From the NCBI GenBank assembly GCA_964016885.1, contig OZ024742.1:251038001-251102000 (forward strand): 64,000 bases of DNA. The letters are read 5' to 3'. A program made the translations under genes and the position numbers. The DNA comes from Eledone cirrhosa (taxonomy: Eukaryota). Positions within the stretch are counted from its first letter, which is position 1. Each line of letters starts with the position of its first letter. Shown here in pieces: positions 1 through 64,000 of the stretch. The notes under the pieces were generated by a model. It had not been told where the DNA came from, ran no database searches, and worked only from the letters and a program-made list of their open reading frames with translations.

Positions 1-773
1 TCCTTGGAAGCAGTTCAAAATACACAACACCTTTGTAATCCCACCAAATTGACAGCATGACCTTTCTTTGAAGCAACTCAGCTTTCGATGTAGTTTGTGC
101 TGGTTCATTAAGCTTGGACCATGATTGTTTTCGATTGATGTTATTGTAGACAATCCATTTTTCATCACCAGTGATGATTCGTTTTAAAAAAGGTTGATTT
201 CATTGTGTTTGAGATACAAATATTGATTCGTTGTGTTAAGTGAATCTCTTTCAATTTATGTGGAACCCAAATATCGAGCTTCTTAACGAGTCCAAAACAT
301 TTTAAGTGATTTTCAATTGTTGTGCGTGATACATTTAACCTCTCTGCAATCTCTCACACAGTTATATGACAATCAGATTCAATTATGGTTTTGATTCGGT
401 CATCATCAACTTCAGTAGGTCGACCAGAACGTTGGTCATCTTTGAGTGAAAATCTCCAGAACGGAATTTTTAAAACCATTTCTGACATGTGCGTTTTGTT
501 AAGCAATCAACAGCATAAACTTCACATATCTCTTTGAAAACAAAAAAGCAAAATATGGCGAAAATGTTCGTTTTTGCACTCCATATTAAAATTGACACCG
601 AACTGTAAGCAAAACTTTTCGCTAAAATTACGTGCAATTTGCTTCTGAAGTAAGCTAAAAGTAACAGCTATCAAATGTCAAAAGGAAAAATTCATAACAT
701 TGGCAAAAGTCATTTAAAGAAAATGGTAACTATCTATTTGCCATAAACGAAATTACTTTCTTGCCAACCCAAT
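1..773 (-). mobile_element. mariner (Tc1/mariner) transposon relic: left TIR plus frameshifted N-terminal transposase, runs off window start
   Basis: Minus-strand translation gives MECKNEHFRHILL (ATG at 584), LDIWVPHKL (WVPHEL motif), PFLKRIITGDEKWIVYNN (first catalytic D) and WWDYKGVVYFELL. TIR-like TTGGGTTGGCAAGAAAGTAATTTCG at ~748-772 abuts TA repeats. Confidence 0.9.
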
Positions 774-1889
774 ATATATATATATATGGTATATTTTTAC
801 ATATTTACCCATCCGAGTTTGAGTAGAATCATTTTGGTAAAATTTTACATAAACACTAGTCTCGTGTTCGGATAGAAATTACTCCCTCCCTCTTTTTATA
901 CCTGTATTTTAAACGATTCTAAACTTCAAAATCACCTGTAATTATTTATTGTTTTAGTTATATTGGGTGGGCAGGGGGGGGGGGTAACTGACTTTATCCC
1001 TAACACCTGACACCTTGGTAAAGTGAGCCACCAGCAAGGACAAGAACTTCGTTGTCAGCAGCCCAGTTTTCCCTTGTCCCGAACACTAGAGGCTGGAAAA
1101 AAATAGTTTACCGATAATTCCTAGTAGAAGTTCATTCCGTTCTGCTACAGAAGCAGGGATTCTAACCTTTTCTGCAGCATCTAGGGTGTGGGAAGGAATA
1201 ACAGCGTCACTGATTGTAGCATGTCAAATGAGACATCTACTTCATACACAGGGACAAAGGTTAAGACTATCTGGTCCCCTCCCATCAACTCTGGACAATC
1301 CAGCCAACTCCTGAATTGAGGGGATATTTACCCAAGCCAGAACCCGCTTAATAATTAATTTTAGCTTGGTATGGCGAGTGAAGCTGAAGCAAAGTTATTG
1401 GTTGTTGAAGAGGATGATAAACATAACAAATACAATAATTTTGGTTATATATATAACTTTACTTCACTTCAGTTAAAAACGAAAAGGAATATGATTACTT
1501 CAAATCATAAAAATATAAAGTTGATGGTAGCACTCACAAATGAATATAGTGTCGAGAAAGGTCTCTGTGTTGTGCTGGAGAATCTTTGTTATTATGAAGA
1601 GGTAGATAATTCTGTGTGGTCGAAGTGCCGATGGAAGAATTACTGATGGAAGAATTGCCCTTTTTGACAGGGCCGAAGATATTTATTACATCTTATTACT
1701 TCCTTGAGCAGGTCGAAGTGATGCTTCTCTTCCGAGCTACCAGACTACTGATGCCAACTGAGATAAAGAGAAATAGCAACCAGATGTCATTCGGGGTCAG
1801 TGTGTGTGAAGAGATTTCGCTACAAAACAACATGCATTCAGGCGCCAGTCAAACCATGAAGAGCTGTGGAGTTGTGCCTACCACAGCAA

Positions 1890-2060
1890 CTGTATCTGGC
1901 ATGTTTTCTACGGCTGGATGCCCTTCCTAACACCAACCACATTTACAATGTGGACTGAGAGCCTTTTTACTGTGTCTCCTACATGACCACTTTACGGCGT
2001 GGACTGGGTTCTTTTTGTTGACACCTACACGACCATTTACAGTGTGTACTTGGTACCAAC
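1890..2060 (+). repeat. interspersed SINE-like repeat core (GGCTGGATGCCCTTCCTAACACCAACCAC)
   Basis: Same motif recurs at ~46990, ~47130, ~51175 and reverse-complemented at ~59000-59600. Confidence 0.6.
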
Positions 2061-2199
2061 ATAACTTTATAGAGAAAGGGTGGTGTGGGTGGAAGTGGGA
2101 AGATGGAGTAAGGGTAGTGGGGTGTATATTTGGTTAAGAGGTGCCTACTGACTGTAGGTTTAACTTTGTATGTAAAGGAAGGTGTAGCGCCAAAGGTCT

Positions 2200-3301
2200 T
2201 GATCCAGTGACGGTATCTTAGAGAGGTGTAAGTGTGCAAGCTCAGTTTTTATCATGTCGTCCCAGGTTTTTCTGGATTTACCTACTCCATAGCTTCCATC
2301 AATTTTGATCGCCCTGCACTTCTTTATATAGCTGTCGTCTTTCATGCGCATCACATGACCATACCAACATAATCTCCTCTCAAGTAAACAGCATCTGATC
2401 CCTCTTATTCCTAATTTCTCACTTAGTTCATTTATGGTTTACCGTTGGTGTATATTACCTTTACACATCCAACGGAGCATGCATACTTCGTTCCTTTCCA
2501 ATCTGTGAAGGTCCTCAGCACACAATGCTCATGTTTCACTGCCATGTAACATTGCTGTTTGTATACAAGCATCATATAATCTGCCTTTCATTTTTAGAGA
2601 GAAACCTTTTGTAGCCAACAGCGGTATTAGCTCTCTGAACTGTTTCCATCTCGTTCTAACTCTGGCTACTGTACTTTCAGAAGAGCACCCTCCTCCACTG
2701 CTGATTTTGTCACCCAGGTAACGGAAAGTGTCTACTATTTCTAGAGAACTATCTGGGTAGTTGAAGGAGCTAGTATCCAGTGGGCACTTGCTACTTAGTG
2801 CACCTGAGCATCTGCCACATATAAAATCTACATTCTTAGATAGCTTTCCTGTGATCCCACTACATATTTCATGTACCCATTGTTTGTATTTGGGGCATAG
2901 AATGGAATTTCTACTTACTCCTTTCCAACACACTCAGCATGGCCATTTCCCAGAGGGCACATGTGCCCTATTTTCCTTTCTACATACTAGAACTTTAGTC
3001 TTAGACAAGTTAATTTTAAGGCCTTTTGATTCTAGGCCATGCTTCCATGTTTAGAATTTCTTCTCTAGTTCAGCCATAGATTCAGCTATGAGAGTTAGAT
3101 AATCTGCATATAGAAGTTCCCAAGGGCAGCTGCTCTTAAACTTTTCTGTAATAGTCTGTAGGGCAATAATAAACTGGAGGTGGCTTAGGACAGAGCCTTG
3201 ATGAACACCTACTTTTACGCAAAATTCTTCACTATATTCATTATTAATTCTAACATTCCTGACTGTTCTTCTATACATGGGTTGTATAGCTCTCACAAGC
3301 C

Positions 3302-3306
<5 letters not shown>
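2200..3306 (-). mobile_element. RTE-clade LINE fragment (RT C-terminal half plus downstream region), degenerate
   Basis: ORFs 3051-3296 (VGVHQGSVLS..ELLYADYL), 2529-2933 (FRYLGD..KGRLYDAC..MLHGSET) and 2160-2354 (RKTWDD), broken by stops. Confidence 0.85.

Positions 3307-3382
<76 letters not shown>
3307..3382. repeat. (TA)n microsatellite at the left end of the Penelope element
   Basis: Directly visible. Confidence 0.98.
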
Positions 3383-3387
<5 letters not shown>

Positions 3388-4274
3388 GTTTGTATTTGTA
3401 AAGCCAAAACAATGCAGGTATGGATATAGAATATAAATGCAAATGCAAAAGATATTGTTGACAATTAGTCTTTTACCTTAAATTTATTTAAATATCCTTA
3501 ATTTTCGAGATAATATCTCTTCTTCGGAGGGAAGTAAAGTTGTTAAACCAGCGTTCTAAATAGCTTGCCAAGTCATTCTGACAGGAAATGGTATAGAGAA
3601 TCTGTTCTATCTCTAATGTCAAAGAGTGAAGGTTAGGTGGATAAAGAGTAGTCTCCCTTTAAAAGGGGTTTTGTACATGTATGTTTAAGTGTGTGGGAGA
3701 ATACGTGAAGGTGTAAGTATGTGTGTGTGAGAGAGAGTGTGAGAAGATGTCTATACGTAAATGTGGGGGATAGATGCTCTATCGTGTTAAAACTGGTCTT
3801 TGTGTGTGTGAGAGAGAATAAGTGGAGGTGTAAGCGTGTGTGTGTGTGTACGTGTGCATGTGTGTGATAGGGGGGGGGGGGGGGTAAGTATGGGGCTAGG
3901 TGCTCTATCAGGTGACCTCCTCAGCCTGGGTCCCAAGTTCATATTGAAACAGAGACTGGACGACAAATTATGGCCCGACATAGAAACGAATTTCTGTCGA
4001 GCTGCCTACCAACTAAAATTGATATCGACTCTCGGCAACAACACCACGGAATCTAACAAACCCAGATTCCCGATATACCAACTGGATCGCCCACTCTGTC
4101 CACCGCGAGCTTGAAGAAAAACTCTCGAGGCTAAAACATTCCGTATTTAACATCTTACGGAAACAGAAGAAGATAGCCCCAAACCTCTCCAGGACACAAC
4201 AACTCGCCCTGAAGAACCTACGGAATAGGGAACTTATATACTTACCATCCAACAAAGGTAAAGAGTTTTGTGTC

Positions 4275-5897
4275 ATGTCTCAAGCCACATACAACAACCT
4301 AGCCTTTGAACACCTAAGCGACAATGAATTATATACAGAGATCCCGGACATGACTGCAGCCCAGATCGAAAAACAGGCCAACTCCATCTGGTTCGACATC
4401 TGTAGGAGAAGACAACTCCCAAATAAAGTTAAGCTCAACTACACCACTAGAAATAGCAGACTGCCCACTTTCTACCACCTCATCAAGACCCACAAGAATA
4501 GTACTAAGACACAAATAAGACCCATCGTCTCTAGCATAGAAGGACCCCTATACAAAATCTCCTGGCTTCTCTCCCAGGTCCTCAAGCCTCTACTCTCCAC
4601 CTATCCCGGGCATGTCAGTAGCTCCGACGAAGTCATACGTAGACTACACCAACTCCAACCAGAACAACTTAAACTAAATAGATACGCCTTTGGCCTCGAC
4701 GTTGTCTCCCTTTACACTACAGCCCCTGCTCATCCAGCTGTCGATTTATTGACGGACTGCGTGGTTGCAGAGGACATCCACTGCTACGGCCTACATCCGA
4801 CGGACATACACCAGCTTTTGTCCTTCACAGTGGACAACACGTACTTCACCTTCCATTACCACACATACAGACAGACAACAGGATTACCCATGGGATCCAG
4901 CCTATCGGGCCTGCTATCCATCACCTATATGAACCAGCTAGAATGCCGAGCCCTCAACACCTGCCATTCCCCTACCTTCTTCACCCGATATGTAGATGAC
5001 ATACTCATCCTTACATCATCCTGTGAGGAGGCGGATAAAATATACACGACATTCTCCAGCATGGACGCCAGTATAAAGTTCAGCATGGAACACCCCGATG
5101 ACCGCGGATCCTTATCCCTACTGGACTTCCAACTCAGGGTAACAGAGGAAGGCAACATCCACATCTGCTTCTATAAAAAAGCCGCCAGCAGGGACCTGTT
5201 TGTACATTTCAGATCGGCCCTCCCAGCCGGCACTAAGTTCGGATACATAAGGAACGAACTAACACATATCCGGAACAAATGCACTGACGCTAGAGACCGA
5301 GACACACACACCACACATTTCCTGGAAGTACTCAAACTGAATGGATACCCGACGTCCACCACGAACCGTGCCAGAAAGAACAGAGGACACCACACCCGAG
5401 GCACTAATACCTGCTTCCTGAAGCTCCCACACTTAAGTGAGGAAACAACAACAGCCATCCGCAGAGCTATCAGACGAGAGGGACTAGATATCCAGCTAGC
5501 CCACTCAGGACCTTCTCTACGCGGAGGGCTAACCAAAAGACACTCCACCAGACATGACAGCCGCTGTAGGCTAGCCAACTGCCCCATCAACGACACAGAC
5601 CTATGCCACCAGGCTTATGTCGTATACAGATTAGAGTGCGACAAATTCAGCAACTTCTACGTAGGTAGCACCACCAGACTACTTCACATAAGAATAAAAG
5701 AACACCTCAATACTAACACTTCCTCATTTAAGAAACACCTAGTGAAATGCAAAAACACCGACAAAAACATAACAGTTAGGATAGAAACTAAGGAAAGAAA
5801 CCTCGGTAATCTTAGAATTAAGGAAGCACTGATTATAGACAAAACACAACCACCAATCAATAATAGACTAGAACTCAACACCCAATTTATAACCTGA
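4275..5897 (+). CDS. Penelope-type reverse transcriptase plus GIY-YIG endonuclease (N-terminally truncated, 540 aa open)
   Basis: LPTFYHLIKTHK..RPIVS, LDVVSLYT, GLPMGSSLS, TRYVDDIL, SLLDF, C-terminal YVVYRLEC..FYVGST..RIKEH..KEALII..INN. Upstream 3914-4274 is a disrupted continuation. Confidence 0.93.
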   Translation: MSQATYNNLAFEHLSDNELYTEIPDMTAAQIEKQANSIWFDICRRRQLPNKVKLNYTTRNSRLPTFYHLIKTHKNSTKTQIRPIVSSIEGPLYKISWLLSQVLKPLLSTYPGHVSSSDEVIRRLHQLQPEQLKLNRYAFGLDVVSLYTTAPAHPAVDLLTDCVVAEDIHCYGLHPTDIHQLLSFTVDNTYFTFHYHTYRQTTGLPMGSSLSGLLSITYMNQLECRALNTCHSPTFFTRYVDDILILTSSCEEADKIYTTFSSMDASIKFSMEHPDDRGSLSLLDFQLRVTEEGNIHICFYKKAASRDLFVHFRSALPAGTKFGYIRNELTHIRNKCTDARDRDTHTTHFLEVLKLNGYPTSTTNRARKNRGHHTRGTNTCFLKLPHLSEETTTAIRRAIRREGLDIQLAHSGPSLRGGLTKRHSTRHDSRCRLANCPINDTDLCHQAYVVYRLECDKFSNFYVGSTTRLLHIRIKEHLNTNTSSFKKHLVKCKNTDKNITVRIETKERNLGNLRIKEALIIDKTQPPINNRLELNTQFIT

Positions 5898-6258
5898 TAG
5901 AGCACCTAGCCCCATACTTACACCACCACTCACACACACGCACACATACGCTTACACCTCCACTTATTCTCTCTCTCTCACACACACACAAAGACCAGTT
6001 TTAACACAATAGAGGATCTATCCCCCACATTTACGTATAGACATATCTTCTCACACTCACACACACACACACTTACACCTTCACGTATTCTCCCACACAC
6101 TTAAACATACATGTACAAAACCCCTTTTAAAGGGAGACTACTCTTTATCCACCTAACCTTCACTCTTTGACATTAGAGATAGAACAGATTCTCTATACCA
6201 TTTCCTGTCAGCATGACTTGGCAAGCTATTTAGAACGCTGGTTTAACAACTTTACTTC

Positions 6259-6293
6259 CCTCCGAAGAAGAGATATTATCTCGAAAATTAAGG
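6259..6293 (+). ncRNA. minimal hammerhead-ribozyme-like motif in the Penelope pLTR (variant core CCGAAGA)
   Basis: cct-CCGAAGA-a-GAGATA t TATCTC-GAA-AATT-A-agg: stem II hairpin, palindromic stem III, 3-bp stem I. Copies at ~6982, ~50753 and inverted at ~3495 and ~50670. Confidence 0.55.
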
Positions 6294-6401
6294 ATATTTA
6301 AATAAATTTAAGGTAAAAGACTAATTGTCAACAATATCTTTTGCATTTGCATTTATATTCTATATCCATACCTGCATTGTTTTGGCTTTACAAATACAAA
6401 C

Positions 6402-6451
<50 letters not shown>

Positions 6452-6457
<6 letters not shown>

Positions 6458-6918
6458 GGCTTGTGAGAGCTATACAACCCATGTATAGAAGAACAGTCAG
6501 GAAGGTTAGGATTAACAATGAATATAGTGAAGAATTTTGCGTAAAAGTAGGTGTTCATCAAGGCTCTGTCCTAAGCCACCTCCAGTTTATTATTGCCCTA
6601 CAGACTATTACAGAAAAGTTTAAGAGCAGCTGCCCTTGGGAACTCCTATATGCAGATTATCTAACCCTCATAGCTGAATCTATGGCTGAACTAGAGAAGA
6701 AATTTTAAACATGGAAGCATGGCCTAGAATCAAAAGGCCTTAAAATTAACTTGTCTAAGACTAAAGTTCTAGTATGTAGAAAGGAAAATAGGGCACATGT
6801 GCCCTCTGGGAAATGGCCATGCTGAGTGTGTTGGAAAGGAGTAAGTAGAAATTCCATTCTATGCCCCAAATACAAACAATGGGTACATGAAATATGTAGT
6901 GGGATCACAGGCAAGCTA
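6452..6918 (+). repeat. inverted duplicate of flanking RTE sequence 2841-3306
   Basis: Near-identical reverse complement (ORF 6325-6708 ends with the same peptide as 3051-3296), with a few substitutions. Confidence 0.92.
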
Positions 6919-7183
6919 TACCATTTCCTGTCAGCATGACTTGGCAAGCTATTTAGAACGCTGGTTTAACAACTTTACTTCCCTCCGAAGAAGAGATATT
7001 ATCTCGAAAATTAAGGATATTTAAATAAATTTAAGGTAAAAGACTAATTGTCAACAATATCTTTTGCATTTGCATTTATATTCTATATCCATACCTGCAT
7101 TGTTTTGGCTTTACAAATACAAACGTTTATACCTCATTACACAATGCTTCAAGTGAACTATAACTTCCTCCATATATATATAT

Positions 7184-7420
7184 AACAAAAGAATTGTGGT
7201 AAGGAACCAGATGGACCATAACGCACCAGAGTACTCAATACTTAGGGTAGTAGAGTGGGAAATAGGAAAAAGTATGAAAAAACGGCTTGAGCTCTGCCGT
7301 CGGGGTCATAATTTTTCCTATTAATCTGTTATTTTAATAAATATTTGCTCTACGGTTCTTATATATTTGATATATATTTATCCTTATCGAGCCCTCTTTG
7401 GATTTTAGTCTTCAAAATTG
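7184..7420. repeat. fragment of a second (TA)n-associated repeat family (probable Penelope pLTR)
   Basis: GTAAGGAACCAG.TGGACCATAACGCACCA..GTACTCAATACTT is shared with 51715-51805 and 52222-52490; contains AAACGGCTTGAGCTC..GTCGGGG, a hammerhead-like 3' half. Confidence 0.55.
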
Positions 7421-7427
7421 TTATTAT

Positions 7428-7473
<46 letters not shown>

Positions 7474-7476
7474 AAT

Positions 7477-8102
7477 GACAAAATATGAGGAAATAATAGA
7501 CAAAAATATACCTATTTTTTCTTCAAAGTCCCGACTGCAGTTTCGCCGATCCGTGTGCATCGATTTCTGCACTATAAAAGTACATCATCGCTGTGAGGTT
7601 GATACGGCTTATCAAGAGACCCCTCAGAAAAGAGGACTGTTTCTTGACGCATTCATAGCAAGTGAGAAAGTCTCATAGGCGGAGGGAGAGATTAACACGT
7701 GATACAGTGGTAAAAAAAAAAGGATTGTTTCTTTCGTAGCAAGTGAGAATATCTCGAGAGGCGGGGAGAGAGATAAACACATGATACAGTGGTCACAGAA
7801 GGGTAGTAAGGTGGACAGTGAGCGAATAATTTAATTGCTAGAAAAAGCAGTTAATACACTCGTGGTTAACTCGACCATAGGGAGTTTGGGACAATATAAT
7901 GATGAAATACACACACATATTTATATGTATATGTATGTGTGTGTGGTGTCTGCCTTAACAAGTTTTGATCGATGACCGAAAGAGCCAAAATAATCAAAAT
8001 AATTAAATTAACTCCATAATCAGAGCTATTTATCAAATTACAAAATATGAGGAAATAATAGACAAAAATATACCTATTTTTTCTTCAAAGTCCTGACTGC
8101 AG
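7477..8102. repeat. (TA)n-flanked segment with ~63-bp direct terminal repeats (7478-7540 / 8040-8102) and a truncated minus-strand hammerhead half
   Basis: CAAAATATGAGGAAATAATAGACAAAAATATACC..GACTGCAG occurs at both ends. Minus strand reads GAA-ACTGCAGT-C after a hairpin but lacks CTGANGA. Confidence 0.5.
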
Positions 8103-8137
<35 letters not shown>

Positions 8138-8161
8138 AGTGGTTACACAACAGTTAGTTCA

Positions 8162-8211
8162 CCATACCGAGAACAATTGTTTCACCTTAGCGGATCCTCA
8201 GCTCGTAATGG
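8162..8211 (-). ncRNA. type I hammerhead ribozyme motif
   Basis: Minus strand: ccat-ta-cgag CTGAGGA t-cc-gctaa-gg-t GAA ACAATTGT T ctcg-gt-atgg. Intact core, palindromic stem III, interrupted stem I, weak stem II. Confidence 0.65.
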
Positions 8212-9399
8212 ACATGGTTATACGGAACAGGAAGGACAACCGTTCGAACGCGCATGCGCAGAAACGATTACTTCACACAGGCAATACTAAATTGCGTGCG
8301 AGAGGTGTAAGGGAGATAAATGCGAAAGTCCGAAAGTTTCTAGTTGATAAGAAAATTAGGATGTTGTTGTAATTCAATCCGGAGCTTTGTAGTTATGTAA
8401 GAGGTGTTTCCAGACGTGTGGACAACGTGTGAAGAATTCATTTCACTATTGCGTAATCTCTTTAGAATATTTATTCGTTCATCAATACATAGTCCACACG
8501 ACGGATTTCCCCTTGCTAAGTCTTAGCTTCTACCTTCAATGAGTTAGGACTTAGGATAACAGTAGCTACCAACCTCTCTAGCGTAGATTTCTTAGACATT
8601 AATTTAGACCTTCGCACACACACCTACAGACCCTTCCATAAGCTAAACGAAAAATTCAATTACATTCACAAGGACTCATGCCACCCTCCCACTGGGTGTA
8701 TATATATATATACACACACAAACATACACGTATATATATGTATAAGTATAAGTGTGGTACTAGAAAAACAGGAAGAACTAGGCAGGAAGAAGTGGTCTGT
8801 AGAAGAAATTTATTGAGTTTTCAATCTTTATCATATGTTTCTGTACAATTACATAACAAGCCAGATAGACCCACACTTCTTCCCCAGCACAAGGGGTCAT
8901 ACAAGGACTGGCATAGAAACAACACATGCCACCAGTCCCTCAATCATAATAAGAAAATAAACCTGAATACAACTGCATAGGGCCTTTCCGATTTTTTCCT
9001 CAAATGTTTTTCTCCACTCTTATATCCCCAATTTGGCCATGCCCCCCATTTCTCTCCCATCCACACACCCCTATAGCCCTTTAAACCAATCAAATTTCAG
9101 CAGCGCAAATACATTACACTCTAAACTCAATTTCTATCGTGATAACAACTTCTTCTTCTGCTAATACTACTACTAACCATAGTTATGGGCCTGATTATTG
9201 TTTCGTATGACAAATGGACTACAGAGTTGGAGAGTTAGAGCATTCCTAAAGATGAATAGGAATCCACCTTCCATCTCTGGACAACCCCGCAAACACACCT
9301 CTTTATTTCAGACATGGAGAACCAAAACCAACACAAATTCTACTCACTCCCTCCACCAAGTTTACATCTACTTCCTCTCACCCTTCCAGTGAACTCCAT

Positions 9400-10765
9400 A
9401 ACTTCAGAGCTAGCACTTTCCATGTAGTCACAATGAAAGGTAGATCAGGAAAGATAGTAGAGATGCTTGAATGAAAGAAAGTTGATGTTTGCTGTGTACA
9501 AGAGACTAGATAGAGGGGAATATCAGCTAGATTCCTAATGGAAAAAAAAAACCATGCTACAAATGTTTCTGGGTGGAAAATGACAATGGGCTGAGTGGAG
9601 AAAGGATTATTTTAGCAGAAAAATGGGTAGATAAGGTTATTGCTGAAAATAGAATGAATGAAAGAATCATTAAAATTAGACTAGTATTAAATAGAACAAC
9701 CATGGCAATTATATCTGCTTATGCACCCCTATCTGGTCTGCTGGGCATACTAAAAGACAAGTTCTACGAGTCCCTAATGCACACTACTTCCCAAATAAGT
9801 AATAGTGCCTTCATAATCATTGAGGCAACTTTACTGGGCATGTTGAGCAACATTGTGATGGCTTTGATGGGATCCAGGTGGGGTTATGGGTTTGATGCTA
9901 GAAATGAGGAAGGTTTCAGGCTCCTCGAATTCTGTGATGCCAATGATCTATCTATTTGTAACATGAACTTCAAAACACAAGACAATCACTTGATCACCTA
10001 TAGATCAAGGGAGCATATCAGCCAGATAGATTTTATCCTTACTAGAAGATGAGACAGAGAGATAGCTGTAAATACAAAATCTCTCGCTGGTAAAGAATGT
10101 ACCTCGCAATACAACCTAGTTGTTAATGGCCTTATAGTTAAGGCCAGACAAACTCAACAACAGAAGACAACCTTGACGAGAAAAATGTGTAAGTTAAATG
10201 ACCCTGCTGCCAGTAACAAATTTAGTAAGGAAGAGCAAATAGATACATAAAATATAGAGGAGGGAGCAGTGGAAATTCCTAAAAGATAACCTACTGAAGG
10301 CGACAAATGAAATCTGTGGTTGGAGCAGATCTCTAGGAAGAAGGAGAGTAACTTGATGGTGGAACAATAGGGAGGAGGAGACAATTAAGGCAAAGAGACA
10401 GGCATGGAAAGAATGGTGGGATGAGGTAAGTAGAGAAAATAAAAAAAATTAACCATGTTCTGCAATACAAGGACCAAAAGCGTGAGGTGTTCAGGATTGT
10501 GTGACAGTGTCTTAGGGAGAATTGTGATGCCAGTGAGAAGAGTGTCTGTGGTGATAATGGAAGACTCGCCCCCACTGGTGCTGAAAAGAAGATAGCATGG
10601 ATGTGCCATTATGAAAGATTATTAAATGAGGAGAATGTGATAAAGATAGTTTACCCCAAGTTGACCCAACAGAGGGACCGGCTGTGCAAATTAACAGTAG
10701 TATAGTAAGTAAGGCATCAAGGATATGAAGTCAGGCAAAGCAGCTGGACCTTTAGGGATAGTTTC
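9400..10765 (+). mobile_element. RTE-clade LINE relic (APE endonuclease and linker)
   Basis: TMKGRSGKIVEML..VCCVQETR; ORF 9573-10052 IISAYAP..RNEEGFRLLEFC..SQIDFIL; homologous to 57600-58370. Confidence 0.85.
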
Positions 10766-11735
10766 TGAGAGCATATGGGATGGTAGGTCACCATCTTTGG
10801 CAGGTGATGGTCTACCATTCTGAAGACATGCCCCACCCAGTGCAGCTGTGTCTTCATAAAAGTGGCCTTAATGCTGGAGGGGGTTCTTGATTTTCTCGAG
10901 GACTTCTGTGTTGGTGACATAGTCACTCTTGTGGATGTTTAGTATAGTGTGCAGACAGTGTTGGTGGAATCTCTCCAGGAGGTGTGTGAGACAGCAATAC
11001 AAGACCCATGACCCAGAGCCATTTAAAAGAGTGGTAAATACTGAGCTCTGTCTCTATTTTGAGGTTGTTATTTCTCCACACTCTCTTGTTAAATCACTCA
11101 AAGGCTTTGGCTAGTCTGTTTTCCAATTCCTTGTTGATTATAGTATTGGTGAAAATTACACTCCCAAGATAGAAGAACTGCTGCACATCATTCAGCTTAG
11201 TCTGCTTGATGTAAATATTTGGTAGATGGTATACATCCTGGCTTGTGGAAGATTTCTGTTTTCTTCAAGCTAAGTTCTAGGCCAAAGAGATCAGAAGCAA
11301 TTGCAAAACATGAAATGAGGCCATGCATGGCTCTTTCAGTTTGTGCAACAAGTGCAGCTTTGTCAGAAAACAGGAGCTCTTGAATCAGATTTTCAGTTGT
11401 TTAGGTGTGTGTCTGCAACTGTTGCAGGTTGAAGTGTCTTCCATAGTCCTCTTGTAGGTCCTTCGTGGCTTGTTTTTACATCTCGTTGATAAATAAAGAG
11501 AACAGAGTTGGGATAAGAATGCAACCTAGCTTCACAATGTAGGTAATTTGGAAAGGTTATTACAAGTTATTCCCAAGCCTAATCTGACCAAGTTGCCTGT
11601 CCTGGAGCTGGGTGATCACGATGAAGAACTTTGGTGAGCATCTCAGCTTTTCCAAAATTTCCCAGTCCCTCTCTGCACACTGTATTGATCGCTTTGGTCA
11701 AATCAACAATGGTGATGAACAGACCTCTGTTTTGT
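10766..11735 (-). mobile_element. degenerate RTE-like LINE RT fragment (different family)
   Basis: KTQLHWVGHVFRMVDHHLPK in ORF 10717-10926; IVDLTKAINTV-like RT motif near 11690-11715 on the minus strand; many stops. Confidence 0.7.
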
Positions 11736-12044
11736 TCATGGTGTGTGTGAGAGAGTGTGTGTGGGGTGTGTGAGTGTGTGTGTGCATGTGTGCATGTGTG
11801 TGAGTGTGTACGCTAGCTCTACAATGTGCACCATCTTCCAGTTGTGTGCCACATTCACCCATGCCAAATTATATTACAGGGCATAACAACATATGATAGT
11901 TTCCACCACTTGAGATATTTCCACAATGCTGCTATGTGGCAAAAATGTTTAACAATTTATTTATTGATTGAAGGAAATTATCATATATTTAATTGAATTA
12001 TACAAATCTGTGAAAAAAATCTGTGATCCTTTAAGGTTCAGTAA

Positions 12045-12480
12045 TGTGCATCCTTGGTGACTTTGATCCTTTTATATGGAAGTGAGAGTTTGACTATCAC
12101 AACTGATATGGAACAAATAATCCAAGTATTTGAGAACAAGTGCCTCAAAAGGCTGCTACACATCTTGTACATGAAGCATAAAAACAACTTTGTCAGGCAG
12201 CAAGTTAAAAAATATGCTGGCAGATGGGAACCACTCCTAGCAATGGTGAAAAGATGGAAGCTTGCCTGGTATGGTCATGTATCCTGTCACAACTCCTTGT
12301 CTAAATCCATCATTCAGGGCACTGCCAAGGGAGGGTGAAGAAGAGACAAAGAAAATCCTGATCTAACAACATTAAAGACTGAACTGATTACAACACCAAG
12401 ACTCTTCTACACATGACAGAGGATAGAGGTCAGTAGCAATGGCTGACTATGAGAGCATCTAGAGTGGCACCCCCAATGAC
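12045..12480 (+). mobile_element. RTE-like LINE 3' fragment
   Basis: ORF 12054-12338 ILLYGSESLT..FENKCLKRLL..RWKLAWYGHV..SKSIIQG. Confidence 0.8.
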
Positions 12481-12987
12481 TGGTTGCACCAGTTGCATGA
12501 AAATGATTGAATGCACACCTTTGAGGCCTGCATGCGTAGTTGTCCTAATGATAGTGCCAGCTATGTTTACCTGACAAGTAGAAGTGCAAAATTTTGAGAC
12601 CTTCAGTCAAAAAGCTACCAAAAGCTTGAGGTATGCTATTACATGTTGTTAACAACTATGTAATAACTTACATAAAACTATTCTGTTACATTGTGCAGTT
12701 ATGCTTTCATGTATGTCACTGGTGTCACTCAAGCATAAACAGTTCTTGTCAGAGAAGTTGATGTTAGTGGATGAAGCAGCTCTTAATTTTCTGGAAAGAA
12801 GAGGACTAAAACCCTAAAGACAATAACAGAGGTAGCTGAAAATGCTGAAGTTGGATCTGGTCATCGAGGAACAGAAGCAATCTCCATACAATTTAAGCCC
12901 CTTGCACACTAGTCACTGATATTCATATTGTTAAAAGGTATCAACAGAAGGACACTTAAGATTCATGATCTAGATGTGGCCCAGCCA

Positions 12988-13268
12988 CAGTGCTGGACTT
13001 ACTTATAAGCTAAAGAACCTACATCTTAGGGCCACACTCCCCCAAGGAGCTCATTTAAAAAAATATAGTTTTACTTTTCTATGCAACAAATGAAATAAAT
13101 AAATTAATTAGTTGAAAGAACATTTTGTAACTAATTTAATTTTATAATCATTAATATATAATTTTCATGTATAATTATTTTAAAATATTTTTACTAGATT
13201 TTATTTTTTAGAGAAGAGTCTCAAATTTCATACAGCTTAGGACCTCAGAAAGTGAAAGTCCAGCCCTG
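12988..13268. mobile_element. hAT-like MITE
   Basis: TIRs CAGTGCTGGACTT / AAGTCCAGCCCTG; 8-bp flanks CCCAGCCA / CCCAGTAA (6/8 match); AT-rich interior. Confidence 0.6.
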
Positions 13269-13644
13269 CCCAGTAATCTCAGAGTGCATGGAGTTAAAGT
13301 CTGAACACTTGTATGTGGCAAGGAGAAGGCTTTTTCTCTGAAAATCTGTTTTCCTGCTCTCCTTACAATTTCTTACTATCTATGTATTTTATGTATGTCA
13401 GTGATATTATTCAAGCATGAAGCTGTTCATAACAAGATTGTAAAATTGAAAGTTTGGTCTGTTTGGAAGTTGATATTTCAACAATGTACAGGTCGGTAAA
13501 GTATTACAAAATACAAACCTACAGAAACAATATTAGATAACAACCAATGAGGGGAGCCTCTATGTGGTGACCTCACCTGTTACAAATAACAACCGAGTTA
13601 TCTTTGAAATGACAACTAACCTTATTTTTAAAAAACAGCCATCA

Positions 13645-13946
13645 TACATGCACGTACTCACACGCACGCACGCACGCATACACACACGCATGCACACACA
13701 CACACAAACACACACACACAAACACACGCATACATACACAAACACACACACACATATGTACACAAACACACACATACACAAACACACGTACACAAACACA
13801 CACACAGATACATACACAAACACACACATACACAAACACACACATACACAAACACATACACACGTACACAAACACACACATATACACACATACACAAACA
13901 CACACATACACACACACAAACACACACATACACAAACACATACACT
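13645..13946. repeat. compound (CA)n microsatellite
   Basis: Directly visible; source of spurious CV/HT ORFs. Confidence 0.95.
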
Positions 13947-14266
13947 TGATACTGGACTAATGGGAAGAATTTAATTTAATTTTTATTATAATAAAATATT
14001 GTAGTTTGCTTGAAGCATTGTATATAATATAATATATAATGTGGAAAGAGATATAAGGCTAAACAATGCAAAATGGACTGTAAGATGGAGGTAATGAAAA
14101 AGTAAGTTACCTGGTAATCTTTGTTTTGTTTTTTTGTTGCTGTTGTCTCTTTTGTCCTAATATTTCAGGACTTAAATTCCCTTCTTCAGAGTTTCCATTC
14201 CAAAGAGAAGAAACCAGAACATTTTTCTCTGAGAGTTCCTTATACTCTGAAGAAAGAAATTTTAAG

Positions 14267-14980
14267 TCTGGCACATGTACATGAAGCTTGTAGAGCACGC
14301 CATTCAAACCAGGCGATTTACCTCTCACGCAGCCAGTCATTGCCTCCTGTATTTCAGCGGCAGTTATTGGCTTTTCATAGCCCTCCACCTCCATCACCGA
14401 GAGCCAGGGCAGGCTGCTGAGGTAGGGACTAAAGTCCATTCTGCGATCCAGCCTGCCATTGCTCCTGAACAGTGGAGTGAAATGCTGCTGAAAGGTTGCA
14501 CATCTCTGCTCGGGATTGACTAACACGTGCCCATTGTGGTTCACCAAAGACTGGATCATGTCTTTGTTGCCATATCTCTGCCACCTGGCCCATTGAATGA
14601 CTTTCATCCCTGCGTGCCTTTGTGGATGTGCCCTATCTTTGACAATGCAGCCTTCATGCTTAACTGTGAAGCTAAGCATGAAGGCTGCATTGTCAAAGTT
14701 GAGGGCCAATCTCACTGCTTGCACGTTGGTTGTGATATCTTTTCTAAACACCTCATTTAGTTTTCTCACTAGTTCTCCCTCTTGTCTATTCTTTTCAATC
14801 ACTATAGTCTTGCTAAATCTAACGGATTCTACTTTGATCACCCTTTTCAGAGCAAACCACCATTCATTGTTGACTGCTGACCCCGTCAACACCTGCTTAA
14901 CTAATTCACTAATCCAACCTCTGTAGTCTTTATGCACCAGGAGTGACACATTCAGCTTCCAATAGCCAGGTCCCTGTCCC
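14267..14980 (-). pseudogene. older, divergent Tx1-clade ORF2 fragment (post-APE linker)
   Basis: ORF 14107-14982 QGPGYWKLNVSL..KHEGCIV..FQQHF..GKSPGLNG, homologous to array copies. Confidence 0.85.
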
Positions 14981-15011
14981 AAAATAGATGATATATAGAT
15001 AAATATATAGA

Positions 15012-16512
15012 TGTTTCTTTATTAGCCACAAGGGCACAAAAGAAGGGGACAAATACAAAGGGGGAAGTTTACATACAATAAAAACGTGTAAAATACTATC
15101 ACAAATGCAATTTAAAAATTAATCGATTTTCCCCAATAGGGGGAGACATTATATATGGGTAACACATACCCCCGAAAAAATGTGCAACCCTCATCTCCAG
15201 GAGTACGAAGAGTGAGTACCCCCTTCCTCTCTTCCTCTTTTTCCTCAACCTACAGGCTGATATAGAGAGAAGGCCCGTTCACTCGGGCCATTCTCGCCAC
15301 TTTCATAAATCTTGCTGGGGTACAGCACCTCTCTCTCCATCCTGATTCTTCTTCCAAAGTGGTATTTGAAAAAAAGAATCAGTTGTTGGCCGGAGAGAGA
15401 GGTGTCTGACCTCAGCCCTTTTAACCTCGTCCACCATACAACCTCTTTCGCCATAGCTGTCACACAAAGGAAAACCGCCTCTCCCTCATTTTTGAAGGAG
15501 GGTGGCGGTTTGATCATGACAATGGACTCGTATTGGTCCCACCTGCAACAATAGTCGTTCCACATAGCCCCACAGGTCGGTAACGCCCTGGCAGTGTACG
15601 AATGCGTGCGCGACGGTTTCTTTGTCTCGCAAGCATCTCGGACAGATCTTTTTCGAAGAGTCCCTGCTCGGGCGCCCATGTCTGTAGAGCTTGTCTCGAA
15701 CTGGTAGAGCTCCTCGGTAGCACTGCCAGGCCAGGGACTTTTGGAAGTTGTCCATCGGTCCCGGGCAGAAGGTCCTACCGAACAGACTGGCCAGTTCGTC
15801 TTCCTCTATGCCTAGAGTTTCTCCGAGCGCATCATCGCACTTGCTGCGGACCAACTCTCTATAGAATGACGAAGTGGAGTCTCCACTGATCGCCGGGTCC
15901 ACCTGCCAGACGGCTGCGAGCGCCTGAGCACATTCGATGAGCCAGTCGCCCATTTTCCTCGGTCTTTGCTTGACCCAGGACTGCAGCTCGGTCAGCGAGA
16001 TGAGTCGTGGGAAGGCTCGCCTCATGAACGGGGCCCACACCGGTTGTCCAGTGAGGAATACGTGGAGATGCCGCAGCCTGAGTGCGTGTTTGCACATCGT
16101 TAGCCACGGCATCTCCAGCCCTCCGTTGGAAGGGCGTTGGCAGCAGATGGTTCTTCTCACCAAAGGAGCCCGCTTCTTCCAAAGGAACTGGAAGAGCACG
16201 CGCTCCATTTTGGTGAGCGTTTTGGCTGGACAAGGCACGACGGTCAAGCGGTAGTAGATGACGGATGCTATAAAAGTGTTCGCCACCTCCACTCGACCTT
16301 TCAAGGATAGTTTGCACTCGGCCCACTTCTGGGTAAGTGCAAACACCTTGGCCATCACCTCGTTCCAGTTCTTCTCCACCTGGAGGTCCGGACCAAACCA
16401 GACCCCGAGCAGCTTCACCGGTCCTTCCGTCCAGCGTCCGATGATGCCATCAGTAGGCATCGGTTTGCCTCTCCACGATCCGAGTTGCAAACCGATGGAC
16501 TTGTCCTGGTTT
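15012..16512 (-). mobile_element. Tx1-clade LINE copy A1 (5'-truncated, family A 3' UTR)
   Basis: ORF2 C-terminus (KLLGVWF..GGL.MP..CPRC..H..C); 3' end AATAAAGAAAC plus degenerate TATC; 5' junction into GATA repeats at 16513. Confidence 0.92.
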
Positions 16513-16532
16513 AGATAAATAGATAGATAGAT

Positions 16533-19500
16533 ATCTTTCTTTATTTGCCACAGGGGCGTACAAAAATGGGACATTACAAGATGTGACGGCGGGGGTTTTA
16601 CATAAAATCTTTAACAATGATAAATAACAATAAACTATATAAAAATAAAACAATTGAAATCCCCATGGGGCAGGGGGGCTACTGTGGGGTTGTTTTACAC
16701 CCCGTGGATAGAACAACACCAGGAACACGTTTTGTAGGTGTTCCCGTCTTCCCTCTATTTATCTTCCTCAACCTACAGGTTTATATATAGAGAAGGCCCA
16801 TTCACCTGGGCCATTTTTGCCACATTCACCCACCTTTCAGCGAATTTACTTGGGTGTAGCACCTCTCTCTCCACTCTCACCTTCCTTCTGAAGTGATACT
16901 TAAAGAAGGGGATAAGTTGTTGTCCGGAGAGAAAGGTACTTGCCCTCAGTCCTTTTAACCTCGTCCACCATATTACCTATTTCGCCATAGCCACCAGACA
17001 GAGGAAGACCGGGGTGATCCTCACAATGGACTCGGCTGACAACTGGATGCGTCCCACACGTGACAGTAGCTGTTCGACATAATTCCACAGGTCAGTCACC
17101 CCTAGGCACTGAACAATTGCGTGCAGAATGGTTTCGATGTCCTGCTCGCATCTTGGACAGGTCCTTTTGGCAGGATCTCTGCCAGGGCGTCCGTGCCTGT
17201 ACATTTTGTCTCGAACTGGTAGAGCTCCTCGGTAGCACTGCCAGGCCAGAGACCTCTGTAAGTTATCCATAGGCCCTGGAGGGAAAGTCCTCCCAAACAG
17301 ACTGGTCAGTTCGTCTTCCTTGATGCCTAGAGTTTCCCCGAGAACGTCGTCACACATATCCTCCAGTAATCCCCTATAGAATGTCGAAGTGGAGTCTCCG
17401 CTGATTGGTAGAGGGCTGTGAGCGCCTGAAGGCACTCGAGGTGCCAGGCACACATTTTCGGTCTTCGCTTGGCCCAGGACTGCAGCTCTGTTAGTGAGAC
17501 GAGTTGTGGAAGAGGTTGTCTCACAAACGACAGCCACACTGGTTCACCGGTCAGGAACACCTAGAGATGGTGTAGCCTCAGCGCGTATTTGTGCATCTTC
17601 AGCCACGGCATGCCCAGCCCTCCGTTAGAAGGGTGTTGACAGAAGGGTGTTCCAGAGGAACTTGAAGAGTAGGCGTTCTATTTTGGTGAGGTATTCGCGG
17701 GGACAAGGCATGATTGTCAAGCGGTAGTAGATGACGGACACTATGCAAGTGTTGCTACCTCCGCTCAACCTTTCAAGGAGAGTTTGCACTCAGCCCACTT
17801 CTAGGTGAGTGCAAACACCTTCGCCGTGACCTCGTTCCAGTTCTTGTCCACCTAGAGGTCTAAACCAAACCAGACTCCGAGCAATTTCACCGGTCCTTCC
17901 GTCCAGCATCCAACGACACTGTCGGAAGGCATGTGCCGAGTTGCAAACCGACAGACTTGTTTGGGTTTAGTTTTGCTCCTGTCAACGTTTCATATTCCTG
18001 TAATAGGTCGCCGATTACCCCGAGGTTTCCGACACCATTACAGTTATGTCGTCAGCATAGGTTGGCGCTGCTTTCCGCAGTCCTGGTTCGATCAGGATGC
18101 CCTGCAACAGCTTCAACATCCGCAGTAATGGCTCAAGAGTCAGTACATACAGAATGGAGGAGAGAGGGCACCTCTGACAGATGGAACGCATGATTTGGAA
18201 TGGCTCCGATAGGTAGCCATTCACCTTGACTGCCGAGCAGATGCTGGTGTGCATGGCAGCGATCCAACCTCTGAAGACAGGACCAAAGCCGGCCGCCTTG
18301 AGAACCGCTTCCAAGTATTGATGGTCGACCTTATAAAATGCCTTAGACTGATCTAAATTGATCAGAGCCCCACCAAAGCCAGGTTTACACCCTACTTCTC
18401 TATGATGTATTGCATGAGGTGGAGGTTGTCGTGTATGGACCTGGTAGGGATTGCAGACGTTTGCGCTTTCCCTACCAGGTTCTCGACGACAAGCGCCAGC
18501 CTCACTGCTAACACCTTGGCCAAAATCTTTAACTCTGTGTTGAGCAGAGTTATGGGCCTGAAATTGCTTATCTCATCCCCCTTGTTCTCATCTTTCCTGA
18601 TCAGCATTACTACGCCTCTGCCTACAGAACTGGGAATCCTCCCGTTCTGTTGCCAGTCACAGTAGACCGCTTCAAGGATGCCAGAGAACAAGTCTGGCAT
18701 GCCTATGTAAAACTCATAGGGTAGACCATCTAAACTGGGTGACTTGCATTTCCCACAGCGGCATAGGGCATCTTCTACTTCGCCCGCTGTGATCGGCCTT
18801 TTGCAGCTCTCCGCATCCGTGCTCGAGAGTTGTGGTATGCCGTCGAGTTAGGAGCTGAAGTCCATCACCTCCCTTGACGTACCGCTTTGCCCGAACAGTT
18901 GTGAAAAATGCTGCTGGAAGGCCGTGCACATCTGCTTGGACTCAAGTAGAATGCATCCATCTTTGTCTTGCCACTTTTCGCCTCTACGACTCAAGCCCAG
19001 CTAACAGCTTTGGCTCCCTCGTTTCTTAGAGCACGTGTTCTACTTCTGACAATACAACCTTCGTGTTTCACGTTGAAGAACTGGTCTAGTGCCGTTCTCG
19101 CCGCTAGCACGTCAGCTGTACTGCCATTCCTAAGTGCCTCTTCTACTTTAGCTACAAGTTCCTTTTCGGTTTTGTTTTTTCTAAAGCTAGTTCCTTGCTA
19201 AATGCTATCGATTCTATACTAATTGCTCTCTTGAGAGAGCTCCAACACCTGTTGTTGACGATCGCCCCCATCAACTGGCACTTAACTAAGGTGCTAATCC
19301 ATTTACTGTAAGCCTTACGTGCCGGAAGCGACATGTTTAGCTTCCAGTATCCGGGTCCCTGTCTATGTGTTCTGTCAAGGTTGACTACGCAGATAACTAA
19401 TTTGTGGTCTGAATAGGCAACCATGTGTATTTGTGGACAGCTTAATGTTTCCTTATCATTCTGTCTAATTAAAAATCTATCTAAATACGATATAAAAGAC

Positions 19501-22212
19501 CTAGTGCGGTTGCTCCACATCCACAGTGGTACACTTGGGAAGTCTAGTCGATATCTATCAGCCAGTTGGAATTGGCTGATGAGATTTTTGAGGCTATTAC
19601 ACACCCCTTTATTATCACAAGCTCCTACATAGTCCCAATGTGCATCTAAGATGGCATTCCAGTCCCCCGCTAACACTAAGGAGTGAGATGTTCCCAGGAA
19701 TGGCTCCAGGCACTTGAAGAACTCTGGTCGCGATGTCCTATTCGGGGAATATACGGCCACCAGTCTGAAAGCTCCACTTTCACTACCATTCACGTCCAGG
19801 ACCACCAGGCTGCCCTCCGGGTCCAAGTGAATCGTTTGTGCTTTGAGATCCAAGTTTTTTCCAAACAGAACACAACTCCCCCTCCCCCTCCTGGCTGACA
19901 GAGAGATGCGTAGATCTCAAAGTCATCGAACATGGGGGTTAGCTGCTGCTTGTCGTGAATCCTGGACTCGGTGATGGCTATCACATCTATACAATGTGAC
20001 CTGAGATCATTTAAAAGTTGACCCTGTTTCCAGGGCATGCCCAGGCCACATACATTCAAACATCCAACTTGTATAGTCGCCATGTTGGGGAAGGAGAATT
20101 AGGGAGAGAAAATGCAGGAACACTTACCTTTTCTTTTCCTGGAGGTTGGGTTGTTCGATCTCCATGTCCAGATTGGGGGTGTTTGGGGAGGGAGGGAATC
20201 CTTTTAGCAGGACACGGTTAAGGGGTTTTTGGCAAGGGGGGGCCCACATCATGTGGGAAGGTCTCTTTCAATGTTTCATGTTGTAGGGTTGTTACCCTGA
20301 TAAGTTTGAGGTTTGGGGGTGGGTCGTTTATGGGAAGGTTTTCCCTTCCGTTTGGATAGTAGGGTCCTTTCGAACAGTTTCTATTAGTTCTTTGTTGTTT
20401 TATGTATATGTAATGTGTTTTGTTTTTTATGTATACTGTTTCTGTTTGTAGTTTTCTTTTTGTGGTTGGGATTTGTGATTGTGGTGGTGTGGGTGTTTGT
20501 TTTGTTAGTGAAGTGTTTGGTTGTGTTGGGGGGGATTGTGTTGTTGGTGTGTTTGTCGTTTGTGGCGGTGTGTTTATGGTGGGGTTGGGTGTGTGCGTGT
20601 TTTCTGTAGATGTTTTTGTTTTTGTTTTTTTGTCTCTTTTTTGTTTTTTTGGATTTTTGGGGTTCCTCTTCATTCTCACTTGGAGATGTTGAGGTTCCAG
20701 TATCTGAGACTTAAGAATCAAGGCTAGATGGGAGGGGTATGTTGTGTGCTGGAGTGTTTGTGCAGGTGTTTGTGGAAGTATTTGACAGGGAGGGAGGAGG
20801 CAATGGAGGGTTTTTCAGTGGGATTTTGTGTATGTGGTTGTCTCTGGTCTGTGGTGGTGTGGGAGTGGATGTTGCAGGTTTTTGTGTTATGTTTGGTTTG
20901 GGGTGTTGATGTTGGTGTTTTGGTGTTGGTAATAACACCTTGTTTGTCCTCGGTCTGTTTAAGAGAGGGCAAAAGGCCTTTAAAAGTGTGGTTTTCCCAC
21001 ACTTACGGCACTGAGGTCTTTTCCCCTCCACTAAAATGGAGATGACATCTTCCTCAAGGACGATCCTGTCCGGGATTTTCTCAACTCTCTCTGTCCTCAT
21101 TTGTACCAGAACCTCGATGCAGGTTCCAAACTAGTTATTCCGGTCTGTCCTGTCCACAGATAGGAGGGTGTCTTCATACTTCTTCAGGATGCAGCATAGG
21201 ATCCACCATATGTTGACCTCCGCTGGGATCCTGGTTATTTTTATTTTGTATGTGGGGTAGAAGATGTGTTGATCCGTTTTTATTGGCTGAACCGAGTGTT
21301 TTTGAGCCAGAGTTTCGCTCTTAAAGAACACTGACACACTTCCATACTGTTTAGCTCTTTGAAGGTATGCCACGTCTGGCTTGATATCTTTTAGTGCAGT
21401 TTCAATAGTGCTTGTTGGGAGGAGTGTTATGGGTTTTTTGGTAATGATGTCAACTGTTCTGTAGATCAGTTTCTTTTTCTGTGTCATCTCTCTTACTTGT
21501 GAGGGTATGTGTATGTGCGGAGTGTCTCCCTCAAATGTCACATAGTTGGAAGCTTCTTCCAAATATTGGGACTTTTGGGAAATGTCCATGGGGTAATATT
21601 TAAAATCCTGTTGCTTAGCAACGGTTGCTACAAATGAATTTTTGTTATTGTTGTTGGTGGTGGTGATGATGGTCTCATTCGTTGTGTTGCCGCTGATTCC
21701 TTTTGTTGTATTGTTGTTGTTCTCATTTATTGTGTTGTTGTTGTGTTTGTTGCTTGTGGTGGTGTTAGTATTTGCTACACATTCTTCCTTCTGTGTGTGG
21801 ATATATGTGATGTTTATGACGTCAGGCGTGTTCAGATGCTTACAAGTAACTGAAGCTTGTTCCTCTTCTAAATGTTGAGGTGATAATGTTGGCATTCCTT
21901 TGTCCATGTCTGCTACTATCTGCTGGTCAAGTAGGCATGGCTTTCCCTTCCCATCTTCTTGTTTTGACAAAGAAGTAGGTGCCTTTGCTTCGGCCGTTTT
22001 TTAAAAATTGATGTGTTTTGCAAAAATATTTTCGAAAATATGTTGGATGTTTTTTGCCCTGAGGGGCACGATATTTTGGGAGACTGACCAGATCAAAATT
22101 TGACCTGTCGGTCCCTCTATAAATTGGTATAAAAATAAAAGTTCACAATGACGAATTTGTAAAGAAATTTAAAAAAAACTTACCAAGCAAGTTTAACACA
22201 TGTGCCCATCCC
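16533..22212 (-). mobile_element. Tx1-clade LINE copy B1, full length but degenerate (ORF1 ~21970-20124, ORF2 20083-16773)
   Basis: APE motifs GCLNVCG, AITES, GDWN, YLDRF, SDH; RT FRPITLLN, YADD; ORF1 knuckle CRKC..C; both ends at GATA repeats. Confidence 0.93.
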
Positions 22213-22230
22213 AGATAGATAGATAGGTAT

Positions 22231-25200
22231 ATTTCTTTATTAGCCACAAGGGCGCAAAAGAAAAGGGGACAGAACAAAAACATGGCGGGGATTTTACATA
22301 CAATCGTGTAAAAAATATGAAACAAACAATTATAACAATCAAAATCCCCAATAGGGGGGAGGCGCCACAAATGAGTTGTTTAATACCCCACTGCGAGTGC
22401 TCCTTTCTTCCTTTTGCTCTCTTCTTCAGCCTACAGGTTTATATACAGAGAAGGCCCAATCACTCAGGCTATTTTTGTCACATTCGCCCACCTTTCAGTA
22501 AATTTACTGGGGTGCAGTGCCTCTCTCTCCACTCTGATTCACCTTCTAAAGTGGTATCTAAAGAAGGGAATGAGTTGTTGTCTGGAGAGAAAGGCATCTG
22601 TCCTCAGTCCTCTCAATCTCGCCCACCATATAACCTCTTTCACCATAGCCACTATACAGAGGAAAACCACCTTTCTTTTGTTTTTGAAAGAAGTTGGCGG
22701 TTTGATCCTTACTATGGACTCGGCAGTCAACTGTATTTGTCACATACGCAACAGTAGTTGTTCCACATAGTTCCACAGGTCGGTTACGCCCGGGTAGTGT
22801 ACAATTGCATGCAGGACTGTTTCAATGACCTACGCGCATCTTGGACACGTCCTCTTGGAAGGATCCCTGCCAGGGCGTCCGTGCCTGTAGATCTTGTCAC
22901 AAACTGATAGAGCTCCTTGGTAGCACTGCCAGGCCAGGGACCTCTGGAAGTTGTCCATGGATCCCGGGCGGAGAGTCCTACCAAACAGACTGGAGAGTTC
23001 GTCGTCTTCAACGCCTAGAGTCTCTCCGAGCACGTCATCGCCCTTGTGACGTACTAACTCTCTACAGAATGTCGAAGTGGAGTCTCCACTGATTGCCGTG
23101 CCCGCTTGACAGAGGACTGTGAGCGCCTGAGTGCATACAATGTGCCAGGCGCCCATCTTCTTCAGTCTTCGCTTGACCCAGGCCTGCAGCTCTCTCAGCG
23201 AGACAAGTTGCGGGAAGACCTGTCTCACAAACAGTGTCCGCACCGGTTGGGGTTCGGTGAGGAATACCTGTAGATGCCGTAGCCTCAGCGCATGCTTCCG
23301 CATCATCAGCCACAGCATTCCCATCCCTCCGTTGGAAGGGTGCTGACAGCAGACGGATCTCCTCACCAGTGGAGCCTGCTTGTTCCAAAGGAACTGGAAG
23401 AGCATGCGTTCCATCTTGGTGAGATGTTCCCGAGGACAAGCCATGGCGGTCAAATGGTAGTAGATGACGGACGCTATGAAAGTGTTTGCCATCTCCGCTC
23501 GACCTTTCAAGGATAGTTTCCACTCTGCCCACTTCTGAGTGAGCGCAAATACCTTGGCTGTGACCTAGTTCCAGTTTTTCTCCACATGGAGGTCCGGACC
23601 AAATCAGACCCCGAGCAATTTCCCTGGTCCGGCCATCCAGCGTCCGACGACGCTGTTGGACAGCATCGGTTTGCTTCTCCACGTTCTGAGTTGCAGACTT
23701 GTCCGGGTTCAGTTTTGGTCCTGTGAGCTTTTCGTATTCCTTCAGTAAGTTGCCGATCGCCCCGATTTCGGAGGCTTCCGACACCATTATGGCTATGGCG
23801 TCGGCATAAGCCAACGCTGCTTTCCGCAGTCCTGGTTCCAACGGAATGCCCTGCAGCAGCTCCAACTTCTGCAGTAATGGCTCTAGAGTCAGTATGTACA
23901 GAATGGAGGAGAGAGGGCATCCCTGTCGGATGGAACACATGATTGCGAACGGCTCCGATAGGTAGCCATTCACCTTGACCATCGAGCAGATGTTGGTGTG
24001 CATTGCGGCGATCCAGCCTCTGAAGACGGGTCCGAAACCGGCCGCCTTGAGAACCACTTCTAAGTATCATTGGTCGACCCTATCGAACGCCTTAGACTGA
24101 TCTAAATTGATCAGAGCCCCACCAAAGCCGGGTTTACACCACACCCTCTCTATGATGTATCGGATGAAGTGGAGGTTGTCGTGTATGGACCTGGTCGGGA
24201 TTGCACACGTTTGTGCTTTCCCTACCAGGTTCTCGACGACAAACGCCAACCTCGTTGCCAACACCTTGGCCAATATCTTTAACTCTGTGTTGAGCACAGT
24301 TATGGGCCTAAAGTTGCTTAGTTTGTCCCCCTTGTTCTTGTCTTTCCTGATCAGCGTTACTACGCCCCTTGCCTGCAGAACTGGGAATTCTCCCGTTCTG
24401 CTGCCAGTTGCAGTAGATGGCCTTGAGGACACCAGAGAACAAGTCCGGCATGCCTATGTAAAACTCATAGGGTAGACCATCTAGACCGGGTGATTTGCGT
24501 GTCCCACAGCGCCCGAGAGTGTCCCGTATTTCATTGGATGTGATCGGTCTTTCACAGAACTCGACATCCATGCTTGAGAGACAGGGCAGGCCGTCGAGGT
24601 ATGAACCGAAGTCCATTGCCCCGTTCGACGCACCGCCAGTCTGCCCGAACAGTTGCACAAAGTGCTGCTGGGGTCAAGTAACACGCGTCCATTTTGGTCT
24701 TTCAAAGACCAAATCGTGGACTTGTTGCTACTTTTCACCTCTGCCACTCGGGTTCAGCTAACAGCTTTCGATCCCTCGTTTCCAAGAGCACGTGATTTAC
24801 TTCTGACCATGCAGCCTTCGTGTTCCGTGTCAAAGAACTGGTCCAGTGACGTTGTCGTTGCTAGCACTCTAGCTATGTTGCCACTCCTGGCTGTGATCGG
24901 TCTTTCGCAGAACTCGGCGTCCATGCAGGTTGCTTAACTAATCTACTCATCCGTTGACTGTAGGCTTTACGTTCAGCTTCCAGTATCCGGGTCCTTGTCT
25001 ATGTATTCTATCACGGTTGACTATGCAGATGACTAGTTTGTGGTCTGAATAGGCATTTGTGGACAGCTTAACATATTGTTTCTCTCTCTAATAAAGAACC
25101 TGTCTAAATACGATCTAGATGTCCCGCTGCGGTTTGTCCACATCCACTGTGGTGCAGTCAGGAAATCTAGTCGATACCTATCGGCCATTTGGAATTGGCC

Positions 25201-27940
25201 GATTAAAGTTTTGAGGCTGTTGCAACCCCCTCTACTGGGACATGATTCTAAATAGTCCCATTGTGTGTCTAGGATACCATTCCAGTCCCCCACTAAAAGC
25301 AAGGAACGAGACGTTCCCAGAAAAGACTCTAGACGCTTAAAGAAGTCTGGCCGCGATTGCCCGGGTGGGGCATAAATAGCCACCAGTCTGAAGGCTCCAC
25401 CTCCAACACTGTTCACGTCTAGGACTACCAGTCTACCCTCCGGGTCCAAGTGTACTTGCTGTACTTCGACGTCCAGGTTTTTCCAAAACATGACAGCCCC
25501 CCCCCCCCCCCCAGGCTGACAGAGATGCGTAGATATCAAAGCCATTGAAGATGGGGGTTAGTTGCTGCCTGATGTGGATCCTGGACTCGGTGATGGCTAT
25601 CACATCAATACCGTGTGACCTAAGGTCGTTTAAAAGTTGGCCCTGTTACCAGGGCATCCCTAGGCCATGCACATTCACGCTTCCAACTCGTAAACTATCC
25701 ATGTTGGTGGAGAAGAGTTGGCGAAAAAGGACGAAAAGGTGCACTTACCTTTTCGTTTCCTGGAGATCGGGTTGTTCAATCTCCATTTGGGTGCTGGAGG
25801 GGGTGTTGGGTGGGGAAACATTTTAACAGGACGAGGTTGATGGGTTTCTGGCAGGGGTTGCCCACGTCCTGCGAAAATTTATTCTTCAGGTCACTATAGG
25901 TCTCCATAGAAACCCTTATAAGTTTAAGGTGTGGCGACGATTCTGCTTTAACGAAAGTTTTGCCCTCTGTCTCCACCTTGGGGTTTTGGGAGATGACCTC
26001 CATCAAACTCTTGTTGTTCGTGTTGATGTATATGTATTGTTGTTTGTGTTTTTGTTGTGTTGTTATTGTTTGTTGTTCGTTTGGGTGTTTTCTTTTTATA
26101 GTGAGTGCTTGTGTTTGGGGTGGTGTTGGTGTTGGTTTTGTTGGTAGGAGGATGTTTGACTGTGGTGTTGTTTGTGTTGTTGTTTGTGCCTGTGGTTGTG
26201 TGTTGGTGTTGGTGATTGGAGCTTTGGGGTTTTTGTGGTGTCTCTTTTTTTGTTTTTTGGATTTCCGAGGATCTCCTTCTTCTTCATTTAAAGGAAAAGC
26301 AGCTTCATCTGTTGTTGAATCATCATCGCCAGGAGTGTGGGGTAGGGGTATGTTGTGTGGTGGTGGTGTTTCGGTGTGTGTGTTTGTGGTAGTGTTTGAT
26401 GGAGTGGGATGGGTGGGGCTGTGTTTTTTCTGTTGTTGTTGGTGTGTTTGCTTGTTTCGTGTGTTGCTGTTGTTGTGCTGGTGGTTGTTTTGGTGTTGGT
26501 GTTGGTAACAGTGTTTTCTTTTGGATTGTTTTGGTTGAGCATGTTTGTAAAGGGCGGGAGGCCTTTAGATGTGTGGTGTTATTACAACGAAAGCAATGTG
26601 GTTTTCGTCCCTCAAACCGAAATGCTTATGTGGCTGTTGTTGTCCACCAGCACTTTTTCTGGTATTTTGGAGATTTTCTCTGGGTTCATTTGCACCAGAA
26701 TCTCCAAATTTTTCCAGACCACGTGTGTCTGGTTGACCTTTTGATGGAGAGAATGGTGTCTTTTCTCTCCTCTAAAAATCCTGCCAATATCCACCAAATA
26801 TTAATATTTGGTGGTATGTTTGTAATTCTGATTTTTGTTGTCCTTTTTCCCAGGTATGTAGGGGAAAAGGGTGTATTTTTTTTTACAGTATTGGTGTCAC
26901 TGAGTATCTTGGTGCAAGGGCCTCGCTTTTGAGGAGTACCGAAATACTCCCGTACTGTTTGGCCCTCTGCATAAAGTCAATGTTTGGCAATATCTCCTTC
27001 AAGGTTGCCTCAATTTCTCCTTGACTGAGGAATGCTAGTCGTTTTGTTTCATTTGAAACAGTTCTGAAGGTAATTGTCCTTCGAAATGTTTCCAGACGAA
27101 TCTCTGGGGGTGAGTTTATCTGAAATTCACCGTTTTCACCGAAAGTGATAAACTCCTTTGCTTCAGAGAGCATCTGTTTCGCATTGGAGATATCGAGATC
27201 CTTGAACTCTTGTGTCTTGATGACTGTTTGCGCAAAAGTTTTTTTGGTGTTGTTGTTATTGTTGTTGTTGTGGTTGTCGGTTTTTCCGTTTGTAGTTGTG
27301 TCAATGGTTTTATTTTCTGTTGTTTTTTGGTGTGTTGTACCATGTGTGGTTCGATCTTGTTTTTATTTTTGTTGTCCATATTGGCTCCATGGTGACGCCA
27401 ATACATGCAGAGTTAGAGGTAACGTTATTATTATTTGTGACTGTTTTTGTAAAAGTGATTATTTTGGTGTTGATGTTGTTGTTGTTGTGGTTGTCGGTTT
27501 TTCCGTTTGTAGTTGTGTCTATTGTTTCATTTTTTGTGGTTTTTTATGTCTGTTGTAAGCTGTGTGGTCCATCTTGTAAGTTGCATTTTTCGGTTTCTTG
27601 GCAAAACAAAACTTTGTTGTCACTATTTGTCTCCATAGACTATGTAGGCAGAAGTTGCGGTAACGTTACTCTCTGCCTTTCCCTCTCTACTTTCTTCGTC
27701 AGCGTTCGGTAGCGTTGCATCTACTAAGCTAACCATTATCAATAGCAAAAATATAAAACTTTTGAAATTTTCTCAAAAATAAAATTTCCGCCCCTGTGGG
27801 GCGAAAACTGAGATTACCACCCAGCTCAAATTCAGCCAGGGTGTTAATCTATCAAACAATATAAATTTTCACACAATAAATTCTGTTTTTGTATAGAAAA
27901 TTTTACAAAAACTTACCGTCGATCTACCGCACGTCCGGTC
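22231..27940 (-). mobile_element. Tx1-clade LINE copy C1, full length, degenerate (ORF2 ~25702-22431)
   Basis: ORF fragments with GDWN, YLDRF, SPGLDG, LDQSKAFDRV, IRQGCPLS; ORF1 fragments 25776-27737; GATA repeats at both ends. Confidence 0.93.
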
Positions 27941-27960
27941 GATAGAGAGATAGATAGATA

Positions 27961-28643
27961 TGTTTCTTTATTAGCCACAAGGGCACAAAAGAAGGGGACA
28001 AATACAAAGGGGGAAGTTTACATACAATATAAAACGTGTAAAATACTATCACAAATGCAATTTAAAAATTAATCGATTTTCCACAATAGGGGGATACATT
28101 ACATATGGGTAACACATACCCCCGAAAAAATGTGCAACCCTCATCTCCAGGAGTACGAAGAGTGAGTACCCCTTTCCTTTCTTCCTCTTTTTCCTCAACC
28201 TACAGGCTGATATAGAGAGAAGGCCCTTTCACTCGGGCCATTCTCGCCACTTTCACCCACCTTTCATAAAATTTGCTGGGGTACAGCACCTCTCTCTCTC
28301 CATCCTGGTTCTTCTTCTAAAGTGATATTTGAAAAAAAGAATCAGTTGTTGGCCGGAGAGAGAGGTGTCTGACCTCAGCCTTTTTAACCTCGTCCACCAT
28401 ACAACCTCTTTCGTCATAGCTATCACACAAAGGAAAACCGCCTCTCCTTCGTTTTTGAAGAAGGGTGGCGGTTTGATCATCACCATGAACTCGGTGGTCA
28501 ACCGGATTGGTCCCACCCGCGACAATAGTCGTTCCACATAGCCCCACAGGTCGATAACGCCCGGGTTGTGTACGAATGCGTGCGCGACGGTTTCTTCGTC
28601 TCGCAAGCATCTCGGACAGATCTTTTTCGAAGGGTCCCTGCCC
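27961..28643 (-). mobile_element. Tx1-clade LINE copy A2 (5'-truncated)
   Basis: Close match to 15012-15670; GATA/GACA tract at the 5' junction. Confidence 0.92.
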
Positions 28644-28678
28644 ATAGAGTGGGAGAGACAGACAGACAGAGCGATAGT

Positions 28679-28733
<55 letters not shown>

Positions 28734-28735
<2 letters not shown>

Positions 28736-31700
28736 TTCTTTATTAGCCACAAGGGCGCAACAAGAAAGGGGACAATACAAAGACATGCCGGGGATTTTAC
28801 ATACAGTCGTGTAAAAAATATAAAAACAAACAATTTCAACAATCGAAATCCCCAATAGGGGGGAGGCGCCACAAATGGGTTGTTTAATACCCCGTCGATA
28901 GAACAACCCTCAACTCGAGGAGCGTGTTGTGCAAGTGCTCCTTTCTTCCTTTTGCTCTCTTCCTCAACCTACAGGCTTATAAACAGAGAAGGCCCAATCA
29001 CTCGGGCCATTTTCGCTTCATTCACCCACCTTTCACATAAATTTACTGGGGTGCAGTGCCCCTCTCTCCACCCTGATTCTCCTTCTAAAGTGATACTTAA
29101 AGAAGGGAATCAATTGTTGTCCGGAGAGAAAGGCATCTGTCCTCAGTCCTCTCAACCTCGTCCACCATATAACTTCTTTCACCATAGCCACCGTACAGAG
29201 GAAAACCGCCTCTCTTTCGTTTTTGAAAGAGTCTGGCGGTTTGATCCTTACTATGGACTCGGCAGTCAACTGTATTTGTCCCATACGCGACAGCAGTTGT
29301 TCTGCATAGTTCCACAGGTCGCTTACGCCCGGGCAGTGTACAATTGCGTGCAGAACTGTTTCAATGTCCTGCGCACATCTTGGACACGTCCTCTTGGAAG
29401 GATCCCTGCCAGGGCGTCCGTGTCTGTAGATCTTGTCACGAACCGCTAGAGCTCCTCGGTAGCACTGCCAGGCCAGGGACCTCTGGAAGTTGTCCATAGG
29501 CCCCGGGCGGAAAGTCCTACCAAACATACTGGTGAGCTCATCGTCTTCGACGCCCAGAGTCTCTCCGAGCACGTCGTCGCCCTTGTAACGTACAATCCCT
29601 CTATAGAATGTCGAAGTGGAGTCTCCACTGATTGCTGCGCCCGCTTGCCAGAGGACTGTGAGCGCCTGAGCGCATTCAATGTGCCAGGCGCCCATCGTTT
29701 TCGGTCTTTTCTTCACCCAGGACTGCAGCTCCGTTAGCGAGACGAGCTGTGTGAAAGCCCGTCTCACAAACAGTGCCCACACCGGTTGGGGGTCGGTGAG
29801 GAATACCTGGAGATGCCGCAGCCTCAGCGCATGTTTGCGCATCATCAGCCACGGCATTCCCAGCCCTCCGTTGGAAGGGTGCTGACAGCAGACGGATCTC
29901 CTCACCAGCGGAGCCTGCTTCTTCCACAGAAACTGGAAGAGCATGCGTTCCATCTTGGCGAGGTGTTCACGGGGACAAGGCACGACAGTCAAGCGGTAGT
30001 AGATGACGGACGCTATGAAAGTGTTCGCCACCTCCGCTCGACCTTTCAAGGACAGTTTGCACTCTGCCCACTTCTGAGTGAGTGCAAACACCTTGGCCGT
30101 GACCTCGTTCCAGTTTTTCTCCACCTGGAGGTCTGGACCGAACCAGACCCCGAGCAATTTCACCGGTCCGTCCGTCCAGCGTCCAACAACGCTGTCGGAT
30201 GTCATCGGTTTGCCTCTCCACGTACCGAGTTGCAAACCGACAGACTTGTCTGGGTTTAGTTTTGCTCCCGTCAGCGTTTCGTATTCTTTCAGTATGTTGC
30301 CGATCACCCCGATTTCCGAGGTGCTCGACACCATTACTGTCACGTCGTCGGCATAAGCCGACGCCGCTTTGCGCAGTCCCGGTTCTAGGGGGATGCCCTG
30401 CAACAGCTCCAATTTCCGCAGTAGTGGCTCTAGAGTCAATACATACAGAATGGAGGAGAGAGGGCATCCCTGTCGAATGGAACGCGTGATTGCGAACGGC
30501 TCCAATAGGTAGCCGTTCACCTTGACCCTCGAGCAGATGCTGGTGTGCAGCGCCTCGATCCATCCTCTGAACACGGGACCGAAACCGGCCGCCTTGAGAA
30601 CCGCTTCCAAGTATCGATGGTCGACCCTATCGAATGCCTTAGACTGATCCAAGTTGATCAGAGCCCCACCGAAGCCGGGTTTACTACCCACCCTCTCTAT
30701 GATGTATCGCATGAGGTGGAGGTTGTCGTGTATGGACCTGGTCGGGATTGCACACGTTTGCGCTTTCCCTACCAGGTTCTCGACGAAAAGCGCCAACCTC
30801 GTCGCTAGCACCTTGGCCAAAATCTTTAACTCTGTGTTGAGCAGAGTTATGGGCCTGAAGTTGTTAATTTCGTCCCCCTTGTTCTCGTCTTTCCTGATCA
30901 GCGTTACTACGCCCTTGCCTGCAGAACTGGGAATTCTCCCGTTCTGCTGCCAATTGCAGTAGACGGCTTCGAGGACGCCAGAGAACAAGTCCGGCATGCC
31001 TATGTAAAATTCGTAGGGTAGACCATCTAGACCGGGTGACTTGCGTTTCCCACAGCGGCCCAGAGCGTCCCGTATTTCATATTTCCCACTCGGGCCCAGC
31101 TGACAGCTTTCGCTCCTTCGTTTCCTAGAGCACGTGTTTTGCTTCTGACCACGCAGCCTTCGTGTTTCGCATCGAAGAACTGGTCCAGTGCCGTTCTCGA
31201 TGCTAACACTCTAGCCGCGTTGCCACTTCTAAGTGCCTCCTCTACCTTGGCTACTAGTTCTCTTTCTATTCTGTTTTTCTCTAAGGCTAACTCTCTGCTA
31301 TACCCTATCGATTCTATTCTAATTGCTTTCTTGAGAGAGTACCACCATCTATTGTTGACGATGGCTCCCGTTAACTGTTGCTTGACTAGTTTACTTATCC
31401 GTTCACTGTAAGCTTTACGTGCCGGCAACGACACGTTCAGCTTCCAGTATCCGGGACCCTGTCTATGTATTCTATCACGGTTGACTAAGCAGACGACTAA
31501 CTTGTGATCTGAATAGGCAACCATGTGCATTCGTGGACAGCTTAACATATCCTTGTCCCTTTCTCTAATGAAGAACCTATCTAAATACGATCTAGATGTC
31601 CCACTGCGGTTTACCCACGTCCACTGTGGTGCAGTCGGGAAATCCAGTCGATACCTATCGGCCAGTTGGAATTGGCCGATTAAAGTTTTGAGGCTGTTGC

Positions 31701-34308
31701 ACCCCGCTCTACTGGGACATGCTCCCACATAGTCCCATCGTGCATCTAGGATACCATTCCAGTCCCCCACTAAAAGTAAGGAGCGAGACGTTCCCAGAAA
31801 AGACTCTAGACGCTTAAAGAAGTCTGGCCGTGATTGCGATTGCCCGGTCGGGGCATAAACGGCCACCAGTCTGAAGGCTCCACCTCCGATACTGTTCACG
31901 TCTAGGACTACCAGTCTACCCTCCGGGTCCAAGTGTACTTGCTGTACTCCGACGTCCAGGTTCTTCCGAAACATAACAGCCACTCCACCTCCACCTCCTG
32001 GCTGACAGAGAGATGCGTAAATCTCAAAGTCGTCGAAGATGGGGGTTAGTTGCTGCCTGTTGTGGATTCTGGACTCGGTGATGGCTATCACATCCATACT
32101 GTGTGACCTAAGGACGTTTAAAAGTTGGCCCTGTTTCCAGGGCATCCCTAGGCCACGCAGATTTACGCTTCTAACTCGTAAACCAGCCATGTTGGTGAAG
32201 AAAAGTTGGAGAAAAAGGACGAAAGGTGCACTTACCTTTTCGTTTCCTGGAGATCAGGTTGTTCAATCTCCATTTGGGTGCTGGATGGTGTGTTGGGTGG
32301 GGAAACCTTTCAACAGGACGCGGTTGATGGGTTTGTGGCAGGGGTTGCCCACGTCCTGTGAAAATTTAATTTTCAGGTCTTTATAGGTTTCCATAGAAAC
32401 CCTTATAAGTTTAAGGTGTGGAGACGATTCTGCCTTGACGAAAGTTTTGCCCTCCGTCTCCACCTTGGGGTTTTGGGAGATGACCTCCATCAAACTCTTG
32501 TTGTTTGTGTTGATGTATGCGTATTGTTGTTTGTGTTTTTGTTGTATTGTTTTAGTTTGTTGTTCATCCGGGAGTTTTCTTTTTATGGTGGGTGCTTGTG
32601 TTTGGGGTGGTGTTGGTGCTGGTTTTGCTGATAGGGGATGTTTGACTGTGGTGTTGTTTGTGTTGTTGTTTGTGTCTGTGGTTGTGTGTTGGTGTTGGTG
32701 ATTGGAGTTTTGGGGGTTTTGTGGTGTCTCTTTTTTTGTTTTTTGGATTTCCGCGGTTCTCCCTCTTCTTCACTTAAAGAAGGAGAAGCAGCTTCATCCG
32801 TCGATGAATAATCATCGTCAGGTGTGTGGGGTAAGGGTATGTTGTGTGGTGGTGGTGGTGTTTCGGTATGTGTGTTTGTGGTAATGTTTGATGGAGTGGG
32901 ATGGAGTGGGGATGTGTTCTTCAGGGGTGTTGTCTCTGTTTTTTCTGTTATTGTTGGTTGAGTGTCTGTTTGTTTTGGTGTGGTTGCTCGTTTCGTCTGT
33001 CGTTGTACTTGTGGTGGTGGTGGTGGTTGTTTTGGTGTTGGTGTTGGTAATAGCGTTTTTTTTATGATGTTGCTGTTGTGTGTTTGTGGACAAGAGGCTT
33101 TTAGGTGAGATGTGCTACCACAGCGAAAGCAGTGAAATTTTCTTCCTTCTACCGAAATGTGTATTTTGTTGTTATTATCAATAACGACTCTTTCGGGTAT
33201 TTTGGAGATTCTCTCCGGTTTCATTTGCAACAGAATCTCCAAATGGTGCCCGCCCACCTTTGTCGAATGGATTTTCGTATCGAAAGTATTATGTCTGTTT
33301 CTGGCTCTACGAAGCCAGCCAAGATCCACCAGATGTTAATGCTTGGAGGTATGTTTTTTATTTTTATTTTTTGTGTCCTTTCCCCCATGTATGTAGGGAA
33401 AAAGGTGTATGCTTTTGACACTATTGGTGTCACAGAGTTTTTTTGGGACAGTGCCTCGCTTTTAAACAGTACGGAAACACTTCCGTACTGTTTTCCTCGC
33501 TGGAGAAAATCGACATTTCCTAGAATCTCCTTGAAAGAATCTTCTATATTTGACTGATTAACAAATGTTGGTTTTCTTGACGAATTTGACACAGTCCTAA
33601 AAGTGACTGATCGGCGGTTTGTGTCTTCCTTTATTTCAAGGGGTGAGTTAATTCTAAACCCACCTCTTTCTTCGAAAGTTACAAATTTTCTCCCTTGCTG
33701 GAGCATATCTCTTGCGTTGGAGATATCAAGATTTATAAAATCTTGTTTCTTGTTGACTGTGTCAGCAAAGGACATTTTCTTTTTTTGTGTGATGTTGTTG
33801 TTAATAATGATGTTATCGTTGTTGGAAATTTTATGTGTAGATGTATCTGTAGAGTTGTTGATGTCTTTTTCATGTGTATGTATGTCAATGGGTTTTTTTG
33901 CCGTGTTTTCCCGTGTGTTATTGTCATTTTTCTCCGCTTCGGCGGTAGAAATTGTAACATTTTCAAATGTTGATATATTTTTTTCTTTTGTGACAGTATC
34001 TATGGCAACGTCCATAGCAGCAGAAGCAGATATAACGTTAATATCTGCCTCTTTCTCTCTCTTTTCTCTATTAACGTTCTCCAGCGTTCTAGTGTTGCTC
34101 AAGTTTTTTTTTACTTTGTAAAATTTGATATTTTAAAACAAACTTTTAAATAAAATGTTCGCCCCTACAGGGGCGAAAAATGGGATTACCACCCAGCTGA
34201 CAATTCAGCTTGGGGGTTAATCTACAAAGTGTTGTATTTTTTTCAAACAATTAGATCGGTTTTTTGCATAGAAATTAACAAAAAACTTACCGGCGATATT
34301 CCACACGT
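28734..34308 (-). mobile_element. Tx1-clade LINE copy C2, full length, among the best preserved
   Basis: ORF1 pieces 34102-32263 with CFRCGSTSHLKASC knuckle; ORF2 32190-28969; (GATA)n at both ends. Confidence 0.95.
28969..32190 (-). pseudogene. C2 ORF2: APE endonuclease, reverse transcriptase and C-terminal Zn-binding motif; internal deletion near 31080 and late premature stop
   Basis: ORF 31027-32190 (APE: NLRG, AITES, GDWN, YLDRF, SDH) and ORF 29033-30997 (FRPITLLN, LDQSKAFDRV, RQGCPLS, AYADD, CPRC..H..C). Confidence 0.92.
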
Positions 34309-34342
34309 TAGACAGAAAGAGAGATAGATAGATAGATAGATA

Positions 34343-34961
34343 TATTTCTTTATTAGCCACAGGGGCACAAAAGAAGGGGACAAATACAAAGGGGGAAGTT
34401 TACATACAATAAAAACGTGTAAAATGTTATCACAGATGGAATTTAAAAGTTAGTCGATTTTCCCCAATAGAGGGAGACAGTTTATATGGGTAACACATAC
34501 CCCCGAAAAAAATGTGCAACCCTCATCTTCAGGAGTACGAAGAGCTTGTACTCCTTTCCTCTCCTCCTCCTTTTCCTCAATCTACAGGCTGATATAGAGA
34601 GAAGGCCCATTCACTCGGGCCATTCTCGCCACTTTCACCCACCTTTCATAAAACTTGCTGGGGTACAGCACCTCTCTCTCCATCCTGATTCTTCTTCCAA
34701 AGTGGTATTTGAAAAAAAGAATCAGTTGTTGGCCGGAGAGAAAGGTGTCTGACCTCAGCCCTTTCAACCTTGTCCACCATACAACCTCTTTCGCCATAGC
34801 TATCATACAAAGGAAAACCGCCTCTCCTTCGTTTTTGAAGGAGGGTGGCGGTTTGATCATGACAATGGACTCGGTGGTCAACTGGATTGGTCCCACCCGC
34901 GACAATAGTCGTTCTACATATCCCCACAGGTCAGTGACGCCCGGGCAGTGTATGAATGCGT

Positions 34962-34962
<1 letters not shown>
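34343..34962 (-). mobile_element. Tx1-clade LINE copy A3 (5'-truncated)
   Basis: Family A 3' UTR; ORF2 end ..RVNGPSLYISL* at 34582; 5' junction directly into (GATA)n. Confidence 0.92.
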
Positions 34963-35029
<67 letters not shown>

Positions 35030-35031
<2 letters not shown>

Positions 35032-35868
35032 TTCTTTATTAGCCACAAGGGCGCAACAAGAAAAGGGGATAATACATAGACATGCCGGGGATTTTACATA
35101 CAGTCGTGTAAAAAATATAAAAACAAACAATTTCAACAATCGAAATACCCGTCGATAGAACAACCCTCAACTCCAGGAGCGTGTTGTGCAAGTGCTCCTT
35201 TCTTCTTTTTGCTCTCTTCCTCAACCTACAGGCTTATAAACAGAGAAGGCCCAATCACTCGGGCCATTTTCGCTTCATTCACCCACCTTTCAGTAAATTT
35301 ACTGGGGTGCAGTGCCTCTCTCTCCACCCTGATTCTCCTTCTAAAGTGATACTTAAAGAAGGGAATCAATTGTTGTCCGGAGAGAAAGGCATCTGTCCTC
35401 AGTCCTCTCAACCTCGTCCACCATATAACTTCTTTCACCATAGCCACCGTACAGAGGAAAACCGCCACTCTTTCGTTTTTGAAAGAATCTGGAGGTTTGA
35501 TCCTTACTATGGACTCGGCAGTCAACTGTATTTGTCCCATACGCGACAGCAGTTGTTCTGCATAGTTCCACAGGTGGCTTACTCCCGGGAAGTGTACAAT
35601 TGCGTGCAGAACTGTTTCAATGTCCTGCGCACATCTTGGACACGTCCTCTTGGAAGGATCCCTGCCAGGGCGTCCGTGCCTGTAGATCTTGTCACGAACC
35701 GGTAGAGCTCCTCGGTAGCACTGCCAGGCCAGGGGCCTCTGGAAGTTGTTCATAGGTCCCGGGCGGAAAGTCCTACCAAACAGACTGGTGAGCTCATCGT
35801 CTTCGACGCCCAGAGTCTCTCCGAGCACGTCGTCGCCCTTGTAACGTACAATCTCTCTATAGAATGTC
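35030..35868 (-). mobile_element. Tx1-clade LINE copy C3 (5'-truncated)
   Basis: Near-identical to the C2 3' end; ORF end ..IGPSLFISL* at 35226; flanked by (GATA)n. Confidence 0.93.
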
Positions 35869-35927
<59 letters not shown>

Positions 35928-35928
<1 letters not shown>

Positions 35929-38900
35929 TGTTTCTTTATTTGCCACAAGAGCACACAACAAATGGGACATTACAGGATGTATGGTTGGGATTATACATTT
36001 AAGCGTGTAAAAAAAGTTTTAACAGTTATAAAATATTAAATAACAATTGAAATCCCCAATAGGGGGAACGTTACAATTGGGTTGTTTTACACCCCCGTAG
36101 ATAGAATAACCCTCAACTCCAGGAGCATCTTTTGTAAGTGCTTCTGTCTTCTTTCTTTTGTCTTCTTCAATCTACAGGTTTATATACAGAGAAGGCCCAA
36201 TCACTCGGGCCATTTTCTCCACATTCACTCACCTTTCAGCAAATTTACTGGGGTGCAGCACCTCTCTCTCCACTCTCATTTTCCTTCTGAAGTGGTATTT
36301 AAAGAAGAGAATGAGTTGCTGTCCAAAGAGGAAGGTGTCTGTCCTCAGTCCTTTTAATCTCGTCCACCATATTACTTCTTTCGCCGAGGCCACCAGACAA
36401 AGGAAAACCGCCTCTCCTTCATTTTTAAATGAAGGCGGTGGTGTGATTCTCACGATGGACTCGGCTGTCAACTGGATTTGTCACACACCTGACAGTCACT
36501 GTTCGACATAGTTCCACCAGTCGGCCATCCCCGGACACTGTACAATTGCGTGCAGAACTGTTCCAATGTCCTGCTCGCATCTTGGACAGGTCCTTTTGGC
36601 AGGATCCCTGTCAGGGCATCTGTACCTGTAAATCTTGTCTCAAACTGGTAGAGCTTCTTGGTAGTACTGCTAGACCAGAGACCTCTGGAAGTTATTCATA
36701 GGTCCTGGATGGAAAGTACTCCCGAACAGACTGGCCAGTTTGTCCTCTTTGACGCCGAGAGTCTCTTCGAGAATGTTGTCGCTCTCATCCTCCACTAACC
36801 CTCTATATAATGTTGACATGGAGTCGTTGCTGATTACTGTGCCTGCCTGATAGAGGACTGTGAGTGCCTGAAGGCACTCGATGTGCCAAGCGCCTATTTT
36901 CGGTCTTCGCTTGACCCAATATTGCAGGTCAGTTAGCGAGACGAGTTGCTGAAAAGCTTGTCTCACAAGTCAGGAATATCTGGAGATGGCATAGCCTCAG
37001 CGCGTGTTTGCGCATCATCAGCCACGGCAGGCTCAGCCATCCGTTAGAAGGGTGTTGGCTGCAGATGGATCTCCTCACCAATGGAGCCTGTTTCTTCCAA
37101 AAGAACTTGAAGAGTAGGCGTTCTATTTTCGCGAGATGATCATGGGGACAAGGCACGACTGTCAAGCGGTAGTAGATGATGGATGCTATGTAAGTGTTCG
37201 CCCTCTCTGCTTGACCTTTTAAGGAGAGTTTGCACTCAGCCCACTCCTGGGTGAACTCAAATACCTTCGCCGTGACCTTGTTCCAGTTTTTCTCCGCCAG
37301 GAGGTCTGGACCGAACCAGACCCTGAGCAATTTCACCGGCCCTTCTGTCCAGTGTCCAACAACGCTGTCAGGCGGCATCAGTTTTGTCGCTCCATGTGCT
37401 GAGTTGTCCGGCTTCAGTTTTGCTCCCGCTTCGTTTTTCGTATTCCTCTAGTAAGTTGCCGATCACCGAGATTTCCGAGGTTTTCAACACCATTACGGTC
37501 ACATCATCAGCATAAGCCGTCATTGCTTTTCACAGTGTCTTGGATCCATCATGATGCCCTGCAACAGCTTCAACTACTGAAGTAGTGGTTCGAGAGTCAG
37601 TACATACAGAATGGAGAAGAGAGGGCATCCCTGGTGGATGAAACGCAGGATTTAAAATGGTTCCGATAGGTAGCCATTCACCTGAAGATGGGTCCAAAGC
37701 TGGCTGCCTTGAGAACCGCATCCAAGTATTGATGGTCAACCCTATCGAATGTCTTAGATTGATCTAAATTGATCAGAGCCCCACCGAAGCCAGGTTTACA
37801 CCCTATCCTCTCTATGATGTATTACATGAGGCGGAGGTTGTTATGTATGTACCTGGTCAGGATTGCACACATTTGTGCTTGCCCCACGAGGCTCTCGACG
37901 ACAAGTGCCAGCCTTGTTGCTAACACCTTGGCCAAAATATTCAACTCTGTGTTGAGCAGAGTTATGGGCTTGAAATTGCTTATGCTGTCCCCTTTGTCCT
38001 TGTCTTTCCTGGTCAGTGTTACTACGCCCCGACTTACAGAATACAGTAATTTCCGGTCGTGTGTTGATACGAAATCCATTTCCCTCGACTGTTATAATGT
38101 GCAGCGTCCTTCAGGTACTGTGCTTTATTTGATACTAGCAGCAGTACCCAGCGTTGCCTGGGTAGCTAAAATAATATCTGCTTTGATGAAAAGTTGTTGA
38201 TCTTAGCGACTGCTTCTCGATGACTCATCTATGGCCACACACAGGCCATGCGGCGGAGGGTGGTGATTACCGCTATCACTGAGAAACGCCGGTGACTGAC
38301 GAAGGGGCATGCTGGGGGAGGGAGTTTCGAATTTGAACGAAATCGGTTGAAAAATGTGGGAGCTAGAGCCGAAAAGGCGGAAATTTGAGCCAAAAGGTGG
38401 TATTTTCGACTATTTAAGCGGCTGCGACGCCGTTCCTGAACAAAAAATCCCAAATGTAAAGCCACTTTAAGACGTGAAATAATCAGATCTAGCGTAGTGT
38501 AAAATTTGAACAAAATAGGTTGATTAATGTGGGAGCTAGAGCCGAAAAAGTGGAAATTTGGGTCTAAAAGCGGTATTTTTGAATATTTAAGCAGCTGCCA
38601 CGCCGTCCCTGAACAACAAATGCAGGATGTGCAATGATAAATTCTATTTTGCTTTAAAATTTGAACGAAATCAGTGGTAAAATGTGGGAGCTAGAGCCCA
38701 AAATCTTATTTTTCGATACCTAAAAAAAGGTGACCCCCCCTATTGATTTTTATCTGCAGAATGACCCTGGAATAAAAAAAAAACGATACGCTGATATATA
38801 GAAAACACTCCCGATGACTAATCCATGAGCCTATAAAGTTTCATGAAAATCGATCGTAAGATGTAGGCTCCTATAGGTAATACACAGACACACACACACA

Positions 38901-39506
38901 TACTTAATTTTATATATATACAGATGTCTATTTCTATGAATTCCGTCTCCTTGGCAACTGTCGCTACAAATTTTTTTTTTTGTATGTTTTGGGTTTTTAT
39001 TGTCACTTGTGCTGTTGTTGTTTTTATTGTTATTATCATTTGGTCGTTATTTTTATTGTTGTTGGTGTTGTTGTTTTTCACTTGATTTGCGTTCATGTTG
39101 TTGTTGTTGTTTTCGTTTGTGGCATTTGTCTTTGTGTTGTTTTTTCCAGCTGTTGAGTTGCTGTTATTGATTTCCGTAATATCTTCATTATTAAAAGTTT
39201 TCATGCGATTGTCTGTTGACACTGTTGTCATAGTGACATACGGCATAGCCATAATGTTTTCTTTTACACTCTCTTGTCCAGGAGCATTCTGACACTTAAA
39301 TTTTACAGATAATATTTTTTCAATTTTACAAAATTTCCAAGCAAATTCTCGCCCCTAAGGGCTTGAAAATTAGAGAAACCAACCACCTGGAACCTCACGT
39401 GGTTGGTTTATCTTTAAAACAATGTAAAATAAAATTTACAAATATCTGATTTTCTGGTAGAAGATTAAGCAAGAACTCACCAGCGAGCTGTCACACGTCT
39501 ACCCAT
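35928..39506 (-). mobile_element. Tx1-clade LINE copy D1: both ends present, large internal deletion (ORF1 fused to RT at ~38040), Helitron inserted in ORF1
   Basis: ORF2 pieces 36172-38040; ORF1 N-terminus 38925-39290 and 38041-38134; 5'-end motifs shared with other full-length copies. Confidence 0.88.
38135..38924 (-). mobile_element. non-autonomous Helitron with internal ~160-180-bp tandem repeats
   Basis: Minus strand begins A|TCTGTATATATATAAAA and ends with hairpin TACCCAG-GCAACG-CTGGGTA then CTAG|T. No TSD. Flanks rejoin in frame as Tx1 ORF1 (EIDI/SNKAQYL). Confidence 0.88.
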
Positions 39507-39554
39507 AAAGATTGATAGATATGTTTCTTTATTGATTGGTAGATTAGATAGATA

Positions 39555-42500
39555 TATTTCTTTATTTACCATAAAGGCATAACAAGAAGGGACAAATACA
39601 AAGGGGGAGTTTACATACAATCGAGTAAAAAGGGTATAAAATGAAAATAATCGAAAACAACCTCAAAAGGGAGGGGACGTGTGCAATCCTTTTCCCGGGG
39701 AGCACATGGAGAAGGTGCTCCCCTCTCCTTCACTTCTTTACCTACAGGATGGTATACAGAGAAGGCCCATTTACACGAGCCATTCTCGCCACTATCACCC
39801 ACCTTTCATAAAACTGCCTGTGGCCAAGCACCTCTCTCTCCATTCTTATCCTTCTTCCGAAGTGATATCGGAAGAAGTAGACCAGACTATGGCCAGAGAG
39901 GAAGTTGCCTGACCTCAGACCTTTCAATCGTGTCCACCAAACAACCTCTTTCAACATGGCTATTACGCACAGAAAAACCGCCTTTGCTTCCTTTGTGAAG
40001 AGGGGAGGCGGTTTGATTGTCATCACGGAATCGGCGGTCAATTGAATCGGCGCCACCCGCGACAGCAGTCGTTCGGCGTAGCCCCACAGATCAGCCACGC
40101 CCGGACATTGCACCAATGCGTGCGCAACGGTTTCTTCGTGACGCACGCATCTAGGGCAAATCTTTTTTGAGGGATCCCTGCCCAGGCGCCCGTGTCTGTA
40201 GAGCCTCTCTCGAACGGGTAGAGCCCCCCGGTAGCACTGCCAGGCTAGTGACTTCTGGAAGTTGTCCATTGGTCCCGGGCCGAAAGTCCTACCGAACAGG
40301 CTGGCCAATTCGTCCTCTTCCATGTCCAGCGACTCTCCAAGGGTGTCATCGCCCCTGCTAGCCACCAGCCCTCTATAGAATGATGAGGTGGATTCTCCAC
40401 CGATGGCCTGGCCCGCTTGCCAGAGAGCCCTGAGCGCCTGAGCACACTCAGTGTGCTAGTCTCCCAGTTTTCCGGATCTATGCTTGACCCAGGACTGCAG
40501 CTCGGTGAGTGAGACGAGTCTCGGAAAGGCTCGTTTCACGAACGGAGCCCACACCGGTTGACCAGTGAGGAATACCTGTAGGTGCCGTAGCCTTAATGCG
40601 TGCCTACGCATCATCAACCACGGCATCCCCAGCCCTCCTTTCGAAGGTTGTTGGCAGCAGATGGATCTTCTCACCATAGGAGGGCGCTTCTTCCAAAGAA
40701 ATTGGAAGAGCATGCGTTCCATGGTGGTGAGTGTTTCCTTAGGGCAAGGCACGACAGTCAGGCGGTAGTAAGTGACGGACGCTATGTAAATGTTCGCCAC
40801 CTCCGCCCGGCCTTTTAGGGACAGCTTACACTTGGCCCATTTCTGGGTTAGTGCAAACACCTTGTTCGTAACCTCGTCCCAGTTCTTTTCCACCTGGAGG
40901 CCCGGTCCAAACCAGACCCCAAGCAACTTTACCGAGCCCTCCGTCCAGTGTCCGACGACACCGTCGGGAGGCATCGGTCTGCTTCTCCACGTTCCGAGTT
41001 GCAGCCCGATGGATTTTTCCCGCTTCAATTTCGCTCCTGACAACCTTTCGTAATCCTCCAGTAAGGTACCGATCGCCTCGATTTCCGAGTCGGTCGATAC
41101 CATTACTGTTACGTCATCGGCGTAGGCCGACACCGCTTTGCTCAATCCTGGTTCCAGGGGGATACCCTGCAACAACTCTAACTTCCTCAGTAAAGGCTCG
41201 AGAGTCAATACGTACAGAAGGGAGGAGAGAGGGCACCCCTGTCGAATGGATCGTGTGATTTCGAACGGCTTCGAAAGGTAGCCGTTCACCTTGATCCTAG
41301 AACAGATGTGGTTGCTATGTAAGGCAGTGATCCAGCCTCTGAAAACAGGACCGAACCCAGCCGCCGCTAGCACCGCATCCAGGTAACCATAGTCGACCCT
41401 ATCGAAGGCCTTAGACTGATCCAAGTTGATCAGGGCCCTACCGAAGCCGGGTTTGTTGCCAACTCTCTCTATGATGTATCGCATGAGGTGGAGGTTATCG
41501 TGAATGGACCTGGATGGGATAGCACATGTCTGCGCATCTCCCACCAGGCTACCCACGACAAGCGCCAACCTCTTTGCTAACACCTTGGCCAAAATCTTTA
41601 ACTCTGTGTTTAGCAGGGTTATGGGCCGAAAATTATTTATACTATCCCCCTTGTTCTCGTCCTTCCTCACCAGCGAGACTACGCCCTTGGCTACAGAACA
41701 AGGAATTCTCCCGTTCTGCTGCAAATTCCAGTAGACCGCTTCGAGGAGTTCGGAGAAGAAGACCGGCATTGCTAAATAAAGTTCGTAAGGTATACCATCG
41801 AGACCTGGAGATTTGCGTCTGCTGCATTGGCTCAGCGCATCTCCGATCTCATCAGCCGAGATTGGTCCCTCGCAGGACTCTGCCTCTTCGCTCGAGAGAT
41901 GCGGCAGGCCGTCGAGATATGGACCGAAATCCACGTCCCCGCCCGGACCCTCGCCTCCCCCGAATAATCGGGCAAAGTGCCTTTGAAAGGCCTCGCACAT
42001 CTGCTTAGGCTCCCGGATCACCCGTCCATCCTCGTCTTGCAACGACCGGATGGTGGATCGATTTCCACTCTTAGCTTCTGTCACGCGGGCCCAGCCAACG
42101 GCTTTGGCCCCCTCATTACCTAGAGCACGTATTTTACTTCGAATGACGCAGCCTTCGTGCTTTGCATCGAAAAACTGGTTCAAGGCCGTCCTCGATGCCA
42201 GCACTCTGGCCACATCTTCGCTCTTGATTGCCTCTTCTAATTTACCTGTTAATTCTTTCTCGTTTCTATTCCTATCGGCAGCTAACATCTTGCTATAACT
42301 TATTGATTCTGTTCTAATCTCTCTTTTGAGAGATGCCCACCATCGGTTGTTGACGATTGCACCCGTCAACCTCTCCTTAACTAATCTGCTAATCCGGTTT
42401 CTGTAAGTCTTTTTTGCCGGTAAAGACAAATTTAGTTTCCAGTAACCGGGACCCTGTTTATGTGTTTTCTCGAGATTGACTACGCAGGTCACTAATTTGT

Positions 42501-45445
42501 GATCCGTATAGCCAACCGTGCGCATTTCTGGACAGCTTAATATGTCCCTATCCTTACTTCTAACTAAGAATCTATCTAAGTACGATCTAGATTGACCACT
42601 GTGGTTTCTCCAAGTCCAGGTAGGCACAGTTGGAAAGTCTAGTCGATATCTATCGACCAAGTTAAAACGGTCGAGTAACCCCTTGAGGCTGTTACACCCC
42701 CCCCCCTCTATTAGGACATGCTCCTGCATAGTCCCAACGTGCATCTAGGATGTCATTCCAATCCCCCGCTAGAAGCAGGGAACGCGACGTTCCCAGAAAA
42801 GTCTCCAAACGCTGGAAGAAGTCGGGCCGTTCAGCTCCGAAAGGGGAGTAGACGGCGACCAGTCTCAAGGCTGCACCTTCACTACTGCCAACGTCTAGCA
42901 CCAACAAACGACCCTCCGGGTCCTAGTGAACAACCTGTACGGCAAGACCCAGGTGTTTTTGCAGCAGTACGACAACCCCACCCCCACCTCCAGGTTGACA
43001 GAGAGATGCATGCACCTCAAAGTCATCGAAGGTAGGGGCTAGCTGCCGCACGACGCTGATCCGAGTCTCACAGATAACCATTACATTTATACCTCATGAC
43101 CTGAGGTCATTTAGAAGCTTTGCTTGCTTCCAAGTTGAGCCCAGGCCATGTGCATTCAAACATCCTACTCTTAACACATCCATGTGGGCGGCAGAGCCAA
43201 AGGAGAGTGTAGAGACCTACCTTTCTGCTTCCCGGGGTTCGGGTCGCACGACTTCCATGGGGTCGGGGGTGTTGGGTGAAGGGGTGTCTTGTGGTGGTGT
43301 GGGGTCGTCAGTGTGTGGTGGGGTTGGGGTGTTTGGAGTTGTGTTGGGGAGGGGAAGGGGAGGGGGAAAGCTTTTTAGTAGGACGCGGTTTATGGGTTTG
43401 ACAGAGGGTGGTCCTACGTCCTCCTTAAAATCCTTTTTTAGTTTTTGGTAGAGGTTCATTGGGATCTTTATTAATTTTAAATGTGGGTAGTTTTCTGAAG
43501 AAACAAAGTTTACACCTTCGGTTTGTACCGAAGGATTATTGTTTATGAGTTCATTTAATTTATTATTGTTTCTGTTGATGTAAGTATAGTGTAATGTCTT
43601 TTTTTCGGAGGGTGTGAGTGTTTCGAAGAGGGGAGGGGCAGGTTTGGTTTTGTTTGTTGCTGGAGGGATGTTTTGTGTTTTGTTGGATTGTGTTGACATT
43701 TGGGTGGGGGTTGTTTGGCCTTGTGTGTTTTGCACATGTTTTCTTTTTTTCCTTTTAATCTGTCTGAAGGACTCCGTTTCTTCCTCCGAATTCGTTGGGT
43801 TATCTTCAGTGTTGGAGGGAAGAGGTATGTTTGCTGGTAATGTTTCCGTGTTGGTTTTCTTTGTGGGGGAGATGGATGTCACTATGTTAGACTGTGTTGT
43901 GTGTTGTGGCTGCGGTGGTTGTGTTGTTTTATTGAGTGAGGGGTTGGGTGGGCCTGTATTTTGTTTTGGGGTAATGTGTTGTGACTGTTTGTGTTGCGGT
44001 GGTGGTGTAGTTTTACTGAGGGACGGGTTGGGTGGGACTGAGTTTTGTTGTTTGTTTATCTGTTGTGGTGGTGGTGGTGGAACTGGTGTTGGTAGCAGGG
44101 TTTTCTTTTTGTTGAGTTGGGGACAAGCGGCCTTCAGGTGCCCTCTGCCTGCACAGATATGACAGGACGGCCTTCTCCCCTCCACGCTAATGTTTATATA
44201 CCCGTGGCCCTCTAATAGGATTCTGTCGGGTATTTGGGCGATGCGTTCAGGCTTCATTTGCACTACCAGCTCTATACCTGTTCCGCTGAACGCATTGCCT
44301 GTGGTTTTCCCAATGGAAATCACGTTGTCATTCACTGGATCGATGAAGCCAGCTATGAGCCAGCAGTAGTCCACATCTGGTATCATTGCATCCAGCTATA
44401 TGCGTTGAGTTCTTTTACCCATATAAGATGGATAAAAGGTAAAATTTTTCGAACGAATCGGTGACAAAGCACATTTTTTTGCCGCCGATTCGTTCTTCAT
44501 AATAATCGCTAGGCTTCCATACAGTCTGTCTTTTCTTATGAAAGTGGTTTCATTAAGTACTTCTGTAAGTACTGTTTTGATTTCTGTTTGAGTTGGCTGT
44601 TCAGGTTTTTTTGAAGTGTTGTTGATGGTGCGGAACACGACCGTTCGACTTTCAATGTCTTTGGTGAGTTCTTGAGACATTTTTACCGATAAAATACCAT
44701 TCTCTCCTTCACTTATGTATTGTTTGGCGTCTGTGATTCTTTGTGCCACATCTGAAATATTTTCAGGTATATATGTCAAAGATTTCTTTGTTGTTTGTGC
44801 AAATGAAATCTTGTTGGTGTTGACTTTGTCGTCTGCTTTGCTTTCTGTTATGATGTTGTTTTCAAATGTTATTTTTGTGTTTGTTGTGTCTTTGTTTGTG
44901 GTATTAATATTGTCATGCAATTTTTCAAATTTTTTTTTTTTCGTTGTTGGAATCCATGTCCAGATTTGTGTTTTCGTCATTTTTCTCCGCAGATTCGTCT
45001 GTTTTTATTTTATTTTTTCCTTCCTTCTCTATGACGTTAGTTGGGAAGGAAGGGGGGACTAAAGCGTGCGAGATTACAACTCTTACCGTTGTCCCCCCAC
45101 CACTATTTTCGTTAGCTTCGTTTAACATTTCTGTCAGACGATTGAAATTTTTTTTGCCACAAAATTTTTAAAAACAGGTTTTTCACCCCTAAGAGGGGTA
45201 AAGATGAGCTGACCCACCGCCTGACAGTTCAGACGGGGGGTCAAGCTACACAATAGTATCAAAATTAAACAAAATTTTTAAAAACAGGTTTTTCACCCCT
45301 AAGAGGGGTAAAGATGAGCTGACCCACCGCCTGACAGTTCAGATGGGGGGTCAAGCTACACAATAGTATCAAAATTAAATTTGAACTTACAAAATTTCCG
45401 CAATAAATTTGAACAAAACTTCTGCGCGAAGTGAATTACATCTAC
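39555..45445 (-). mobile_element. Tx1-clade LINE copy E1, full length (ORF1 ~45128-43217, ORF2 43183-39742 with a few stops/frameshifts)
   Basis: ORF1 knuckle CHICAGRGHLKAAC; 762-aa ORF2 segment with RT motifs incl. AYADD; ends ..RVNGPSLYTIL*; GATA tracts on both sides. Confidence 0.94.
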
Positions 45446-45477
45446 GCTGTAGAACAGACGACAGCTAGATTAATTTG

Positions 45478-45509
45478 GTAGATTAGATAGATAGATAGAT
45501 AGATAGATG

Positions 45510-45603
<94 letters not shown>
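45478..45603. repeat. (GATA)n tract, longest inter-element spacer (others at ~16513, 22212, 27941, 28672-28733, 34322, 34962-35030, 35869-35927, 39510-39555, 45857)
   Basis: Directly visible. Confidence 0.97.
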
Positions 45604-45604
<1 letters not shown>

Positions 45605-45857
45605 TTCTTTATTAGCCACAAGGGCGCAACAAGAAAAGGGGACAATACAAAGACATGCCGGGGATTTTACATACAGTCGTGTAAAAAATATAAAAACAAA
45701 CAATTTCAACAATCGAAATCCCCAATAGGGGGGAGGCGCCACAAATGGGTTGTTTAATACCCCGTCGATAGAACAACCCTCAACTCCAGGAGCGTGTTGT
45801 GCAAGTGTTCCTTTCTTCCTTTTGCCTTTTGCTCTCTTCCTCAACCTACAGGCTTAT
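45604..45857 (-). mobile_element. Tx1-clade LINE copy C4 (3' UTR only)
   Basis: Near-identical to C2 28734-28980; GATA on both sides. Confidence 0.92.
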
Positions 45858-45895
45858 AGATAGATATATAGATAGACAGATAGATAGATAGATAG

Positions 45896-45949
<54 letters not shown>

Positions 45950-45984
45950 GAGAGAGAGAGGGAGAGAGAGAGAAAGAGAAGTAG

Positions 45985-46285
45985 AACCAAGCCATTGTAA
46001 ACATTTTTTCACGCTCAGAGTTGCTGAAGTATGGAACAAACTGCCTGCGTCAGTTGTTAGCTGTCGAGACACTGCATCCTTTAAAACCCTCATGCTTCCC
46101 GAAATTCGCCAAAACTACACCTGATGTACCCCTTCCATACACATGCACACATGTGTGTATCATGACTCATGCACTGTTCATTTTTCTGACGTTTGTACAT
46201 TACCCTATGTACTATACATACACTTTTTGATGAGTTGTAGTGCACCTGAGCACTGTACACAATAGTTCATTATTATTATTATATG
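45985..46285 (+). mobile_element. CR1-clade LINE 3' end with (ATT)n tail
   Basis: Translates KHFFTLRVAEVWNKLPASVV; second copy at 54335-54897 on the minus strand. Confidence 0.85.
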
Positions 46286-46571
46286 TTTGATAATAATTAA
46301 AGAAAATGTGGAAGAAAATCATTGTAGTTGATTTTAAAAAATGGAAAAAGAAATACGATTGTCGGAGTGACATTAGGGAGAAGGTCCTGGATAATTGAAG
46401 ATACAATTATCTTTACATAGAATAATGTAGAAGCTAAATCCTAGTTCTAGTCTATTATAAGTTGAGCCAACTTACGCAGCTTCATATGCAAATGAGATTA
46501 ATCACCTCATTTACACAGACGAGAAAACCATATATTCTCGCCTGTTTTCAAGTCCAGCAGTCGCAAGTGTG

Positions 46572-46630
46572 GGAGGGATCGTCCTGATGAGTACCAGTTA
46601 AGTTCGAAATGCATTGATGGTTGTCCCCCT
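46572..46630 (+). ncRNA. type I hammerhead ribozyme motif
   Basis: atcgtc CTGATGA gtac-cagttaa-gttc GAA ATGCAT T gatggt: intact core, palindromic stem III, stem I 6 bp with G-U pairs and extendable (aggg/ccct). Confidence 0.72.
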
Positions 46631-46914
46631 TGATTTTGCTGGACACCACCAGAGGGTGATAGCCCCGGTGTTTTGCATAGCTACGGCTTTCTAAATGTTT
46701 ATCCATAAAAATACCGTATTTCTTTAGAAATACGAAATTTCAATACATATCTGTAAACAGCTATGCATAAAGCTAAATCCTAATTCTATTAAATTAAATA
46801 TTTTTCACTGTAAACCTCATTATTTTTATGGTTACTATGCTAGTATCATCATCATCACCATCATTACAGTTTAATGTTTATTTTCATACTTGCATGGGTT
46901 TGACGAGTAGTCCA

Positions 46915-47460
46915 TGATATGAGACAAGTCTGACCGGTTAGCCGTGCCATACCTTGCTCAAACAAAACTGTATTTTGGCTGAGATTTTTACAGCTGGATG
47001 CCTCTCTGAACACCAACCATATTTACAGTGTGGAACAAGGTGGTCCTGTTATGAGACAAGTCTGGCCAGATGGTCACCCCGAACCTTGCACATATTGGGA
47101 CTATGTGTTGGCTGAGTTTTCATGGCTGCTGGATGCCCTTCCTAACACCAACCAAGTTTACAGTGTGGAACTGGGTGGCACTATTATGAGGAGGGTCTGA
47201 CCAGTTGGCCGTGCTGTATCCTGCTCATAGAGGAACCATATTTTGGGAGCTGGCTGGTCCCATTATGAGGGAGATCTGGCCAGTTGGCCACGCCATCCCT
47301 TGCTCGTAGTGGGGCTGTGTTTTTACGCTGGGTTTTTACGACTGCAGGATACCGTTCCTACCACCAACCAGGTTTACAGAGTGGAACTGGGTTCTACCAT
47401 TGTGAGATTATTCTGGCCAGTTGGCCGCACTGTAACATGCTCAACCGGAACTCTATTTTG
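46915..47460 (+). repeat. degenerate ~80-135-bp tandem repeats containing the SINE-like core
   Basis: Recurring ATGAG..TCTG.CCAGTTGGCC..GCTGGATGCC..CACCAACC..TTTACAG.GTGGAAC units. Confidence 0.7.
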
Positions 47461-48366
47461 AGACTACACCCTCTTTATATGAGACTACACCCTCCCTCTC
47501 AATACCTTCCGCCTCTATCTGAGACCTCCCTCTCAATACCTTCTGCAAGGTAGTTGGTGATAGGAAGAGTATCCAGTCATACAAAAACTTGCCTAAGGAT
47601 TGAGAGGATACCTCAGTTGTGTCAAAGACGTGACAACCTCTCTAATTCCGGTGGCACGATAAAATGCATTCTGTAGAGAGTAGGAATGCATGTAAGCAAG
47701 AAATGGCCCCAAGCATATCTGAGAGGTTAGTAGCTCTGAAAGTCTGATAAAGAACTAATTTGATCTGCGGCGGCCGTCTCCAATTCTAGTTGTTAGTGAA
47801 AAAGAATGTTAAATGATGATGATGACATAATATAAGTGAGTGTGTGTGTGTGTGTGTGCAAAAGGTAAACAGAAACAACAAAGCAAACAACACAGTACAA
47901 TGAAGAAATATATTAGTTTAACGATTAGTAGGAAATGTGTCTTTACGTTTCAGACACTAGTCCTTAATCAGAAGTTAGAGTGAGAAGAGGAAGGAATGAA
48001 AACATTCTTTTGTGAAAAACCATGTGTGTATTTATTCAATCATTCATGTGTGTGTGTGTGTGTAAGTAATAATTCAACCAATGTTTTAACAACTGAAGAA
48101 AAATCTATAGACAGGGATGATTAAAAAACTTTTTTTTATCATTTAGTAAGATACCAATACACGTATTGAAGTCAATCCATATACAAGTAGCCATGTTTAA
48201 AAAAAAACAATAACAACATCAATGAATTAAAAAAAGGAAAAACAAAAAAACAAAACACTTAAAAACAAAAAAAAAACACAAAAACTAAAAAAAATTAAAA
48301 TGTAAGGAAATATATGCAGAAAAATTTAGGGCTGCAACACTCACTTGGGGCAGGTTTCTTCTCAAA

Positions 48367-48732
48367 CCCTTTAGCATTTACATTATTCTATATTTACTAT
48401 TGTATTTCATGGTGAACACTTTATTTCACATAATTATCTCAAGTAATATCAAATCTATGAGATCATCATCATCATCATCATCATTTTACGTCCGCTTTTC
48501 CCTGCTTGCAAGGGTTGGACGGGTCCTATTCAGCACAGCATCTCTCCACCCGTCACGGTCCTTCGTCATCTCCTCCGTGAGTTTCAGCGATCTGAGGTCT
48601 GCTCTCACCACCGCCACCCATGTTGATATTAATTATTTTGAGAACAATACCTTAACATCAGTATGAGCAGCCAGTTACAGCTGGTTTGAACAGGAAGAAG
48701 TGAGAGAATTCTAACTGGATACGGCTAAAGGG
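48367..48732. mobile_element. piggyBac-like MITE with an RTE 3' tail inserted at ~48462-48622
   Basis: CCCTTTAGC..GCTAAAGGG termini; homologous to 54154-54937; (ATC)n-tailed insert. Confidence 0.6.
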
Positions 48733-48934
48733 CTAAAGACATTCTAATAATAATATAATATGAGAATGAGGAGGATACATAATCTTGACAAGGAGCAAGA
48801 CACTCCAAAACAATTGTTGATTGTTTTCTCTCAGCTACAGCTCGAACAAAAGGATGACTTGTCATCCACCACGTGGTGTTTTATGAGACTGTTTACTTAT
48901 AAACAAACCGAATATTAATAATGTTATGATATTA

Positions 48935-49060
48935 TTGTGGATTGGCAGTATCGTAGAAGGTCTTGCAACAAAGAGTTACGGCCCTTTACAGTCTGGGTTC
49001 AAATCCCGCCGAGGTTAACTTTGCCTTTCATTCTTACGGGGTCGATAAAATAAAGTATTA
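48935..49060 (+). repeat. tRNA-derived SINE fragment
   Basis: B-box GGTTCAAATCC followed by GAGGTTAACTTTGCCTTTCAT..GGGGTCGATAAAATAA; related copy at ~63865-64000. Confidence 0.7.
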
Positions 49061-49593
49061 TTATAAAATAAAGTTATTATTATTCACTCAGGAATACAAA
49101 ATGTTATAAGTTTTCCTTAAAATCTTGGTTTTGTTAGTAACTCTTATTTATGCTCTGTGACCTTACACTCATATGATATTTGTTTTTTTATCCCATGGAT
49201 TACACCTTGGATTTGTTCATTATATTTGCAGAACGTACACAAGTATTGGGCTTTAAAACTTCTTGACATATCTCAACAAAGTTAGTTGCTCAACTTATTA
49301 CATTTGTGATTTGTACGCGTGTGTTATATAGTTATAGAGGTGCGTATATACATTTTAATTTATATTTTTAATTATTGTGTGTCTACCCTGCCTCCCATAG
49401 GATATAGATTCCATACACTGGTGGTTTTCCCTGTTTTATTGGTGGCACACTATCTCTCTCTCTCTCTAGTGTGTTACCTCTTCAACATATTGTATTTTAA
49501 AGAGCTCAGGATTCCTTTTCCTTTGAGCACATTATTGACAGGGACTAGCGAGAGTCTATGGCTCTGTTAATTTATCGTGTTATATATATATAT

Positions 49594-49787
49594 ATATAGA
49601 TGAGATTCTACAGGACTAGAACTGTTTCATTCTTTAGAAATCATCAGGAATCTCAGATTCCTGATGATTTCTAAAGAATGAAACAGTTCTAGTCCTGTAG
49701 AATCTCATCTATATTAAAACTTTTATACTCTGCAATGTATTGAGTACCTTACTTACTGTGGTTACCTCCGATTCAACCCGGAATAAC

Positions 49788-49790
<3 letters not shown>
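49594..49790. repeat. (TA)n-flanked pLTR-like fragment with a perfect ~120-bp fold-back and hammerhead-like core
   Basis: Palindrome centred on 49654; CTGATGA (49661)..GAAAC..GTC. Confidence 0.75.
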
Positions 49791-49833
<43 letters not shown>

Positions 49834-49996
49834 GATAACAAAATATCATTATAGTTAATCCAATTAGAGGTTGTGAATACTTCTTATTATAGATAGTTTT
49901 AGCGTACGGCGTTGCTTGACTCAACAAGAGGTTTACGTAGATAGCGAGTTTATGATTTCACTTGTATCCTATATAAGTTTATCTTGGAGTAATAAA

Positions 49997-50519
49997 ATTG
50001 AAAAAAATGTGAAGAATAACATGGTCAACAGTACAAAAAAGGGGAATTTATTTACAGTCTAATAATTGTTTCTCTGCTTGAGTTGTCTAAACATTGCTGA
50101 ACACTAGAAGCAGTGCCACTCAATTTTAAATACAATGTTAACTCTATTAGATCTTCGGAAACTGTTAAAAAAATATATATGTAACCGGCAAATTTACAAA
50201 TTCAAATAAAGATATAGAGAGAAAAGGAGGAAGAAAGGGAGATACTGTATCTATCTCCCTTTCTTCCTCCTTTTCTCTCTATATCTTTATTATTAATATT
50301 ATTATTGATGATGCAATTTGAATTTGTAAATTTGCCGGTTACATATATATTTTTTTAACAGTTTCCGAAGATCTAATAGAGTTAACATCGTATCTAAAAT
50401 TGAGTGGCACTGCTTTTAGTGTTAAGCAATTTTTAGACAACTCTATCAGTGAAACAATTGTTACACTGCAAATAAATCCCTTTTTTTGTACTGTTGACCA
50501 TGTTATTCTCCACTTTTTC

Positions 50520-50523
<4 letters not shown>
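49997..50523. repeat. ~530-bp imperfect inverted repeat with an inner near-perfect hairpin (50205-50292)
   Basis: 49997-50205 is the reverse complement of 50316-50523; ends at (TA)n. Confidence 0.85.
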
Positions 50524-50552
<29 letters not shown>

Positions 50553-50557
<5 letters not shown>

Positions 50558-50893
50558 GTTTGTATATGTATAATAAAGCCAAAACAATGCACGTATGGAC
50601 ATAGAATAAAGAATGCAAATGCAAAAGATAATGTTGACAATTAGTCTTTTACCTTAGATTTATTTAAATGTCCTTAATTTTCGAGATAATATCTCTTCTT
50701 CGGAGGGAAGTAAAGCGGTTAAACCAGTGTTCTAAATAGCTTGCCAAGTCATCCCTCCGAAGAAGAGATATTATCTCGAAAATTAAGGACATTTAAATAA
50801 ATCTAAGGTAAAAGACTAATTGTCTTTTGCATTTGCATTCTTTATTCTATGTCCATACCTGCATTGTTTTGGCTTTATTATACATATACAAAC

Positions 50894-50942
<49 letters not shown>

Positions 50943-50992
50943 CAAACGTTTATACCTCATTACACAATGCTTCAAGTGAACTATAACTTCCT

Positions 50993-50995
<3 letters not shown>
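50553..50995. mobile_element. solo inverted pair of Penelope pLTR fragments plus tail, same family as 3383-7171
   Basis: 50553-50751 inverted, 50752-50898 direct, tail 50940-50995 matches 7116-7171; all ends in (TA)n. Confidence 0.88.
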
Positions 50996-51056
<61 letters not shown>

Positions 51057-51647
51057 TCATTTAATGTCCATTTTCCACACTAGCATGGGTTAGACTTGTT
51101 TGTCCCATTAGAGGCAAGTTGAGTTGGGTGAACGTGTCTTGGTCATATAGGATAGTTTCTGGCTAGATTTCTACAGCTGGATGTCCTTCCTAACGCCAAC
51201 CACATTTACAGTGTGGGCTGGGTGCTTTTTGCCGTGTCTCTTACACAACCACTTTACAGTGTGGGCTGGGTGCTTTTCGCTGTGACACCTACACAACCAC
51301 TTTACAATGCACGGGTTCCTGAGATACGGGTTTTTCCAGGTACCTTCATAAATATAGAGAGAGAACGATAGAGATAAAATGAGAGAGTAGAATGAAAGAG
51401 AGACATAGAGTGAGCGAGAGAAGGAGAATGGAAGAGAGAGAGCTGATGGTGTTGTTGTGTATATATATATATATATATATGTGAGTGTGTGTGTATATAT
51501 ATATATATATATATGTGTGTGTATATATATGTGTGTGTGTATATATCTAACCCATGCTAGCGTGGAAGATAGACATTAAACGATGATGATGATGATGATG
51601 TGTGTGTGTGTGTGTCTCTGACCAATGTATATAGATCACAGACACCC

Positions 51648-51716
<69 letters not shown>

Positions 51717-51823
51717 ACGAAGGAAACGTTGTAAGGAACCAGGTGGACCATAACGCACCAAAGTACTCAATACTTGGGGTAGTAGAGTGGGTAATAGGAA
51801 CCAGTAAGAACCTTACTGGTTCC

Positions 51824-51859
<36 letters not shown>

Positions 51860-52189
51860 TTTATATATTTCCATATACACGTATATATATATGGGCCTTC
51901 CAGTTTCATTTCACATTATATACATGTCTGTGTATATTTTAATTATTTAAGAATTATTTTTAAGTGAACATGACCGAACGAGTCACGGGTGGTCTAGTTA
52001 TATTATACTATTAGTATGCTATGGTGGTTAACAGCATATATATGTATAAATTTATGTATGTATGTGTAATTCGAAAACACACACATACACACACACATAT
52101 ATATATATATATATAGTACAATTTTAAAAAATATGATCAACACTAATGTGTTTTTTTTGCAAAATGACAATAATTTTTTTTTTTTTTAA

Positions 52190-52221
<32 letters not shown>

Positions 52222-52226
<5 letters not shown>

Positions 52227-52490
52227 AACAGGTAAGACCCCGACAGCTGAGCTCAAGCCGTTTCGACGGCTAATTCTGTACTGAATGATTCAGTACAGAA
52301 TTAGCCGTCGAAACGGCTTGAGCTCAGCTGTCGGGGTCTTACCACCTGTTCCTATTACCCACTCTACTACCTTAAGTATTGAGTACTTTGGTGCGTTATG
52401 GTCCACCTGGTTCCTTACCACATTTCCTTCGTTATATATATATATAACGAAGAAATGTGGTAAGGAACCAGGTGGACCATAACGCACCAA
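52222..52490. repeat. double fold-back of the second pLTR-like family
   Basis: Palindrome centred on 52287 (arms 52231-52343) and a second centred on (TA)n at ~52440. Confidence 0.85.
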
Positions 52491-52929
52491 ATATATATAT
52501 ATACGCACCAAATATATATATATATATATATAAGGTAATGATATATATATATATATTAGTGAGAGCTCGGTGGTTTTGGCTAGTTACCTCTTCTAGCCAT
52601 CATCAGGCAATTTTTTTTTAATTTAAGGGAAATAGCCACTGACTGAACTTCTACACATGCAAACAACAGCCCTATGACTTGCCATTGTGACCCTATCCAT
52701 CACTCCCACTCAATAGTGTATCTTGTCATGTAGTTTTGTTTATCTGTGTATCTTATTTACCTTCTGTCTTCTCTACTATCCTGCCTCTCCTTTTCCTCTC
52801 CATTCTGTCTTCCTCCTCTTCCCTTCCTCATTTCAACCTCCCTTCCCTCCCTTCATTTCCCTTAAATTCGAAAAAAAATTGCCTGATAATAGATAGAAGA
52901 GGTAATGTCCCAAAATATGGTTTCGACTT

Positions 52930-53690
52930 GAGAATGGTTTGTTGTGTGGAGAGGCCCCAGCTCCGAAACTGGTGTACTACTGTGGGAGTGTTTCGACACA
53001 ACCAAATATGCCTGTCCCTTCTCATAGGCGTGTCATCCAGTGCTGCCCCCCCCCCCCAACTGTGTTGCTGCTGTGAGCCTGGTTCCCATACTGTGGTTCC
53101 ACACCTATCCTTGCTCAGAGTGGTATCACCCAGTACTGGGCCCTTAAACTATGGTTACGCTGTGAGATGGGTCCGGCGCAGCCAACTGGCCTGTCCCTCC
53201 TCATGGCAGTGCCATCCGATACGAGACCATGAAACTATGGCTATGCTGTGAGATGGGTTAGGCTCCTCGTACCGGTGCCACCCAGTACTGGGCTCCAACT
53301 GGTGGTTTAGTACTGAGAAGGGTTCGTCAGGGCCCTGCCAAAAGAAGTGTCCATTGCTGCTGTGCTGCTGTGAGAGGGGTTCGGCATGGCCAACTGTCCT
53401 GTCCTTTACCATAGTGGTGTCAACAGAACAAGGCTGGGCTCTACTGTGAGATGGGTTCGGCACGGCCAATTGGGCTCTCTCTCCTCATGCTGGAATCACG
53501 TGGCATCCAATACCTGAACTGTGGGTCTACTGTGTGTAAGGTTCGGCACGGCCAACTGGCCTGTCCCTCCTCATAGTGGTGCCATCCAGCCCCAGGCTGC
53601 TGGGGTCTGGTTTTGCACTGAGAAATGTCCGTCATGTGGAGAGTGCCCAGCTCTGAAACTAGAGTACACCACCATGAGAAGGGTTTGTCC
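52930..53690. repeat. degenerate minisatellite (~55-95-bp units, CTGTGAGATGGGTTCGGCACGGCCAACTGGCCTGTCCCTCCTCAT)
   Basis: About 8-9 recognisable units. Confidence 0.75.
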
Positions 53691-54153
53691 ACTAGTAAAG
53701 ATACTCTAAATATTTAAATGAACAACCTTGTTTTTAAATATTTTCTGCTTGATAATTACAGAATATTAAGAGTTTAAGGAAAGTATTTAACCCAAAACAA
53801 TTTAGAAAATGAGTCAATCCTTGATTACAATTAGTTTTAATTATCTGGAAAAATTGACGTTAAACGGTGATGATGATGATGATGATGATGATGACAAACA
53901 TGAGGTTTATAACATATAGATAATGTGAGTTAGGGTAATTATATTTAGCTTGAGTTGTTAAGTAATCATTGTTGTCTTTTCATAGATATACTGACAAAAA
54001 ATATTGCTAGGGGGCAGTAAGGTTCTGGGATGTTAATGCCTTTCTTAAAAGAGTTAACAAAGTTAGTTAAGGGAATTAGCTAACCTTTTTTTATACCCAA
54101 CTCCCTAAAATACCCTGATACAAAGCAGCCCACTTCATAATGGTTTTATTTAA

Positions 54154-54937
54154 CCTTTTAGCATTTACATTACCCTATATTTACTATTGTATTTTTGCAA
54201 TAGAGGCTTTTTCTTATATAACACCGAATCTACTGAGATTTTGATAATATTGCTTATTTTGAGAATGATATCTTAACACTGGTATAAGCGACTGGTTATG
54301 GCCAGTTTGAACAGAAAAGGGGGAGACAATTTTTAATAATAATAATGAAATTATTGTGTAAAGTGCTCAGGTGCACTACAACTTGTCAAAGGTGCATGTA
54401 TAGTACATAGAATAATATTCAAATGTCAGGGAAGTGAATAGTGTATGAGTCATGATATACATGTGTGTATGTGTATGGAGGTGATATACATGTGTGTATG
54501 TGTATGTGTATACATTAGGTGTAGTGTTGGCGAATCTCAGGAAGCATGGAGGTTTTAAAGGATGTAGTGTCTCAACAGCTAAAAACTGATGCAAATAGTT
54601 TGTTCCATGCTTCAGCAACTCTGAGTGTGAAAAAATGTTTCCGAAAGTCATGGGAGCTGTGCTGTTTTCTGACTGTGTAGGCATGCCCACGTGTGTTAGA
54701 CACATGGAAATCAAAAAAGGTACTCAGGGTTGTTGTTGGCAAGATGGTTAACAATTTTGTGGGTGTTTACCAAGTCAGTTGCCAGGCGTCGGAGCTTCAA
54801 TGTATCCATGCCCAGGGAAGCAAGGCGTTCAGAGAATGGTAGATGCCTGATGGAGGGTATTCGCTTGGTTGCACGTCTCTGAACAGTTTCCAGGCGGATA
54901 GTTTTTGCCGGATATGGCCAGTTTAAATGTTAAAGGG
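54154..54937. mobile_element. piggyBac-like MITE with TTAA TSDs, carrying a nested CR1 fragment
   Basis: TTAA|CCTTTTAGCATTTA ... TAAATGTTAAAGGG|TTAA. Confidence 0.75.
54335..54897 (-). mobile_element. CR1-clade LINE 3' fragment
   Basis: ORF 54572-54754 NTRGHAY..RKHFFTLRVAEAWNKL; upstream LETVQRRATKRI..LGMDTLKLRR; (ATT)n tail. Confidence 0.88.
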
Positions 54938-55124
54938 TTAAGACATTTTTGCTAAGTTATGCTCCAAATATTTGTGTTAATTATTTCATTAAATGCCTAT
55001 AAACATTTGATTATTTTCAAAATTTATTGAAACACATAGGTAGAGTATTTCAATAGAATTACAGCAGCAAACTGAGTAACTAGCAATAGAAAGAATCACA
55101 GTTTCAATCTTTCACATAGATATA

Positions 55125-55535
55125 GCAACACCACCACCACCAGAAATAACAGCAGCAGCAACCCCCACCACCACCACCAGAAATAACAGCAGCAGTACCG
55201 CCACCACCACCACCAGAAATAACAGCAGCAGCAGTACCGCCACCACCAGAAATAACAGCAGCAGCAACCCCCACCACCACCACCAGAAATAACAGCAGCA
55301 GTACCGCCACCACCACCACCAGAAATAACAGCAGCAGCAGTACCGCCACCACCAGAAATAACAGCAGCAGCAACCCCCACCACCACCACCAGAAATAACA
55401 GCAGCAGTACCGCCACCACCACCACCAGAAATAACAGCAGCAGCAGTACCGCCACCACCACCACCACCAGAAATAACAGCAGCAGCAGCAGTACCACCAC
55501 CACCACCACCAGAAATAACAGCAGCAGCAGTAGCA
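55125..55535. repeat. minisatellite (CAC)n-CAGAAATAA-(CAG)n, ~30-39-bp unit with three-unit higher-order period
   Basis: About 12 CAGAAATAA anchors are visible. Confidence 0.93.
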
Positions 55536-56229
55536 TATATTGACTGATACATGAGCGCAGCACCGAAGTCATCCAATAGCTAGTTATGTGAATAATTAAC
55601 AAAATGTTTCGTTATTTATATTGTAAATACTGCCTCATGTTGACACAACCACTTAAAGTAAGCAATAAACAATTACAACACACACACAGTCTGTAAATCA
55701 ACAGAATCTTTAGAATATTGGATAAGCTTTTATAAACAAATCATTGGATAGTCGAGTGAGTTGAAATTTTTAGGAAATGTAGAAAATCTCAATCACAGAA
55801 AATAATTGTGAACACAGTCGATTGTTGTAAATAATAGTTTAGAAAATTGGATAAAATACTGCTAAGGACAGAAAAAGTGGCCATCTCTCAGGGAGAGAGA
55901 GAGAGTGGAACTCTCAGGGACAGTGGAACTGAGGGAGGGGGGAGCATGCTACCTCTAATAATTATATTTTTCTCCCCAAACTACCAAAATACACATCTAT
56001 TTGTATATGCTCTACAATTTATGTACATGTTATGTTTATCACATATCGAAGTTTTTTTTTAATATCTAATCACTACAACTAATCGCGACAACAAAATTGA
56101 CCAAATTCCCCCCCCCCCTCTACAATTCAGAAAGGCTTCCACTGTCCTTGGTTCTGTAGTGGCTGCTGGCCACTTTTAACATCTATAGGAGTATTTTACC
56201 CAACTTATAGCAATCGAATGTGTTCACAG

Positions 56230-58370
56230 TTATTTTCTACCGTGCAAAATTGCTGTTCGTATGCACGCATCATACAATCTGCCTTTCATTTTGAGGGAAA
56301 AGCCTTTTGCAGCTAGCAGCTCCCTGAACTTCTTCCATCCCGTTCTTACTCTGGTTACTGTACTTTCAGAACACCCACCCAGCTGCTAATTTGGTCACCT
56401 AGGCAGCAGAAGCTGTCTACTGTTTCTACAGAGCCCTCCCAGGATTTGGTAGTGCTTGTTTCCTGTTGCCATTTGCTGCTTACTGTCCCGGAGCAACTGC
56501 TACATGTAAAACCTATTCTTAACTAAACTTCCTGAGATCCCACTACATCTCTTGTGTACCCATAGTTTGCATTTGGGGCAGAGAATGGAATTTCTACCTA
56601 CACCTTTCCTACATACTGAGCAAGGCCATTTCCCTGAGGGGATCTGGGTTCTGTTTTCTCGTCTACTTACGAGGACCTTAGTCTTTGTCAGGTTGACTTT
56701 GAGACCCCTTTTTTGTAGTCCATGCTTCCATGTTTGGAATATCTTCTCTAGTTCCACGATATATTCAGCTATCAGTGTAAGATCATCTACGTACAGAAGT
56801 GCCATGGACATCCAGTCTTAAACTCCTCTGTTATAGCCTGCAATACCATAATAAACAGGAGAGGGCTAAGAACAGAGCCCTGATGGACACTGACCTGTAT
56901 GCTAAATTCTTCGCTATAGTCATTGTTAACCCTAACTTTGCTGACTGCTTCCCTATGTACTGCCTTCACAAGCCATTCATCTACTCCAAGTTTTTTAAGA
57001 GCCCACCAGATTATAGCACAGGGCAGTCTGTCGAAGGCTTTTTTCAGATCGACAAATGCCAGGTAGAGCGGCTTACTTTTAGCTAGGTACTTTTCCTGTA
57101 ACTGCCTCACAAGGAAGAGAGCATTAGTGGTGCTTTTGCCTGGCACAAAACCAAACTGTATCTCATCTAGATTTACCTGTTCCCTAATCAGCTGTGCTAT
57201 ACCTCTTTTCGTTACTTTCATGACCTGGTCCATCAGCTTTATACCTCTATAGTTTCCTCTATCTAGTGCATCTCCTTTATCCTTGAGGAGGTGACAATGA
57301 TGCTGCTGCGCTAATCATTTGGTATGACACCCTCTAGTATTACTTGGTTAACAATATGTGTGGTTATGGTGTGACCTACCGACCCAGATGCTTTCAGCAT
57401 CTCGGCAGCTATATCCGATGGATCAGTTGCTTTCCCAGTCTTCATATCCTTAATTGCCTTACTTACTACACTGCTGCTGACTTGTATTGCTGGGCCCTGT
57501 ATAGGGTCCAGTTTGGGTAGGGTCTTTTTCTCCCATGCATTCTCCTCATTCAGTAATCTTTCATAATGGCTCTTTTCTCGGCACTTGTGAAGGCAAGCTC
57601 ACCTTTATCATCCCGGACAACTTCTCTCCAATGATATCACAATTTTCTCTAACACACTGCCTCGCAATCCGTAACACCTCCTGGTGTTTCTGGTCCTCAC
57701 GCTGCAAAACCTGCTTGGACCTTTTATCCTCCACTTTCCTTCTAAGTATACTTGTCCCCTAGCTTCCCTCCTGGCCTCTATGTAATGTACCCTGCTTCCC
57801 CCATTCTTCCATTGTTTCCATGCCTGTCTCTTAACTTTAATTGCCTCAACTACCTTATTGTTCCACCACCAAGTCACTCTCCTTCTCCCTGTGGTCTTGC
57901 TCCAACCACAAATCTCCTCTGTCACCTTTAATAAGTCTCCTGCAATGATTAGGAAGTCATTGTAATTTGTTAGGACAGTAGCGTGTATTAAGGACTCGTA
58001 AAACCTATCCTTAAGTTCATCTGGCAACCCAGATTGGGGTGCGTAAGCTGATATAATTGTAGTAATTGTTTTATTCAGGACTAGTCTGAGTTTAATGATT
58101 CTTGCATTCTCCCTGTTCACTGAGATTACCTTATCTACCCATTTGTCAGCTAATAGTATACCTACACCACCCAACCCATTGTCATTTCTCACCCAGAAAA
58201 ATTTGTAGCAGTGATTTTTGCCTACAAAGACTCTAGCGGACTCTCCTCTCCATCTAGTAGTCTCTTGCACACTGCATACATCAATTTCCTTTCGCTCTAA
58301 CATCTCTACGATTTCTCCTACTCTTCCTTTCACTGTGCTCGCGTTGATGATGCCGACTCAGAGTTTTGGG
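56230..58370 (-). mobile_element. RTE-clade LINE, long degenerate copy (APE plus RT)
   Basis: ORFs 57608-58333 (SVQET, SAYAPQ, IIAGD), 56787-57233 (QFGFVPGKST, FVDLKKAFD, VHQGSVLSP) and 56500-56811 (LLYVDDL). Confidence 0.9.
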
Positions 58371-59884
58371 CATTTGTTGTTACTGGTGGGAGAGGATGAA
58401 TTTTTGCGGGGGAGTATGTATGCTTTCTGTCTCTGAATTAAAGCTTTGCATGGACACTTGGTAACTCATGGATTCATATTCATTTATTTATTCAGGGTTG
58501 TCCATCATCCTCAGCTCACTCATAGATAATGATGAAAAAGAATTTCTTTAAGGCAGGAATAGAAAAGACGGTAGTAGTAATGGCAGAATTCGTTGTTGCA
58601 GGTAGTGGGTGAGGATATGTTGCTGTGGTTTGATTGGTCAAAGATTCTATGGTGGTGAGTGGGGGTGGGCAGAGAAAAATTGAGAGATAGGTAGCCATCA
58701 TGGCGTATATTGTCGCTGAAGATTCAGGGTAAATAAGCAAATACAAGTAGGCATATTCGACAAGGTGAATGTGTGAGAATTTCGAAGACAGTCACCAACT
58801 AAATGATAGATTGATTGGGATGAGTTCGAATATGTGGAGAGTTGGAGAGGAGAATATACAGCGTGGTCTGGACCCCTCTCATACACACCCAACTGCAACC
58901 AATATCTCCCAGCCAGACAAAGGACACTGAGCACCCTAGTGTTGTAATGACATAGTACAAGAGTCAAAATAAAATGCTCCCAATACATGCTTGGTTGACA
59001 TTAGGAAGGGCATCAAACTGTAGAAACCATGTGCCGAGTACATGCAGTAAAGTGATTGGTGTTATGAAGAACATCCAGCTGTAGAATCAAGCCTAAAACA
59101 GAACATATGAGCAACACATGGTCACCTGACGTATCAAGCCTCACCACATGACAACCTGTTTAACTCATGCAGACATGGAAAATGATAATGAGGTTGTACA
59201 TGTGAGTGAATGTTTTTGTTATATATCCTGGTTCAAGTTCGTTAAGCTAATATGACATTCACCATTAAAAAGCTGACCTGTAAGTTATAAACAAACCCAT
59301 CACTATTGCTGCTGTTTATAGGCACATAAAGAGGGGGCGGAGATATATACAGTACACTTTGTGAAATTGTAGTATTGGTACCACAATATAATGCACCAAA
59401 TACACTTTGTAAAGTGTTAGTGCTGGTGCCAATATAAAATATACCCAGAACACTCAGTATAGTGATAGTTCTGACCCCATGATAAAATGTACCCAGTACA
59501 TTATGTATCGTGTCATGTTAAAATGGTTATGCTGGTATTGCAAAACCAATGCACTCAGTAAACACTCTAAAGTTATGTTAGGACGGACATCCATCCATAG
59601 AAACCATGCCAAATATGTAATGTATGAGTAAGATGAGGTCGCTTCAATATGTCCTATCTAGGACTGACAACCTGACCAACACATGCCATTGTGGAAAGTC
59701 GATGTAAAATCAGGAGGATTAGATGTTTTAAAAATTTAATACCTGTATGTATAACTTTTCAATTCCAATTACTTGCGTCAACCGAGTTTGATATGTTAAA
59801 TTGGAGGTTTGGTGTGTATTCTATTTGTTTTTTGCATGAGTACCCCCGAAAACTGAAGTCCCCACCCCAGGGTCTAAATCCGGC

Positions 59885-60599
59885 CCTGCTCACAAACACA
59901 ACACTCCCCCCCCCCCACACACAAACACCCACCACAAGCAAACACACAACAAACACAACACAAACAAACACAAACACAAAAAACACAACATACAAACACT
60001 CACATACACACACATACAACAAAAACAACACACCAGACCTGCCAACCTCTAAAAACCCAAACGGTGAGTACCATGAAAAAAAGTGCCCCAAAACAGGGAG
60101 AAATGGGGCAAAATCGGTAGATTTTACACAATGAAAGCTATACCCATTTTCACAAGAGAAGGCATCTCTCACCCACCCCAAAGTATTTAATATCCTAACT
60201 GACAAAATTCATCAAATTTTCTCAACTTTAGAGACATCAGAACAATATAAAAAGTATGTGATGCCGCTGCGTAAAATGGTTGTGCTGGTATTGCAAAACC
60301 AATGCATGTAGTACACACTCTAGAGTTACACACACAAACACAACACATACACAACAAGCACGCACAAGCAACCGCCCAATACACACACACACAAACACTC
60401 AGACACACACAACAAATACAACACATACACACAAACACATACACACAATACAGGCACAACAAGCACACACACACACATACAACAAACACAACACAAACAT
60501 TCACATACACACACACAACGAACGCGCGCACACACACACACCACAGACACAACAAAAACACATACAACAAACACGCATATAATGACTCACACACACAGA
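59885..60599. repeat. CA/CAA-rich compound microsatellites with a short unique spacer
   Basis: Directly visible at 59890-60035 and 60310-60599. Confidence 0.85.
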
Positions 60600-60783
60600 C
60601 AGAGGCGTAACTAAGGTATGGTAAGCATGGTACGTGCCATGGGCTCCACATGAAGAGGGCGCCACTTGGACTAGGAGCACGTTCAAATAAGCCTCGTCGG
60701 AGAGTGAAAAAAGACACTCCTTCAGATGCACGGTGCAATTTCACTTCTTGCCATAGGTGCTATTGTCCCTGGTTATGCCTCTG
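60600..60783. mobile_element. hAT-like MITE inserted in (CA)n
   Basis: TIRs CAGAGGCGTAACTAAGG / CCTGGTTATGCCTCTG; CACACACAGA on both flanks. Confidence 0.65.
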
Positions 60784-60802
60784 CACACACAGAAAATAAA
60801 CA

Positions 60803-60873
<71 letters not shown>

Positions 60874-61079
60874 CTCTCTCTCTCTCTGTCTCTGTCTCTC
60901 ACACACACACAACAAAGACAACACAAGCACAGCACACCTTTTGTATTATGCCCTACATAGGAAATCTACATAAAAAGCTCTGAAATTCAAGGAAACCCTG
61001 ACTCATAAAACAAACAATTTACACGAAATATTTCTCAACCGGATCCATTCTATTTAATTGTAATAAAAGTGGTATGATA

Positions 61080-61318
61080 TCACCACCAGCACCACCACCA
61101 CCACCAGCACCACCACCACCAACAACACCACCACCACCACCACCACCACCACCAACAACAACACCACCACCACCACCACCACCACCACCACCACCACCAC
61201 CACCACCAACACCACCACCAACACCACCACCACCACCAACAACAACACCACCACCACCACCACCACCAACACCACCACCAACAACAACAACAACACCACC
61301 ACCAACAACAACAACAAC

Positions 61319-61349
<31 letters not shown>

Positions 61350-61417
61350 CCAACACCACCACCACCACCACCACCAACACCACCACCAACAACACCAACA
61401 CCACCACCAACAACAAC

Positions 61418-61448
<31 letters not shown>

Positions 61449-61564
61449 CCAACACCACCACCACCACCACCACCACCACCAACACCACCACCAACAACAC
61501 CAACACCACCACCACCAACACCACCAACACCACCACCACCAACAACAACAACAACAACACCACC

Positions 61565-61631
<67 letters not shown>

Positions 61632-62475
61632 CCACCACCAACAACAACAACAACACCACAGACAGCAACACCACCACCACCACCACCACCACCACAGACA
61701 GCAACACCACCACCACCACCACCAACACCACCACCGCCTCCACAGACAGCAACAACACCACCACCAACAACAACAACAACACCACAGACAGCAACACCAC
61801 CACCACCACCACCACCACCACAGACAGCAACACCACCACCACCACCACCAACACCACCACCGCCTCCACAGACAGCAACACCACCACCAACAACAACAAC
61901 ACCACAGACAGCAACACCACCACCACCACCTCCACCACCACAGACAGCAACACCACCACCACCACCTCCACCACCACAGACAGCAACACCACCACCTCCA
62001 CCACCACAGACAGCAACACCACCACCACCACCACCAACACCACCACCGCCTCCACAGACAGCAACAACACCACCACCAACAACAACAACAACACCACAGA
62101 CAGCAACACCGCCACCACCACAGACAGCAACACCACCAGCACCACCACCACCACCTCCACAGACAGCAACACCACCACCACCACCACCACCACTCCACAG
62201 ACAGCAACACCACCTTCATAGACAGCAACACCACCACCACACCACCACCACCAACAACAACAACAACACTACCGACAGCAACACCACCAACACCACCACT
62301 ACCACCACCACCACCACCACCACCACAGACAGCAACACAAACACCACCACAGACAGCAACACCACCACCAACAATAACACCACCACCACCACAGACAGCA
62401 CCCCTCCCCAACAATAACAACAACAACACCGCCGTCACCACCACAATCACTACTACCATAACCACCACCACAAAC
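61080..62475. repeat. long (CCA/CAA)n trinucleotide array evolving into a CAGACAGCAA-anchored minisatellite
   Basis: Directly visible; open in several frames only because the unit lacks stop codons. Confidence 0.93.
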
Positions 62476-62629
62476 ACTATATTATGCTATAACATGCATT
62501 TTACATCGGACCCAAACAAATATGAAACAATAAAAATATATAAAATAACATCAAGACATGAGAATATATATGTGTTTTGATGTTGTCTCTCTTTCACTCA
62601 CTGCCTCCATCTTGACTGGGGGAGATTTA

Positions 62630-63237
62630 GCAGAGTTAGGCCGGCAGTGCCAGATCCGAAACAGATCGGAGGCCAAGGCCACCCAACCTCGTTGGGAGCT
62701 TCACCTGTTGCCAGCTGGTGCTGTCGAAACTGGCGTTGCAGATGAGCTCAACACAGTGTCGGATGGTGGTGTCGAGTTCACCGAGATGATCTTCGTTGGG
62801 GTGACAATGTGCTCCGTGCAGCGTGATCAAGAATTTGGACAGGGCGAACCAGTTTCTCAAGAGGAATAGCGCCGGGTGAGCGTCAATGAGGCACTGCATC
62901 TCTGCTATTCGGGACAGGTCTGCGTGCTTGGTCTCCAGGCATTCTCTTATGGCTTTCGAGAGAATTAGAAAACCGAGAATGCAGGCGGGGGGTCTTTGGG
63001 CATTAGCCGATCCCCGGTTAAGACTCTATGGATGCTGAGTACTGCGTCGTGGAATTCTGCTTCTCCATAGCTAACGTCTATCACCTCGGACTTGGATGGG
63101 TTGACCTCGAGTCCAAGGAGCTTTAGAACTGGGATAACTAGCTGAAGGTCCTCAACTACCGCCTCAGTTGAGCCACCCAGAGTCGCATCGTCCAGGTACC
63201 AAACGTTGAGGGGCGAGCGGACAACGTCGTCAACTGC
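62630..63237 (-). mobile_element. CRE-like non-LTR retrotransposon RT fragment
   Basis: Minus strand LNVWYLDDATLGG near 63170-63210, LGLEVNPSKSE, and QVKLPTRLGGLGLRSVSDLALPA; clade assignment from recalled motif similarity. Confidence 0.72.
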
Positions 63238-63864
63238 TAGCGGAATGAGGAGCGGGCCGAGTGGGTCTTCTTGCTAGACACCCGTAGCGGAAGTAGCCAT
63301 GTTGTCAGCGGCCATGAGTAAGCTGGGTCTTCCGTGCGGGAGGTGAACGAGAGTGTAATTATAGTGAAAGTGAATGCTGAGGCCAAGTTGCCTTTATTCT
63401 TGTAGGACACATATATAGTGAAGAATTTAGTTATTGCAGTTGCCTCCCTTTGATTATTTTGATATTTTACATTAGGCATGTGTGTACTCCGAGTTATTTC
63501 CCCTCGATTACAAGTTTATTAGAGACATGCAATCACACGTACCACACATGCACATGCTAAAACAATTACACCGAGTAAAAAAAAAAAAAAAAAAAATGTC
63601 TATTACAGTCGTTTCCTTTGGCTCGTTCATCTACTATTCCTTTCTTTAATGAATCTTATTGCAGTTATTTTCTATCTATAATATCATCGCCCTCTAACTG
63701 ACACATATACATCGTTGTGGCCAGAATTTGCATACTGTTAATAAATTTAAATATAAAACCCAAGTGATATTAAATTTTATTTGGAAAGTAATACTAAGTA
63801 TGGCTATACCAATTTATATAGTAAAAATAACTTTACAAAATCCTTTCTGTTTGAATTAAGGCAA

Positions 63865-64000
63865 ACAGCATCAGTGGAGGCTTCAGAGAAAATATTTTGC
63901 AGTATTTATTAACGACTTCTTATATTCTGAGTTCAGATACCGCTGAAATCAACTTTAACTTTCATCCATCCAGGGCCGATAAAATAAAGTAACAGTATAA
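63865..64000 (+). repeat. degenerate tRNA-derived SINE fragment
   Basis: Homologous to 48935-49060 (GAGTTCAGATAC..CAACTTT..TTTCATCC..GATAAAATAAAGTA). Confidence 0.55.

Follow-up and report, generated by a model that had tools for sequence, protein, structure and literature searches.

The window, a stretch of 64,000 nucleotides from the octopod Eledone cirrhosa (contig OZ024742.1), holds ten copies of LINE retrotransposons on its minus strand. These are microsatellite-targeting elements of the L1/Tx1 type with two open reading frames (ORFs) each. ORF2 encodes an APE endonuclease, a reverse transcriptase and a C-terminal zinc finger. The Pfam domains Exo_endo_phos, RVT_1 and zf-RVT are all found in the ORF2 of an intact relative, and RVT_1 and zf-RVT in that of copy E1. 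The closest solved structure is human L1 ORF2p (E 7e-53). A separate ORF1 carries a zinc knuckle, C-x2-C-x4-H-x4-C, which is seen in the translation of E1. ORF1 has no match in Pfam or in a word search with its protein, and a HMMER protein search finds homologues in Octopus and Argonauta. By inspection, full-length copies have (TCTA)n or (ATT)n at both ends, in agreement with the target preference of Tx1 elements, and are also nested head-to-tail.

The ten copies represent about five related subfamilies and are not ten independent cases. Genome-wide comparisons were made over 12 family representatives with an ORF2 identity of 68-97%; these are related by descent, and counts over them overstate independence. 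The tree of element families consists of families of the E. cirrhosa genome only, with no named Tx1 references included. The most abundant family counted is family F, which includes copies with an intact ORF2 and has 6,682 3' ends, by a sequence pattern that serves as a count only and is unfit as a filter.

Table 1. Features of the LINE copies in the window; a slash marks the proposed splice junction.
Feature	Position	Strand	Remarks
E1 full-length element	39540..45480	-	AATAAA at 39566, (TCTA)n on 5' side, short TCTA tail; ends approximate
E1 ORF1	43217..45004	-	C-x2-C-x4-H-x4-C knuckle, one internal stop
E1 donor AG/GTAGGT	43215..43222	-	final ORF1 codon Arg AGG and TAG stop
E1 5' arm, predicted helix	43177..43223	-	donor, pyrimidine spacer, ORF2 ATG (43183)
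E1 ORF2	39742..43183	-	endonuclease, reverse transcriptase, zf-RVT; interrupted by stops and a frameshift
E1 3' arm, predicted helix	39695..39752	-	terminal ORF2 codons, TAG stop, purine run, anti-donor; predicted duplex with 5' arm -40.4 kcal/mol
C2 donor AG/GTAAGT	32230..32237	-	Arg AGG and TAA stop of ORF1
C2 5' arm, predicted helix	32184..32238	-	donor, spacer, ORF2 ATG at 32190
C2 ORF2	28969..32190	-	broken; internal deletion
C2 3' arm, predicted helix	28922..28979	-	ORF2 stop, purine run, anti-donor CACTTGC; predicted duplex with 5' arm -53.6 kcal/mol
C2 AATAAA and (TCTA)n tail	28673..28744	-	
C1 5' arm, predicted helix	25696..25751	-	donor 25748, ORF2 ATG 25702; duplex -40.3 kcal/mol
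C1 3' arm, predicted helix	22384..22441	-	ORF2 stop ends at 22431
B1 5' arm, predicted helix	20077..20130	-	donor 20127, ORF2 ATG 20083; duplex -40.4 kcal/mol, z -4.4
B1 3' arm, predicted helix	16726..16783	-	ORF2 stop ends at 16773
CCTGTAG end of 5'-truncated copy	15250..15256	-	likewise at 28200, 34582, 35226, 36172, 45846
Second donor G/GTAAGT, about 30 nt inside C2 5' end	34222..34290	-	opens 69-nt AT-rich GT..AG stretch
Like GT..AG stretches	27916, 22183, 39480	-	C1, 68 nt; B1, 67 nt; truncated copy, 69 nt

The preliminary description of this DNA proposed that the whole of ORF2 is an intron, with its 5' splice site (donor) on the ORF1 stop codon and its acceptor on the ORF2 stop codon. 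The donors are present as described. All four copies that keep the junction write the final arginine codon and stop of ORF1 as a donor, AAAG/GTAAGT at 20127, 25748 and 32235 and AAAG/GTAGGT at 43220. The minus strand of the window has the motif AGGTA[AG]GT at four places in its 64 kb, each of them an ORF1 stop, and the plus strand has it at one, so that within the window its position is not due to chance. Every family has this strong 5' splice site, ORF1 ending in G/GTA[A/G]GT in 12/12 representatives. GTAGGT is kept in 26 of 30 sampled E copies, and the C2 donor in 30/30 best genomic matches.

The final ORF1 codon is AGG or CGG in all 12 representatives, compared with 35 of 94 among the other ORF1 arginine codons. 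Position -2 of the donor is A in 11/12, yet it is paired in the helix described below in only 1/12, so the donor is conserved for a reason beyond the helix. Sequence comparison shows the donor on the ORF1 stop to be genuine and under selection at the nucleotide level. It is very improbable that these motifs are functionless by-products of descent. All families do share an ancestor, and, in a comparison of nine families, 26% of four-fold sites show no variation in any case. However, the donor is unchanged among ORF1 ends and spacers that are otherwise unalignable and unequal in length, and the arms of the helix covary.

The same is not true of the acceptor. All ten copies of the window do end ORF2 with CCTGTAG/R, and CCTTCTCT lies upstream of nine of these sites, the tenth (45846) belonging to a copy cut off just above the stop. 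Among the representatives, the ORF2 stop is TAG in 10/12 and TAA in F1 and F2. Family F keeps the donor, but it has no AG at the stop, and TAG is found in 0 of the 100 matches listed for its 3' ends. The pyrimidine tract codes for Pro-Ser-Leu, which is replaced by Pro/Thr-Thr-Leu in F2, H and 4/6 outside homologues; in F2 and H the tract is lost. Thus neither the 3' AG nor the tract is kept across families.

Acceptor strength, judged by pyrimidine counts only, places the stop AG in the top 4-9% of ORF2 YAG sites in C, E, G2, G3, J and K, and in the top 21-24% in B, C1, G and H. A competing AG lies 7 nt upstream in 6 of the 10 TAG families. A rebuilt arginine would imply an intact ORF1 protein. 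In the window this applies to E1 only, since in the joined RNA the protein would gain a basic tail, of 30 residues in B1, 78 in C1 and 27 in C2. The Arg-stop is rebuilt exactly in E, G, J and K (4/10 TAG families); unrelated tails of 27-78 residues would be added in 6/10.

Precisely ORF2-less copies were searched for throughout the genome, and none was found. HAL1 or "half-L1" elements are ORF1-only LINE derivatives; unlike these, no ORF1-only derivative was found among the screened E. cirrhosa copies. The donor-side screen gave no spliced copy among about 3,850, and the acceptor-side screen none among 1,078 and 2,694 (3,772 in total), leaving an upper bound of 0.08%. At the AG nearest to the family F stop, 0 of 21 departures join ORF1. 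A loose acceptor-side pattern gave 203 matches against 61 for a control, and none of the 50 of the 203 that were inspected is joined to ORF1. An ORF1-only RNA would lack the enzyme for copying in cis, so absent genomic copies lower the probability of splicing without excluding it.

Several candidates were rejected as spliced copies. L068 shows point changes, and L071-73 and L296 have 7-nt AG..AG microdeletions. The deletion in L315 runs from within ORF2 to the stop, and the deleted piece has no initial GT in the relatives compared. L035 has an unrelated repeat at the donor. L309, L333 and L219, an opposite-strand match, were likewise rejected. In four sequencing runs of unlabelled type, none of the 15 joints shown (of 543) is the predicted one, which counts neither way; the same holds for run X4 alone, which is not on record as RNA (8/8 joints shown, none as predicted).

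The flanks of ORF2 are complementary to each other. One arm extends from the ORF1 stop as far as the start of ORF2; the other reaches from the ORF2 stop into the 3' UTR. When the spacer between the ORFs (25-47 nt) is compared with about 540 windows of the same element, its best partner is the ORF2 stop region in 11/12 families; relative to 300 dinucleotide shuffles, the z-scores of these 11 families are -3.5 to -7.8. In the reverse scan from the stop region, the spacer ranks first in 8, second in 3 and third in 1 of the 12. Pairing is stronger within families than across them (0/100,000 permutations, p<1e-5). It is weak in family G (z -1.9; 12/300 shuffles equally good), and the anti-donor can alternatively pair within a local hairpin of the 3' UTR. 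When the entire 3.75 kb is folded, the predicted helix persists in the three families tried (21, 26 and 30 pairs).

Compensatory changes are found at four pairs. The pair at donor +4 is A-U in C, C1, F1, F2 and H and G-C in E, J and K. At ATG+5, C-G is replaced by A-U (E); at ATG+4, G-C by A-U (F1, F2); and at ATG-5, C-G by U-A (F1, F2). By computation, therefore, the long-range helix is conserved, exceeding shuffles, being family-specific and showing compensatory changes. In the predicted fold, the donor and the ORF2 start lie within the helix, and the ORF1 stop comes close to the poly(A) end.

The helix also bears on the proposed acceptor. The C at -4 of CAACATG pairs with the G of TAG in 10/12 representatives, so CTGTAG/G is accounted for without an acceptor. 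The acceptor-like CTGTAG and the purine run, earlier regarded as enhancer-like, are better explained as a helix arm pairing with the ORF1-ORF2 spacer. Of the proposal that ORF2 is an intron, the selected donor (12/12) survives; the acceptor, absent in family F, and the precisely ORF2-less copies do not.

We tentatively favor, at somewhat less than an even chance, a model in which pairing of the co-evolving arms leaves the whole of ORF2 as a loop and probably protects the two-gene RNA from both splicing and decay. During transcription, the donor motif would probably bind U1 snRNP. Once the 3' UTR has been synthesized, a U1-like stretch within it, CAC[T/C][T/C][G/A]C, may take over the donor motif. 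The ORF2 AUG and the AG of the ORF2 stop would likewise be buried in the helix, leaving both splice sites inaccessible. Folding would shorten the distance between the ORF1 stop and the poly(A) end from 3.7 kb to about 200 nt, which would counter nonsense-mediated decay (NMD). Finally, the helix may keep translation of ORF2 weak until it is opened by a ribosome that terminates at the end of ORF1. Folding the poly(A) end back to a stop suppresses NMD in human cells (PMC2689704), and a retroelement donor can bind U1 and block premature 3' end formation (PMC5580714). Against the model, ORF2 offers U1 few poly(A) signals to suppress (AATAAA in 2/12, ATTAAA in 1/12).

Splicing would be the simplest account of a near-perfect donor, which speaks against the favored model. 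ORF2 might be a regulated intron, removed between the ORF1-stop donor and the ORF2-stop AG to give an ORF1-only mRNA, with the helix as a switch. The invariant donor, the prevalence of TAG stops, the Arg-stop rebuilt in four families and the high rank of the stop AG in six would all fit, and in plant copia elements donor quality weighs more than acceptor quality (PMC5580714). Yet this is rather unlikely given the abundant family F without an AG at its stop, the lack of spliced copies in either screen, the rival AG and unrelated tails in most TAG families, the lower rank of the stop AG in the remaining four, and a pyrimidine tract that is coding and altered in places. Moreover, the donor's partner in the helix is what would become the second exon, an arrangement that would hinder splicing instead of aiding it. 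In an unlikely variant, the RNA is a two-state clamp acting as a splicing switch. Closed, it would hide donor and acceptor and leave a full-length template. Open, with the 3' UTR hairpin formed, it would let ORF2 be removed as one intron between two stop codons, giving an ORF1-only mRNA kept from reverse transcription. Splicing of a short intron between the donor and an early ORF2 AG could create an in-frame ORF1-ORF2 fusion; F, E, G and J have an AG in frame a few codons after the ORF2 start. C and B have no such AG, however, and the J piece would be about 40 nt. This is hardly credible, as the fused RNA would encode the enzyme and be copied in cis, and no fused copy is found in F1, G, J or E.

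The helix could instead be mainly a translation device that hides the ORF2 AUG, is opened by ribosomes ending ORF1, and couples the two genes. In that case the ORF1 end would resemble a donor because of its Arg-stop, because the stop context is strong and because it pairs with the 3' UTR. A relationship of this kind exists between the MS2 coat and replicase genes, where a start codon is hidden by long-range pairing and opened by upstream translation, although MS2 is a phage RNA read by bacterial ribosomes. Conservation of the helix is highest around the AUG (five positions kept in 11-12 of 12), the spacer length suits reinitiation, and coupling in SART1 requires RNA structure downstream of the stop-start (PMC5972666). 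Since the constant AGG/CGG codon and the unpaired A at -2 are left unexplained, we consider this improbable as the main role. It can be compatible with the favored model.

Among known Tx1 elements, Kibi targets (TC)n and Koshi (TTC)n (PMC4494074), and 13 recently active L1-Tx1 families occur in Octopus vulgaris (PMC13282606). The E. cirrhosa elements share with all of these the two ORFs, the endonuclease-reverse transcriptase-zinc finger ORF2 and insertion into short tandem repeats; unlike Kibi and Koshi, they target (TCTA)n and (ATT)n. The available portions of the two papers mention neither splice signals nor a helix around ORF2, and "splic" occurs 0 times in the main text of PMC13282606.

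A conserved U1 site also ends the structural gene of Ty1/copia elements such as Arabidopsis EVD, where it could set the ratio of structural to catalytic protein, in addition to blocking premature 3' end formation (PMC5580714). EVD differs in being an LTR element with a short intron, in that splicing creates the stop, and in that spliced RNA has been shown; the available part of that paper describes no fold-back helix like the one predicted here. Human L1 is likewise a LINE with a conserved donor, rarely used. In L1 the donor is part of the 5' UTR and its conservation is due to a RUNX3 site, whereas the E. cirrhosa donor lies on the ORF1 stop. Spliced L1 RNAs leave genomic copies (SpIREs), the commonest amounting to about 1.8% of full-length L1 (PMC5860796); none was found for E. 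cirrhosa within the bound given above.

Protection of a stop far from the poly(A) tail by pairing that brings it nearer has a parallel in fold-back NMD suppression. There the fold-back was engineered in reporters (PMC2689704), while in E. cirrhosa the predicted helix is natural, covarying, 40-50 nt long and covers donor and AUG. In the Rous sarcoma virus stability element, an internal stop is protected by a pyrimidine-rich stretch after it (PMC4764554, PMC5580461).

The structure bears on how one LINE RNA yields much ORF1 protein and little ORF2 protein, and on how such an RNA persists although a stop codon lies 3.7 kb before its end. The covarying helix is predicted to link precisely three points, the ORF1 stop and the start and stop of ORF2, and would enclose a U1 site. 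It offers defined arm, donor and rescue mutations with which splicing, decay and the coupling of translation can be addressed. Such a structure was not found described for any LINE in the literature; supplements, for instance an O. vulgaris repeat library, may describe these families.

A second donor motif lies in the 5' UTR (Table 1). The GT..AG stretch that it opens is present in all 62 full-length C copies, a result that rules out splicing only at levels above about 5%.

No close relative in other species emerged from two metagenome scans or from one genome scan. Nine distant ORF1/ORF2-junction loci (25-45% identity) were obtained, and the seven that are plausibly scoreable have no ORF2-stop helix (ranks 74-696); L149 and L173 were left out of scoring, as their ORF2 end is not reached or uncertain. 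AG/GTAA stands at the ORF1 stop only in L144/L145 and L149. The octopod ORF1 homologues found by HMMER have protein ends without a clear spliced tail. Two of them end in GK or GKS which, at the protein level only, would fit a donor in another phase.

The minus strand of the window carries LINE copies nested head-to-tail, each ending with AATAAA and then a (TCTA)n run. Four of them (B1, C1, C2 and E1) extend to the ORF1/ORF2 junction, all with a broken ORF2 frame. The domain order of ORF2 is endonuclease, reverse transcriptase (RT) and zinc finger. Its closest match among solved structures is human L1 ORF2p, and named homologues of ORF2 and ORF1 occur in Argonauta hians and three Octopus species. 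The elements are assigned to Tx1 instead of L1 by their architecture and microsatellite targeting and not by a tree with named families. The element class is ordinary; the RNA architecture is real and apparently undescribed. Neither a donor on the ORF1 stop, nor an ORF2-spanning intron, nor a helix around ORF2 is described for Tx1 or other LINEs in the literature searched, which lay outside most subscription journals, Repbase reports and supplements.

Coordinates of elements and motifs in the window
Feature	Positions	Strand	Remarks
Penelope-like element, 624-codon frame	4023-5897	+	RT and GIY-YIG domains
Nested LINE array	~14,100-45,900	minus	
5' GT..AG stretch	34222-34290, 27849-27916, 22117-22183, 39412-39480	minus	also at 5' ends of loci L126, L128
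R-ACGTG, ~18 nt before 5' donor	34310-34290, 27940-27916, 39500-39480	minus	
3' UTR hairpin (example)	28915-28945	minus	
110-bp tandem duplication	45159-45379		E1 5' UTR
Fragments of another LINE	56787-58357	minus	endonuclease and RT pieces
(CAC)n-like repeat, 1.3 kb	61081-62392		

The donor, a 5' splice-site motif on the ORF1 stop, is real. An ORF2-start pattern matches 10,511 copies in the 3.0 Gb genome searched. Twelve representatives, one copy per family or subfamily with both ORF2 ends, were drawn from 30 ORF2-start loci and 54 longer stretches. Their ORF2 identity is 68-97%, the ORF1-ORF2 spacer measures 25-47 nt, and the ORF1 tails are unalignable despite the constant donor. In all twelve, the last ORF1 codon is AGG or CGG and the stop is TAA or TAG, with GT directly after it; among other ORF1 arginine codons, 35 of 94 end in GG. 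Two single copies outside the twelve deviate: L129 ends ORF1 with AGG TGA and has its donor 4 nt upstream, and L263 reads CAG/GTAATT.

The spacer is predicted to pair with the ORF2 stop region and the purine run beyond it, forming a helix around ORF2. For 11 of the 12 families, no part of the whole element is a better partner of the spacer than the stop region, with energies of -33.8 to -54.8 kcal/mol and z of -3.5 to -7.8; the pairing in family G is weak (z -1.9). Arms of one family pair better than arms of different families (0 of 100,000 permutations). Consistent results come from a reverse scan and from a control with reversed arms, and the helix persists when the whole ORF2 is folded (three of three families). 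One end of the helix joins CAAC-AUG-G, with its AUG bulged at the U, to the final ORF2 codons and the stop. The other end joins the donor to a U1-like stretch that lies 28-37 nt beyond the ORF2 stop. Compensatory changes are found at both ends.

The preliminary description placed every donor and acceptor motif correctly, but likely misread the 3' end, taking CTGTAG as an acceptor and the purine run as enhancer-like. CTG, the G of TAG, the next G and the purine run are explained by pairing in the helix. The pyrimidine tract consists of codons for the Pro-Ser-Leu of a C-terminal motif. Six outside homologues conserve this motif as protein, with Thr in place of Ser in four of them. As an acceptor, the 3' site is not conserved: the ORF2 stop is TAG in ten representatives and TAA in F1 and F2. 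Family F includes intact ORF2 copies and is the largest counted (6,682 3' ends versus 2,688 in G and 1,075 in C, rough numbers because the search patterns differ in length). The helix does not explain the donor, because 11 of the 12 representatives have A at position -2 but only one has that position paired, and positions +2 to +4 are unpaired in the three G subfamilies.

A local hairpin in the 3' UTR shares bases with the anti-donor, and therefore the two folds compete. Its stem covaries (GGAGCAC/GTGCTCC, GGAACAC/GTGTTCC, GGAGTAC/GTACTCC). The helix around ORF2 was not observed in the distant metagenome elements and may therefore be confined to this lineage.

Confidence in the predicted helix itself is much higher than in any function proposed for it. 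One model, with a little under an even chance, is that it keeps the RNA unspliced and shields it from decay. U1 would bind the donor during ORF2 transcription, and the completed 3' UTR would close the helix over the donor, the ORF2 AUG and the AG of the stop. The ORF1 stop would thereby come to lie within about 200 nt of the poly(A) signal, which is found 190-310 nt past the ORF2 stop. Two reports describe suppression of nonsense-mediated decay in human cells by engineered pairing of this kind (PMC2689704) and a splicing-independent role of U1 at the EVD donor (PMC5580714). Against this model, poly(A) signals that U1 could suppress are few in ORF2. In four families, predicted splicing would also rebuild Arg-stop exactly, which instead favours the earlier proposal that the whole of ORF2 is an intron, though the GTG there is also paired in the helix.

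The intron proposal is unlikely, given the unconserved acceptor and the lack of spliced copies; translation coupling as the main role is slightly less likely again. Genome copies precisely lacking ORF2 had been predicted, and none was found from either side. Among ORF1 ends, those without a donor directly after numbered 6 in B/C (725 with donor), 7 in E (292 in all), 8 in G (1,427), 1 in F1 (1,090) and 1 in J (307). None is spliced: on inspection each was a point change, microdeletion, unrelated insertion or opposite-strand match. Among 3' UTR starts, those without the acceptor before them numbered 3 versus 1,075 in C, 6 versus 2,688 in G and 21 in F at the AG nearest to the ORF2 stop, none joined to ORF1. 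The 95% upper bound on spliced copies from the donor side is 0.08%, for patterns that must match the ORF1 end or the start of the UTR exactly and that detect the predicted junction of each family, other junctions only partly. For human L1, one study gives about 1.8% (PMC5860796). Spliced human L1 RNAs still encode ORF2, whereas the ORF1-only RNA proposed here would need enzyme in trans. Such supply is rare for L1. The lack of spliced copies therefore weighs against splicing, but not decisively.

Three C copies, each on a different contig, and one G copy (L071-L073, L296) have lost the ORF2 stop through an identical 7-nt deletion between two AGs. In L085 (1-300, minus), an ORF1 fragment runs through a short shared word straight into AATAAA with a TCTA tail, the one case in 69 tails checked. 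Many pattern matches came from an unrelated dispersed repeat with CAAAGGTGAAGAAGAGGAAGAA (L279, L289-L291 and others).

A sister group (L124-L137) has (ATT)n in place of (TCTA)n at both ends; some copies (L129, L131) appear to be chimeras that join the 5' part of one family to the 3' end of a different one. Copies of family J lie in tandem, repeating about every 5.8 kb (L228-L233), and, among the matches listed, cluster toward the ends of the large contigs.

A second donor motif lies 30-45 nt inside the 5' end in B, C1, C, D, F1 and F2. In all six it marks the start of an AT-rich GT..AG stretch, 65-69 nt long, that resembles a short intron in the 5' UTR. E, H and K have a different arrangement or none; of 62 family C copies, none lacks the stretch. 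The R-ACGTG motif is similar to the downstream promoter element known from insect LINEs; if it serves as one, the initiator would lie within the target microsatellite.
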